A DNA stretch of 64,000 bases from Ranitomeya imitator (taxonomy: Eukaryota), in NCBI RefSeq assembly GCF_032444005.1, contig NC_091288.1, positions 220,658,001-220,722,000 on the forward strand. The letters run 5' to 3'. The notes beneath the pieces were generated by a model. That model made no database searches and was not told the origin of the DNA. It saw nothing but the letters and a program-made list of their open reading frames with translations. Position numbers and translations under genes: made by a program. This document shows, one piece after another, positions 1 through 64,000 of this stretch (position 1 is the stretch's first letter; every line of letters begins with the position of its first letter).

Positions 1-19
1 GCGTGTTAGGAGGAATAGG

Positions 20-930
20 ATGAAGGGAAGCTTGAGGAGTTCTGGTGATAGAAGGAGCAGAATGAGGAGTTCTGATGATAGAAGGAGCAGGATGAGGAGT
101 TCTGGTGATAGAGGCAGGATCAGGAGTTTTGGTGATAACAGAGGCAGGATCAGGAATTCTGGTGATCGCAGAGGCAGGATCAGGAGTTCTGGTGATCGCA
201 GAGGCAGGATCAGGAGTTCTGGTGATCGCAGAGGCAGGATCAGGAATTCTGGTGATCGCAGAGGCAGGATCAGGAGTTCTGGTGATCGCAGAGGCAGGAT
301 CAGGAGTTCTGGTGATCGCAGAGGCAGGATCAGGAGTTCTGGTGATCGCAGAGGCAGGATCAGGAGTTCTGGTGATCGCAGAGGCAGGATCAGGAGTTCT
401 GGTGATCGCAGAGGCAGGATCAGGAGTTCTGCTGATAGCAGAGGCAGGATCAGGAGTTCTGCTGATAGCAGAGGCAGGATCAGGAGTTCTGCTGATAGCA
501 GAGGCAGGATCAGGAGTTCTGCTGATAACAGAGGCAGGATCAGGAGTTCTGCTGATAACAGAGGCAGGATCAGGAGTTCTGCTGATAACAGAGGCAGGAT
601 CAGGAGTTCTGCTGATAACAGAGGCAGGATCAGGAGTTCTGCTGATAACAGAGGCAGGATCAGGAGTTCTGCTGATAACAGAGGCAGGATCAGGAGTTCT
701 GCTGATAACAGAGGCAGGATCAGGAGTTCTGCTGAAAACAGAGGCAGGATCAGGAGTTCTACTGATAACAGAGGCAGGATCAGGAGTTCTGCTGATAACA
801 GAGGCAGGATCAGGAGTTCTGCTGATAACAGAGGCAGGATCAGGAGTTCTGCTGATAACAGAGGCAGGATCAGGAGTTCTGGTGATAACAGAGGCAGGAT
901 CAGGAGTACCGATGAGCATCAGGATGAGGA
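20..930. repeat. 30-bp minisatellite (GAGGCAGGATCAGGAGTTCTG(G/C)TGAT(C/A)(G/A)CA), about 27 regular copies
   Basis: Exact 30-bp periodicity, two units per 60-base line. Variants occur in blocks (GGTGATCGCA, then GCTGATAGCA, then GCTGATAACA). Confidence 0.95.
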
Positions 931-1084
931 TTATTGGTGATAAGGATATGATGAGGAGTTCTCATGAAAGAGGAGTGCAGTGAGGAATCCTGGTGATAGA
1001 AGGGAGCAGCATGACAGATACCTGTGATAGGGGCAGAATGATGAGGATCAGAGATATGAGCGGTATCGGTGATAGGATAATATT

Positions 1085-1810
1085 TCCTCCTCTTCCTGCT
1101 CCTTACTTGTGATCCATCTCTTTTCCTCTGGCCACTACCCTCACTTTGCTCCTTCTGCCCTTTCTCTCCAGCTCTTGTTGCCCCTACCTCCTGCTGTCTC
1201 TTTTCTTCTTGCCCCTCCCCCTTTATCCCCATCTCCCCTCCTCCTCCTCCTCCCTCATCTACATTCTTCCTCTTGCCCTAGCTCCCCCTACTCCTTCTGC
1301 CGCTGCAGACTTCTCTTGCCCCTGCTCTCGCTTCTTCCTGCCCCATCTCCCCTCCTCTTTCCGCTGGTTCGACTTCATCTTGCCCTTCTTCCCCCTCCTT
1401 CTGCCCCATCATTTTGCCCCTGCTTTTCTCCTGCCCCATCTTGCCTCCTTTTGTTCATACTATCCTTTACTCTTGCTCCTTCTGCCCTCCTCCTCTTGCC
1501 CCATCTCCCCTCTTCCTCTTGTCCTTGCTCTCCTCTCCATTTACCCCTTGCTCTCCTCTTTATGCCCGTTTCTCCCTCCTGTTGTCCTTTGCTCCCCCTC
1601 CTCTTGCCCCTGCCCTCCTCCTCCTTCCTCTTACCCCCTCTCCTCCTCTTGCCCCCTGATCTCCCCTCCTCCTCTATTTGCCCCTCCTCTCCTCTTTCCC
1701 CCGCTCTGTGATCCAGCAGCTTCCTCCATCCTCCTTTGATGTAATCCCCCATTCCCCTCCCCCTCGCCTCACGCTGCAGCTCCCGCCTCCTCCTTCCCCC
1801 CTCCCTCCAC
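1085..1810. repeat. CT-rich low-complexity tract
   Basis: Almost purely pyrimidine on the + strand (CTCCTC/CCCTT motifs). Confidence 0.9.
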
Positions 1811-1814
1811 ATCA

Positions 1815-2075
1815 TTAACCCCTGCCGCCGCCGCCGCAGTGATACATTGTAGCCGCCGGCTCCTGCAGCGTGTGCGGCTCCGGTGCTCGGGGTCCGTAGT
1901 CTCGTGTCATAGATAAGCCGCCGCCGGTGATCGCCCGCCGCAACCCCCGCCCCGGCTTTGTCTCCAGCCCCCGCCTCCCCTCGCTGCCTCCATCACCTCC
2001 CCCGCCCTCCTCCTCCCGGTTTTTGTGTCCTCCCTCCTCCCCGTCCTCCTCCCTCCTGCAGCTGCGACGCATGAG
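1815..2075. promoter_or_regulatory. CpG-rich segment, possible promoter or 5' UTR exon of the TRIM69-like gene
   Basis: Dense CpG and GCC repeats 0.5-0.7 kb upstream of the ATG. A plausible acceptor (CTGAC..CCCACAG at about 2516-2528) precedes the ATG exon. Inference only. Confidence 0.35.
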
Positions 2076-2114
2076 GCCGGGAGGAAATAGGGGCGAGAGG
2101 GACCCAGGAACTAG

Positions 2115-2445
2115 AGAGCCGGGGTCAGGGGGAGAGCCGTGCGGCCAGAGTCGGGGCCAAGGGGAGAGCTGTGCGGCCAGAGCCGGGGCCAAGGGGAGAG
2201 CTGTGCGGCCGGGGTCAGGGGGAGAGCCGTGCGGCCAGAGCCGGGGTCAGGGGGAGAGCCGTGCGGCCAGAGTCGGGGCCAAGGGGAGAGCTGTGCGGCC
2301 AGAGCCGGGGTCAGGGGGAGAGCCGTGCGGCCAGAGTCGGGGGCAGGGGGAGAGCTGTGCGGCCAGAGTCGGGGCCAGGGGGAGAGCTGTGCGGCCAGAG
2401 TCGGGGCCAGGGGGAGAGCTGTGCGGCCAGAGCCGGGGTCAGGGG
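2115..2445. repeat. G-rich ~32-bp minisatellite (GGGGAGAGCTGTGCGGCCAGAGTCGGGGCCA)
   Basis: About 10 imperfect tandem copies directly upstream of the TRIM ATG exon. Confidence 0.9.
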
Positions 2446-2544
2446 GATTTGTGTAGTCAGGACGCCATCAGTGCAGTCAGGGTCATCAGAGTCGGGGTCA
2501 GGGGTAAGGGTCCACACTGACCCCACAGCAGCCTTAGTGCAGCC

Positions 2545-5500
2545 ATGTCCGCCACTCCCACCCCATTGCCCCTGTTGCCCTCGCTGAGCTGCGCCGTGTG
2601 CCGCGATGTGCCACGGGAGCCCGTCACCATGGCCTGCGGGCACTGCCTGTGCCGTGGCTGCCTGGAGCAGGCATGGAGGGGCCAGGAGACCTACCCGACC
2701 TGCCCCAAGTGCCGGCCCACCCCAGTGCAGACCCCGGACGGGGTACAGAGGGGGCTGTGCGCGGAGCATGGCGAGAAGATGCAGCTGTACTCCACGCAGG
2801 ACGGACGGTTACTGTGCCCGCGCTGCCGGGGGGCCACCGAGCCGCAGCCGCCTCACGCCATGATCCCCATACAGGAAGCCGTAGGCGGCTACAAGGTGAG
2901 GGCTGCGGCACTGAAGGTGGTGGTGCGCACCGGGAGCTCCACGCCATTCATGTCTTCTCTCCCGCAGGATGAGCTGATGTCGGCCATGGCACCGCTGGAG
3001 GCTCGGCTGAAGGAGCTGCAGCAGATGCAGTGCGCCCAGGAGCAGATGATCGCACAGCACCGGGTAGGACGGCAGCAGGCGGGGTATAATGGGGGCACAG
3101 GAGGGTCCACGCTGGCTCTGGGGTCCGCTCTCGTTTCACCATTACAGAGCGCCGCAATGTGGCCTTGTCGTTAGGGCCCGCCATGAAGATGTAAGGGGGT
3201 GACCAATGAGAGAGACCACCCTGTGCGCTTCTGGCGCCATTTATCTCCCAGGGTACAAAGCACTGGTGATGGCGGACCCCGAGTGTCAGAGGATCTGTGA
3301 TGGCGGGGGTCATGGGCCACCGTACAGCAGGTCATGGGCCACCGCCATCTCTGCCCTCACTGACTCCTGAGCGGCCGCCCTGACACATGGTGATGAGAAG
3401 GCAGGAGATGATGGAGAGCGGAGGATAGCCCCCCCCTCCCCCTGCCGGAGGATAGCCCCCCCCCTCCCCATGCCGGAGGATAGCCCCCCCCCTCCCCATG
3501 CCGGAGGATAGCCCCCCCCCTCCCCCTGCCGGAGGATAGCCCCCCCCTCCCCCTGCCGGAGGATAGCCCTCCCCCTGCCGGAGGATAGCCCTCCCCCTGC
3601 CGGAGGATAGCCCTCCCCCTGCCGGAGGATAGCCCTCCCCCTGCCGGAGGATAGCCCCCCCTCCCCCTGCCGAAGGATAGCCCCCCCCTCCCCCTGCCGG
3701 AGGATAGCCCCCCCCTCCCCCTGCCGGAGGATAGCCCCCCCCCTCCCCCTGCCGGAGGATAGCCCCCCCTCCCCCTGCCGGAGGATAGCCCCCCCCTCCC
3801 CCTGCCGGAGGATAGCCCCCCCCTCCCCCTGCCGGAGGATAGCCCCCCCCTCCCCCTGCCGGAGGATAGCCCCCCCCTCCCCCTGCCGGAGGATAGCCCC
3901 CCCCCTCCCCCTGCCGGAGGATAGCCCCCCCTCCCCCTGCCGGAGGATAGCCCCCCCCTCCCCCTGCCGGAGGATAGCCCCCCCCTCCCCCTGCCGGAGG
4001 ATAGCCCCCCCCTCCCCCTGCCGGAGGATAGCCCCCCCCTCCCCCTGCCGGAGGATAGCCCCCCCCTCCCCCTGCCGGAGGATAGCCCCCCCCTCCCCCT
4101 GCCGGAGGATAGCCCCCCCCTCCCCCTGCCGGAGGATAGCCCCCCCCTCCCCCTGCCGGAGGATAGCCCCCCCCTCCCCCTGCCGGAGGATAGTCCCCCC
4201 TCCCCCCGCCGGAGGATAGCCCCCTGCCCGAGGCACCCAGCTTTTCCAGGGCCACTGACGACTCTTCCTTCTCTCGCAGGGGAACCTCCTCAGCACCAAG
4301 CACCACGTGAGTCTGGAGTTCGAGAAGCTGCACCAGTTCCTGCGGGAGCGAGAGGAGCGACTGCTGCGGGAGCTGCAACAGGAGGGCGACCTGATCCTGG
4401 CCGAGATGGAGGAAAGTCTCAGCAAGATGAAGCAGAACTGCCAGGGCATCCTCCAGACCATCAGCAGCACCCAGCCGCGGCTGTACGAGCAGGACGCCGT
4501 CACCTTCCTCACCGTGAGTACCCCGACATCACAGGGGCCCCTACATGAGCCCGGGGCTAGGGGAGCCGTCACCTTCCTCACTGTGAGTACCCCGACATCA
4601 CAGGGGGAGCCGTCCCCTTCCTCACAGGGAGTACCCCGTCATCACAGGGGGAGCGGTCACCCTCCACACACAGGGGCCCCTACATGGGGCTGGGGGAGCC
4701 GTCACCTTCCTCACTGTGAGTACCCCGACATCACAGGGGGAGCGGTCCCCTTCCTCACAGGGAGTACCCCGTCATCACAGGGGGAACCATCACCTTCCTC
4801 ACAGGGAGTACCCCAACATCACAGGGGGAGCCGTCACCTTCCTCACTGTGAGTACCCCGTCATCACAGGGGGAGCGGTCCCCTTCCTCACCGTGAGTACC
4901 CCGTCATCACAGGGGGAGCGGTCCCCTTCCTCACTGTGAGTACCCCGTCATCACAGGGGGAGCGGTCCCCTTCCTCACCGTGAGTACCCCGTCATCACAG
5001 GGGGAGCCGTCACCTTCCTCACTGTGAGTACCCCGACATCACAGGGGGAACCATCACCTTCCTCACAGGGAGTACCCCGACATCACAGGGGGAGCGGTCA
5101 CCCTCCACACACAGGGGCCCCTACATGGGGCTGGGGGAGCGGTCCCCTTCCTCACCGTGAGTACCCCGACATCACAGGGGGAGCGGTCCCCTTCCTCACC
5201 GTGAGTACCCCGTCATCACAGGGGGAGCGGTCGCCCTCCTCACACGGGGCCCCTACATGATCCCCGGTCCGGCATCTTCTAGGCGACTTCATCTCACCTG
5301 AGCGGCTTTGTGGTTTTCCTGATTTTCTTACTTTTCTCTACTTTGTTCGGACGGGAGGAAGTTCTCACATTTGTGTCTTCTGTACGGTGGTCTCCTTGCG
5401 GTTGGCAGCAGGTCTGGGGTCTCCCTACACACAGACGTCCTGTAATTGATGGGTCAGACTAACTGTGCAGAACTACAAGTCTCCTCACTCTCTGCATGCT

Positions 5501-8500
5501 GGGGGTTGTAGTTCTGGGGCGTTGTTGTTGCACCTCCTGTGCCGTCTGCTTCTGTCGCCAGGCGCTGCCTTATTCATTCTGTGGGCGACGATGTTGGGCC
5601 CATAAGCGCAGGCTCTGTCCAGCCTCTGGGACTAGGGTGGCTGGGACCTGTAGTGCCATCCGGCCTTGCAGTATTGGTGCATGTGCTGTCCAGCTGGAGT
5701 AATCGGCACCGCACCTTCCTGGTACTATTGCTCCCAGCTTACTGTCGGTAGCTGCCATGTTTGGTTCTAGCCCTCTTCTCTGTCCACTTCCTGCCATTTC
5801 TTTCTGGTTTTGTTCTGTGCTGTCCTCTGGTTCTGAGCAGCCAACGGCTGACTGTGCTCCCCGTGTGAGAAGGTGAAGTCCACAGAAATCCCTCCTGCCT
5901 GTAACCGGAGTAGCTGGTGCTGAGCCTTCTCACAGTAGCCATTTTTTGAGCAGCCAGGTGACCTCTGCCATAGCCCTGTATTAGGTGCGGTCCCGGGGGG
6001 CTCGTCCCAGGGGGGGTTGTGTCCATTGCTCTGACTTTTCTCTTCTTCTCTTGCAGGATATAAAGTCGTGTATGGACATGTGAGTATCTGCTGCTCCCCC
6101 GTCTCCTGCGCCCCATCCCCGTCTCCTGCGCCCCATCACCCTGACCCCATCTAACCCACCTCGTTATCGCTCTCTGTTATCAGCTGTTATGGGGGCTACA
6201 GGGACGGTTTCCCGGCACAGAATGTGGTGGCTCCCAGAGACTTTGGCTATGGAGGAGTGAAGGACCTGATCCAATATACGGCCTGGAAGGACATGAAGTC
6301 TTATATCAGCCCCGGTGAGCAGACCCCCTAAGATAGCGACACTACAGCGCCCACAAAATAACCCCCCATACACCCATGTATTGTATACAGGACCCCTGGT
6401 ATATGTGTGTGTGTGCCCCCCAGAGACCACTGCTGTGTACAGGACCCCTGGTATATGTGTGTGTGCCCCCCAGAGACCTGTGCTGTGTACAGGACCCCTG
6501 GTATGTGTGCCCCTCCCCCCTCAAGACCTCTGCTGTATACAGGACCCCTGGTATGTATCATTATTATTATTATTATTATTATTATTTATTATTATAGCGC
6601 CATTTATTCCATGGCGCTTTACATGTGAGGGGTATACATAATAAAAACAAGTACAATAATCTTAAACAATACAAGTCATAACTGGTACAGGAGGAGAGAG
6701 GACCCTGCCCGCGAGGGCTCACAATCTACAAGGGATGGGTGAGGATACAGGAGGAGAGGACCCTGCCCGCGAGGGCTCACAATCTACAAGGGATGGGTGA
6801 GGATACAGGAGGAGAGGACCCTGCCCGCGAGGGCTCACAATCTACAAGGGATGGGTGAGGATACAGGAGGAGAGGACCCTGCCCGCGAGGGCTCACAATC
6901 TACAAGGGATGGGTGAGGATACAGTAGGTGAGGGTAGAGCTGGTCATGCAGCGGTTTGGTCGATCGGTGGTTACTGCAGGTTGTAGGCTTGTCGGAAGAG
7001 GTGGGTCTTCAGGTTCTTTTTGAAGGTTTCGATGGTAGGCGAGAGTCTGATGTGTTGTGGTAGAGAGTTCCAGAGTATGGGTGATGTGCGAGAGAAATCT
7101 TGTATGTGATTGTGGGAAGAGGAGATAAGAGGGGAGTAGAGTAGGAGATCTTGTGAGGATCGGAGGTTGCGTGCAGGAGAGTACCGGGAGACGAGGTCAC
7201 AGATGTATGGAGGATACAGGTTGTGGATGGCTTTGTACGTCATGGTTAGGGTTTTGTAGCGGAGTCTCTGGGCAATGGGGAGCCAGTGAAGGGATTGACA
7301 GAGGGGAGAGGCCGGGGAATAACGGGGGGACAGGTGGATTAGTCGGGCAGCAGAGTTTAGAATAGATTGGAGGGGTGCAAGAGTGTTCGAGGGGAGGCCA
7401 CAGAGCAGGAGGTTGCAGTAGTCAAGGCGAGAGATGAGGGCATGGACTAGGGTTTTTGCAGATTCTTGGTTGAGGAATGTACGGATCCGTGAAATATTTT
7501 TTAGTTGAAGGCGGCAGGAAGTGGAAAGGGCTTGGATATGTGGTTTGAAGGAGAGATCAGTGTCGAGGATTACCCCGAGGCAGCAAGCTTGTGGGACTGG
7601 GGAGAGTGGGCAGCCGTTTACTGTAATGGATAGGTTCGTTGTGGGGGGTCGCGTTAGATGGGGGAAAGATGATGAATTCTGTTTTGTCCATGTTAAGTTT
7701 CAGAAATCTAGCGGAGAAGGAGGATGAAATAGTGGACGGACATTGAGGGATTCTGGTTAGAAGGGAGGTGATATCTGGTCCAGAGATGTAGATCTGTGTC
7801 ATCAGCATAGAGGTGATACTGAAAGCCGTGAGATTCTATGAGCTGTCCCAGGCCAAAGGTGAAAATGGAGAAGAGCAAAGGCCCAAGGACTGAACCTTGT
7901 GGGACTCCGACAGATAGAGGGCGAGGTGAGGAGGTGGTGTGTGAGTGGGAGACGCTGAATGTCCTGTCTGTTAGGTATGATGAGATCCAGGATAGGGCCA
8001 AGTCTGTGATTCCAAGGGATGAGAGGGTCTGTAATAATAGGGAATGGTCCACTGTGTCAAAGGCAGCCGACAGGTCGAGGAGGACAGAGTAGTGTCGCTT
8101 GCTCTTGGCGGTTAATAGGTCATCGGTGACTTTAGTTAGGGCAGTTTCAGTGGAATGGTGTGACCGGAAGCCAGATTGTAAGCGGTCAAAGAGGGAGCAA
8201 GAAGAGAGATGGGAGGACAGTTCAAGGTAAATGTGTTGTTCCAGTAGTTTTGAGGCATTGGGGAGAAGTGATATAGGGCGATAGCTAGATACAGAGGATG
8301 GGTCAAGAGAGGGCTTTTTGAGGATAGGTGTGATGGAGGCATGTTTAAAGCTTGAGGGGAAAACACCAGTTGTTAGTGATAGGTTGAAGAGATGGGTTAG
8401 GGTTGGGATGAAGACTGTGGTGAGGTTTGGGATGAGGTGGGATGGGAGTGGGTCAAGTGCACAGGTGGTGAGATGCGATCTTGAGAGTAGAGTGGAGAGT

Positions 8501-10984
8501 TGATCTTCTGTAATGGTGGAGAAGTTGGTTTTGGAGGTGAAGGGCTGGGAAGTCGGGAGGAAGAGCTCTAGTGGTTGTCTTTCAAAACTGTCTCTGATGC
8601 GATCAATCTTCTGCTTGAAAAATTAGGCAAAGTCTTCAGCTGAGATGAGTGGGGAGGGAGGAGGTGCTGGGGGACGGAGGAGAGAGTTGAAGGTGTTGAA
8701 TAACTGTTTGGGGTTGTAAGACAGTGAGGATATGAGAGATGAGAAGTAGGTTTGTTTAGCTGTGGCGAGTGTGGTCTTCAAAGTAGTGAAGGACTGTTTG
8801 AAAGCGATGAAGTGCTCGTTGGAGTGGGATCTTTTCCATCTCCACTCTGCAGCCCTGGAAGCTCGCCTCAGTTCTTTGGTCAGGCTGGTGTGCCAGGGCT
8901 GTCTGTTGATTTTGCGAGCTTTGGTATGTGTGAGAGGGGCAAGAGATTCCAAAGCTACAGCTATTGTTGTGTTATATAGAGCGGCAGCGTCATCCACATT
9001 GTGTATGGAACTTATGTCTGTGAGAGGGAGGAGGGATTCAGAGAATGAGTGTAGATCAAGGTGTTTAAGATTTATGCGAGGGTGTGAAAGTTTGTGGGGT
9101 GGGGATTGTAGATAAGGAGTGGAGAGGTAAGAGAATGTGAGTAGATTGTGGTCAGGAAGAGGTGAGTTAGAGAGGTTAGATAGGGAGCAGAGGCGGGTGA
9201 AGATGAGGTCCAGTGTGTGACCGTCTTTGTGAGTGGCTGCAGAGGACCATTGAGTGAGGCCGAAGGAGGAAGTGAGAGATAGAAGCTTAGTGGCAGCTGA
9301 GAGGGAAGTGTCAATGGGGATGTTGAAGTCGCCCATGATGATAGTGGGGATGTCCGCAGAAAGGAAATGAAGTAGCCAGGTGGTGAAGTGGTCAAAGAAG
9401 GTGGTGGCTGGCCCTGGGGGGCGGTAGATGACAGCCAGTTGGAGGGGGAGTAGATGCGCACAGAGTGCACCTCAAAGGAAGGGAGGGTAACAGAGGGTGG
9501 CAGTGGGATTGGGGTGAAGGAGCAGTTATCTGACAGGAGAAAACCAACTCCTCCGCCATGTTTGCTGCTGGGGCAGGGGGTGTGAGAAATGTATGTTTGC
9601 TCCCCACAGTCCGCTGCTGTATACGGGACCCCTGGTATGTGTGCGCCGGCCCCCCACAGACCTCTGCTGTATACAGGACCCCTGGTATGTGTGCGCCCAC
9701 CCCCCACAGACCTCTGCTGTATACAGCACCCCTGGTATGTATGTGTGCGCCCGCCCCCCACAGACCTTTGCTGTATACAGCACCCCTGGTATGTGTGTGC
9801 CCCCAACAGACCTCTGCTGTATACGGGACCCCTGGTATGTGTGTGCCCCCCACAGACCTTTGCTGTATACGGGACCCCTGGTATGTGTGCGCCCCCCACA
9901 GACCTTTTCTCTATACGGGACCCCTGGTATGTGTGCGCCTCCCACAGACCTTTGCTCTATACAGCACCCCTGGTATGTATGTGTGCGCCCCGCACAGACC
10001 ACTGCTGTATACGGGACCCCTCGTGTGTGTGTGCCCCCCACAGACCTCTGCTGTATACGGGACCCCTGGTATATGTGTGTGTGTGTGTGCCCCCCACAAA
10101 CCTTTGCTGTATATAGGACCCCTGGTATATGTGTGCGCCCCCCCACAGACCTCTGCTGTATACAGCACCCCTGGTATATGTGTGCGACCCCCACAGACCT
10201 TTGCTGTATACAGCACCCCTGCTATATGTGTGTGCCCCCCACAGACCTCTGCTGTATACAGGACCCCTGGTATGTGTGCGCCCCCCCCACAGACCTGCTG
10301 TATACGGGACCCCTGGTATGTGTGCGCCCCCCACAGACCTCTGCTGTATATGGGACCCCTGGTATGTATGTGCCCCCATACACTGCTGCCCCTGTCGCCA
10401 TCTCCCGGCACCATCTTTACTCCTCTCCTTCTTTTCCAGCCTTACCGGACATCATCATGGACCCCAGCACGGCCCACCTGAACCTGGTGCTGTCTGAGGA
10501 CCTGACCAGCGTCCGATACAGCGACACCAAGCAGTCGTTACCCGAGAACCCGCGCCGCTTCGACTACTGCTGCTGCGTCCTGGGCACCGAAGGCTTCACC
10601 TCCGGCCGCCATTACTGGGCTATCGACGTCGGCAGCAAGACCAAGTGGAATCTCGGTGTGGCCAAAGAGTCGGTGAACCGCCGGGGCGGGATCACGCTGT
10701 CCCCGGAGAACGGCTTCTGGATACTGTGGCTCAGGAATGGCCACGAGTTCAAAGCCCTGGACGTCCCGTACCGGACGCTGACCCTGAGGAGCAAACCGCA
10801 GCGCGTGGGCATTTACCTCGACTACGAGGGCGGCCAGCTGTCCTTCTACAATGCCGACGACATGTCCCACATCTACACCTTCGTCACCTCCTTCTCCGAG
10901 ACCATCTACCCCTACTTCTGCCCCTGCCTGAACGACTCGGGGAAGAACGGGGGGCCCCTCAGGGTCCTTCACCACGTGCCGTGA
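2545..10984 (+). CDS. trim69: TRIM69-like E3 ubiquitin ligase (RING, degenerate B-box, coiled coil, PRY-SPRY), about 459 aa, spliced
   Basis: Exons 2545-2895, 2968-3063 (96 nt), 4280-4513 (234 nt), 6057-6079 (23 nt), 6184-6314 and 10440-10984, all GT-AG with consistent phases; the 96/~231/23-nt sizes are typical of class IV TRIMs. C3HC4 RING CAVC..CGH..CRGC..CPKC. The B-box [23 protein letters not shown] has Ser at the third ligand, like human TRIM69 CPEHGENLKLFSKPDGKLICFQC (recalled). Also [22 protein letters not shown] and the C-terminal [18 protein letters not shown], all matching recalled TRIM69. AATAAA at 11080-11085. Confidence 0.88.
3417..4225. repeat. ~27-bp C-rich minisatellite (GAGGATAGCCCCCCCCTCCCCCTGCCG) in TRIM intron 2
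   Basis: About 30 tandem copies varying in C-run length; ends about 55 bp before the exon 3 acceptor. Confidence 0.95.
4495..5260 (+). repeat. Minisatellite built from the TRIM exon 3 end plus 5' splice site (CCGTCACCTTCCTCAC(C/T)GTGAGTACCCCGACATCACAGGGGGAG, ~43 bp)
   Basis: The unit repeats the exon-terminal codons V-T-F-L-T and the GTGAGT donor about ten times. Confidence 0.9.
6370..6556. repeat. ~45-bp minisatellite (CTGTATACAGGACCCCTGGTATGTGTG..CCCCCACAGAC), left part
   Basis: Same unit as 9600-10375; the array is split by the L2 insertion. Confidence 0.9.
6560..9598 (-). mobile_element. L2-clade LINE, 5'-truncated, frameshifted ORF2 (APE endonuclease + reverse transcriptase)
   Basis: Minus-strand fragments [58 protein letters not shown] and [15 protein letters not shown]. 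3' stem-loop AGCGCCAT/ATGGCGCT (6596-6618) followed by a (TAA)n tail at 6560-6595. Confidence 0.92.
6688..6925. repeat. 58-bp tandem repeat x4 within the L2 3' UTR
   Basis: AGGAGGAGAGGACCCTGCCCGCGAGGGCTCACAATCTACAAGGGATGGGTGAGGATAC repeated almost perfectly. Confidence 0.92.
9600..10375. repeat. ~45-bp minisatellite, right part (TRIM intron 5)
   Basis: About 17 copies; ends about 60 bp before the PRY-SPRY exon acceptor. Confidence 0.92.
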
Positions 10985-11079
10985 CCAGGAGGCCATTCCT
11001 GCTCCTTACACCACTATTGTCCCACATGTCCCTGGCGCCGGCCGTGACCCTTACCCCTTGTCATTACCTTACAGAGCTC

Positions 11080-11085
11080 AATAAA
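11080..11085 (+). terminator. Polyadenylation signal AATAAA of the TRIM69-like gene
   Basis: About 95 bp after the stop codon. Confidence 0.7.
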
Positions 11086-11359
11086 TGTATCTGGATTCAG
11101 TAAAAAAGCACAAGAACGTCTCCTTCATGGGTAACGGGGTGTGTCAGGGTCCTGGGACCACCGCTCACCCTCTCATGCACCAATATCACCATCATTCTAG
11201 CATGAAGCAGGAGGCGCAGGATGAGCAGAGCAATCTGTGCCCCCTAAGGGACAGCTTGTAACCAGTAAGATGAAAATGAGATACTGTGCCTTTAAGAGCC
11301 ATCTGCGGGGTCCGCACCACCACCTATATCGGGGGACACATTCATGGAAATCGTATACC

Positions 11360-11384
11360 TTTATTTGCCAGTAAATGTTTTATT
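11360..11384 (-). terminator. Two AATAAA signals for MFAP4-like paralog A
   Basis: TTTATT on + at 11360-11365 and 11379-11384, 40-65 bp past the stop at 11425. Confidence 0.65.
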
Positions 11385-11424
11385 GCCAGGGTTACAGTAT
11401 ATATCTGCTTATTGGGGGGCTTCA

Positions 11425-14400
11425 TCACGCCGAGACCCTCCTCAGCTTCATCTGACTCCCCCGCAGCGTCAGTGGGTAATCCACCCAGGTGGTCCAGGAG
11501 AACGCGGGGTGCAGGGGGTCGGTCATGTGGTAGCGAGCGTTCAGGCCGGCCTCAGCGCAGCCCCCTGTGTGGTACCAGAAGCCTCCTCCCCAATACTCCG
11601 CGCAGTTCTGTGCGTGTCCGTCCTGGTCGTGGTCATACGTGGAGAACGTGTGTCCGGCGTGGAGGCTCAGCGCGTCCCCTGCAAAGACAAGGGCGGCTTA
11701 AAGGGACTGTCCATGTTATGTGCATGACCTCGTGAGTGAACTTCCCAGCCGTCTGCCCATATGACCGCTGCAGCCAATCATTGACCTCCAGATTCTGGTG
11801 TGAGATGACTGAGATCAGTGATTGGCTGCAGCGGTCACGTGGGTAGACTGCTTTAACTGCAGGAAAGTTTGCAGAGACCCCCAGAGCAGCAGAGGTGAAT
11901 GGGAAGTGGGGGTTAAAAGGTAATTTTTTATTTTTTTTTAATTCTGGACAATCCCTTTAAATAATCTCAACAAAACGTTTGCATGTAAGTGTCGTCCTCA
12001 CCGGCCCCTCCATCGCTGAACGCCCCGAGGTGCAGGCGGTATCCGTCACTGTCCGGGTTCAGGGCGTGGTGGGACAGGCTGAAGTTGGTGTACTGTGCTG
12101 TGACCCGCGTCCCCTCCGCATCCTCCAGCTCCACCCGCAGCTCGTAGTCGCCGCTCACGGTCAGGCGGTAAATATTCTGCAGTCCTGGTACCGAGGGGAG
12201 AGGTCAAAACGTGTAAAGACGCGGCCACCCATATGCAGTGTCGCCACAGTCACCGCACCCACAACCCAAGAATGGCAGCATGGCGCCCAACTCCAACACC
12301 CGCGCCGACCTCGGCCCCTGGGGATGTCCAACCTTCCCTCCATGTGAGGCTGCGGCACCGCCACCACTTACCGAGCCAGTACTCGCCGTCCGCGCTCCCG
12401 AAGCCACGCACGTAATCCTGCCAGGGGCGGCCAAATTCCTCCGAACCGTCCAGACGCCTCTGAAACACCTGTCAGGGGGCAGTTAGTGCAAAAGGATGGT
12501 ATAAGCCAACTACACCAGCTCACCTGTCACCCCCAGGAATACTCACCGTCCACACCAGCTCACCCGTCACTCCCCCCCCCCCCCTCCCCCTCCCCAGGAA
12601 TACTCACCGTCCACACCAGCCCACCCATCACTCCCCCCCTTCCCCAGGAATACTCACCGTCCACACCAGCTCACCCGTCACCCCCAGGAATACTACTCAC
12701 CGTCCACACCAGCCCAACCGTCACTCCCGCCGCCCCACCCCCAGGAATACTCACCATCCACACCAGCCCACCCGTCACCCCCAGGAATAATCACCGTCCA
12801 CACCAGCCCACCCGTCACCCCCAGGAATAATCACCGTCCACACCAGCCCACCCGTCACCCCCAGGAATAATCACCGTCCACACCAGCCCACCCGTCACCC
12901 CCGTGAATAATCACCGTCCACACCAGCCCACCCGTCACCCCCGTGAATAATCACCGTCCACACCAGCCCACCTGTCACCCCCAGGAATAATCACCGTCCA
13001 CACCAGCCCACCTGTCACCCCCAGGAATACTCACCGTCCACACCAGCCCATCCCCGATCACCCCCAGGAATACTCACCATCCACACCAACCCACCCGTCA
13101 TCCCCCAGGAATAATCACCGTCCACACCAGCCCACCCGTCATCCCCCAGGAATACTCACCGTCCACACCAGCCCACCCGTCACCCCCAGGAATACTCACC
13201 ATCCACACCAGCCCACCCATCACCCCCAGGAATACTCACCATCCACACCAGCCCACCTGTCACCCCCAGGAATAATCACCGTCCACACCAACCCACCCAT
13301 CACCCCCAGGAATACTCACCATCCACACCAGCCCGTAACCCCCAGGAATACTCACCGTCCACACCAACCCACCCATCACCCCCAGGAATACTCACCGTCC
13401 ACACCAGCCCGTCACCCCCAGGAATACTCACCGTCCACACCAGCCCACCCATCACCCCCAGGAATACTCACCGTCCACACCAGCCCGTCACCCCCAGGAA
13501 TAATCACCGTCCACACCAGCCCACCTGTCACCCCCAGGAATAATCACCGTCCACACCAGCCCACCTGTCACCCCCAGGAATAATCACCGTCCACAACAAC
13601 CCACCCGTCATCCCCCAGGAATACTCACCGTCCACAACAACCCACCCGTCATCCCCCAGGAATACTCACCGTCCACACCAGCCCACCCGTCACCCCCAGG
13701 AATACTCACCATCCACACCAGCCCACCTGTCACCCCCAGGAATACTCACCGTCCACACCAGCCCACCCGTCACCCCCAGGAATACTCACCGTCCACACCA
13801 GCCCACCCATCACCCCCAGGAATACTCACCGTCCACACCAGCCCACCCATCACCCCCAGGAATACTCACCGTCCACACCAGCCCACCCGTCACCCCCAGG
13901 AATAATCACCGTCCACACCAGCCCGTCACCCCCAGGAATACTCACCGTCCACACCAGCCCGTCACCCGTCACGTCACAGTACACTGGCAGGGGGCGCTGC
14001 GCCCCTTGTGGATATATGATGTAGACTCCGCTAGGGGGTCCTTGTAAGTCACAAATATCCTGGCAGTCTACAGGAAGCCGTCCACCGTCACACAGGGGCC
14101 GCAGAGCTGAGAAGGGGATAACAGTCACTAGTGTGGGGCCAGGATCACATGGAGCATGAACGTGCGTCTACATGTGCATATACAGTGAGCGTGCGTATAC
14201 AGTGAGCGTGCATATGTAGTGTGTGTATACAGTGAGCGTGCATACTGTATATAGTGGACATACATATTGTATAAAGTGAGCATACATACTGTAGTGAGTA
14301 TACATTGTGTAGTGAGCGTGCTCACCTGTGTGTGGATGTTTGTAGTGAGCATACGTATATAGTAAGCACATACACTGTATACAGTGTGTGCATACTGTAG

Positions 14401-15790
14401 TGAGCATACGTGCTGTATATAGTGAGTATACATTGTGTAGTGAGCATGCTCATCTGTGTGTGGATGTTTGTAGTAAGCATACGTATAGAGTTAGCATACA
14501 TACTGCATACAGTGAGTGTGCATACTGTAGTGAGCATACGTGCTGTATATAGTGAGTATACAGATATAATGAACATATTGTAGTGAGCGTACATACGGTA
14601 TATGGTGAGCATACACATAAGTGGACATGCTGTGGTGAGCGTGCTTTTCTGCGTCTCTCGGGGGTCTTCCTCACTATCCTGACACTAGTGAGATGATTTC
14701 TTCCCGCTGTAGAGAGCTCATTTGCATATTTTCCCATGGAGCATTGCCAGTAAGACCCCTTATATACTGGCCTCCTTATGTAGAGCCGTTCCTCCTCCCC
14801 CCAACTCTACTACAGCACCAAGCAGCGATGGCCGTGACCCCAGTAACGGCGCAGGGTGGTCCGCACTCACCTGCTTTACATCACTCACCTGGTGGAGACT
14901 TCTTCCAGCTGCCGGTGACTTGTGGAATAAGATAAAACCCAAGAACGAGGACGATCTAGAAGACAATGAGAAGATGTCTACAACCATCACATGGACCTGG
15001 GGACAGCACAGGTCCTGGGCCCTAATCAGGGGCCAAGAGATCGGGGGAGCAGATACAGACCCCACAGTAGGACCTCAGACCTGTGACGTGGGAGGTGAGA
15101 ACAGTGGATTCTTCACCTTCTCTTACATACTGTAGGTGTCCCAGCTGTTGCATTTATCATGAGAGGGACTGGGGTTTGCCCACCGGACCACCACAAAATG
15201 TCCGAATGGAGGCCCAAGCCCCCTGCTGCTTTCCACTAGCGATCTTGTGTGTGGCCAAGAAAGTCTCACACAGCTGTGGAAGGTGTGGAAACAAAGAGAC
15301 CTCCTGGTGGTAGAACAGGTGAGTATCCACCAGATGACTGGATGGAGCCATCATCTAATTCTGGACATTCAGTGAAACATGAAGACTTGGCTCACAGAAG
15401 AAGATGGTGGAAGATGGAGAAAACAAGAGTCAGGACAGGAGCAGCCTCCATATTGCCAGTGAAACTGGAAAGCATCAAGACCCAAAGAGAAGACGAGACC
15501 TTCTGGAGATTTCTGGATCCTGACATTAGGCCATGTGCACACAGTCAGGATTCTGCCCCAGGCGGCGCTCACGTGTCCACCAGCTCCTCATCTGCTTCTC
15601 TCAACAGAACATTGAGAAAAGTTGGAAAAGTTAGTAGTTGATACGTGAGGAATCCTGACAGCGTGCACACGGCCTACTGTCAGGATTCAGCACTAAAAGT
15701 GATTGCAGAAATGTAACTTTAATAACCTGGGGATGGAGGGAGAAAATGGCTTTCTAGAAAACACGGAAAAGTGCGATCTCTTACCTTCAT
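11425..15790 (-). CDS. MFAP4-like fibrinogen-domain protein, paralog A (most divergent), 255 aa, spliced
   Basis: Exons 15790-15785 (MK), 14955-14889 (signal peptide [15 protein letters not shown]..), 14106-13946, 12468-12372 (97 nt), 12184-12002 (183 nt) and 11678-11425; phases 0/1/0/1/1 as in MFAP4. Motifs VYCDVT..WT|[15 protein letters not shown]|LQNI and [12 protein letters not shown]. No stops or frameshifts. Exons 1-2 are predicted by analogy and less certain. Confidence 0.88.
11702..11956. mobile_element. T2/Kolobok-type MITE with TTAA target-site duplication
   Basis: TTAA|AGGGACTGTCCA ... TGGACAATCCCT|TTAA (one-mismatch TIR), with the internal palindrome CCGCTGCAGCCAATCA / TGATTGGCTGCAGCGG. 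Confidence 0.85.
12500..13965 (-). repeat. 36/40-bp minisatellite built from the paralog A exon 3 end plus donor (GGGCTGGTGTGGACG|GTGAGTATTCCTGGGGGTGAC)
   Basis: About 37 copies filling almost all of intron 3; some carry GTGATT instead of GTGAGT. Confidence 0.95.
14170..14610. repeat. Degenerate low-complexity repeat (TACAGTGAGCATAC-like) in paralog A intron 2
   Basis: Recurrent TAGTGAGCATAC/GTGTGCATAC motifs. Confidence 0.7.
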
Positions 15791-15843
15791 TGTAGAGAGT
15801 GTCCAGGATTCACTGATGTGATGAGACATTGCCACATAGTGAC

Positions 15844-15851
15844 TATATATA
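15844..15851 (-). promoter_or_regulatory. TATA-like box of paralog A
   Basis: TATATATA 54 bp upstream of the ATG AAG|GTAAG micro-exon. Confidence 0.5.
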
Positions 15852-17839
15852 GACCAGAAGAAGGGTAAATACGGGAACATCGGGGGATGGGACATTTGGG
15901 GAAAACCAGCCACGGTGCGTTCTAACCAGAAGGTCTCTGTCCATTGTACTCAAGAATCGCTGAGGTTGTCACAAATATCTCAGGAACGTTCCTGTTCTCA
16001 GAAGTCGTTCTCCAGCTGATTGATGAAGAGAAGACAACAATAACCATTAGGATCCATCAGTCCATGGACGTCATCTAGACCCCCCAATCCCCACCATCCA
16101 TGGACTTGGATGGACGTCTACCATAGCAGACAACATGGTGGAGAAACTAGAAGCCTGGAGAAATGTCCACAGCGGGGACTCCTTCATCTACAGGAGGACA
16201 TCCATGAGGCTTTCATAGAATATCTTTTATTCTTGGATACATTATATCTTCTTGTTTTCCTTTATTTACAAGGAACCAGAGATACAAAGACCCCATCCAG
16301 AAGATGTAGAGACCCCATCAAGTAAGTGTCTGCTCAGACCTAACCTCAAAGCATTTAGATTTGTATCTTCTTGTTCCTCTTTTTAGATGTTCGTGTTTTT
16401 AGAATCAGACAAAAAGTCTTTGTTTTGTAAAGAAAGTCCCGTCCGTTACAGGTTTGGAGATTTCCCCCTCAAGACTTTACTGATCATCATATTCTGGCGC
16501 CATCCTCCATTCTCATTAATTTCGAGCCATTATTACATTTGTCTATGGGACGTGAACTTGTGGTCATCCGTTCACTTCCTCTATATACTGCAATACCGGT
16601 ATGTAGTGTGGATCGTGGCCTCCGATGAAGCTCAGCCTGTCGCTGGGATTCACAGGAGTACCAAGATGGCAGTCATGGGGGCCTTCAGGAGAGCTCCAGA
16701 TGCCATGGTTCACTGACGGCGCCCTGTGATCATAGTGCGGGGGCTGATGGAAGCTGGTGTGCAAGTCCACCGGCAACTGCTCCATATAGTTGCTGCTGTC
16801 GGAGATTGAAAGCAGCATGTAAATGGTTAACAGCAGCGATTGTAGCTGCCAGCGGTGGAGTAACACAGCTTTACACTTGCAGACTCCGGCGCGGACGTTC
16901 AGTTACATCCATTTTTACTGCGGGATTAAGGAGCATAACTCAGCACTGTCTTGCACTATGGGGTATAGAGGGTTAACCCCGTAGATTAGCTTTCACATTC
17001 AGCTTTTTCAGAGTGGATTTTTCTGGCTCAAAAAATCCACATCTAAACAAACCTCTTCTAAAAGATGTGTGTTTTGTATACAGTTTTTGGTGGACATGTT
17101 TTCCTGAATGGTTTTTGATGATTTTTTATAACTGTGATATTCGGTGCAGCAAAAGGTTGGGGTTTCATTTTGGTAGTTTCTCTGCAAAAAAAAAAAATGT
17201 AAAAAAATGAATAAAAAACAACAATAAAAAGTGAAGCTAAAAGCTCTGTTTGGCTACAATTTATGCTCAGAAAACGCACCAAAGAATTAACAGCAATCTC
17301 CTTTTAACACAGCTTAAAAAACTTGCAGAAAAAAGTGCAGGGAACCAAATGAATGGGCGGATTGCTACAAGCAGATTTCATGTGTTTTTCTTATGCAGAT
17401 TTTGGCACTGAATCTGCTACAAGGTCATACAAAAAAAACACCTGTGTGAACATACTCCAAGGCCTGCCCTGGGAAGGAACTGAACGCCACTAGTCCAGGA
17501 TTTCCGCTGCTGTCAATTGATGAATGAAGCATGGGCCTCTGTACTGCAAACGTGAGAGCGGCAAGCTTGTGTACCGCCATCCGTAACCAGGATGGTAAGT
17601 TATGGTTCCACCTGTTGATATCTCTCCTGGTCCCCACTTTGTTTGTCATCATGGGATTGCCAGTCCTGCACTTTCCTAACCATGTGGCCACCACTGCATC
17701 AGAAGCACAAGTGACAGGACACAGCCACCACCCCACCCATGCCCAATGTACTTCTTACCCCACCCATGCCCAATGCACTTCTTACCCCACCCATGCCCAA
17801 TGCACTTCTTACCTTACTCACACTCATGCCCAATGCACT

Positions 17840-19985
17840 TGCGGCGCCCCAGGGTCCTGGTCGTCGCAGTAATGTCGCTTTCCTCCCGGGAGAGTGATAT
17901 TACGTTTGGAGGCAAGGAAGGATAACTGCATCCAGGTACCACAAACATGCAACACTTCACACTCCAGGCCACCAGGGGAAGCTTTTGATTGTATTTACTA
18001 GGTGACTCCCCATATATGTAACTGGTAGTCTGTAGGGAAAGTTAGAGAGAGTTCCAGACATCAGTCTGAGGAGGACAGAGGGTCCACGGAGCTGTGAATG
18101 CCCACAGAGCTGCAGCTCCCAGAAAGAGACATTGGAAAGCCGAATTGTTTGCAGCGAGCATGCAGGAGAGGAAGCGCAGGAGAGGATATCAGAAGGGGAC
18201 CAGCCCCGAGCAGGCTGCCTCCTTCTGAGGCACAGAGACTGGTAGCTGGAACACCGAGGTTGTAAGGACCTCTATGACGTACATTAGAGATTGGCAGGAC
18301 AGCTGAACTCTACGTTACCTGTCTGACCTAACACCCAGGAGGCACAGTGACAACCTTAGAGGCTGGGGCGTGCTAGAGTCCCTATAAACCACCTCATGTC
18401 ACCAGTCATACGGGTATGTCCTATCCAATCCGGGGGACAGATAGAGATAACATCTGTGAGGACCTTATGAGAAGCTTAGCAGTAAAGGACTACACCACCA
18501 CAGTGCTAGAGGAAAGGCTTTTATTCTCCACCTGGACAAGGGGACTCTGGATTTGCCTCCAAACCGGTCGGACTCTACCTGCCCTGTGATCTGGTGCCCT
18601 GGGCTGTGGATGCTGAAGTCTTCAGTAAAGGTAAAGAGACTGCAACCTTGTGTCCTCGTTCTTATCCGCACCACTCACCATTCACCATCTATACACTGGG
18701 AAGCCCTGGGGATACACTTCACTTGTGGGAAGGTATGCCATCTAGCTGCCATAACATCACCCTAGCGGACCCCTTAAAGCAGCGTTGGTCACCCTGATCG
18801 AATACCGCAGGTGGCGTCACGAACACAAACTTTATCCCTTTAAAGACCTTTGCCTTTTACACGGACGTCCCAGGGCCACAGACCGGGTCAGCCACCGTGA
18901 CATCCCCATGTGAACCCCGGTACCGAGTACCCCCTTGCCCTTGCGGGGCGATCCAACTTGGCATCACGAACAGGATGGACTGATCCAGCAAATTGGGTCA
19001 TGTGCGCCTAAAAGACTGTGCCTTACTGTCCTTGTGCTGAGAGACTGTGTATCGCAAAAGACAGCCAAAATTGCCAGCAAAACCACCGCCATTACGCATC
19101 ATGTGGCGTGCAGGAGGAGTGGGGTGTGTCATCATGGGCATAGCCTGGAAGAACGGCGCGAAAGTGGAAGCCGTCCCTCACAAATACTACTACTGTATGT
19201 CAGAAAGATATGCCCATCAACAAAAGGGATCCGCCTCCTAGTCTGGGATGGTGGAGGGAGAAGAAGGAACCGCCCTGCACGAGGAGCCGGAACCACAGGA
19301 AGATGCCAACAGAGACCTGCTTGGCAAGATGGTGAGCGGATGTCACCCGGAGGAGAGGGAGAAAGCCCGTGGTGCTTCGCAAAAATCGGAGGAAGAGAAG
19401 GCCCCGTCGTCACTCATGAACCTAGAGGTTCTTGGCGTGGAGGTCGAGGAGCTGTGTCACCAGCTCCGGAAGTCATGATACCGTGCAGCCGCCAGCGTCC
19501 AGGAGCGGCAGCGCAGCCAGCCATCGGAGCCCCAGCCTGCAGCGGAGGAGATCGGCACCAGAGACGCCGCAGCGGCAGGTAATAACACTGACCCTCCCCC
19601 GGTAGCCGAGGACACCGCCCTGTTAGTGGCCGTTGATCCACCACCACCACCCGGATGGGTGAGTAGCGGCCTAGAATGGGAAAGGCCCTGGGAGACCCTG
19701 AAGACCTCCGACGCCAAGCGGCAGCCCATCAAAAGGACTGTGGACATCCAGGGGGAGTGGGTGACCTTCAAATGGACCCATACCAGTACTGACCTGATCG
19801 AGTTCCCAGGGGAGGCCCAGCCATAGGGGGAGCAAATCAAGGTCATCAGCCAACAGGAGTACCACCGGCAGCGGGCGCTCCAACGAGAACAGAAAGAGCA
19901 GGAGGAAGAGCTCAGGCACCAGGCTGCGAAGGAAAAGGACCTACTGGCCAAAGCCGGGGTCCGGAAGGTGAGTCGTGAGGATCAG
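17840..19985 (+). mobile_element. Truncated LTR retrotransposon (probably Gypsy-like): 5' LTR, tRNA-Ser PBS and degenerate internal region
   Basis: Starts TGCGGCGCCCCAGGG and ends GGGGCGATCCA (18955), an inverted terminal match. It is followed by TGGCATCACGAACAGGAT (18959-18976), 17/18 complementary to the recalled 3' end of vertebrate tRNA-Ser(CGA). A homologous LTR fragment lies at 49546-50290 (-). No pol or 3' LTR is present. Confidence 0.72.
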
Positions 19986-19987
19986 GG

Positions 19988-21910
19988 CCCGCAGAGGTGT
20001 GGGACAGTAGTCATGTTCTGCCTTAATTCTACACTGCCTCCACCATGTACCGGTCTCTACACTGCCTCCACCATGTGTCATACACTACACTGCCTCCACC
20101 ATGTGCCGGTCTCTACACTGCCTCCACCATGTGTCATACACTACACTGCCTCCACCCTGTGCCATACACTACACTGCCTCCACCCTGTGCCGGTCTCTAC
20201 ACTGCCTCCAACATGTGCCATACACTACACTGCCTCCGCTCTTTGCCAGTCTCTACACTGCCTCCGCCCTGTGCTGTACACTACACTGCCTCCACCCTGT
20301 ACCGTTCTCTACACTGCCTCCACCCTGTGCCGCTCTATACACTGCCTCCACCCTCTGCCGGTCTCTACAATGCCTCCACCCTGTGCCAGCCACTAAACTG
20401 CCTCCTCTCTGTGCCGGTCTCCACACTGCATCCACCCTATGCCGGTGTCCACACTGCCTCTACCCTGTGCCGGTTTCTACACTGCCTCCACCCTCTGCCG
20501 GTCTCTACACTGCCTCCACCCTCTGCCGGTCTTTACACTGCCTCCACCCTGTGCCAGCTACTACACTGCCTCCACCCTGTGCCGGTCTCCACACTGCCTC
20601 CACCCTGTGCCGGTCTGTACACTGCCTCCACCCTGTGCCATTCTCTACACTGCCTCCACCCTGTGCCGGTCTCCACACTGCCTCCACCCTGTGCCGTTCT
20701 CTACACTGCCTCCACCCTGTGCCGGTCTCCACACTGCCTCCACCCTGTGCCGGTCTCTACACTGCCTCCACCCTGTGTCGGTCTCTACACTGCTTCCACC
20801 CTGTGTCAGTCTCTACACTGCCTCCACCCTGTGCCAGCCACTACACTGCCTCCACCCTGTGCCGGTCTCCACACTGCCTCCACCTTGTGCCAGTGTCCAC
20901 ACTGCCTCCACCCTGTGCCAGTCTCTACACTGCCAACATCCTGTGCCAGCCACTACACTGCATCCACCCTGTACCGGTCTCCACACTGTCCCCACCCTGT
21001 GCCGGTGTCCACACTGCCTCCACCCTGTGTCGGTCTCTACACTGCCTCCACCCTCTGCTTGTCTCTACACTGCCTCCACCCTGTGCTGGTCACTACACTG
21101 CCTCCACCCTGTGCCGGTCTCTACACTGCCTCCACCCTGTGCCAGTCTCCACACCGCCTCCACCCTCTGCCGGTCTCTACACTGCCTCCACCCTGTGCTG
21201 GTCATTACACTGCCTCCACCCTGTGCCGGTCTCTACATTGCCTCCATCCTGTGCCGGTCTCTACACTGCCTCCACCCTGTGCCGATCTCTACACTGCCTC
21301 CACCCTGTGCCGGTCTCTACACTGCCTCCACCCTGTGCCAGTCTCTACAATACCTCCACTTTGTGCCGGTCTCTACACTGCCTCCACCCTGTGCCGGTCT
21401 CTACACTGCCTCCACCCTGTGCTGGTCACTACACTGCCTCCACCCTGTGCCGGTCTCAACACTGCCTCCACCCTGTGCCGGTCTCTACACTGCCTCCACT
21501 TTGTGCCGGTCTCTACACTGCCTCCACCCTGTGCCATTCTCCACACCGCCTCCACCCTGTGCCGGTCTCTACACTGCCTCCACCCTGTGCCGGTCTCTAC
21601 ACTGCCTCCACTTTGTGCCGGTCTCTACACTGCCTCCACCCTGTGCCATTCTCCACACCGCCTCCACCCTGTGCCGGTCTCTACACTGCCTCCACCCTGT
21701 GCCGGTCTCTACACTGCCTCCACCCTGTGCCGGTCTCCACACTGCCTCCACCCTGTGCCGGTCTCTACACTGCCTCCACTTTGTGCCGGTCTCTACACTG
21801 CCTCCACCCTGTGCCATTCTCCACACCGCCTCCACCCTGTGCCATTCTCCACACCGCCTCCACCCTGTGCCGGTCTCTACACTGCCTCCACCCTGTACTG
21901 GTCACTACAA
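19988..21910. repeat. 28-bp minisatellite (CTCTACACTGCCTCCACCCTGTGCCGGT), about 68 copies
   Basis: Clear periodicity; produces spurious 550-640 aa ORFs in all + frames. Confidence 0.96.
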
Positions 21911-22627
21911 TGTCTTTCTATGGTGGCACGTGTCTAGACCTTCCTCCAGTATCATGTGTCCAGGGCTTCCTATGGGACACATGTGTAACAATGAGAAGAT
22001 CTCGAGGATAAAGCCATTTACCCCCCACCTTCCACCCCCGTCTATGGGTCTGCATAGACATCTCTTAGATACTAACAATGTTTACTTGCATTTGCTAAAG
22101 TAATGAAGGTCTCTCAAAATCTGCAGTAATGTCCACAAGGACACCTTTATCTATAGATTATAGGAGGTCTCATCTATAGACTGATGTTTATTAGACTTTT
22201 ATACAGGACACAAGAGAGAAAAAGCTAAATTGTTACTTTTATTATTGAATACATTGTATTTTATTGATTCCACTCTTTATATATTGTTATGCTTGTTAGT
22301 ATCAAAGTCTTTGTTTTGTAAATTAAGTCTCCAAATTTTCCTCCCAAGACTTTGCTGACCATGATTTCCCAGATATTTTACAGTCTCATGACCTGCAGAT
22401 ACAGTACAGAGCTAAATCTATCCATTCCGTAGGCACATGTAGGAGAATTAAAGCAGATTAAGCAGACGAGTTTTGGATATTCTTCACAAGGATCATAAAC
22501 CTGTCTGGTTCCATGGATGTAAAGGTATTCAACTGCATTGGTGGCTTTTCAAGGTCTTTGTTGACTCTTCTAATTTTCCTGCCCTCGTGGAGATTCATTT
22601 TTAGAAGCTGAATGAGACATCCAGGAC

Positions 22628-25600
22628 TTAGACTTTGATGGCAAGCTTCATCTCACATGCCTTCAGTGAGTAGCGTTGCCCCTTCCATGATTTCCAAGTC
22701 ATACCCTTTGCATCTTGGTCATTTTTGCCCTTCAGGTATAGGCCATTGAGGTTGGCCATGTGACAGGCGTTGTACCAGGAGGCTCCACGAAAACTGGCTG
22801 CACAGTTACCTGCACTGTTGTCTCTGTCATTGTCATGAGTGGAAAACTTCATCTCGTTCTGAGTTTTCAGTGAATCTCCTGTTGAGATTGTAGACAAAGA
22901 TAATATTACGAAATGCAAAATATCTATGGTCAACACTCAAACCAGCCTTGACCTTACGTCCATCTTTTAGTTTGTGACCCTCACATAATATTTCCCATTT
23001 TTTAAGGCTTTGTTCCTTATACAATACAATGACCTCAATGGATAAGACTGTAAAGAGATCATCAAAATGAAGGCAGCAAAAGGGGTAAAGATGTATTGGG
23101 CAGGGATGTAGAAGACAAGATTTAATTTTCACCTGTACCAAAGAAAAACAACAAAGAACTTCCAAGAACCCTAAAAACCACTGAAGATGTCAACCTCTTA
23201 CCGATAGGTTTGTTGGGGTCGCCATCTTTAAATGCACCAATATAGAGCTTGTATCCGTCCTCCTCTTGATCAATGGCAAACGGAGACAAAGAGAAGGTGT
23301 CATAGATCCCATACCGAGCATCATTGTCAAAATCTACTAGGTCAACCCGGAGATAATAGGACCTCTTCTGGGTGAGGAGGTGAATGTTCTGCAGACCTGG
23401 AGATGATGGCAGGAGGATTTGTGATGTTATACATATCACAAGATTAAAAAGTAAAAAGAATATATAAAAGACAAACTATAAACCCTACCCAGCCAATATT
23501 CTCCATTCGCATTCCCAAACCCTTTCTTATATTCTTTCCAGCCACGATAGAAGTCAACACTCCCATCAAACCTCTTCTGAAACACCTGGAGAGCAGGAGA
23601 CAACCATTAATGGGTCCACATGTGAAAACGCAAGAAACTTAACTAATGTTTCTTGAACATATGGAATTCTCAAACTCTCATCACTATTCATGACTTAGTT
23701 GTTTGAAACTATTTTTAACCTGCAATCTCTCTCATAAATAAGTTTTCTACAGTCTGACAAGAATTCGTCTGGTGCATCAGCTTATATATGCTTATAGAAA
23801 ACAATGTAGACTTATCACTCTCACCCACAAAGCTGTGAACTGGACCACCCTACATCTGTCTACCACCCAACCCGTCCTCTCTACAGTGCTGCACCACCCT
23901 ACATCTCCTCCTCATCTCTGTCTACCACTTTCCTGTCCTCTCCACAGTGCTGCACCACCCTACATCTCCTCCTCATCTCAGTCTACCACCTTCCCGTCCT
24001 CTCCACAGTGCTGCACCACCCTACATCTCTTCCTCATCTCTGTCTACCACTTTCCTGTCCTCTCCACAGTGCTGCACCACCCTACATCTCCTCCTCATCT
24101 CAGTCTACCACCTTCCCGTCCTCTCCACAGTGCTGCACCACCCTACATCTCTTCCTCATCTCTGTCTACCACTTTCCTGTCCTCTCCACAGTGCTGCACC
24201 ACCCTACATCTCCTCCTCATCTCTGTCTACCACCCTACCTATCCTCTCCACAGTGCTGCATCACTCTACATGTCCTCCTCATCTCAGTCTACCACCTTCC
24301 CGTCCTCTTCACAGTGCTGCACCACCCTACATCTCCTCCTCATCTCTGTCTACCACCTTCCCGTCCTCTCCATGGTGCTGCACCGCCCTACATCTCCTCC
24401 TCATCTCAGTCTACCACCTACCTATCCTCTCCACAGTGCTGCATCACTCTACATGTCCTCCTCATCTCAGTCTACCACCTTCTCATCCTCTCCACAGTGC
24501 TGCACCACCCTACATCTCCTCCTCATCTCTGTCTACCACCTTCCCGTCCTCTCCACAGTGCTGCACTGCCCTACTTCTCCTCCTCATCTCTACCACCTAC
24601 CTGTCCTCTCCACAGTGCTGCTCAACCCTAAATCTCCTCCTCATATCTGTCAACCACCCTACCTGTGCTCTCCACAGTGCTGCACCACCCTACATCTCCT
24701 CCTCATCTCTGTCTACCACCTTCCCGTCCTCTCAACAGTGCTGCACCGCCCTACATCTCCTCATCATCTCTGTCTACCACCTTCCCATCCTCTCTACAGT
24801 GCTGCACCACTCTACATCTCCTCCTCATCTCTGTCTACCACCTTCCCGTCCTCTCCACAGTGCTGCACCACTCTTCATCTCCTCCTCATCTCTGTCTACC
24901 ACCTTCTCGTCCTCTCCACAGTGCTACACCGCCCTACATTTCCTCCTCATCTCTGCCACCTACCCGTCCTCTCCACAGTGCTGCATCAACCTACATCTCC
25001 TCATCTCTACCACCTACCTGTCTTCTCCACAGTGCTGCTCCACCCTAAATCTCCTCCTCATCTCTGTCTACCACCTTCCCGTCCTCTCCTCAGTGCTGCT
25101 CAACCCTACATCTCCTCCTCTTCTCTGTCTACCACCTTCTCATCCTCTCCACAGTGCTACACTGCGCTACATCTCCTCCTCATCTCTGCCACCTACACTC
25201 CCTCTCCACAGTGCTGCACCACCCTACATCTCCTCCTCATCTCTGCTTACCACTTACCTGTTCTCTCCACAGTGCTGCACCGGTTTGCATCTCCTGCTCA
25301 TCTCTGTCTACCACCATACCTGTCTTCTCCACAGTGCTGCACCACCCTACATTCCCTCCTCATCTGTCTACCACCATACCTGTTCTCTCCACAGTGCTGC
25401 ACCACCCTACATCTCCTCCTCATCTCTGCTTACCGCTTTCCTGTCCTCTCCTCAGTGCTGCACCACCCTATATCTCCTCCTCATCTCTGCCTACCACCTT
25501 ACCTGTCCTCTCCACAGTGCTACACCACCATACATCTCCTCCTCATCTCTGCTTACCACTTTCCTGTCCTCTCCTCAGTGCTGCACCACCCTATATCTCC

Positions 25601-26687
25601 TGCTCATCTCTGCCTACCACCTTACCTGTCCTCTCCACAGTGCTGCACCACCCTACATCTCCTCCTCATCTCTGTCTACCACCTTACCTGTCCTCTCCAC
25701 AGTGCTGCCCCGCTTTACATCTCCTCTTCATCTCTGTCTACCACCTACTTGTCCTCTTCACAGTGCTGCACCGCCCTACATCTCCTCCTCATCTCTGTCT
25801 ACCTCCTTACCTGTCCTCTCCACAGTGCTGCACCACCCTACATCTCCTCCTCATCTCTGTCTACCACCTACTTGTCCTCTCCACAGTGCTGCACCACCCT
25901 ACATCTCCTCCTCATCTCTGCTTACCACTTTCCTGTCCTCTCCTCAGTGCTGCACCACCCTACATCTCCTCCTCATCTCTGTCTACCACTACCCGTCACT
26001 CCTATTTCTCACCGTCCAGGGTCCACCATCGCTGCTCATGTCACAATACACAGGTACTGGGGGAGAGCTCAGACCACCAGGATAAATCAGGTACACGCCG
26101 TCTGAGGTCAGACCCTGAGCAAATACATCCGAGCAGTCAAGAGGGTGGCAGGTATCTCTGCAGGTATCGACTAGAAGGAGAGGACACAAGACGCGGTCAG
26201 AGGCCTCTGTAGATCAATTGCATCTAAAGATGTTATTACACTTCACCCTAAACTCTTTATAAAGTCAATCATTAAAATATCTCTACTTACAGCAAAATTG
26301 CAGATCTCATGGTTCTTAAATGATCCCTTAAAATATAATTTTCCCCGATTTACCTAGTTCCTATGTTCCCATGCCCCTTAATAGAGGGGTGGCGCTATAC
26401 TTACAACTACTCTGGTTCAGAAGTGCAGATCCTGGGGTCACGTAACCGCTCTGCAGCAGCAAAAAAAAGGCGAAATTCAGCGTCAGCTTCTGATTGGAGG
26501 AGAAGTATATAAATGTTATTACAGGTCAGTGTTGCCAGTAATATATCTGATCTGTCAATAATTAGGATCTTCGTCACATCGTTTATTCATATCCGGACTT
26601 ATAATTAGCCCATAGCGTACCAGGAATCATCTCTCACGGGTAACGTTGTATCACCGGACACTACCACCACTGTGTTCTTACCTCCAT
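22628..26687 (-). CDS. MFAP4-like fibrinogen-domain protein, paralog B, 263 aa, spliced
   Basis: Exons 26687-26682 (ME), 26489-26405 ([15 protein letters not shown].. signal peptide), 26170-26013, 23585-23489 (97 nt), 23396-23202 (195 nt) and 22878-22628. GT-AG throughout, frame intact. Motifs [58 protein letters not shown] at about 22238-22243. Confidence 0.9.
23845..25995. repeat. ~61-bp minisatellite (CTCTCCACAGTGCTGCACCACCCTACATCTCCTCCTCATCTCTGTCTACCACC..) in paralog B intron 3
   Basis: About 35 degenerate copies; abuts the exon 3 donor at 26012. Confidence 0.93.
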
Positions 26688-26724
26688 GGTCGGGAATATC
26701 TCCACCCTAGAGATGGCGTTCAGG

Positions 26725-26820
26725 TCTCTTCTCTATAAAGGGCGAGGTCACAAGTCATTACCGGCCTGCCAGACCCAATATTAACCCGATGTGGACTTCC
26801 TGGTCAGAGCCGAGGAAGAG
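26725..26820 (-). promoter_or_regulatory. Paralog B proximal promoter with ETS core (CAGGAAGT) and CCAAT
   Basis: ACTTCCTG at 26795-26802 and CCAAT at about 26775. The block aligns by eye with the paralog C promoter at the same distance from the ATG. Confidence 0.45.
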
Positions 26821-28474
26821 GATAATGAAATCTTTCAGACTTCTCAGGAAGTTATAGAGGGGCAGACAGAGCGGGGCTTGTGCATTTACAGGAAATATGT
26901 TTCTTAGTCTTCATTCTAGAACGTTGCCCTGATCTGAAGATGTCAGCGTCATCCTAAGTCCTGGCAGATAAACGCCTGACTTCTTGTAGCACCCTGTGCC
27001 CAGAGCTGCTCTACATCTATATATCTGACTCTTAGGACTGTTATCTAGGGATATATCATAATATAGGATGAAACATAGGAGTGAATATTTGCTCAGCATG
27101 ATCTGATTGGACGATTTACCTAGAAAGTTCTTCCCCTGCTTAGAGGAGAAGAAACCAATGCCTGGAAAAACAAGCTTTTCCAAGATATTTCTCCACCTAC
27201 AAACTAAAAAGTGGTGAAACCTGCAGGTCAACATCTCTTCGACTTATGTCCTGGGAAACAAAAAAGCCCAAACTATCAAGGGTCAGTCAGAGCTCCCCCA
27301 TAAACATTGGTTAGTTAGCCCATCCCATGGGTATAACTGGTTTTAATTTATTTATAAAAAGATTTGGAGACTTTTAAACATTCAGCCCAATCTTGGACCC
27401 TTAACATAATGGTCAGATCCTCCATCCATCCATCCATCCAAGGTCCATCCAAGGTCCACTCATCTATAGGTCAAGTCAATGGTGTAATGTGCACAATTCT
27501 TTCAGAAGAAAACAAGAAAAAAATGACTTATTTTTCTTTTGACATTTTGTGTCCTCCTCAGAAATGGCTGAAGATCTGGTGGACCTGTGAGCTGTAGTGA
27601 TGGCAACATGACTGTTATAGAGACATAGACGCCCCTCTATAGTGCCCTCCGTTCTGCAGGCCGCTGTGTGTCTACAAGACGTTGGCATCGTGGCGGTGCA
27701 GGCAGCACAATGATGTCCTGAATTGCGCCATCTTCTCTGTGTAGAGGTGAGAAGAAGACTCGAGAGCCCCAATTAGGTGAGTTTTCTTACTTTTAGAGAG
27801 GGCATTATTACTGGATTACTGGATGATTATTGTCTTGTCTGGTCGACATGGAGCCACCCTGTCCTCAGCTACTCCTTATTCTGGCTCATAAAGGGGGCTT
27901 CACGTACAGGTTCCCAATATGTCATCCACATGGCCTAATAGGACAGGCTAACAGGGGTTCTCTTGGTGGGACCGCTCTCTAATAGACTGCTCATGTACCA
28001 CCATTGATGTGGTTGCCCAGCTTGAAGTTGAGGATCTTGACTTTCGGCCTGAAAATGAAGGATACATCTTAGCTACATGTGAGAAGTAATAAGAGCGAAT
28101 GTCAGGACTTCGGATGGAATAAGGTTTTTGTAACAACCTAACATTTATTTTACTGCGACAATTACATAGAGAACAATTGATTTACACTCGGTGTATAATT
28201 ATTTCTGAATATGAGTCAAGATACACGAGACAACACAACATGAGACACCAGAAACGTCCACATCCCGAGGATTCTCCCGATCTAGATTGTGGTCTTCACG
28301 AGTCCATTCACTATGATCATTTCGACAAGTCCAATAACAATTAATTGTTTCCTTCCTGCTTGAATTTCCACCAGTTGTTACATTCTAACGAAGAAGAACA
28401 TCAGGACTGGCGGTTGGTCGGTCTCGTCGGGTCATGTACGTAGAGGTTGGTTGTAGTCACAGATCATGGTTATG

Positions 28475-28670
28475 GTTTTCTGATACCACCAGAGGTTGGC
28501 ACAATCTTCATCTCCGTCCACTGTAAGGTATGATGCCAGAATCTCACCCACCGGTGATGCCATGCTGGTAGTAACCATTTAGATTAGTGCCGTGACACTG
28601 GTTGTACCAGGAGGCTCCATGACAGATCCGAGCACAATTATCATCATCTGTATCTCCATCGTGACTATGG
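28475..28670 (-). pseudogene. Orphan degenerate copy of the MFAP4-like last exon
   Basis: HDGDTDDDNCARICHGASWYNQCHGTNLNGYYQHGITGG* then, after a frameshift or deletion, QWTEMKIVP; closest to paralog C exon 6. Confidence 0.8.
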
Positions 28671-29272
28671 ATCAGACATTTGTCCTGGTTATTGCTTAGA
28701 AGAGATTTCTCTCTGAATGAAAACACAAACCCAGCCCCCTCTCCTATAACGAGTTGGCTTCTGGATTTATCTACATTTTGGCATTCCTTGATTCCTGCCC
28801 ATTCAACAACCCAACAGTCGGCTCTTGCCAACTTTCACCATACCCAAAACCAAACCATTATCTGGTTCAATGTGGCTCATACTCAGGTACTTAGAGGGCA
28901 AGATCAGGATTGGACTGGTCCATGGTCCATTCGATCACCAGAAGATCCTCAGATTGACCATAATTCTAATACTACATTGGACCCCTACCAAAAGCTGATT
29001 CAAAGACAACCTTATTTGGTGGAGACTTTGGAGCCAATCACTAGAATACATTTTTTTAAGGGAAATAAAGAAAAATATTCACATCTACTCAACGGTAAGA
29101 AGTTAAGAGTTTTTTGATTAAAATGAACTTGTTTGTGGGTAAACCCTTGTAATGATAAAGTCCGGTTCTATAACTACATGCATTATTGAAGGTATGTACA
29201 TTGTACTGGCGCCGGTGATCCGCTACTCTCTGGTGGTTTCCCTCACTTAGATCATGTGACTTTGTGCCGCCA

Positions 29273-32200
29273 TCACTGTTGCTCTGACTTAGTGGGCGCG
29301 ATCTTCATCTCAGTCCTCTTTAATGAATAATAAGCTCCTTTCCACGTGGCCCACACAACGCCGGTGGCGTACTCCGCGGTGACGCCTTGCTGGTATTTCC
29401 CATTCAGATTGGCGCCATGACAGTGGTTGTACCAGAAGGCCCCGTGATACATCACTGCACAGTTACCGACATAGACGTCTCGGTCGCGGTCGTAGGTAGA
29501 AAAGTTCATCCGGTTGTGATTCGGTAGAGAATTTCCTGGAAATTAGAAAACTGAGCTGAATACGTTTCCTGGGGCAGAACTTTAGTATCTTTCTTTCCTT
29601 TGGACCCTGAATGGCGCCATTACTATATACTGGCATCGTATGGCATGAATATTTGTTTTGGATTGTATACTACACTACTTTTTATGTTTAGTTACTGTGT
29701 GGTGCTATTGTTTATGCACAGTATGGCGGTATTATTTGTGTACTGTATGGCAGTGTAATTTAGGCACTGCATTGCACTATTATTCATGCACTGTATGGCA
29801 GTATTATTATGCACTGTATAGCAGTATTATTTATGCACTGTATGACAGTAGTATTATGCACTGTATGGTAGTATTATTTATGCACTGTATGGTAGTATTA
29901 TTTATGCACTGTATTGCAGTATTTTATGCACTGTATAGCAGTATTATTATGCACTGTATAGCAGTATTATTTATGCACTGTATGGTAGTATTATTTATGC
30001 ACTGTATGGTAGTATTATTTATGCACTGTATTGCAGTATTATTATGCACTGTATGAGAGTATTATTATGCACTCTATGGCAGTATTATTTATGCACTGTA
30101 TTGCAGTATTATTATGCACTGTATAGCAGTATTATTTATGCACTGTATTGCAGTATTATTATGCACTGTATGGCAGTATTATTTATGTGCTGTACTGCAG
30201 TATTTTATGCACTGTATTATTTATGCACTGTATTGCAGTATTATTATGCACTGTATGGCAGTATTATTATGTACTGTATGACAGTATTATTATGCACTGT
30301 ATAGCAGTATTATTTATGCACTGTATTGCAGTATTATTATGCACTGTATTGTAGTATTATTATGTACTGTATGACAGTATTATTATGCACTGTATAGCAG
30401 TATTATTTATGCACTGTATTGCAGTATTACTATGCACTGTATGGCAGTATTATTTATGCGCTGTATTGCAGTATTTTATGCACTGTATTGCAGTATTATT
30501 ATGCACTGTATGACAGTATTATTATGCACTGTATAGCAGTATTATTTATGCACTATATTGCAGTATTATTTATGCACTGTATTGCAGTATTATTATGCAC
30601 TGTATGACATTATTATTATGCACTGTATAGCAGTATTATTTATGCACTGTATTGCAGTATTATTATGCACTGTATGACAGTATTATTTATGCACTGTATT
30701 GCAGTATTTTATGCACTATATGGCAGCATTATTTTTGCACTGTATGGCAGTATTATTTATGCACTATATTGCAGTATTATTTATGCACTGTCTGGCACTA
30801 TTATTCATTCACTGTATAGCTGTATTATTTATACACTGCATGACAGTATTATTTATGCACTGTATTGCATTATTATTTATGCACTGTATGGCAGTATTAT
30901 TATGCACTGTATGGCACTATTACATACCAGCACGTTTTGCAGGATCTCCCTCCTTAAAGCCATCAATATCCAGCTTGTACCCGTCCTCGTCAGGGTTGAT
31001 GGCCAGAGGTGAGAGGGAGAAGGAGTCATAGGTCACATGTCGTGTGTTGTTCTCAAAGTCCTCCATGTCGATGCGCAGACCATACGTCTTCTTCTGGGTC
31101 AGGAGGAAAATATTCTGTAAACCTAAATACATGATTGACAAGTAATAAGCATTGTGCCCCCAAATGTGAAGCCAGTGCCCCCAAAGTGAGGAAGGAGCAG
31201 TTACCCAGCCAGTATTCTCCGGAGGCTCGGCCAAAGCCAAACTTATAGTCTTCCCAACCCCGGTAGAAATCCACACCACCATCAAACCTCTTCTGGAAGA
31301 CCTGCAAGGAGACGAACAGTTCAGCTCCAGAGACACTGAGCCAGCGGGGAGCATCTGTGTGATGAGAGATGGCGGAGATGTCATCTATAGAGCGAGACTC
31401 AGACATTGGTAGGACGGGCGTCAGATGATGTCAGAGGAGCAGGTACTCACCATCCAGGGTCCTCCATCACCACTACATGCATCCAATGAGAGTATAGGGA
31501 CACACAATGATCTAAGACTATCATCCTCCATAACCTGAGCCTCCCATTACCATTTCTAAGACTTCTCTCATGCTGCACCATCTCTCTGAAATGTGCTACC
31601 ACAAAGTCACAGCGGCTACTTACCGTCCAGGGTCCTCCAGCGCTGCTCATGTCACAATACACAGATACAGGAGAGGAGCTCACACTGCCCAGGTATATGA
31701 GGTACACCCCGTCCGAGGTCAGTCCCTGCGCAAACACATCCGAGCAGTCGAGGGGGTGGCAGGTATCTCTGCAGATATTGACTAGGAGGAGAGGGCACAA
31801 GATGAGCTCATATAACGTTGTCATTACACCATAGAAATGTCCATTTAGTTACCGTAAACTTTCAGTCACTGAAAGGGAGCAGCCATGTAAGAGGGTTACA
31901 AATGACTTCTGGCGAAAGAAGGACTGGCCGATTGATTTGTGAGCTATCATCTCCCACACCTGGACTTGTGCTCATTGTGTGAGAGCGGTGGACTGTGGTC
32001 ACGTTCCTGCCCCCGAAGCCATCAATCGCATTGTAATATAGTGTAAATAATGTTATGCCTCTTTTACTGTGGCATCTAAGCAAGAAGTGCCTCGTAAGTA
32101 AATGTTCTTCTGTTAAAGAGTCGGTGGGGAATCTCCAGCCAGGGCCGTCCTGTAAATTATACTGAGGTTATGGCCTACCGGACAAGGCAGGCGTTCCTCT

Positions 32201-32790
32201 AACATCTATCGCCAGCCACATATCAAACACGATGTCCTATATCATGTCCTAAGAGTAGGGAACTCCAGAGTCAGTGCTACCAGTGAGAAGGCCTGAAATG
32301 TCCAGAGCCCGACTACACCTGGATTATAAATGGAGGTGTGTTAGACCCCTCGATAAAGGCTGACCTGAGCACCGGTCCATGTTCTGCTGGCCATTTGGTC
32401 ATACCTGAGCCCAGAACAACCAAGGAACCTTAGAGATGACCTAACAACCATGCGAGGCATGATCCCGGTCCGGAGGTTCCCAAATTGTAATCAATTTCTG
32501 CAGCCACATCTCTGTCTAATCTCACTAAACCCATTGATTTAGAATTCCCATCAGTGTCTCATCACCAGGGCAGAGAAGTGATGCCGTACTCACGATTAAC
32601 CTGGTTCAAAGGCGCAGAATGAGCAGAATGCAGGAGGAGGACGACGACGACAATCAGCAGCAACTTCTGATGGGGGAAGATGATAGAATACAATGAGATA
32701 TGTGAGAGTCGCCAACGATAGGACTTAGAACCTTCCAGAAGGTGACATTGTTTCACAGGATCCCCTCCCCCGATCTGCTCTTACCTTCAT
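29273..32790 (-). CDS. MFAP4-like fibrinogen-domain protein, paralog C, 263 aa, spliced
   Basis: Exons 32790-32785 (GCCACC ATG AAG|GT), 32666-32594 ([17 protein letters not shown] signal peptide), 31781-31624, 31301-31205 (97 nt), 31122-30928 (195 nt) and 29535-29273. Frame intact. P-domain [32 protein letters not shown]. Confidence 0.92.
29665..30922. repeat. AT-rich ~21-24-bp minisatellite (CAGTATTATTTATGCACTGTAT(G/T)G) in paralog C intron 5
   Basis: About 50 copies starting immediately inside the exon 5 donor. Confidence 0.93.
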
Positions 32791-32834
32791 GGTGGCGAAT
32801 ACCTGCAGACTGTGGACAGTGCTCAGACCTCGGC

Positions 32835-32906
32835 TTTATAAAGGACGCGGTCACGTGTTGTTGTCATTGTCAGATCCAATATTACCTCATCCTGGACTTC
32901 CTGGAA
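32835..32906 (-). promoter_or_regulatory. Paralog C promoter: TATAAA, CCAAT and overlapping ETS/GAS motifs
   Basis: TATAAA at 32835-32840, CCAAT at about 32876, ACTTCCTG at 32896-32903 and TTCCTGGAA at 32898-32906. Confidence 0.5.
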
Positions 32907-35420
32907 GGTTGGAGAATTGGCAGAGGGTAAATAAATGCCCAGAATTATCGGAAGTGAGAGAAGAGTAGGGGCTTGTGCAATTACAGGGATGGCTCACCCC
33001 CATCAAAATCTGGGAGATTCCTAAAATTTGTTTTAAACAGATTCGATTTGGTTCTGAATCAAATGCAGTGTTAAAACCAACTTTAATAGAGATGATCCAA
33101 GCCTCCGACCCCTGGGTTACAGCCGGCAGCTCCAATTCTTTAGTTTCTGGAACATGAACCGCAAACGTGTCATTTCCATTCGCTCAACATTTCCTTACAA
33201 AAGTGACTGAAAATCTGCACATTTCACACAGAGTTCAGTCTCTTTAGGTCCCCTAAGTCCTCGTTTTCGATCAGTTTGGTCCTGAATTTGGTCTCATCTT
33301 GATATTTCTTCAATTTGGTCCATTTCACAACCCAAAGCAGATCTCTTACCTCATCTCATCGATCTTATCCGGATAAGTAGAAAAGAAGTTGCAAACTTTC
33401 AGCAGATTCAGACACATCTAAGACGAGTTACATAAAATCGTGGAATCAGCACAAGTGTAAGATCTCGATGTTTTATAGACAACAACGTGACTGTTGGGTA
33501 ACGATTTATTACTGTGGTTATAGTTCACTTTCTGAGGTTCTGCTCCTGGACAAACTCCTGTTCACATGTTACATCCAGACATGTTCATTGCAATCCACAG
33601 CTACAAGGTTGTGGTGGTTCTGAAGAAGAAATGATAACATCAAGGAGAAATCCACAAAACCTGACCGACCAGAGCTACTAACCCTGGCAACTCAAGGATT
33701 AGAAGACACAAGTTATCTCCATGAGTACAACCGATGATCAGATTCCCGGTACATGGACCTTAATGCACAGAGGCGCAGGTTATTGCCAGTGCATGTGCCC
33801 TTACAAAATGTCCCTCTAATAACCATAAGTGGTGTGTGGCCATCAGGTTCCCTCGCCTTCCTGCAACCCATTGTTCTTCCTTCATGGGAGCGCAGGCTAG
33901 ACTGAGGTTCTTGTCCAGCCCTGGGGTGGAAGAAGCTCAGATGAAAGCTGGGAATAAGAGGTCCTCTCCCTAAACTTCGGCAAGAGGAAGTCAGTTATAG
34001 TCAACCTTGCTATGGCCTTGTAGTCCTGAAGGATAAGGAAAGGTGCGATGGGGGCTCTCTGCCTTTCTAGGAGGGCTTACAATAGACTTCAAGACTTCAT
34101 CCTTACGCACTTTTTTGTACTTGGATAAAGGAAGTCAAAATGTCAGAAGTAAAGAAAAAAAAAGGAGAATAAATAACTCACAAAGAAAACTCCATAAGAA
34201 AAATGGAATAAGGAGAAGCTTTAACTACAGGCCATGAGAATTTCTGGAAGTAAAGAATGTGTGCGAGTTGCAAAAGAAAGAAACGTAAGGAGGAAGATCA
34301 GTCAAAATAACAAGTCTCGGAAAGCTCCAGAGAAACATAAAAAGACTTACGAGGAGACAACCAGTGGAGATATGATGACCGACGAGGACCCTCACATCTC
34401 ATGGCGTCACCTCAACAGCTCGGTCTCCACCACAACGTGGATAAAAGGTAACATAGACCTTGAGGCCTGTCTTGGCTTTTCAAAAGGTCTATTCCTGTAA
34501 AGTGTCCTGAGGAAGAAAGATTGGAAGGAGGACATTTCTAGACTACAGATGAATGAATTAAATTTACTTCAATTTTACAAAAAAATCAGATTTTTTTTGT
34601 GATTCATTTTGTGTAAATTAATTTCTAGAAAGCTGGGAAAGAGGAAAAGAAAAACAATAAAACCATACTCCGCTGCTTCCGCCCCCTCGCTGAGCCTTCA
34701 TCCTCTGTTTTACTTCTGCACAACACATTGGTTCCTCTTCCTCCATCTTCACTCTGTGATGGGAGAACCGCATGGATTGGACTTCTAAGATCACGACACA
34801 AGTCATGACATGACAACATGAGCCGCCTGACATCACAACCACAAAGCCTAGTTATTGCCGTAGACTGGTGGTAATTGGAGGCTCAGGTGAGCACAATGGT
34901 CAGGTTTTTCTACGCTTTTGTGCCTAGAGAGATCTCCGAGCAGAAGTCTCATTTTATTTACATCTCATAAGTTTGATCTGCGGAGCTGGAATATCAGCAG
35001 ATTTGCTCTCCACTAATTCACGACCCCTTTTTGTGATCTCGGATCCATTGTTTTTTGCAGAGATAATTGATCAAGATGGTTCATGAGTCGACTAGTAGCT
35101 ACAACAACTGGTGATGGAGACCAAACACAAGGGGCTAATCTTGGATTTCTGGCACTACGTCAGTTAAAAGCTTTAACACTATTCCCATTTTGAGTGCTCT
35201 TTTAGAAGGGAGCCCTGAAAATGAGCTCCTCACAAGAAGTCCTGCTAAATGAGACTCCCGATAATCATCTGTGATCGGTGGCACCAACACGAGGTCGACA
35301 ACTGTAGAAAAAGATGAAAAAAATGAAGATACGTCAGATAATCTCGCTACAACCAGATAATCGATCACCTACCGGTCGATCTTGCAGGATACCTCACCAG
35401 GGCTGAGAAACAAGTCAATT

Positions 35421-35516
35421 CATAGGTCACATGTCGTGAGTCATTATGAAAGTCCTCCAGGCCGATGAGTAGACGATACGTCTTCTTCTGGGTCAGGAAT
35501 AAAATGTTCTGAAAAC
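35421..35516 (-). pseudogene. Truncated MFAP4-like exon 5 fragment
   Basis: Intact acceptor then GFQNILFLTQKKTYRLLIGLEDFHNDSRHVTY, breaking off into unrelated sequence. Confidence 0.8.
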
Positions 35517-35911
35517 CTGAACAGATGAATGTGTAGTGATCGGCGTCGTGTCCCCTCAAATGTGATTACGTGGGGACAGTGCCTGATCCCTGAAAGACAC
35601 AGGACCAGACCTCGTCTCGCCACCAGGGGTCATTCATTCTCTATCCCTCTAGTGCGGAAAATGCTGGTAGATGTCTCCACTGTAGCCCACTCACTGGGCA
35701 CCCGCAGCAGATGTCTCCCAAAATGCAGCCCCAGCTAAACTAGTCCCCTCTTGGTGGCCAAACAGACCTGGGGTGTGATACCCTGAACATCACGGGCAGG
35801 GATCACATCACTGTGAAGAAGGAACAGAAGCAAAGCACATCCGAACAGGACTGGGACTAAAACAGTATGGCGGATGAGCTGGTGCCTTCCCGCGGCTTGC
35901 CGGGCCCAGCT

Positions 35912-36234
35912 TCTAGGCATCAGGGAAAAGCTTGAATTGTCCAATTCGCATTCAATAAATTTGAAGAAAAATGAATTTGCAAGTAATAAATTACAAAAGA
36001 AAAAAAAAGCAACAACCTTTTGATATTCACCTCTCCTTGGCCCTCCGATACCTGCTCTGCCACCTCGCCCGCCTCCCGCTGCTCCCATCCTTCCTCTCCG
36101 GTCAGCAGGTTACTTTGGGCACAGCCTAGATCTTTCTGCAAATTCAGTCCCCCGAAATTTGGAATAGTTCAAATATGAAGTTTTGGCGAAATTTGTAGCA
36201 AAATACATTTGTTAGAATCGATTTGTCCATCTCT
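35912..36234. mobile_element. Degenerate MITE-like remnant (possibly hAT-type)
   Basis: Right end ..TCCATCTCTA resembles TAGAGATG-type termini; the left end is eroded. Confidence 0.25.
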
Positions 36235-36894
36235 ATTTCAGGCCTTCCAGGACCACCCTCCCCGTTCCCAGCATGAACTTTTATGCTATTTTTTATACTT
36301 TTATTTAACACATTTTTTACATTTCTTAGTCCCTCTTAGAAATTTTAACCTGATGTCACCTGCGGTCACGTTGAACACGCTGCATTGCTTCTGTATTGTT
36401 TATCTACTTAAATACTATGGTCCCTGTTGATCGCAACATCTAGGGCGTCATACTGCAGCGGTCGGAGGTTGTAGCACTTTCTGCAGGTGCCGGCTGTATA
36501 CCACAGCAGACCCTCATATATGCAGCCCGCTCCACATCCCAGCACTCCACATGTGACGGACATGTACGTCACATCTCAGGAGAGGTCAGTAGGCTGCAAG
36601 TCTGATTGGCACAAATCTACAAGTCATAGAAACAATAAAAAAAAAGCCTTACAAGTCCGAATTTTTGCAGATTAAGCTGATGGTCAACTGGTGACCTAAA
36701 CATGGCGGCCTCTCGTCTGTGTAAAGTAAGATATTACTACATTGCAGATCTTCATTATCGTTTGTTGTACCACAGTACAGGAAACCGCCCCAAGTTTGGC
36801 TGCTACTGATTTATATGGAAAGTCTCTGACCCAAATGGAATTGTAAATTCTTCCCTCAGGATAACGAAGGGTTCTCCATGATGAGTAGATGGCG

Positions 36895-37350
36895 GCTTTC
36901 TTCTGAATCTCCCTCATTAAACCCATCAGTATCCAGCTTGTTCCCGTCCTCCTCAGGGTTGGTGGCCAGAGGTGAGAGGGAGATGGAGTCATAGGTCACA
37001 TGTCATGTGTCGCTCTTAAAGTCTGCCATGGCGATACGTACGGTAGGTCTTCTTCTGGGTCTGGAGGAAAATGTCAGTAAACCTGTAGAAATCAACTTCA
37101 TGTCCCCCTCGAAATGTGAAGCCAATGACCCAATGAAAGGAAGGAACAGTAACCCAGCCAGTAGTCTCCAGAGGCTCGGCCAAAGGTAAACTTACAGTCT
37201 TCCCAACCACCGCCATCAAACCTCTTCAGAAAGACCTGAAGGAGACAAACAGCTCAGCTCTAGTCACGCTGAGCCAGCAGGAGGCAGCAGTGTGATGAGA
37301 GATGGAGGAGACATCATCTATAGAGCGAGACTCAGACATTTTTAATAATA
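36895..37350 (-). pseudogene. MFAP4-like pseudogene fragment (intron 3 end, exon 4, exon 5), paralog C lineage
   Basis: Exon 4 at 37235-37154 with a 15-nt deletion (VDFYR lost). Exon 5 at 37082-~36895 with frameshift and stop. The intron sequence 37240-37345 matches paralog C 31300-31410. Confidence 0.85.
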
Positions 37351-38711
37351 ACCATTAAAATTTAATAGACAAAAAACCCTTACAAAACCTGCAAACTGCA
37401 AAAAACAATAATAAGGTATATGCATATACCCCTAGTAAACCCTACCAAACCCTGATATACCCTTCCTAACAGCGGAGGTTGGCACCCTATGTGCCAGTCA
37501 GCCCCTGCACTCCGGCACATATGGCGGCTTACCGTACCCTGTACATGGGCTTATTTAAGCTCTTTTCTGGTCCACATTCTCAGGGTGTGATCTATAATGC
37601 TGTATCAGAACCCCACAGGTTTATTTCCAGGCCCGCGTCTCTTAGTGTAAGGAGCGGGGAAGCCGCGGCTCCTTTTCTTGTTCTTTTCCTACATAATTAG
37701 GTGGTGAGGATCCTCCTCGCACCATACATTCATGATTTATAACGTTAACCTCGATGGAAGCTTTTGTAAATTTTTTTTACATAAAACGAGTCCCTGACTA
37801 ACGCTCTGAAAGCAGCGGAACAACGTGTCTCCACTTTCATTGTGTCGCCCCATTACACAGCAGCATACCCGGCTACAGGATCACCTAAATCCTACGCAAC
37901 CCCTATGATTATGAAGAGTGGCCATCATGTTTTGCTGCTGTGTGGACAAATGTTTCAGATCTTGCTGTGGTGGCTCTACCACCCAACTACGATGATCATA
38001 ATCTGTTTTAGGCCTTTCTGATTTACTAAAAGGGTCTTCTGTTCAGGTCCCTCATCTCTTGCTCAAACTGTAGAGCAGTTTTATAAAGTGTCTCTCGCTC
38101 TGTAGCACCGGTTTCTTGGTTCTTGATATTGATGTAAAGAATCTATGTGTAATACTTATTTTAACCTTTGGTGGTGATGAAGTGAAATGCAACACATACT
38201 ACCATGTCACAGAAGATCTGGGGGGCATTTTGCCAGCAGCTTTTGGTCAAGTTATCCTTCTAACAAGGAATGATTCTTCAAAGTGGAGAACCCTTTATAA
38301 AGTCAATGCTGGGGACATCGTCAATATACCGACGACTGAATCGGCAGCTCCACCGCCATACATCATGGTCTGCCACATACTGACATTGTGAGATATGGAT
38401 AATTTGAACATGAACTCTTACAATGAGGAACATTTTATTGTGTCACTGTTTATTGAGCATTTACTACAAGTTCTGGAGATACAAAAACCTCTGTAACAGG
38501 ATCAGTAACTGGAAAACCAAGGATTGAGCAGCTGGGCACATGCAGATCAGTCGGCTGGGGGTCTACAACATCCAAGCACAGGTAGAAAGGGTCAAGTCTT
38601 ACTTTAGGTTTAGGTTACAGATTAAGGATTACATGACTATCCTGGCATCACAAGATTCTATTAATCATCCATACGATGAAACAGTAATCATCTTCACTAA
38701 TCAGGAGGACA

Positions 38712-41700
38712 TCACTGCCGTCTTATCTTCATTTCCGTGGTCTTCAGAGAATAGTAAAGACCTCTCCACTGAGACCAGATGATGCCACTACCGAGGGACA
38801 GGTGAGCGCCAGGGAGATAAGCGCCATTCAAGTTGGCCAGATGACATGCTCTGTACCAGAAGCCACTGGTGAAGAGCGCAGCACAGTTCTGGAGATAGAC
38901 ATCACGGTCACTGTCATACGTAGAGAACTTCATTCCATTGTGGTAGGACAGAGAATCACCTGCAGATAATGAGGAGGAAGGTGGTTAGAAGTTGGTGCAG
39001 AATAACCCTATCCCAAACATGGGCTCACAATACCACTACCACTGCCCCAGAACAGAGTGCAGACTAACCCTGCAACTTCACCTAGAAGTGGGGACAAATA
39101 ACTCCTGCAACTGCTCCTAGAAGTCAGTGCAGACCTCCGCTACCACTAACCCTGAAAGTAAGTAAAGACTACTCCTAAAACGGCACCTAAAAGTGAGTGC
39201 AGACCACCTCCATCACTGCCCTTAGAAGCCACCTTTATCACTACCTCTATAAATGGGTACAGATTACCCCTGCAACTGCCCCTAGAAGTTGGGACAAATG
39301 ACTCCTTCAACTGCTCCTAGAAGTCAGTGCAGACCTCCGCTACCACTAACCCTGAAAGTGAGTAAAGACTACTAACAATATTAATAATAACTATGTTACT
39401 CCTACCACTGCACCTAAAAGTGAGTGCAGACCACCTCCATCACTGCCCTTAGAAGCCACCTCTATCACTACCTCTATAAATGGGTACAGACTACCCCTGC
39501 AACTACCCCAGGAAAGGATGCAGTCCACCATTCCTCTGCCCTTAGAAATTGGTACAGACTACCCTTACCACTGCCCCTTGAAGGAGGTGCAGACTACTCG
39601 TACCTCTGCCTAGAGAAATGGGTACAGACCACCCCTACCACTGCCCCTAGAAGTTGTAACAGACCACCTCTACCACTGCTCCCAGAAGTGGAGGCACACC
39701 ACCCCATTACCCATGACTCCTTGCGTTGGTTACCTGCCCCTCCGTCACTGAAGCCATCCACGTGCAGCGTGTAGCCGTCCTCCTCTGGATTGAGGCTGTA
39801 TGGGGAGATGGAGAACTCCGAGTACCTGGCGAAGGTCATGTTGTTCTCGAAGTCTCCCAGGTCGATCCTCAGCTCATACTTATTCCGGAGAGTGAGGAGA
39901 TACATGTAGTGTAGCCCTATGGGATGAGATATGGTGGGAATGAGCGATGCTCTGCGGAGGAGCGATGCTCTGCAGTAATCTGGAGGATGAGTTACCCCAT
40001 CCTACGTGACGACAGCTGTATAATGGAGGATTGATCCCTCTGTGGACCACCCCAAGGTGCTCCCAGGCTCCTGATTTACACTTACTTTGGGTTGGGGAGA
40101 TCACTTGAGACACAAGGAGATTTGCCAATCAGTGGTCTGGAAAGGATGGGCAGAGCCCACCGAGGGCACATAATGGTGGCCATATTGGTGATAGACATAC
40201 TACTGGTGCAACCAGTGCAGACGTACAAGGGCCCCCAAACAGCACATAATGGTGGAAAATGATGAAACATTGAGGGGTCCACACTGGCCCAGCACAGGGG
40301 CCCCCTCCTGTCCACCTTGGTGGCCACATAGGTGGTCAAAGGAGGACATTCACTCACCCAGCCAATACTCTCCGTCCGCTCTCCCAAAGCCAATCTTATA
40401 GTCATTCCAGCCCCGGTAGAAGCCCAGCGTGCCGTTGAACCTCCTCTGGATGACCTGGGCCCAAAACAGATGAATTGTATCAGCACAGCCAGCAGACGAG
40501 ACCCGGAGAACTCTCAGAGCCAGGACCCACCGTCCACTTTCCGCTGTCCGTGCTCATGTCACAGTACACGGGCACCGCGATGCCTGGTCCGGCCGGGTAG
40601 ATGACATATGGGCCGCTATCCTCGTCTCCGTTTTCACACACATCTTCACAATCTACAGGATACTGGTCAGAGGTGGAACACACTGCAACGACATCGGAGG
40701 GTGACACAGGGTCACACATCAGTCACATCCAGAGCTGCACTCACTATTCTGCGGTTACATCGTGTCTTATCCTCCAGTCACCTCCAGAGCTGCACTCACT
40801 ATTCTGCTGGTGCAGTCACTGTGTACATACATTACATTACTGATCCTGAGTTACCTCCTGTATTACACTCCAGAGCTGCACTCACTATTCTGCTGGTGCA
40901 GTCACCGTGTACATATATTACATTACTGATCCTGAGTTACATCCTGTATTATCCTCCAGAGCTGCACTCACTATTCTGCTGGTGCAGTCACCGTATATAT
41001 ACATTACATTACTGATCCTGAATTACATCCTGTATTATACTCCAGAGCTGCACTCACTATTCTGCTGGTGTAGTCACTGTGTACATACATTACATTACTG
41101 ATCCTGAGTTACTTCCTATATTATACCCCAGAGCTGCACTCACTATTCTGCTGGTGCAGTCACTGTGTACATACATTACATTACTGATCCTGAGTTACAT
41201 CCTGTATTATACCCCAGAGCTGCACTCACTATTCTGCTGGTGCAGTCACTGTGTACATACATTACATTACTGATCCTGAGTTACGTACTGTATTATACTC
41301 CAGAGCTGCACTCACTATTCTGCTGGTGCAGTCACTGTGTACATACATTACATTACTGATTCTGAGTTACATCCTGTATTATACTCCAGAGCTGCACTCA
41401 CTATTCTGCTGGTGCAGTCACTGTATACATACATTACATTACTGATCCTGAGTTACATCCTGTATTATACTCCAGAGCTGCACTCACTATTCTTCTGGTG
41501 CAGTCACTGTGTACATACATTACATTACTGATCCTGAGTTACATCCTGTATTATACCCCAGAGCTGCCCTCACTATTCTGCTGGTGCAGTCACTGTGTAC
41601 CTACATTACATTACTGATCCTGAGTTATCTCCTGTATTATACCCCAGAGCTGCACTCACTATTCTGCTGGTGCAGTCACTGTGTACATACATTACATTAC

Positions 41701-44700
41701 TGATCCTGAGTTACATCCTGTATTATACTCCAGAGCTGCACTCACTATTCTGCTGGTGCAGTCACTGTGTACATACATTACATTACTGATCCTGAGTTAC
41801 ATCCTGTATTATACCCCAGAGCTGCACTCACTATTCTGCTGGTGCAGTCACTGTGTACATACATTACTGATCCTGAGTTACATCCTGTATTATACCCCAG
41901 AGCTGCACTCACTATTCTGCTGGTGCAGTCACTGTGTACATACATTACATTACTGATCCTGAGTTACATCCTGTATTATACCCCAGAGCTGCCCTCACTA
42001 TTCTGCTGGTGCAGTCACTGTGTACATACATTACATTACTGATCCTGAGTTATCTCCTGTATTATACCCCACAGCTGCACTCACTATTCTGCTGGTGCAG
42101 TCACTGTGTACATACATTACATTACTGATCCTGAGTTACATCCTGTATTGTACTCCAGAGCTGCACTCACTATTCTGCTGGTGCAGTCACTGTGTACATA
42201 CATTACATTACTGATCCTGAGTTACATCCTGTATTATACCCCAGAGCTGCACTCACTATTCTGCTGGTGCAGTCACTGTGTACATACATTACTGATCCTG
42301 AGTTACATCCTGTATTATACTCCAGAGCTGCACTCACTATTCTGCTGGTGCAGTCACTGTGTACATACATTACATTACTGATCCCGAGTTACATCCTGTA
42401 TTATACTCCAGAGCTGCACTCACTATTCTGCTGGTGCAGTCACTGTGTACATACATTACATTACTGATCCTGAGTTACATCCTCTATTATACCCCAGAGC
42501 TGCACTCACTATTCTGCTGGTGCAGTCACTGTGTCCATACATTACATTACTGATCCTGAGTTACCTCCTGTATTATACTCCAGAGCTGCACTCACTATTC
42601 TGCTGGTGCAGTCACTGTGTACATACATTACATTACTGATCCTGAGTTACATCCTGTATTATACCCCAGAGCTGCACTCACTATTCTGCTGGTGCAGTCA
42701 CTGTGAATATACATTACATTACTGATCCTGAGTTACATCCTGTATTATACTCCAGAGCTGCACTCACTATTCTGCTGGTGCAGTCACTGTGTACATACAT
42801 TACATTACTGATCCCGAGTTACATCCTGTATTATGCTCCAGAGCTGCACTCACTATTCTGCTGGTGCAGTCACTGTGTACATACATTACATTACTGATCC
42901 TGAGTTACCTCCTGTATTATACTCCAGAGCTGCACTCACTATTCTGCTGGTGCAGTCACTGTGAATATACATTACATTACTGATCCTGAGTTACATCCTG
43001 TATTATACTCCAGAGCTGCACTCACTATTCTGCTGGTGCAGTCACTGTGTACATACATTACATTACTGATCCTGAGTTACCTCCTGTATTATACTCCAGA
43101 GCTGCACTCACTATTCTGCTGGTGCAGTCACTGTGAATATACATTACATTACTGATCCTGAGTTACATCCTGTATTATACTCCAGAGCTGCACTCACTAT
43201 TCTGCTGGTGCAGTCACTGTGTACATACATTACATTACTGATCCCGAGTTACATCCTGTATTATACTCCAGAGCTGCACTCACTATTCTGCTGGTGCAGT
43301 CACTGTGTACATACATTACATTACTGATCCTGAGTTACCTCCTGTATTATACTCCAGAGCTGCACTCACTATTCTGCTGGTGCAGTCACTGTGAATATAC
43401 ATTACATTACTGATCCTGAGTTACATCCTGTATTATACTCCAAAGCTGCACTCACTATTCTGCTGGTGCAGTCACTGTGTACATACATTACTGATCCTGA
43501 GTTACATCCTGTATTATACTCCAGAGCTGCACTCACTCTTCTGCTTCTCTCGTTAGAAGAGGTCTGCAGACGTCTAGTTGTCATGTCATTGCCCTCTATA
43601 GAGGAATCGTGACAGTCTGCAATCACATAGAAAGCTGCAGCCTTTTCTTCCGAGACCTGACAACCCCTTTAAGGTGCCTCTGCCCATACAACAGTGAAGA
43701 CACTGCTGCAGATTTGGAGGTGACTGGAGCATAGAATGAGGGATGGAGACAACGGATGTGATTGCTACATTGTATCCAGTGAGCGGATTATAAATGTCTG
43801 GGAATCTCTGTGAGAAATGTGGAATCCTTGGAGAATCCCTCGAAATCCGGCCCTGACCTCACGGTATAAATAGTCCATGACTGAGAACAGGTGCGAGCGC
43901 CGGGGCAGGAAACCAGCTGGAAAGTCGGGGTCTCCCGGGGTGGGGGGTAGACAGGGGCGCAGGTAGGGAACGCGAAGTGTCAGGCAGGGATCTGCTGGAA
44001 TCTGGCTGCAGATGTGAGCGAGGAATATGAGGTCATGGTGAGATCCCATTCCCCCACACTACACCCCAGCTCTGCTACACCGCCGTGGGCACTACAGCAG
44101 ATGCCAACCACCTGTGTACGACTATACAAAGAAGTGCGGATGTAGCAGGGCCGAGTGTGTCAGATATAGCAGAGCCGAGTGTGTCGGATATAGCAGAGCT
44201 GAGTGTGTCACATGTTGCAGAAATGAATTTGTTAGATTAAGCAGATCTGAAATGTTCAGAAGTAGCTGAGATAGAGTTTGCCAGATGTAGTTGAGTTAAG
44301 TTTGTCAAAAGTAGCAAAGTAAGTGCCCTTTCGAGGAGTGGGTTCTCTCTGGGACTATGAATGCACCAACAATGGAGCTGTAACGAATGAAATGACACAT
44401 TCAGCTCTGCTGCATCAGTCGGTGCGCTGTCTGTGTCTCCGGCCATCTTACAATGTAGGGATGACTTACAATGATCCCCGTTCTGCTTTCCTGATTGCTG
44501 ACTCCCCACCGAGCTGAGGACCACCAGCAGGAGGAGGATGATGTAGTGTCCAAGGCGCCCCGCAGCCTGCAACACAACAAGTCCTGGTCAACATGTACTA
44601 TCCCTTTAAGATGCATTGTCCCCCCCCACACGACCCATTAAGTCCTGCGGTGACCCCATTTTCATGCCAGCCTCATCTGAGCCCCCTAAGCCACATTCAT

Positions 44701-44740
44701 CCCCGGTGCCCCCCACAGAGGCGCTCCCCCTTACCTCCAT
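38712..44740 (-). CDS. mfap4: Microfibril-associated glycoprotein 4 (likely orthologue), 260 aa, spliced
   Basis: Exons 44740-44735 (ME), 44566-44470 (signal peptide, ..QNGDH), 40682-40531, 40454-40358 (97 nt), 39916-39734 (183 nt) and 38959-38712 (248 nt). [74 protein letters not shown] and [14 protein letters not shown] closely match recalled human MFAP4. AATAAA at 38434-38439; TATAAA at 44788-44793. Confidence 0.92.
39000..39700. repeat. Degenerate repeat (ACTACCCCTGCAACTGCCCCTAGAAGT-like) with internal block duplications, MFAP4 intron 5
   Basis: Recurring motifs; blocks near 39085-39170 recur near 39290-39370. Confidence 0.65.
40730..43535 (+). repeat. 86-bp satellite array 1 (CCAGAGCTGCACTCACTATTCTGCTGGTGCAGTCACTGTGTACATACATTACATTACTGATCCTGAGTTACATCCTGTATTATACT), about 32 copies, MFAP4 intron 2
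   Basis: ORF starts recur every 86 bp; 81-bp variants lack one ACATT. Confidence 0.97.
43536..43672 (-). mobile_element. T2/Kolobok-type MITE terminus joined to the 86-bp array
   Basis: Ends GACCTGACAACCCCT|TTAA (reverse complement TTAA|AGGGGTTGTC), the same terminal style as the MITE at 11702. The partner TIR was not found. Confidence 0.6.
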
Positions 44741-44929
44741 GTCCGCTGTGTCCCGTGTAGTGTGAGGCTGCTATTTAAGGTCTTGTATTTATATGGTGCG
44801 TCTGGTCCTGGGCCCCCTCCTTCCACAGCCTCCCCTGCTCCAGGGATGTGAAGGGAGGACTGAGACAGGGGGGATGTGAAAATGGTGCGCACAGGATGCG
44901 GGGTTGTGATGCCACTTTCCAGCCCTGTA

Positions 44930-47290
44930 CATGTGCATCCTCGGCAGCACATGACAGGATGGTCCGAGGAAAGGTGGGGACCACAAAACATGAAAAGTGG
45001 TGAAAAATAAGAGAAAAGTCCCTCCGGGAGCAGAGGAGGCAACTGGGCACAAGGTGAACACCATGGCAATACCGCAAATAGTCCAACACTCTGGACCACA
45101 AACCATGGGCAGCACATGACAGGATGGTCTGGACTGATTGCGAGGAAAGGTGAGGACCACAAAACATGAAAAGAGGCAAAAATTTGAGAAAAATCCTCCC
45201 AGGACCTGAGGAGGCAACTGGGGACAAAGGTGAAAGCCATAGCAATACTACAAATGGTCCAACACTCCGGATCGCAAACTGTGGGCAGCACATGACAGGA
45301 TGGCCCAAGGAAAGGTGGGGACCACAAAACATGAAAAGAGGTGAAAAATAAGAGAAAAATCCCTCCAGGACCACAGGAGGCAACTGGGGACAAAGGTGAA
45401 CTCCATAGCAATACCACAAATGGTCCAACAATCCGGACCACAAACCATGGGCAGCACATGACAGGATGGCCCAAGGAAAGGTGGGGACCACAAAACATGA
45501 AAAGAGGTGAAAAATAAGAGAAAAATCCCTCCAGGACTAGAGGAGGCAACTGAGGACAAAGGTGAACACCATAGCAATACCACAAATGGTCCAACAATCC
45601 GGACCACAAATCATGGGCAGCACATGACAGGATGGCCCAAGGAAAGGTGGGGACCACAAAACATGAAAAGAGGTGAAAAATAAGAGAAAAATCCCTCCAG
45701 GACTAGAGGAGGCAACTGAGGACAAAGGTGAACACCATAGCAATACCACAAATGGTCCAACAATCCAGACCACAAACAGTGAGCAGCACATGACAGGATG
45801 GTCCTGGGAAAGGAGGGGAACACAAAACATGAAAAGAGGCAAAAATTAGAGAGAAATCCCTCCAGGACCAGAGGAGGCAACTGGGGACAAAGGTGAACAC
45901 CATAGCAATACCACAAATGGTCCAACACTCCGGACCACAAACCATGGGCAGCACATGATAGGATGGTCCAAGGAAAGGAGGGGACCACAAAACATGAAAA
46001 GAGGCAAAAATTAGAGAGAAATCCCTCCAGGACCAGAGGAGGCAACTGGGGACAAAGGTGAACACCATAGCAATACCACAAATGGTCCAACACTCCGGAC
46101 CAGAAACCATGGGCAGCATATGATAGGCTGGTCCGAGGAAAGTGGGGACCACAAAACATGAAAAGAGGCAAAAATTAGAGAGAAATCCCTCCAGGACCAG
46201 AGGAGGCAACTGAGGACAAAGTTGAACACCATAGCTATATCACAAATGGTCCAACACTACGGATCACCAACCGTGGGCAGCACATAACAGGATGGTCTGA
46301 GTAAAGGTGGGGACCACAAAATATGAAAAGAGGCAAAAATTAAAGAAAAATCTCTTCAGGACCACAGGAGGCAACTGAGGACAAAGGTGAACACCATAGC
46401 AATATCACAAATGGTCCAACACTACGGATCACGAACCATGGGCAGCACATGACAGGATGGTCCGAGGAATGGTGGGGACCACAAAGCATGAAAAGAGGCA
46501 AAAATTTGAGAAAAATCCCTCCATGACCAGAGGAGGCAACTGGGGACAAAGGTGAACTCCATAGCAATACCACAAATGGTTCAACACTCCGGATCACCAA
46601 CCGTGGGCAGGACATAACAGGATGGTCTGGGCTGCGAATAAGGAAAGGTGGAGGCCGTAAAACGTTAAAAGAGGCAAAATAAGTGAATAATCTCACTGAG
46701 GCTAGTGGAGGCAACTAGGGACAAAGGACACCTCCATAGAAATATCAAAAATGGTCCAATACTTCTGACCCCAACCGTGGGCGGCACATGACAGGATGGA
46801 CCAGGGTGATAGCAAGAAAAGAACTCATAAAGAGGTGAAAGAATAGAAAAATCCCACCAGGGTCAGAGGAGGCAACTGGGGACAAAGGAGATCTCCATAG
46901 CAGAACACCAAATGGTCCAACCCTCCTGACCACCAACCATGGAGCAGTTGATATCAGGATAGTCCAGGCTGATAGTGAGGAAAGGTGGGGTCCACAAAAC
47001 ATGAAAAAGGTGAAAAAATAGAAAAATCCTACTGGGACCAGAGGAGGCAACTGGGGACAAAGGATAACTCCATAGCTATATTAAAAATGGTCCGACACTC
47101 TCGATCAAGAACCGTGGAGCAACTCATAACAGGATGGTCCAGGCAGATAGTGAGGAAAGGTGGGAACCACAAACCACGAAAAGAGTAGAGAAAAACAGAA
47201 AAATCCCACCAGGGCCAGAGGAGGCAACTGTGGACAAAGGAGAGCTCTATAGCATAACCACAAATGGTCCAACAATTCAGACCTCTAATT
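44930..47290. repeat. 166-bp tandem repeat, about 14 copies, immediately upstream of the MFAP4 promoter
   Basis: GCAGCAC anchors at 45285, 45451, 45617 and 45783; distal copies are more degenerate. Confidence 0.93.
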
Positions 47291-47499
47291 GCGAGGTGAT
47301 AGAGCGATACAGAGGCCTGCCCACCTACCATGCAATATTTAGAGTCACCCATCCTACAAGATATAAGAGTCCAAAAACCTTTCACCTGACTGTGGTTTGG
47401 CTCCCATAAAGTAGGATGTGATCCTTATGATGGAGGTTTGTGCAAAAGGACCAAAGAACCTTAAAAAAAACACTAGTTGAAATATAAAATATAGCGGAG

Positions 47500-47900
47500 A
47501 AGAAAGATGGAAGGGTTGGAAACTCAACAGGTTAAGATGAAGGCAAAAAAGCCTCCACTCAAGGAGCTTGATGAAGAAAGAGTAGATGTGTAACGATACA
47601 TCTACTATGGGTGGAAAAAATCAAGACCGTGAACATTTCCATCACAAGAAGCCTCATCCTCTCCTGGGACATTACGAGGAGATACCGTTTATTGGAGAAG
47701 ACTGTAGCATTGGAGAAAGTTCAAGAAAAGGGGAAGATGATGACTAGTGTCAAGATGGATAATCACACTAATTGTGAAGAAATATGAAGATTCAACACAC
47801 AATGGACCAGAAACTCTGGAGAAAGAAAGATCATTCTAGCTCTAAGACTTGGGGGCCATGGAGATAGACCATAAGAAGTTACCACAGGGTTGAGGTCTTT
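47500..47900 (+). mobile_element. Old RTE-like LINE 3' remnant
   Basis: Degenerate LEKTVALEKVQEKGR**LVSRWI resembles the RTE ORF2 C-terminus LEKTxMLGKIEGxRRRGRxRxRW. Confidence 0.4.
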
Positions 47901-49282
47901 GCAAACTCTTCATATTTTTCATGCATTTTGGATATATACTTGCATCTACAGCTGGTCGTGGGGATGACCCTTAATATACATATCTGTGTTGATGAATTAT
48001 TAGACGCTGGAAATATTCATCAAAACCAGAAAATGATGGGACAAGTTTCTAGCTCTGGTTGTTTGTCCTGGTTTTCTTCTGATTTGTATTCAGAGGTCAT
48101 TAAGGGCAAAACGCCAAGAAATGTCCTGACGTCATCAATAAAGGACCAAACCTTATGGAGAAGATGCTGTGAACTCTGTGACTTGTTCCCTTGGCTTCAC
48201 ATCTTCCTGTCCCGCTCATCGATGCCCGATCCCTGGTGGTTTCCTATCTAAAAGTTTCTGGGCGCCTGCCAGTTCTGTCGTGGATGATTTATGGTGTTTC
48301 GTTATGATTTGTACATGGAGCCAAGAGTTGAGAGGTCAACTTGTAAAATGTGTATGAAGCTTCCAGCCTGTGACTTTCTGTTATCATTGGTTGTGTCTGC
48401 AATGTTAAAGTCTTCATGTGACATCATAACCTAATTCTCGCCCTCGTGACTATTCATGTGTGGCTCTCACCTCATCTTCTTCATAAATCTTCATGGATGA
48501 TCCGCACCTGATCCTCCTTTTTGTGACTCTTCATGGATGTTCCTCACACGATCCTCCTAATGACTCTTCTTTTATAATTCTTACCTGATCCTCTTTGGGA
48601 CTTTTCATGTATGATCCTCACCTGATCCTTCTCCCCATTACTCTTCATGTATGATCTTCACCCAATCCTCTTGCTCGTTATGACTCTTCATGAATGACCC
48701 TCACCTGATCTTCGTTCATGTGACTGTTCAATGTATGATGCTCACCTGATCCTTGCACTCATTACTTTTTATATATGATCCGTACCTGATCCGCTTTCTA
48801 GTGACTCTTCTTGGATGATCCTCATTGATCCTCCTCCTCCTCAATACTCTTCATGTTTGAGCCTCACCTGATCCGCCACTTGGTTGTGACTCTTCATGTA
48901 GGATACTCACCTTATCCTCCTCATCGTGATTCTTCATGTATAATCCTCACTCAATCCTTCTCTTCTAATTTTTCATGTATGATCCTCACTGATCTTCCTC
49001 CTCGAACTCTTCATGTATAATCCTCATTTGATCCTTCTCTTCTAATTCTTCACATATGATCCTCACCTGATCCTTGCTTCATTACTCTTCATGTATGATC
49101 CTCAGCTGATCCTCTTCCTGGTTCTTCATGTATGATCCTCACCTGATCCTCTTCCTGGTTCTTCATGTATGATCTTCACCTGATTCTACTTTTTTGTGAG
49201 TCTTCTTGGTTGATCTCTCCCAATCCTCCTACTCTTGATGCTTCTTATAATCCTCACCTGATCCTCCTCCTTATGACACTTT

Positions 49283-50850
49283 ATCATAGAATGCTATAAT
49301 GGTAGAGTTGGAAGGGACCTCCTGGGTCATCAGGTCCAAGACCCGGCTCAAAGCAGGATTCACTAAATCATCCCAGACAGATGTCTATCCAGCCTCTGTT
49401 TGAAGACTTCCATTGAAGGAGAACTCACCACCTCTTGTGGCAGCCTGTTCTACTCATTGATCACCCTCACTGTCAAAAAGTTTTTTCTAATATCTAATCT
49501 GTGCCTCCTCCGATTCAGTTTTATCCCATTGCTTCTAGTCTTTCCCAGGCAGAGTCCGGCCGGTTCGGAGGCAAGTCGAGAGTCCCCTTATCCAGGTGGA
49601 GAATAGAAGCCTTCCTTTGCGCTGTAGTGTTGTAGTCCCTTACTGCTAAGCTTCACATAAGGTCCGCACAGATGTTATCTCTCTCTCTGTCCCCCAGATA
49701 GGATAGGACAAAACCTGTAGGATTGGTGACTTGAGCCTGTTCATAGAGTTTCTTAGATGACCCGGCTCTGTGGGGTGTCACTTTGCCTCCTGGGTGTGGG
49801 TGCGGACAGGTAACGTGCAATTAGCTGTCCTGCCGGTCTCTGATGTAAGGCGTGGAGGTCCTCACAACCTCGGTGTTCCTGCTACCAATGTTTCTGCGCC
49901 TCAGAAGGAGGCAGCCTGCTCGAGGCTAATCCGCTTCTGGTATCCTCTCCTGTGCTTCCTCTCCTGCACACTCGCTGCAATCAATTCTGCCTTCAAAATG
50001 TCTCTTTCCGGGAGCTGCAGGTCTTAGGGTATGCACAGCTCTGTAAACCCTCTGTCCTCCTCAGACGGATGTCTGGAACAGACTCACTTTCCCTACAGAC
50101 TACCAGTTATATATATGGGGAGTCACCTAGTAAATAGGATCAAAAGCTCCCCCTGGTGGCCTGGAGTGTGAATGTGTTGCATGTTTGTGGTACCTGGTTA
50201 CAGTTATCCTTTCTTGTCACCGAACGTAGCATCACTCTTCCCGTGAGGAAAGCAATGCCACTGTGATGACCAGGACCCTGGGGCGCCACATATGCTTCTG
50301 TTAATACAACCCAGAATTGTATTTGCCTTTTTTGCTGCTGCATCACACTGTTGACTCATGTTCAGTCTGTGATCTATTAGTATACCCAAGTCTTTTTCAC
50401 ATGTGCTGTTGCTTAGCCCTATTCCTCCCATTCTGTATATGTTTTTTTTTTTCATTTTTATTGCCCAGATGTAGTACTTTGCATTTTTCCCTGTTAAAAA
50501 CCATTCTGTTAGTTGCTGCCCACTGCTCCAGTTTATTTATATATTTTTGAATCCTCTCTCTCTTCTCTAGTATTAGCTATCCCTCCTAGCTTTGTGTCAT
50601 CAGCAAATTTTATCAGTGTACCCTCAATTCCTTCATCTAAATCATTGATATTGAACAATACAGGGCCCAGGATAGAACCCTGTGGTACCCCACTTGAGGC
50701 ATTCTTCCAACTGGATGTGCAGCCATTTACGACCACTCTTTCGGTCCCATCACTAAGCCAGTTATGAATCCACCTAACAGTTACCTTGTCCATTCCATAC
50801 TTAGTCATTTTTTCAATAAGGATTGTGTGAGATACTTTGTCAAATGCTTT
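49283..50850 (-). mobile_element. CR1 LINE, 5'-truncated, with nested LTR fragment
   Basis: [31 protein letters not shown] and EKDLGILIDHRLNMSQQCDAAAKKANTILGCI; CR1 tail ATTCTATGAT at about 49283; candidate CTTTAT TSD (49279-84 / 50847-52). Confidence 0.88.
49546..50290 (-). mobile_element. Partial LTR of the same family as 17840
   Basis: Reverse complement begins TGTGGCGCCCCAGGGTCCTGGTC and follows 17840-~18580 (shared CCAGGTACCACAAACATGCAACAC, CACTCCAGGCCACCAGGGG). Confidence 0.85.
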
Positions 50851-51419
50851 ATGTATGATACGCACCTGATCCTCCTTTTTGTGACTCCTCATGGATTATC
50901 TACAGCCAATCCTCCCCCTCATTATGCTTCATTTATGGTCCTCTCATGATCATTCTTCTCATAACTGTTCATGTAAGGCCATCACGTGTCCTCCTTGTGA
51001 CTCTATATGTATGGCCTCCTCTTCGTGCCTCTCTTCAGGTATGATTCTCACTTAATTCTCCTCTTGACTGTTCATGTATGATCCACACCTGATCCTCCTT
51101 TTTGTGACTCTTCATGGATGATCCTCACCAGATCCTCCTTCTCAAGACTCTTCATTTACTGTTCTCACTTGATCCTCTTCCTCGTGACTCTTCTTGTACA
51201 TGATACACATCACAGCCACCTCTGTATACGGAGGATTGTGGAATAATCCTTTCTTTAGAGTTAGTAATCGCTGGTTATGGATTCTGCTCCGATTTTCCTC
51301 CGTTTCCTCCTTCTCATGCTTGTATCCGATCTCAGTGTATCCTCAGCATCAGCACTGAGAAACCTGCTGGATGTACCGCCAACACTGAGTCCAGAGGATG
51401 TGTAACATGGGACCACTGC

Positions 51420-52395
51420 AAGACAGGATTAGATACACGGCTCAGCAGCCAATCACACAGGATAGGATTAGATACACGGCTCAGCAGTCAGTATCACACA
51501 GGATAGGATTAGATACATGGCTCAGCAGTCAGTATCACACAGGATAGGATTAGATACATGACTCAGCAGTCAGTATCACACAGGAGAGGATTAGATACAC
51601 GGCTCAGCAGTCAGTATCACACAGGATAGGATTAGATACATGGCTCAGCAGACAGTATCACACAGGATAGGATTAGATACATGACTCAGCAGTCAGTATC
51701 ACACAGGAGAGGATTAGATACATGACTCAGCAGACAGTATCACACAGGAGAGGATTAGATACACGGCTCAGCAGTCAGTATCACACAGGAGAGGATTAGA
51801 TACACGGCTCAGCAGACAGTATCACACAGGATAGGATTAGATACACGGCTCAGCAGTCAGTATCACACAGGATAGGATTAGATACACAGCTCAGCAGTCA
51901 GTATCACACAGGAGGATTAGATACACGGCTCAGCAGTCAGTATCACACAGGAGAGGATTAGATACACGGCTCAGCAGTCAGTATCACACAGGATAGGATT
52001 AGATACACGGCTCAGCAGTCAGTATCACACAGGAGAGGATTAGATACATGGCTCAGCAGTCAGTATCACACAGGATAGGATTAGATACACGGCTCAGCAG
52101 TCAGTATCACACAGGATAGGATTAGATACACGACTCAGCAGTCAGTATCACACAGGAGAGGATTAGATACACGGCTCAGCACACAGTATCACACAGGATA
52201 GGATTAGATACACGGCTCAGCACACAGTATCACACAGGATAGGATTAGATACACGGCTCAGCAGACAGTATCACACAGGAGAGGATTAGATACACGGTTC
52301 AGCACACAGTATCACACAGGATAGGATTAGATACACGGCTCAGCACACAGTATCACACAGGATAGGATTAGATACATGGCTCAGCAGACAGTATC
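51420..52395. repeat. 41-bp minisatellite (GATACACGGCTCAGCAGTCAGTATCACACAGGATAGGATTA), about 24 copies
   Basis: Clear periodicity. Confidence 0.96.
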
Positions 52396-54818
52396 CCGTT
52401 GGCGCTGGCAGACACACGGTTAAGCAGATAATGCTGCGCAGACCGCAGAGCGCTGGGGGAATGTTCTGCAGAATATGATGTAATTAGAGTTTGTATCCAA
52501 GTGTCTGGGAACAGACTAAACATTGGGGCCAAGTCTGAGACTGTACGAAGTGACAGCAGCGACACTGACACCGACAGCACCGCCGACAGCACAAGTCCAA
52601 GTGTCGTCAGGCTGCAGCTCCCGGCGACCTCACTGTGGGGGTGCAGCATTTATACCCCAGTCCTGGAGCAAACAGGGGGCTCCAGCATTATCTGCACAAA
52701 ACACAACACAAGCCCTCACACAGGGCCGACTCCAGGTTTTCATGGACCCCAAGCGAAAGAGTCTCAGTGGCCCCTTTACCACAAACCACGATTCATGATG
52801 GACAGATAAGAAGCATAGGTACAGGACAATGCCAAAGAATTCACTTACACAGCACATAGTCCTCCATATAGTATAACGCACAGCCCATAGTCCTCCATAT
52901 AGTATAATGCACAGCCCATAGTCCTCCATACAGTATAATGCACAGTCCATAGTCCTCCATATAGTATAATTCACAGCCCATAGTCCTCCATACAATATAA
53001 TGCACAGTCCATAGTCCTCCATATAGTATAATGCACAGCCCATAGTCCTCCATATAGTATAATGCACAGCCCATAGTCCTCCATACAGTGTAATGCACTC
53101 CCATAGTCCTCCATATAGTATAATGCACAGCCCATAGTCCTCCATATAGTATAATGCACAGCCCATAGTCCTCCATATAGTATAATGCACAGCCCATAGT
53201 CCTCCATATAGTATAATGCACAGCCCATAGTTCTCCATATAGTATAATGCACAGCCCATAGTTCTCCATATAGTATAATGCACAGCCCATAGTCCTCCAT
53301 ACAGTATAATGCACAGCCCATAGTCCTCCATATAGTATAATGCACAGCCCATAGTCCTCCATATAGTATAATGCACAGCCCATAGTCCTCCATACAGTAT
53401 AATGCACAGCCCATAGTCCCCCATATAGTATAATGCACAGCCCATAGTCCTCCATACAGTATAATGCACAGCCCATAGTCCTCCATATAGTATAATGCAC
53501 AGCCCATAGTCCTCCATACAGTATAATGCACAGCCTATAGTCCTCCATATAGTATAATGCACAGCCCATAGTTCTCCATATAGTATAATGCACAGCCCAT
53601 AGTCCTCCATACAGTGTAAAACACAGCCCATAGTCCTCCATATAGTATAATGCACAGCCCATAGTCCTCCATATACTATAATGCAAAGCCCATAGTTCTC
53701 CATATAGTATAATGCACAGCCCATAGTTCTCCATATAGTATAATGAAAATCCCATAGTCCTCCATACAGTATAATGCACAGCCCATAGTCCTCCATACAG
53801 TATAATGCACAGCCAATAGTCCTCCATATAGTATAATGAAAATCCCATAGTCCTCCATACAGTATAACGCACAGCCCATAGTCTTCCATATAGTATAATG
53901 AAAATCCCATAGTCCTCCAAACTGTAAAATGCACAGCCCATAGTCCTCCATATAGTATAATGAAAATCCCATAGTCCTCCATATAGTATAATGCACAGCC
54001 AATAGTCCTCCATATAGTATAATGCACAGCCCATAGTTCTCCATATAGTATAATGCACAGCCAATAGTCCTCCATATAGTATAATGCACAGCCCATTGTC
54101 CTCCATATAGTATAACGCACAGCCCATAGTTCTACATATAGTATAATGAATAGCCCATAGTCCTCCTTACAGTATAATGTACAGCCCATAGTCCTCTATA
54201 TAGTATAACGCACAGCCCATAGTCCTCCAAATAGTATAATGCACAGCCAATTGTTCTCCATATAGTATAATGCACAGCCCAAGTTCTCCATATAGTATAT
54301 TTCACAGCCCATAGTTCTGCATATAGTATAATGCACAGCCCATGGTCCTCCATATAGTATAATGCACAGCCCATAGTCCTCCATATAGTATAACGCACAG
54401 CCCATAGTCCTCCATATAGTATAATGCACAGCCCATAGCCCTTCTTATAGTATAATGCACAGCCCCTAGTTCTCCATATAGTACAATACACAGCCCATAG
54501 TTCTTGATATAGTTTAATGCGCAGCCCATAGATCTCCATATAGTTTAATGCACAGCACTTAGTTCTCCATACAGTATAATGCACAGCCCATAGTTTTCCA
54601 TATAGTACAATACACAGCCTTTAGTACTCCATATAGTGCAATACACAGCCCATAATTCTCCATAAAGTATAATGCACAGCCCATAGTCCTCCATATAGTA
54701 TAATGCACAGCCCATAGTCCTCCATATAGTATAAATGCACAGCCCATAGTCCTCCATATAGTATAATGCACAGCCCATAGTTCTCCATATAGTATAATGG
54801 ACAACCCATAGCCCTCCA

Positions 54819-55690
54819 TCTATATATACAATTGTCTAAGGGTTTTTCCGTCGGTCTGTCTGTCTGTCTGTCCTGGAAATCCCTGCTCTCTGATTGGTCG
54901 AGGCCGCCAGGCCTCGACCAATCAGAGACCAGCACAGCATCGACGTAGAAATCCCGCGTCTCTGATTGGTCGAGGCCACCAGGCCTCGACCAATCAGCAA
55001 CGGGCACAGCGACGATGATGTCATAAAGGACGAAGAAATCCCACGTTTCTGATTCGGCACAGCATGGCGACGATGATGTCATAAAGGTTGCCTTAACCAA
55101 TCAGCGACGGGCACAGTATCGACGTAGATGTCATAATAGTTGCCATGGCGACGATGATGTCATAAAGGTTGCCTTGACCAATCAGCGACGGGCACAGTCT
55201 GCCACGAATTCTGGAATCATCATTGTCCATATACTACGGGGACATGCATATTCTAGAATACCCGAGGCCAGGCCTCGACCAATCAGCAACGGGCACAGCA
55301 TGGCGACGATGATGTCATAAAGGTTGCCTCGACCAATCAGCGACGGGCACAGTCTGCCGCGAATTTGCCTCGACCAATCAGCGACGGGCACAGTATCGAC
55401 GTAGATGTCATAATGGTTGCCATGGCGATGATGATGTCATAAAGGTTGCCTTGACCAATCAGCGACGGGCACAGTCTGCCGCAAATTCGCCTCGACCAAT
55501 CAGCGACGGGCACAGTATCGACGTAGAGGTCATAATCGTTGCTATGGCGATGATGATGTCATAAAGGTTGCCTCGACCAATCAGCGACGGGCACAATCTG
55601 CCGCGAATTCTGGAATCATCATTGTCCATATACTACGGGGACATGCATATTCTAGAATACCCGATGCGTTAGAATCGGGCCACAATCTAG
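54819..55690 (+). mobile_element. Non-autonomous Helitron, copy 1 (872 bp)
   Basis: A|TC...CTAG|T with no TSD, subterminal hairpin CCCGAT-GCGTTAGA-ATCGGG (55660-55679); the satellite unit resumes in register after the insert. Confidence 0.85.
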
Positions 55691-56621
55691 TATAGTATAA
55701 TGCACAGCCCCTAGTTCTCCATATAGTATAATGCACAGCCCCTAGTTCTCCATATAGTATAATGCACAGCCCATAGTTCTCCATATAGTATAATGCACAG
55801 CCCATAGTCCTCCATATAGTGTAATGCACAGCCCATAGTCCTCCATATAGTATAATGCACAGCCCATTGTTCTCAATATAGTATTATGCACAGCCCATAG
55901 TCCTCCATATAGTATAATGCAAAGCCCATAGTCCTCCATATAGTATAATGCACAGCCCATTGTTCTCAATATAGTATTATGCACAGCCCATAGTCCTCCA
56001 TATAGTGTAACGCACAGCCCATAGTCCTCCATATAGTATAATGCACAGCCCATAGTCCTCCATATAGTATAATGCACAGCCCATAGTTCTCCATATAGTA
56101 TAATGCACAGCCCATTGTTCTCAATATAGTATTATGCCCAGCCCATAGTCCTCAATGTAATATAAAGCACAGCCCATAGTTCTCCATATAGTATAATGCA
56201 CAGCCTATTGTTCTCAATTTAGTATTATGCACAGCCCATAGTCCTCCATATAGTATAATGCACAGCCCATAGTCCTCCATATAGTATAATGCACAGCCCA
56301 TAGTTCTTGATATAGTTTAATGCGCAGCCCATAGATCTCCATATAGTTTAATGCACAGCACTTAGTTCTCCATACAGTATAATGCACAGCCCATAGTTTT
56401 CCATATAGTACAATACACAGCCTTTAGTACTCCATATAGTGCAATACACAGCCGATAATTCTCCATAAAGTATAATGCACAGCCCATAGTCCTCCATATA
56501 GTATAATGCACAGCCCATAGTCCTCCATATAGTATAAATGCACAGCCCATAGTCCTCCATATAGTATAATGCACAGCCCATAGTTCTCCATATAGTATAA
56601 TGCACAACCCATAGCCCTCCA

Positions 56622-57412
56622 TCTATATATACAATTGTCTAAGGGTTTTTCCGTCGGTCTGTCTGTCTGTCTGTCCTGGAAATCCCTGCTCTCTGATTGG
56701 TCGAGGCCGCCAGGCCTCGACCAATCAGAGACCAGCACAGCATCGACGTAGAAATCCCGCGTCTCTGATTGGTCGAGGCCACCAGGCCTCGACCAATCAG
56801 CAACGGGCACAGCGACGATGATGTCATAAAGGACGAAGAAATCCCACGTTTCTGATTCGGCACAGCATGGCGACGATGATGTCATAAAGGTTGCCTTGAC
56901 CAATCAGCGACGGGCACAGTCTGCCACGAATTCTGGAATCATCATTGTCCATATACTACGGGGACATGCATATTCTAGAATACCCGAGGCCAGGCCTCGA
57001 CCAATCAGCAACGGGCACAGCATGGCGATGATGATGTCATAAAGGTTGCCTCGACCAATCAGCGACGGGCACAGTCTGCCGCGAATTTGCCTCGACCAAT
57101 CAGCGACGGGCACAGTATCGACGTAGATGTCATAATGGTTGCCATGGCGATGATGATGTCATAAAGGTTGCCTTGACCAATCAGCGACGGGCACAGTCTG
57201 CCGCGAATTCGCCTCGACCAATCAGCGACGGGCACAGTATCGACGTAGAGGTCATAATCGTTGCTATGGCGATGATGATGTCATAAAGGTTGCCTCGACC
57301 AATCAGCGACGGGCACAATCTGCCGCGAATTCTGGAATCATCATTGTCCATATACTACGGGGACATGCATATTCTAGAATACCCGATGCGTTAGAATCGG
57401 GCCACAATCTAG
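56622..57412 (+). mobile_element. Non-autonomous Helitron, copy 2 (791 bp)
   Basis: Same termini, hairpin and flanks as copy 1, with an 81-bp internal deletion. Confidence 0.85.
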
Positions 57413-58254
57413 TATAGTATAATGCACAGCCCCTAGTTCTCCATATAGTATAATGCACAGCCCCTAGTTCTCCATATAGTATAATGCACAGCCCATAGTC
57501 CTCCATATAGTATAATGCACAGCCCATAGTCCTCCATATAGTATAATGCACAGCCCCTAGTTCTCCATATAGTATAATGCACAGCCCCTAGTTCTCCATA
57601 TAGTATAATGCACAGCCCATAGTTCTCCAAATAGTATAATGCACAGCCCATAGTCCTCCATATAGTGTAATGCACAGCCCATAGTCCTCCATATAGTATA
57701 ATGCACAGCCCATTGTTCTCAATATAGTATTATGCACAGCCCATAGTCCTCCATATAGTATAATGCAAAGCCCATAGTCCTCCATATAGTATAATGCACA
57801 GCCCATAGTTCTCCATATAGTATTATGCACAGCCCATAGTCCTCCATATAGTGTAACGCACAGCCCATAGTCCTCTATATAGTATAATGCACAGCCCATA
57901 GTCCTCCATATAGTATAATGCACAGCCCATAGTTCTCCATATAGTATAATGCACAGCCCATTGTTCTCAATATAGTATTATGCCCAGCCCATAGTCCTCA
58001 ATGTAATATAAAGCACAGCCCATAGTTCTCCATATAGTATAATGCACAGCCTATTGTTCTCAATTTAGTATTATGCACAGCCCATAGTCCTCCATATAGT
58101 ATAATGCACAGCCCATAGTCCTCCATATAGTATAATGCACAGCCCATAGTTCTCCATATAGTATAATGCACAGCCCATTTTTCTCCATATAGTATAATGC
58201 ACAGCCCATAGTCAACCATGTAGTATAATGTACAGTCGATACTATGTCAGTGCA

Positions 58255-61200
58255 AGCTGTGGAGTATAATACAGGATGTAACTCAGGATCAGTAATGTAA
58301 TGTATGTACACAGTGACTGCACCAGCAGAATAGTGAGTGCAGCTCTGGGGTATAATACAGGGTGTAACTCAGGATCAGTAATTTAATGTATGCACATAGT
58401 GACTGCACCAGCAGAATAGTGAGTGAAGCTCTGGAGTATCATACAGGATGTAACTCAGGATCAGTAATTTAATGTATGTACACAGTGACTGCACTAGCAG
58501 AATAGTGAGTGCAGCTCTGGGGTATAATACAGGATGTAACTCAGGATCAGTAATGTAATGTATGTACACAGTGACTGCACCAGCAGAACAGTGAGCGCAG
58601 CTCTAGGGTATAATACAGGAGGTAACTCAGGATCAGTAATGTAATGTATGTACACAGTGACTGCACCAGCAGAATAGTGAGTGCAGCTCTGGGGTATAAT
58701 ACAGGAGGTAACTCAGGATCAGTAATGTAATGTATGTGCACAGTGACTGCACCAGCAGAATAGTGAGTGCAGCTCTGGAGTATAATACAGGATGTAACTC
58801 AGGATCAGTAATGTAATGTATGTCCACAGTGACTGCGCCAGCAGAACAGTGAGTGCAGCTCTGGGGTATAATACAGGATGTAACTCAGAATTAGTAATGT
58901 AATGTATGTACACAGTGACTGCACCAGCAGAATAGTGAGTGAAGCTCTGGAGTATCATACAGGATGTAACTCAGGATCAGTAATGTAATGTATGTACACA
59001 GTGACTGCACCAGCAGAACAGTGAGCGCAGCTCTAGGGTATAATACAGGAGGTAACTCAGGATCAGTAATGTAATGTATGTACACAGTGACTGCACCAGC
59101 AGAATAGTGAGTGCAGCTCTGGGGTATAATACAGGAGGTAACTCAGGATCAGTAATGTAATGTATGTGCACAGTGACTGCACCAGCAGAATAGTGAGTGC
59201 AGCTCTGGAGTATAATACAGGATGTAACTCAGGATCAGTAATGTAATGTATGTCCACAGTGACTGCGCCAGCAGAACAGTGAGTGCAGCTCTGGGGTATA
59301 ATACAGGATGTAACTCAGAATTAGTAATGTAATGTATGTACACAGTGAATGCACCAGCAGAACAGTGAGTGCAGCTCTGGATTATAATACAGGATGTAAC
59401 TCAGGATCAGTAATGTAATGTATGTACACAGTGACTGCACCAGCAGAACAGTGAGTGCAGCTCTGGATTATAATACACGATGTAACTCAGGATCAGTAAT
59501 GTAATGTATGTACACAGTGACTGCACCAGCAGAATAGTGAGTGCAGCTCTGGGGTATAATACAGGAGGTAACTCAGGATCAGTAATGTAATGTATGTACA
59601 TAGTGACTGCACCAGCAGGATAGTGAGTGCAGCTCTGGGGTATAATACAGGAGGTAACTCAGGATCAGTAATGTAATGTATGTACACAGTGACTGCATCA
59701 GCAGAATAGTGAGTGCAGCTCTGGGGTATAATAAAAAAGGTAACTCAGGATCAGTAATGTAATGTATGTACACAGTGACTGCACCAGCAGAATAGTGGTT
59801 GCAGCTCTGGAGTATAATACAGGATGTAACTCAGAATCAGTAATGTATGTACACAGTGACTGCACCAGCAGAATAGTGAGTGCAGCTCTGGGGTATAATA
59901 CAGGATGTAACTCAGGATCAGTAATGTAATGTATGTACACAGTGACTGCACCAGCAGAATAGTGAGTGCAGCTCTGGAGTATAATACAGGATGTAACTCA
60001 GGATCAGTAATGTAATGTATGTACACAGTGACTGCACCAGTAGAATAGTGAGCGCAGCTCTGGGGTATAATACAGGATGTAATTCAGGATCAGTAATGTA
60101 ATGTATGTACACAGTGACTGCACCAGCAGAATAGTGAGTGCAGCTCTGGGGTATAATACAGGATGTAACTCAGGATCAGTAATGTATGTACACAGTGACT
60201 GCACCAGCAGAATAGTGAGTGCAGCTCTGGGGTATAATACAGGAGGTAACTCAGGATCAGTAATGTAATGTATGTATACAGTGACTGCACCAGCAGAATA
60301 GTGAGTGCAGCTCTGGGGTATAATACAGGATGTAACTCAGGATCAGTAATGTAATGTATATACACAGTGACTGCACCAGCAGAATAGTGAGTGCAGCTCC
60401 GGGGTATAATACAGGATGTAACTCAGGATCAGTAATGTAATGTATATACACAGTGACTGCACCAGCAGAATAGTGAGTGCAGCTCTGGAGTATAATACAG
60501 GATGTAACTCAGGATCAGTAATGTATGTACACAGTGACTGCACCAGCAGAATAGTGAGTGCAGCTCTGGGGTATAATACAGGATGTAACTCAGGATCAGT
60601 AATATAATGTATGTACACAGTGACTGCACCAGCAGAATAGTGAGTGCAGCTCTGGAGTATAATACAGGAGGTAACTCAGGATCAGTAATGTAATGTATGT
60701 ACACAGTGACTGCACCAGCAGAATAGTGAGCGCAGATCTGGGGTATAATACAGGAGGTAACTCAGGATCAGTAATGTAATGTATGTACACAGTGACTGCA
60801 CCAGCAGAATAGTGAGCGCAGATCTGGAGTATAATACAGGAGGTAACTCAGGATCAGTAATGTAATGTATGTACACAGTGACTGCACCAGTAGAATAGTG
60901 AGTGCAGCTCTGGAGTATAATACAGGATGTAACTCAGGATCAGTAATGTAATGTATGTACACAGTGACTGCACCAGCAGAATAGTGAGTGCTGCTCTGGG
61001 GTATAATACAGGATGTAACTCAGGATCAGTAATGTAATGTATGTACACAGTGACTGCACCAGTAGAATAGTGAGTGCAGCTCTGGGGTATAATACAGGAG
61101 GTAACTCAGGATCAGTAATGTATGTACACAGTGACTGCACCAGTAGAATAGTGAGTGCAGCTCTGGAGTATAATACAGGAGGTAACTCAGGATCAGTAAT

Positions 61201-61852
61201 GTAATGTATGTACACAGTGACTACACCAGCAGAATAGTGAGCGCAGATCTGGAGTATAATACAGGAGGTAACTCAGGATCAGTAATGTAATGTATGTACA
61301 CAGTGACTGCACCAGTAGAATAGTGAGTGCAGCTCTGGAGTATAATACAGGATGTAACTCAGGATCAGTAATGTAATGTATGTACACAGTGACTGCACCA
61401 GTAGAATAGTGAGTGCAGCTCTGGAGTATAATACAGGATGTAACTCAGGATCAGTAATGTAATGTATGTACACAGTGACTGCACCAGCAGAATAGTGAGT
61501 GCTGCTCTGGGGTATAATACAGGATGTAACTCAGGATCAGTAATGTAATGTATGTACACAGTGACTGCACCAGTAGAATAGTGAGTGCAGCTCTGGGGTA
61601 TAATACAGGAGGTAACTCAGGATCAGTAATGTATGTACACAGTGACTGCACCAGTAGAATAGTGAGTGCAGCTCTGGAGTATAATACAGGAGGTAACTCA
61701 GGATCAGTAATGTAATGTATGTACACAGTGACTGCACCAGCAGAATAGTGAGCGCAGATCTGGAGTATAATACAGGAGGTAACTCAGGATCAGTAATGTA
61801 ATGTATGTACACAGTGACTGCACCAGTAGAATAGTGAGTGCAGCTCTGGAGT
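58255..61852 (-). repeat. 86-bp satellite array 2, inverted relative to array 1, about 42 copies
   Basis: Reverse complement of the 40730-43535 unit; same [16 protein letters not shown] ORFs on the - strand. Confidence 0.97.
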
Positions 61853-63178
61853 ACTGTAGTTTAGCACGTTTCTGAGGTGCTTCTTCTGTGCTGTCACCAT
61901 TGGTATGTTCCAGTAATGACACAGGTGATTCTCTGGCTGCAGTTCAGACTTCCGTTAGGGTGCAGGATATTACTTCATTCTGTTTTTTTGTCTTTATGGC
62001 CAGAATTCTGATTTGGCCGGAGAACGTCACATCTCAGGACTGTGTAATCTGGTGGAATAATGGGGAGGGGTGAACCCCGATCTTCTTATTATTGCAGATC
62101 TGGCGTATTTCACCTCTGGGGATGTTTCGCCTCCAGCTCTGGGGACCTCGAACACATGAGAATGAGAACCTACAGTATGTGGGGCGGGGGAGGGGAGGCA
62201 TCATCAGCAGAGGGGCTCAGTAAGAATCCACAAGGGTCGCTCTGTCAAGTTTGGATCTTTTATTTGATGAATTTCACAAACAATTGTCACAGAAGTAACA
62301 GGACCCACACTCCTGGTTAATTCTACACATTTATTTTACGTTTTTTTGCCCAGTTCGTATCGGATTTTATCCTCCAGTTACTGCCAGAGTTGCATTCAGT
62401 GCTTTTATGTTCTCTTCCAAGAGTATACTTTACAGAACAGCTGCGGAAATCAGCAGAATTGTGATTACAGCTCCGGATGTAATTAAAGTCCCATGCCCAG
62501 TAATGCGCCATGTTATAGGGTCATCTGTATGACGAGCACAAGACCCCTCAGTAACAAAATGAACCTAGCTCACCATAGAAGTGTATCAGCCTCGGGGGTC
62601 CAATTCCTCCAGGACCCCTCACATATGTGCATCTTAGGCTCCTACATGATCAGTAAATGTTGTTGCCGTTTAATAGCCCACTGTGTGACGACCTTCCTCC
62701 CGAACTCTTGGGTTTTTGTCTTACTCATAAATGGCAACTGCCTCCCAAAAAGGATGAGATCCCCACATGTCAGCAATTCTCTGCAAAGGCCCAAAACGTC
62801 TGAGAATCCAATGATTCTGGAAAGATTCAGACCCCGGGTATCTCAGCAGGATAAAGACACGGAGGGCTGGAAAATGGGCCGGAGGGATACAACTATTCCA
62901 GAAATGTTAAATAAGCTTCTCCAGGATGCAAATATGGGGTAAAGTATACCAATCTGGCCATCCGGGAAGGGCAGCTCCTATTAAGGGGATTCGCAAGGGA
63001 GACGGCCCTCGTCTTTGTCCATGTAATAGATGGGGTCAATTGATTTACCAGTCCTAAAGTCACGCACTCTCATGATAGCGGGGTCTTCTGGGATTCGTGC
63101 AGATTTTTATTATTAGGATCTTGCCCCAGAGTGGAGGAACCTGTGACACTGCAATAAACAAAAGGCCGTATTGTAGGG

Positions 63179-63809
63179 TCAACGGAAGAACCTGGCCACG
63201 AGTGCAGAAAACCCCGTCTTCAGCAGAGAGACTGTCGTTGATGCTACCTCCGTAGCCACCGTCCTCTCCACTGCTGCCACCGCCGGCTGAGCCATGACGA
63301 CAGTCCCCCTGGCTGCAGCTGCCCCAACCACCCCATATATCCCAAGACCGGCAGTGACGCCCAACGTGACAGCGTTGCATGTGAAACGAGTGGTGTAACC
63401 GGAGCAAAACTTCTCCTGCTCCTCCTGAAGATGGGACGCCAGCTCTGCCTGAAGCTCGCTGTGATGAGACAGGTTGGGACCTAGGAGAGAGTCTTTGAAC
63501 TTTGCTGCAAGTTCTGCCGACTTCTCCGAGACCAGGGTCCTCATGGTTGATGGCAGGAGGTGATACGGCTATGTAAAGAAGAGAGGAACACAAGATGAGA
63601 TTCATCACCAAGGTCTACTTTCCATGATCACAACCTCCAGGCTTAGGACCTACATGCCCGACATCTCACATGGCTTCACCCAAACTGAGGTCTCCACCAG
63701 TGACGCGTGTTTCGCAGTTTTACACGTGACTCACCTGATTCTTCAGGAATTCCTGGAGTTCATCTTTGATGCTTTCAAGGACCTTTTGGTTTTTGATGGC
63801 ATAAAACAT
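63179..63809 (-). CDS. rnf112: RNF112 (neurolastin)-like GTPase, last two coding exons; the gene continues beyond the window
   Basis: Exon 63809-63735 (MFYAIKNQKVLESIKDELQEFLKNQ|GTGAGT) and last exon 63568-63179 (PYHLLPSTMRTLVSEKS..FCSGYTTRFTCNAVTLGVTAGLGIYGVVGAAAA..), with a Gly/Ala/Val hydrophobic tail as in recalled RNF112. RNF112 neighbours MFAP4 in human. AATAAA at 63106-63111. Confidence 0.62.
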
Positions 63810-64000
63810 CTGTGAGGTGAAAAATGAACGACAGATACAGCAAGGAAGGATGGTGTGGATGGTGTTATAAAGACTGGCTAGTTGGATATTGATCGTGGTC
63901 TCCCCAACACCTTGACACATTACTCCACAAGTCTCAAGTAACGGACACACCCATAATATGAAGATGAAAGATCACCCTTCCTCCTTGTTCCCTGCGCTGC

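Follow-up and report, generated by a model that had tools for sequence, protein, structure and literature searches.

An old tandem cluster of MFAP4-type genes beside an RNF112-like gene in Ranitomeya imitator, probably an MFAP4 ortholog with three diversified paralogs

Introduction

Mammalian MFAP4 and the multi-copy mfap4 families of teleost fish are the closest described relatives of the genes studied here. The roles of individual MFAP4 residues have been reported (PMC11091212); among them, F241 is needed for tropoelastin and collagen binding in the human protein. Fish mfap4 copies are associated with infection response, agglutination, and macrophage roles, and the tilapia protein agglutinates bacteria (PMC9265350). 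In the related FReD protein FIBCD1, roles have been assigned to the residues of the ligand pocket (PMC3908420), and these roles were adopted in this study.

A window of 64,000 nucleotides from the frog Ranitomeya imitator was analyzed, in which MFAP4-type genes lie in tandem between a TRIM gene and an RNF112-like gene. The original prediction, made from the sequence, read this cluster as pattern-recognition lectins that had undergone an undescribed, lineage-specific expansion and that make up a single innate-immune locus together with an antiviral TRIM69-like gene. In this study, the cluster proved to be real but ordinary; its copies are old and already annotated.

Results

Gene models and family assignment

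The cluster runs from position 11425, the end of the g1 stop codon, to 44740, the first base of the g4 ATG. Exons are given from high to low coordinates.

38712..44740, minus strand: g4, MFAP4 ortholog, 260 aa, XP_069591194.1 (P0133) of R. imitator; exons 44740-44735, 44566-44470 (97 nt), 40682-40531, 40454-40358 (97 nt), 39916-39734 (183 nt), 38959-38712
29273..32790, minus strand: g3, MFAP4-like gene of clade III, 263 aa, XP_069591193.1 (P0122); exons 32790-32785, 32666-32594, 31781-31624, 31301-31205 (97 nt), 31122-30928 (195 nt), 29535-29273
22628..26687, minus strand: g2, MFAP4-like gene of clade III, 263 aa, XP_069591190.1 (P0127); exons 26687-26682, 26489-26405, 26170-26013, 23585-23489 (97 nt), 23396-23202 (195 nt), 22878-22628
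11425..15790, minus strand: g1, divergent GC-rich MFAP4-like gene of clade II, 255 aa, P0290; exons 15790-15785, 14955-14889, 14106-13946, 12468-12372 (97 nt), 12184-12002 (183 nt), 11678-11425

Each spliced model matches an R. imitator RefSeq protein over its full length (100% identity), and these proteins carry the name "microfibril-associated glycoprotein 4(-like)". Every one of the 20 introns is GT-AG, and all genes lie on the minus strand. These findings bear out the claim of four co-oriented intact genes. Each gene has six exons with shared phases and an exon 4 of 97 nt. The layout described in the original prediction (a two-codon first exon, a signal-peptide exon, and exons of 97 and 183/195 nt) is present in all four; that this is the MFAP4 six-exon layout was stated there, and we take it to be so. 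Exon 1 of g4 is ATGGAG, with a TATAAATA box about 50 nt upstream of the ATG, and g3 has a TATAAA box 50 nt upstream of its ATG. The g3 protein is 96.6% identical to its R. variabilis ortholog (P0001).

Exons 3-6 of each gene match Pfam Fibrinogen_C (PF00147) in profile order (positions 3-55, 44-82, 73-134, and 136-220), above the curated cut-off. Among solved structures, human MFAP4 is the closest to g1, g2, and g3, with FIBCD1 and the ficolins behind it: in the PDB sequence comparison, the three scored 224, 290, and 308 bits, respectively, against human MFAP4, versus 158-235 bits against FIBCD1 and 160-235 bits against the next best family. These scores place the three paralogs with MFAP4 rather than with ficolin, FIBCD1, or ANGPTL, as had been predicted. 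The AlphaFold2 model of g1 (pLDDT 88) has human MFAP4 (7ZMK) as its best PDB match, with a TM-score of 0.94, within a range of 0.86-0.95 to FReD structures. All four genes sit among vertebrate MFAP4 sequences in a tree whose only outgroups were a sea-urchin FIBCD1-like protein and a mollusc FReD protein.

Duplication debris and flanking genes

Three decayed exon fragments lie between the genes, in agreement with the three pseudo-exon remnants claimed earlier, and a repeat fills one intron of g1.

36907..37340, minus strand: pseudo-exon remnant covering g3 exons 4 and 5, the intron between them (intron 4), and part of intron 3; 80% DNA identity to 30944-31407
35420..35565, minus strand: pseudo-exon remnant with part of a g3-type exon 5 and adjoining intron; 80% DNA identity to 31026-31169
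28529..28717 (protein level), minus strand: pseudo-exon remnant with the 5' part of a g3-type exon 6 (tblastn)
12506..13972, minus strand: minisatellite with repeat units of about 40 bp, filling g1 intron 3 (TRF and blastn)

The largest remnant carries a frameshift, the tblastn match running across different frames, and its exon 4 is short by 5 aa. The fragment at 35420-35565 gave no match in the Pfam search. That at 28529-28717 has an in-frame stop after ...GITGG, and its part at 28552-28640 shows 79% DNA identity to 29377-29465. All three match parts of g3 at about 80% DNA identity, with protein-level matches extending slightly further; the debris stems from partial duplication of g3. The minisatellite unit combines the end of exon 3 with the splice donor, and the intron holds 29 copies of TGGACGGTGA[GT]T.

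2545..3171, plus strand: first coding exon of the TRIM gene, with RING and B-box (Pfam RING families, zf-B_box)
10379..10984, plus strand: last coding exon of the TRIM gene, with PRY/SPRY (Pfam PRY 4.6e-24, SPRY 2.5e-23)
63182..63568, minus strand: last coding exon of the RNF112-like gene, the remainder of which lies outside the window

Its RING, B-box, and PRY/SPRY domains (Pfam) make the first of these flanking genes a class IV TRIM. The 60 PDB matches listed for it belong to pyrin, BTN3, and TRIM21, with no TRIM69 chain among them. The gene is convergent with g1, so the two share no promoter. Its PRY/SPRY exon is 93% identical in amino acids to that of the TRIM gene beside the g1-type gene in X. 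tropicalis and 90% to that of its counterpart in Nanorana; over the Xenopus-Ranitomeya distance, this exon has evolved slowly. Fast-evolving restriction-factor TRIM genes are not known to be this conserved.

On the other side, residues 5-63 of the ORF at 63182-63568 match residues 341-399, the C-terminal end, of the crystallized X. laevis RNF112 construct (PDB 9JJU; E = 8e-9), which supports the RNF112-like identity of this flank. A hydrophobic stretch follows the matching part of the ORF. The prediction of four MFAP4-type genes with duplication debris at a locus syntenic with MFAP4-RNF112 is therefore upheld.

Phylogeny and age of the copies

Only g4 is a strict ortholog of MFAP4, falling in the tetrapod MFAP4 clade (clade I) with 100/100 support. 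The other three genes group outside it, in two clades of their own (II and III), and are thus paralogs rather than MFAP4 itself. Clade II, containing g1, spans frogs from Ascaphus and Bombina up to the neobatrachians and takes in a single caecilian sequence (100/97 with that sequence included). Clade III, containing g2 and g3 (100/100), was found in frogs alone and occurs in both old and young frog lineages.

The split between g2 and g3 is older than the dendrobatids, and a duplication confined to that family was rejected (p-AU 2e-33). In the tree of exons 4-6, the g2 subclade received 97/92 support and a single hyloid clade was rejected (p-AU 0.0004), so that on these exons the split is also older than the hyloids; the whole protein was still compatible with one hyloid clade in the AU test (p = 0.26). 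At exon 3, g2 and g3 show a pattern fitting gene conversion.

The three gene types are present in frogs of all major lineages sampled. Copies at the syntenic locus were checked in other frogs, as the original prediction had proposed: X. tropicalis keeps all three types, in the order MFAP4, g2/3-type, g1-type, with a convergent TRIM gene at the end. In Nanorana, a g1-type gene lies beside the convergent TRIM gene, and R. variabilis has four Fibrinogen_C genes (260, 263, 263, and 255 aa) arranged as in R. imitator. With these types spread across the sampled frogs and their order kept in X. tropicalis, the predicted lineage-specific expansion is neither recent nor species-specific. Nor is it an undescribed system, since RefSeq already has models for the four R. 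imitator genes, and a set of the same sizes and order exists in R. variabilis.

Constraint and transcripts

The dN/dS values (bootstrap limits) were 0.37 (0.23-0.53) for g1, 0.27 (0.18-0.38) for g3, and 0.15 (0.09-0.22) for g4; g1, g3, and g4 are under purifying selection. For g2, which has no close orthologous cDNA, constraint was measured against g3 and gave 0.18. Spliced transcripts, seen as intronless RNA-seq contigs of the g1, g3, and g4 types, are present in another frog (L001, L002, and L003, with orthology assigned by best hits). The dN/dS range of 0.15-0.37, with upper bootstrap limits of at most 0.53, together with these frog transcripts excludes neutral decay for g1, g3, and g4, as expected in the original prediction. 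At the protein level, g1-g3 changed at 2-4 times the rate of g4.

Binding residues

Residues are numbered as in human MFAP4 and were mapped by sequence alignment, which is less sure in the g1 loop 221-230 (pLDDT 78). All four copies keep the signal peptide, Ca2+ site, and disulfides. No clade has lost the Ca2+ site (S186, T187, D191, and D193) or the C199-C212 disulfide; D191, D193, C199, and C212 are present in g1-g4 and nearly invariant across the three clades. Each gene is predicted to encode a secreted, Ca2+-binding, oligomer-forming FReD protein.

The S1 pocket was defined by the FIBCD1 positions Y405, H415, Y431, A432, and W443, the last being Tyr in ficolins and TL5A. In the alignment, g3 has Y, H, Y, A, and A, i.e., four of the five FIBCD1/ficolin-type residues, and g2 has F, H, D, A, and Q, with Asp at the Tyr431 position. 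The pocket of g4 reads F, H, L, and, at the fifth position, L, the fourth being A/G at clade level; that of g1 reads W, A, L, and, at the fifth position, Y, the fourth being Q/H/K at clade level. The complete five-residue acetyl pocket was found in none of the four copies. The fifth position, equivalent to FIBCD1 W443, is MFAP4 position 241. By this alignment, the copies did diversify at the ligand pocket, as had been claimed.

Clade III has Y or F at position 203 and mostly retains H213, Y229, and A230, while its members vary strongly at positions 202 and 241. An N-terminal CxxxC motif is the hallmark of this clade (g2 and g3). Clade II has fixed or nearly fixed changes at seven positions (R94 to Q, R105 to N, E158 to S/N, L202 to Y, S203 to W, H213 to A/G, and N216 to G); the g1 pocket is a rebuilt one, constant across frogs. 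The N87 glycosylation site is gone from most members of clades II and III, including g1, g2, and g3. None of the four copies has an RGD motif (g4 has NGD), which within the sequence sample occurs in mammals only. The four proteins contain no run of Gly-X-Y repeats, and about 10-20 residues separate the signal-peptide region from the first FReD Cys.

Discussion

Taken as a whole, this is very probably the MFAP4 locus, carrying the ortholog g4 and three tandem paralogs that would have arisen by two old duplications. The g1 lineage occurs throughout frogs and probably in amphibians at large, and g2 and g3 would have parted before neobatrachian frogs diversified. The g4 protein is expected to perform the MFAP4 job in the extracellular matrix. 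For clade III, the presence of the CxxxC motif and an acetyl-type pocket (aromatic, His, Tyr, and Ala) with a variable rim suggests soluble lectin-like binders of acetylated ligands, which we regard as the most likely role, though at less than even chances. The g1 protein lacks the pocket His and the tetramer salt bridges and carries clade-fixed substitutions, and would therefore bind something else. A pattern-recognition function is drawn from these residues and the work on fish, by which a lectin or immune role of the extra copies is plausible.

The view that the cluster is an undescribed lineage-specific lectin expansion, united with an antiviral TRIM69-like gene in one innate-immune locus, is unlikely. 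It draws on the differing pocket residues, the immune roles of fish mfap4 paralogs (PMC9265350), the conserved g1-TRIM neighborhood, and an MFAP4-like transcript that differed between Bd-exposed and ranavirus-exposed Rana temporaria. However, the genes are in RefSeq, their types occur across frogs, and a dendrobatid-specific origin was rejected. The shared immune locus is itself a conjecture: the TRIM gene is convergent with g1, has no promoter in common with it, and evolves slowly, its PRY/SPRY exon being 90-93% identical across Xenopus, Nanorana, and Ranitomeya.

The paralogs might instead be extracellular-matrix proteins, not lectins, that divide the MFAP4 role in elastic-fiber or microfibril assembly among tissues or life stages. 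This reading, which is less likely than not, is consistent with MFAP4 as the closest solved relative, with the R94-E158 and R105-D159 tetramer salt bridges retained in g3, and with steady purifying selection whose pairwise dN/dS bears no sign of an arms race. Against it stand the replacement of F241 by A (g3), Q (g2), and Y (g1), the loss of both salt bridges from clade II and of the N87 site from most members of both clades, g1-g3 included, and the high variability of interface residue L202 in clade III. That g1-g3 are redundant duplicates drifting to loss is highly improbable. Copies do die at this locus, as the three decayed fragments indicate, and g1-g3 change faster than g4; nevertheless, their frames are intact, dN/dS is well below 1, spliced transcripts exist, clade-specific residues are fixed, and the gene types have been retained from Bombina and Ascaphus to Ranitomeya. 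For g1 and g3, drift to loss was ruled out by the dN/dS bootstrap limits.

Returning to the lectin reading of the paralogs, frogs may possibly carry two MFAP4-derived families that were not described in the literature searched, a ficolin-like clade III and a clade II (perhaps in all amphibians) with a rebuilt pocket; we propose this tentatively. If so, clade III would be a collagen-less, ficolin-like soluble lectin with an acetyl-type pocket and a highly variable rim, in which the CxxxC motif could serve oligomerization. The clade II pocket would have been remodeled a single time and kept unchanged over a very long period since, implying a new, conserved ligand. Such amphibian-specific humoral recognition molecules would be relevant to skin defense against chytrid fungus and ranavirus.

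Comparison with known systems

The frog genes share with mammalian MFAP4 (7ZMK, 8UN7) a six-exon gene adjoining RNF112, a signal peptide, a short N-terminal region, and a single FReD domain, as well as the Ca2+ site S186/T187/D191/D193, the C199-C212 disulfide, and W235/W238. In addition, g4 retains the N87 glycosylation site and both tetramer salt bridges. Unlike the mammalian protein, the frog copies lack RGD, and F241 is replaced in every copy (by L in g4). The N87 site is missing from g1-g3, H213 and both salt bridges from g1, and g2 and g3 have a 4-aa insertion (exon 5 of 195 versus 183 nt) and the N-terminal CxxxC.

The teleost families (catfish, zebrafish, and tilapia) likewise consist of tandem, multi-copy MFAP4-type genes without RGD, and would offer the best functional analogy for g1-g3. 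However, the expansions look independent: the fish sequences fall outside clades I-III, with deep branching unresolved. Frogs have true ficolins, which fish are reported to lack; thus, the argument made for fish, that mfap4 fills in for missing ficolins, is not transferable.

FIBCD1, M- and L-ficolin, and tachylectin 5A share their fold with the frog proteins (TM-score about 0.9), along with the Ca2+ site and the disulfide that joins it to the S1 pocket, and the Y, H, Y, and A of g3 match FIBCD1 Y405, H415, Y431, and A432. In contrast to ficolins, the frog copies have no collagen-like region, and in contrast to FIBCD1, no transmembrane or coiled-coil region. They further differ from the acetyl-binding FReD lectins in the fifth pocket residue (A in g3, Q in g2, and Y in g1) and in the absence of the pocket histidine from g1, and by sequence all four frog genes are closer to MFAP4.

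Results

Four intact genes of the MFAP4 type

The window is free of N. A motif screen and tblastn located fibrinogen-type last exons on the minus strand only, at about 11.4, 22.6, 29.3 and 38.7 kb, together with a degenerate one at 28.5 kb on the same strand. The remaining shared exons were recovered by comparing stop-to-stop reading frames all against all, and exon limits were set by splice sites and by a 97%-identical Ranitomeya variabilis protein, which an exon-in-ORF query had recovered. The exons fall in order along the Pfam domain Fibrinogen_C. The genes, remnants and flanking features are as follows; RefSeq entries are R. imitator proteins identical over the full length.

10379-10984, plus strand: PRY/SPRY exon of the TRIM gene
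11425-15790, minus strand: g1 (P0290, 'microfibril-associated glycoprotein 4-like')
22628-26687, minus strand: g2 (XP_069591190.1)
28552-28640 (28529-28717 at the protein level): remnant of part of exon 6, interrupted by a stop codon
29273-32790, minus strand: g3 (XP_069591193.1)
35420-35565: remnant of part of exon 5
36907-37340: remnant running from within intron 3 through exon 4 and intron 4 to exon 5, its frame broken and 5 aa deleted
38712-44740, minus strand: g4 (XP_069591194.1)
63182-63568, minus strand: RNF112-like ORF

Each first exon is two codons long, either ATGGAG or ATGAAG, and runs into GTAAGR; a TATA-like box precedes it by 50-60 nt. Exon sizes in the four genes are 6; 67-97; 152-161; 97; 183 or 195; and 248-263 nt. 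The signal-peptide exon of g1 (14955-14889) was recovered by relaxing a screen that had required a hydrophobic run of at least 9, and identity to the RefSeq protein agrees with it. Exon sizes and the outer limits of 11425 and 44740 in the original prediction match the spliced models exactly, and the four intact genes it described are confirmed by their identity to RefSeq proteins and by GT-AG borders in all 20 introns. This identity also means that the genes are not an undescribed system, since all four are already in public annotation. For g2, RefSeq additionally holds isoform X2 (P0124, 250 aa), whose alignment with the 263-aa form begins at residue 14 of the latter. All three remnants are about 80% identical at the DNA level to parts of g3, so "birth-and-death debris" is a fair description of these decayed fragments.

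Family membership and phylogeny

Among all solved structures, human MFAP4 scored best with g1 (224 bits), g2 (290 bits) and g3 (308 bits); the runners-up were FIBCD1 (158-235 bits) and ficolins. The most divergent copy, g1, was modelled with AlphaFold2 (mean pLDDT 88); in superpositions the model is closest to human MFAP4 (7ZMK; TM-score 0.94, rmsd 1.8 Å), with FIBCD1 second. Neither a collagen-like region nor an RGD motif was found in any of the four proteins.

Full-length protein searches yielded several 'MFAP4-like' proteins from nearly every frog genome. A maximum likelihood phylogeny was built from 91 proteins, omitting the long-branch sequences of Pleurodeles (P0139), Gastrophryne (P0103) and Pyxicephalus (P0118). 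A Limanda 'ficolin-2-like' protein was dropped as outgroup because it sits among fish MFAP4 sequences. Three clades were recovered, and their support concerns the clades themselves, not their deep order relative to fish and lungfish. Clade I (100/100) is tetrapod MFAP4 and includes g4. Clade II (100/97) unites g1 with sequences from Ascaphus, Bombina, Xenopus, Pelodytes, Pelobates, many neobatrachian frogs and one caecilian. Clade III (100/100) contains g2 and g3 and consists of frog sequences only, from Bombina and Discoglossus upward. Both by sequence score and in the tree, the paralogs are of the MFAP4 type.

Age of the copies and homogenisation of exon 3

A g2/g3 duplication within dendrobatids alone was rejected (lnL difference 123, p-AU 2e-33). 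With whole proteins, a single hyloid clade was not rejected by the AU test (p = 0.26). The test was rerun on exons 4-6 after homogenisation of exon 3 between the paralogs came to light. In this data set a g2 clade comprising hyloid, ranoid and myobatrachoid frogs received 97/92 support, and a single hyloid clade was rejected (p-AU 0.0004). The composition of the g2 clade and this rejection together indicate that the g2/g3 split is older than the neobatrachian radiation, with the caution that the group put to the test was chosen after inspection of the first tree. The expansion is not recent, given the rejected dendrobatid-only origin and the spread of the gene types across frogs.

In exon 3, g2 and g3 of the same species share 83-98% of amino acids, versus 65-81% between orthologs of different species. 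This excess likeness of the paralogs is seen in R. imitator, R. variabilis, Hyla, Bufo and Mixophyes; Leptodactylus is an exception, its paralogs being just 69% alike in exon 3. Exons 4-6 show the opposite pattern, with orthologs closer than paralogs. At the DNA level, exon 3 with its intron flanks is 84% identical between g3 (31619-31810) and g2 (26008-26199), versus 69-77% for the other exons. Judged from these sequences, the pattern looks like recurrent gene conversion between g2 and g3, confined to exon 3, which blurs the whole-protein tree.

Conserved gene order and neighbours

R. variabilis carries four Fibrinogen_C genes (260, 263, 263 and 255 aa) in matching order and orientation. In X. 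tropicalis the order is an MFAP4-type gene, a g2/3-type gene (237 aa), a g1-type gene (257 aa) and a convergent TRIM gene that encodes RING, B-box and PRY/SPRY domains; in Nanorana, a convergent TRIM gene again comes next after the g1-type gene. The cluster in the window ends like that of X. tropicalis, with the g1 stop at 11425 and the TRIM PRY/SPRY exon ending at 10984 on the opposite strand. The protein encoded by this exon is 93% identical to that of X. tropicalis and 90% to that of Nanorana (counterparts at 16442-16987 of L007 and 21527-22081 of L008), which indicates that the TRIM neighbour is slow-evolving. The nearest solved relatives of its PRY/SPRY domain among the matches listed are the B30.2 domains of pyrin, BTN3 and TRIM21. 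A non-LTR retrotransposon fragment with endonuclease and reverse-transcriptase parts (6974-9471, minus strand) lies between the first and last TRIM coding exons.

At its far end the window carries the 63182-63568 ORF, which aligns with the C-terminus of a crystallised X. laevis RNF112 fragment (9JJU, E = 8e-9) and so supports an RNF112-like flank.

Transcripts and selection

Logan assemblies of public runs, taken to be RNA-seq from one project, contain short contigs with unbroken coding sequence for g1-type (L001), g3-type (L002) and g4-type proteins (L003-L005, listed in 48 blocks of the collection). Being intronless, the contigs are spliced transcripts; their source is probably a hyloid frog. 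Relative to these contigs dS was 0.42-0.57, and dN/dS (NG86, with 95% bootstrap limits) was 0.37 (0.23-0.53) for g1, 0.27 (0.18-0.38) for g3 and 0.15 (0.09-0.22) for g4. These limits rule out neutral evolution of g1 and g3, although both change at about twice the rate of g4. Between g2 and g3, dN/dS was 0.18 (0.09-0.26) with dS near saturation. Indirect evidence suggests that g2 is also under constraint: its frame is intact, and its protein is 96% identical to that of R. variabilis and 92% to that of Dendrobates tinctorius.

Residues of the ligand pocket

Residues were mapped with a 255-aa mammalian MFAP4 as numbering reference, using the roles reported for human MFAP4 (PMC11091212) and the acetyl pocket of FIBCD1 (PMC3908420). 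The Ca2+ ligands S186, T187, D191 and D193, the C199-C212 disulfide and W235 are retained in all four genes and all clades. FIBCD1 residues Y405, H415, Y431, A432 and W443 correspond to MFAP4 S203, H213, Y229, A230 and F241. At these positions the four copies differ.

Pocket residues of the four proteins (mammalian MFAP4 numbering)
g1: W203, A213, L229, Y241; position 230 is Q, H or K in its clade
g2: F203, H213, D229, A230, Q241
g3: Y203, H213, Y229, A230, A241
g4: F203, H213, L229, L241; position 230 is A or G in its clade

The rule in clade III is an aromatic residue at 203 with H213, Y229 and A230. Its rim positions 202 and 241 are highly variable, and its hallmark is a CxxxC pair immediately before the domain. 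Clade II has fixed or nearly fixed changes of H213 to A/G, N216 to G, L202 to Y and S203 to W, and has lost both tetramer salt bridges (R94-E158 and R105-D159). As expected for a true MFAP4, g4 retains the N87 glycosylation site, both salt bridges and L202. Mammalian MFAP4 has RGD, whereas g4 has NGD at the same place; among the sequences sampled, RGD is limited to mammals.

Tandem repeats and base composition

An intronic array of at least 1 kb is present in each of the four genes. The large intronic tandem repeats were also considered as coding sequence, but this was ruled out by their location within introns or between genes. A minisatellite of roughly 40-bp units fills nearly the whole of g1 intron 3 (12506-13972, minus strand). 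Each unit combines the final ~27 nt of exon 3 with the splice donor. The array holds 29 copies of TGGACGGTGA[GT]T, and in 17 the donor is the consensus GTGAGT. The RefSeq model splices at the first donor; the unit length is not divisible by three, and a frame read on past exon 3 runs into a stop codon after no more than about 30 codons. No comparable array was found in intron 3 of the g1-type genes of X. tropicalis and Nanorana.

Other minisatellites occupy g2 intron 3 (61 bp x 35, 23855-25989), g3 intron 5 (24 bp x 52, 29706-30922) and the interval between g2 and g1 (28 bp x 67, 20028-21909). An 86-bp satellite forms two inverted arrays, 94-95% identical, inside g4 intron 2 (40782-43545) and about 15 kb upstream of g4 (58246-61853). 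Also upstream of g4 are a second reverse-transcriptase fragment (50536-50895, minus strand) and, at 52848-58235, long arrays of 31-bp units enclosing a duplicated block (about 54876-55610 and 56679-57332) with repeated units containing GACCAATCAG.

GC content is high in g1 (0.63; GC3 0.75, versus 0.54 in g2), likewise in the g1-type transcript of another frog (GC3 0.76), and reaches 0.70 in the TRIM region beside g1, within the first ~14 kb of the window.

Discussion

The four proteins are predicted to be secreted, Ca2+-binding oligomers with a fibrinogen-related domain (FReD). Among them, g4 would be a matrix protein and clade II would bind a different ligand. By comparison with fish MFAP4s, soluble binding of acetylated ligands is most plausible for the clade III proteins. 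Fish MFAP4s respond to infection, and the tilapia protein agglutinates bacteria (PMC9265350). Taken as a whole, this functional reading is tentative, with somewhat less than an even chance of being right. The alternative, that the copies serve matrix subfunctions, is somewhat less likely. As for an immune locus formed with the TRIM gene, the argument comes down to the adjacency of the two. The original prediction stands for intact, pocket-diversified MFAP4-type genes with debris and an RNF112-like neighbour. It is overstated as to an undescribed system and a TRIM immune locus, and the cluster is not recent.

No description of frog MFAP4 paralogs was found in the open-access literature on mfap4 in Xenopus, frogs or amphibians, and a 2022 review of MFAP4 nowhere mentions amphibians or Xenopus (PMC9265350). 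The same literature yielded just two relevant items: a remark on synteny (PMC3202601), and one MFAP4-like transcript that was differentially expressed in Rana temporaria exposed to Bd versus ranavirus (PMC4481470). Within this literature, the paralog lineages of frogs seem to have been annotated without being characterised. They offer a clean, datable case: after tandem duplication the ligand pocket diverged, even as exon 3 was apparently homogenised. Two candidate amphibian recognition proteins can be named, and X. tropicalis, with its compact three-gene cluster, suits testing.

Mammals have one MFAP4 gene, which acts in the extracellular matrix. Fish have several copies, and these are tied to immunity (PMC9265350). 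Frogs are intermediate: beside one true MFAP4 they carry two paralog lineages that are old and constrained, and the gene order is fixed. As a system the cluster is of a known kind, and its value is comparative and modest.

What the first reader, a model, noticed from the sequence alone, without database searches (positions are those of the whole stretch)
12500..13965. An intron made almost entirely of about 37 tandem copies of its own exon end and 5' splice site
Intron 3 of paralog A (13945-12469) is nearly all repeats of GGGCTGGTGTGGACG|GTGAGTATTCC, the last five codons plus the donor. Only about 30 nt of unique sequence precede the acceptor. The next copy (+36 nt, in frame, adds [12 protein letters not shown]) carries the weaker GTGATT, and the copy at +76 nt is GTGAGT but out of frame. 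The spliceosome must choose one of dozens of near-identical U1 sites. The array could act as a decoy or sponge, cause NMD-coupled regulation, or make copy-number variation tune expression (inference).
Basis: seen in the sequence. Interest (0 to 1): 0.74.

Follow-up and report, generated by a model that had tools for sequence, protein, structure and literature searches.

The report
Splice-donor minisatellite in frog lectin gene
A 1.4-kb tandem repeat that grew out of an exon/intron boundary of a frog ficolin-like gene puts 34 extra copies of the splice-start signal into the intron, but assembled RNA uses only the first, genuine one, as in repeats long known from human F7, IFI6, CBS and ABCA7.

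Summary
On the minus strand, the intron 13945-12469 of a fibrinogen-domain (ficolin/MFAP4-like) gene is filled by a 36-61-nt (mostly 40-nt) minisatellite. Its unit is the last 22 nt of the exon plus the donor and 14 nt of intron.

I count 35 donor-bearing copies: the genuine one plus 34. Of the extras, 22 match the genuine site over -1 to +6 (G|GTGAGT) and 12 are the weaker GTGATT. A truncated copy and 44 unique nt precede the acceptor.

Spliced contigs from two studies join 13946 to 12468, the first donor to the acceptor. No contig lies in the array. The decoy, NMD and dosage ideas have no support here, though contigs cannot exclude rare isoforms.

Paralogs in the same window show the ancestral intron was short (76 nt in one paralog). 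A duplication there could therefore easily span a splice site.

This layout is a described class: F7 IVS7, IFI6, CBS, LMNB2 and PDGF (PMC1557585) and ABCA7 (PMC5954066).

The scan has already noted 16 such arrays elsewhere in this genome, said in those notes to be the mimic poison frog. A second one lies in this window's TRIM gene.

Verdict: real, a new member of a known kind, most likely a tolerated by-product of a genome very rich in minisatellites.

The parts
13946..14106 (-). Exon 3 of fibrinogen-domain paralog A, ending ...[11 protein letters not shown]. Its last 22 nt are part of the repeat unit.
   Evidence: Pfam Fibrinogen_C match, E 1e-06. Contigs cover 13943-14109 and continue into an upstream exon. 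Acceptor tcag|CTCTGC.
13937..13948 (-). Genuine 5' splice site ACG|GTGAGTATT; the intron starts at 13945. It is the first of 35 in the array and the one used in RNA contigs.
   Evidence: Joint 12465->13943 with cut +3, i.e. 13946 joined to 12468, in X3 and X8. U1 duplex energy -11.3 kcal/mol.
12513..13967 (-). Minisatellite of 36 units (35 with a donor, one truncated). Unit = 22 nt of exon end + GTGAGTATTCCTGG. The main variant is 40 nt, with 36-, 41- and 43-nt variants and a degenerate G-rich 3' end.
   Evidence: TRF, copy table, unit alignment.
13901..13912 (-). Donor copy 2 (+36 nt, in frame, would add [12 protein letters not shown]). It carries GTGATT, a weak U1 match.
   Evidence: -5.4 against -11.3 kcal/mol.
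13850..13852 (-). First in-frame stop (TGA) of read-through from exon 3. Any transcript using donors 4-35 would carry it.
   Evidence: ORF 13850..14128; translation per donor.
12469..12512 (-). Unique 44-nt 3' end of the intron, with the branch-point-like CACTAAC, a short C-rich tract and the acceptor CAG.
   Evidence: Sequence; the acceptor is confirmed by the RNA joint.
12372..12468 (-). Exon 4 ([33 protein letters not shown]), 97 nt.
   Evidence: Pfam Fibrinogen_C, E 2.8e-10; joints on both sides.
12002..12184 (-). Exon 5 of paralog A.
   Evidence: Joints 12183/12371 and 11677/12001; Pfam.
11425..11678 (-). Exon 6 (last coding exon) of paralog A, with the stop codon at 11427-11425.
   Evidence: tblastn against paralog exons; contigs; stop located.

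Best explanation
This is a minisatellite (VNTR-type array) seeded by a tandem duplication of about 36-43 nt across the exon 3/intron 3 boundary of a ficolin/MFAP4-like fibrinogen-domain gene, at a time when that intron was short (well under 350 nt, perhaps under 100). Slippage or unequal exchange then expanded it to 36 units. Each unit carries the exon end and the donor, so the pre-mRNA has 35 donors in a row. The splicing machinery uses the most upstream one, which is the genuine site, and the other 34 stay silent as pseudo-sites. The array is tolerated for two reasons. All copies lie downstream of the genuine donor. The 44 nt holding the branch point, pyrimidine tract and acceptor were left untouched. 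Shown here: the array, its exon origin, the first-donor splice in RNA contigs, and the short homologous introns in paralogs. Inferred: the order of events, the reason the first donor wins (5'-to-3' scanning as shown for F7, and/or exon definition), and neutrality.
For: Array and copy table. RNA: spliced contigs in X3 (organism A, study P2; 3 mismatches in 262 nt) and X8 (organism B, study P3; about 92-93% identical) join 13946 to 12468, and all four runs have zero depth across 12561-13918. Host gene under constraint: 14 synonymous against 7 non-synonymous differences between the X8 contig and the window, and Pfam Fibrinogen_C on exons 3-6. Short ancestral intron: the homologous intron is 76 nt in paralog E and 322 nt in C, while in A the non-repeated parts total about 58 nt (14 nt of intron in the unit plus the 44-nt tail). 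Variant-repeat pattern typical of minisatellites: adjacent identical pairs, a block of six GTGATT units, and a degenerate distal end. Repeat-rich setting: 22 arrays cover 40% of the window. [quoted passage not shown] In IFI6 and CBS the genuine site plus the next two copies are used; in LMNB2 and PDGF only the genuine site is used (PMC1557585).
Against: Contigs drop rare variants, so low-level use of donors 2, 3 or later is not excluded. Only three studies were laid, and tissue and stage are unknown. No population or cross-species DNA was examined, so neither polymorphism nor conservation is known. Two donor-spanning arrays in one 64-kb window is somewhat more than my rough chance estimate (about 0.3 expected, Poisson P about 0.04). 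This leaves room for a mutational or selective bias. G-run intron signals, which could help mark the array as intron, are reported to be rare in frog introns (PMC3606033), so that part of the mechanism is weak.
Confidence: 0.75

Rival explanations
1. Regulatory array. The extra donors are used at a low level, giving frameshifted or stop-containing transcripts removed by NMD, or they bind U1 unproductively. Array length would then tune output or neighbouring-exon inclusion, as reported for the ABCA7 intron 18 VNTR.
For: 22 of the 34 extra donors match the genuine site over -1 to +6 (G|GTGAGT) and in U1 pairing energy; 16 are identical over the full -3 to +6 nine-mer (ACG) and 6 carry ATG. Donors 4-35 would include a stop at 13852-13850, and donor 3 gives a frameshift with a stop in exon 5. 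ABCA7 VNTR length correlates with lower expression and exon 19 skipping, and about 2% of transcripts retain one unit (PMC5954066).
Against: No contig in four runs uses any donor but the first, and none lies in the array. In F7 the pseudo-sites do not compete at all (PMC1557585). In ABCA7 the effect on expression was not through NMD. The array is absent from the homologous intron of paralogs C and E, so it is not a family feature.
Confidence: 0.14
2. Protein-diversifying array. Alternative in-frame donors add repeat-encoded peptide segments to the lectin domain, as the 6-16 (IFI6) minisatellite does.
For: Donor 2 at +36 nt is in frame and would add [12 protein letters not shown]. According to PMC1557585, 6-16 uses the genuine site plus the next two copies.
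Against: The main unit is 40 nt, so the frame rotates and a stop appears after 31 extra codons, at the 32nd. The only in-frame copy has the weak GTGATT, -5.4 against -11.3 kcal/mol. No such junction appears in the contigs. The insertion would fall in the conserved GGWTV(F/I)QRR core of the fibrinogen domain.
Confidence: 0.04
3. Assembly artefact. The array is real, but its length or copy order is an expansion or mis-assembly.
For: Tandem arrays are error-prone in assemblies.
Against: The copies are not identical: they form an ordered pattern of 36/40/41/43-nt and GTGAGT/GTGATT variants. The array is only 1.4 kb, well within single long reads. Similar arrays make up 40% of the window. The exon junctions around it are confirmed.
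Confidence: 0.05

Closest known systems
Human F7 intron 7 37-bp VNTR (Borensztajn et al. 2006, PMC1557585)
   Same: The first monomer spans the exon/intron boundary and the genuine donor is followed by identical pseudo-donors. Only the most upstream is used, and the unit size is similar (37 against 36-40 nt).
   Different: F7 has 5-9 repeats with only 4 nt of exon in the unit. Here there are 36 units with 22 nt of exon. The F7 donor is the weaker UGG/gugggu. In F7 the scanning mechanism and the polymorphism were shown by experiment; here they were not.
Human interferon-inducible 6-16 (IFI6) intron 2 minisatellite (Turri et al. 1995, as cited in PMC1557585)
   Same: There are many reiterated donors (25 pseudo-sites) directly after the genuine one, a comparable copy number.
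   Different: In 6-16 the two nearest pseudo-sites are used constitutively. Here only copy 2 is in frame, it is weakened, and no alternative junction was seen. I could not read the original paper.
Human CBS intron 13 VNTR (Yang et al. 2000, as cited in PMC1557585)
   Same: The VNTR lies on the exon/intron border with 15-20 repeats. [quoted passage not shown]
   Different: Two CBS pseudo-sites are reported as used. Here GTGATT is not special to copy 2, since 12 copies carry it.
Human ABCA7 intron 18 25-bp VNTR (De Roeck et al. 2018, PMC5954066)
   Same: The array directly flanks the exon and includes its donor, with tens to hundreds of units. Its use of the second unit's donor gives a frameshifted transcript.
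   Different: In ABCA7, length was shown to correlate with expression and exon 19 skipping. Nothing of that kind was tested here.
Human LMNB2 and PDGF boundary minisatellites (as cited in PMC1557585)
   Same: Only the genuine donor is used despite 10-18 reiterated copies.
   Different: Their units are longer (100 and 81 bp).

Membership tests
Exon/intron-boundary (splice-donor) minisatellite, F7 IVS7 type | Head-to-tail tandem array of 10-100-nt units in an intron | tested here: met
   TRF: period 40, 30.9 copies, 92% matches; 36 units aligned.
Exon/intron-boundary (splice-donor) minisatellite, F7 IVS7 type | The first monomer spans the exon/intron boundary | tested here: met
   The unit's last 22 nt equal the end of exon 3, and the boundary is fixed by the RNA joint 13946|12468.
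Exon/intron-boundary (splice-donor) minisatellite, F7 IVS7 type | The genuine donor sequence is reiterated in the intron | tested here: met
   34 extra donors: 16 identical to the genuine site over -3 to +6 (ACG|GTGAGT), 6 ATG|GTGAGT, 12 GTGATT.
Exon/intron-boundary (splice-donor) minisatellite, F7 IVS7 type | Only the most upstream site(s) are used in mRNA | tested here: met
   Contigs of two studies use the first donor and none uses another. This holds at contig level only; rare isoforms were not testable.
Exon/intron-boundary (splice-donor) minisatellite, F7 IVS7 type | Copy number varies in the population (VNTR) | not tested
IFI6-type in-frame multi-donor array giving protein isoforms | Unit length is a multiple of three, so successive donors stay in frame | tested here: not met
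   The main unit is 40 nt, the frame rotates, and a stop follows after 31 extra codons.
Fibrinogen-related-domain (ficolin / FIBCD1 / MFAP4-like) gene (host gene) | Pfam Fibrinogen_C (PF00147) across the exons | tested here: met
   Exons 3, 4 and 5 of A score E 1e-06, 2.8e-10 and 3e-06. Exon 6 aligns to the paralogs' last exons. The last exon of paralog B hits ficolin-2, FIBCD1 and MFAP4 structures at E 1e-23 to 1e-21. Exons were searched one by one; the joined protein was not searched.

The most novel reading that the evidence does not exclude
Donor-spanning minisatellites are not scattered accidents but a systematic feature of this dendrobatid genome. The scan has noted 16 in about 48 Mb read, plus two arrays and a 29-nt second copy in this window, and none at acceptors. 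That could reflect a mutational bias that seeds arrays at 5' splice sites. Alternatively, it could reflect a strong selective filter that lets arrays overlap donors but never acceptors. Either way it would give hundreds to thousands of natural 'duplicated-donor' experiments on the first-donor rule in one genome.
Probability: 0.15. Interest if true: 0.55.

Novelty: new member of a known kind. Interest (0 to 1): 0.25.

Why it matters
As a single locus it matters little. It is one more boundary minisatellite, larger than most human examples, in a fast-evolving lectin gene, and it behaves like the classic cases. Its use is as a natural test of 5' splice-site choice: 22 pseudo-donors matching the genuine site over -1 to +6 lie at 76 to 1399 nt from it, yet the first is chosen in the contigs. 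Together with the other cases noted in this genome, it suggests that a census of arrays against splice sites in minisatellite-rich frog genomes could measure two things. One is how strict the most-upstream-donor rule is. The other is how strongly selection keeps arrays away from acceptors.

Tried and rejected
1. **Shared origin of the arrays in paralogs A and B (homologous intron).** Local alignment of units scores no better than shuffles (430 of 500 shuffles reach it), so the expansions are independent. The idea that B's unit derives from intron sequence shared with C is only weakly supported (1 of 500 shuffles for B's intron start, 86 of 500 for the units).

2. **G-quadruplex array.** The intron is 50% G, with 95 G-runs on the sense strand, but it has only 2-3 canonical four-run motifs. 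I dropped this as a main feature.

3. **G-runs as the reason the array reads as intron.** This is plausible from mammalian work. However, G-rich intronic elements are reported as scarce in frog introns (PMC3606033), so I keep it only as a weak inference.

4. **Donor motifs as a general property of this window's arrays.** Only 4 of 22 arrays carry many GTRAGT motifs, and in two of those (the 86-mer satellite) the motif arises at the unit junction by chance.

5. **The original IFI6 paper (PMC306954).** It is not held, so IFI6, CBS, LMNB2 and PDGF details rest on their summary in PMC1557585.

6. **Steps not done.** I ran no large protein search, since the family scans left nothing open. The species name comes only from earlier scan notes and was not checked by me.

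Full report
**What is there**

On the minus strand, 12300-14200 holds two exons of a fibrinogen-domain gene separated by a 1477-nt intron. The upstream exon ends ...TGTGACGTGACGGGTGACGGGCTGGTGTGGACG ([11 protein letters not shown]), followed by GTGAGTATTCCTGG. The downstream exon starts GTGTTTCAGAGGCGT (VFQRRLDGS...). Both exons match Pfam Fibrinogen_C (E 1e-06 and 2.8e-10).

Tandem Repeats Finder reports a period-40 array of 30.9 copies at 92% identity (12736-13960), with a degenerate continuation down to about 12579.

Anchoring on the donor motif, I find 35 copies of TGGA[C/T]G|GTGA[G/T]TATT:
- The genuine site is at 13945, and 34 more lie at +36, +76, +116 ... +1399 nt.
- After these come a truncated unit and 44 unique nt. 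The unique part holds a CACTAAC branch-like motif, a C-rich tract and the acceptor CAG.
- The unit is the last 22 nt of the exon plus the first 14 nt of the intron.
- Four units are 36 nt. Most are 40 nt through an extra TGGG. A few are 41-43 nt, and the last four are stretched by G-rich inserts.

**The donors**

| Class | Copies | U1 5'-end duplex energy |
|---|---|---|
| ACG\|GTGAGT (includes the genuine site) | 17 | -11.3 kcal/mol |
| ATG\|GTGAGT | 6 | -11.1 kcal/mol |
| ACG\|GTGATT | 12 | -5.4 kcal/mol |
| Perfect consensus, for reference | - | -14.0 kcal/mol |

- Copy 2 (+36) is the only one that stays in frame. It would add [12 protein letters not shown], and it is a weak GTGATT.
- Copy 3 (+76) shifts the frame and meets a stop in exon 5. 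For this check I translated each exon in its carried-over phase rather than joining exons.
- Copies 4-35 would include the TGA at 13852-13850.

**What the RNA shows**

None of the runs that hold parts of the stretch is on record as RNA. Their contigs are nevertheless spliced at three consecutive GT-AG introns of this gene, and each contig set holds only 51-87 million letters. I therefore take them as transcriptomes; this is an inference.

A 367-nt contig in X3 (organism A, study P2; 3 mismatches) and a 663-nt contig in X8 (organism B, study P3; about 92-93% identical) both skip 1477 nt. The tool places the cut at +3, which means 13946 joined to 12468. That is the first donor joined to the acceptor.

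Joints at 12372|12184 and 12002|11678 define exons 4-6. X2 and X8 contigs run from exon 3 into an upstream exon that ends at 14889. Depth is zero in all four runs across 12561-13918.

The X8 contig differs from the window at 14 synonymous and 7 non-synonymous listed sites. This fits a gene under purifying selection.

There is one limit. Contigs keep the major form only, so rare use of other donors cannot be excluded.

**Where the array came from**

The window holds a cluster of paralogs on the minus strand. The homologous intron differs greatly among them:

| Paralog | Intron 3 length | Content |
|---|---|---|
| A | 1477 nt | The 36-61-nt (mostly 40-nt) array described here |
| B | 2427 nt | A 61-mer x 35 array starting about 35 nt after its donor; the unit is unrelated to A's |
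| C | 322 nt | No array, but a 29-nt second copy (25/29 identical) of its own exon end plus donor, 173 nt into the intron |
| E | 76 nt | No repeat |

In A the non-repeated intron parts add up to about 58 nt. The simplest history is a short ancestral intron in which a 36-43-nt tandem duplication happened to straddle the donor, followed by expansion. In so short an intron, a duplication of that size has a large chance of including a splice site.

The unit alignment shows the usual marks of minisatellite turnover:
- adjacent identical pairs;
- a block of six GTGATT units;
- interspersed 36-nt units;
- a degenerate distal end.

**Why it is tolerated, and how it probably works**

The experimental model is human F7 intron 7. 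There, a 37-bp VNTR spans the exon 7 boundary. [quoted passage not shown] The most upstream site is chosen by a 5'-to-3' process, even against pseudo-sites improved to a consensus value of 91 (PMC1557585).

Applied here by inference, the genuine donor wins because it is first. The copies are harmless because they all lie downstream of it.

The mirror case would be copies of an acceptor upstream of the real one. That would put false sites in first position. It fits that every array I could place in this window stays away from the 3' end of its intron:

| Distance measured | Values in this window |
|---|---|
| Array end to acceptor | 44, 62, 167 and about 270 nt |
| Array start relative to donor | -22, -17, +6 and +35 nt |

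The pattern is anecdotal.

G-runs (95 on the sense strand, 1 on the antisense) might also mark the array as intron. However, such elements are reported as scarce in frog introns (PMC3606033), so I give this little weight.

**How common it is**

Forty per cent of this window is tandem arrays, 22 in all. A second array, at 4495-5260 in the TRIM gene on the plus strand, repeats GCCGTCACCTTCCTCAC[C/T]|GTGAGTACCCC. It holds ten donors, counting the genuine one at 4514.

The scan's earlier notes list 16 such findings in this genome and none for acceptors. The genes they name include EMC1, STT3A, GALNS, MFN2, POLQ, FLVCR1, NECAP1, PIF1, TBC1D10B and ZNRF1. Those notes name the species as the mimic poison frog, which I did not verify.

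Two rough estimates of the chance expectation follow.
- **This window.** About 27 donors x 32 positions / 64,000 x 22 arrays gives about 0.3 expected, against 2 seen (Poisson P about 0.04).
- **The 48 Mb scanned.** Using this window's array density, and recalled round figures of about 200,000 donors and a 6.8-Gb genome, I expect about 20, against 16 noted.

Sheer abundance of minisatellites may therefore explain the recurrence. A census is needed to say more.

**Comparison with known cases**

The layout is a described class. PMC1557585 lists F7, 6-16 (IFI6: 25 pseudo-sites, the first three sites used), CBS (15-20 repeats), LMNB2 (10-15 x 100 bp, only the genuine site used) and PDGF (16-18 x 81 bp).

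The ABCA7 25-bp VNTR includes the exon 18 donor. About 2% of its transcripts retain one unit, and its length correlates with lower expression and exon 19 skipping (PMC5954066).

**Verdict**

This is a new and large member of a known kind, most likely a tolerated by-product of a repeat-rich genome. The scan has found the same kind of array many times before on other DNA of this genome.

Noticed in passing
window 4495-5260 (+): A second donor-spanning minisatellite lies in the TRIM (RING/B-box/coiled-coil/PRY-SPRY) gene. Its 44-nt units repeat the exon end GCCGTCACCTTCCTCAC[C/T] plus GTGAGTACCCC. It holds ten donors, counting the genuine one at 4514, at offsets 69-687 nt and in mixed frames.
   Followed up: partly
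window 23855-25989 (-), intron 3 of paralog B: The homologous intron of paralog B holds an unrelated 61-mer x 35 array. It starts about 35 nt after the donor, and some units carry CAG|GTAAGG or GTAAGT-like sites. It shows no similarity to A's unit beyond shuffles.
   Followed up: partly
window 31437-31465 (-), intron 3 of paralog C: A 29-nt second copy (25/29 identical) of paralog C's own exon 3 end plus donor (TGGAGGACCCTGGATG|GTGAGTACC) sits 173 nt inside the 322-nt intron. It may be the remnant or the seed of a similar array.
   Followed up: partly
window 40455-40530 (-), intron 3 of paralog E: The homologous intron in paralog E is only 76 nt and has no repeat. It is probably close to the ancestral state.
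   Followed up: yes
window 29706-30922 (-), intron 5 of paralog C: A 24-mer x 52 array begins about 6 nt after the donor GTATGT of exon 5 without repeating it, and ends 167 nt before the acceptor. It is another array that hugs the 5' end of its intron.
   Followed up: partly
whole window: About 40% of the 64 kb (25.7 kb) is tandem arrays, 22 of them. This is unusually dense even for a repeat-rich vertebrate genome.
   Followed up: partly
window 40782-43545 and 58249-61853: The same 86-mer satellite occurs as two arrays (32 and 42 copies) in opposite orientation. A GTGAGT arises at each unit junction by chance.
   Followed up: no
window 52848-58235: Three arrays of one 31-mer (64, 30 and 27 copies) alternate with duplicated 72-bp and 122-bp repeats rich in CCTCGACCAATCAG. 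This is a segmentally duplicated block.
   Followed up: no
window 12378-12392 versus the array unit (-): Exon 4 ends with GGACGGCGAGTACTGG (DGEYW), which resembles the unit's GGACGGTGAGTATTCC. In one frame the array reads VDGEYSWG. This is probably coincidence between the W-T|GTGAGT junction and the DGEYW motif.
   Followed up: no
window 36910-37235 (-) and 28529-28705 (-): Decayed fibrinogen-domain fragments are present. Paralog D's exons 4-5 carry a 5-residue deletion and an in-frame stop, and there is a lone last-exon fragment with a stop.
   Followed up: no
window 7708-9336 (-): LINE-type endonuclease and reverse-transcriptase ORF fragments lie inside a TRIM gene intron.
   Followed up: no
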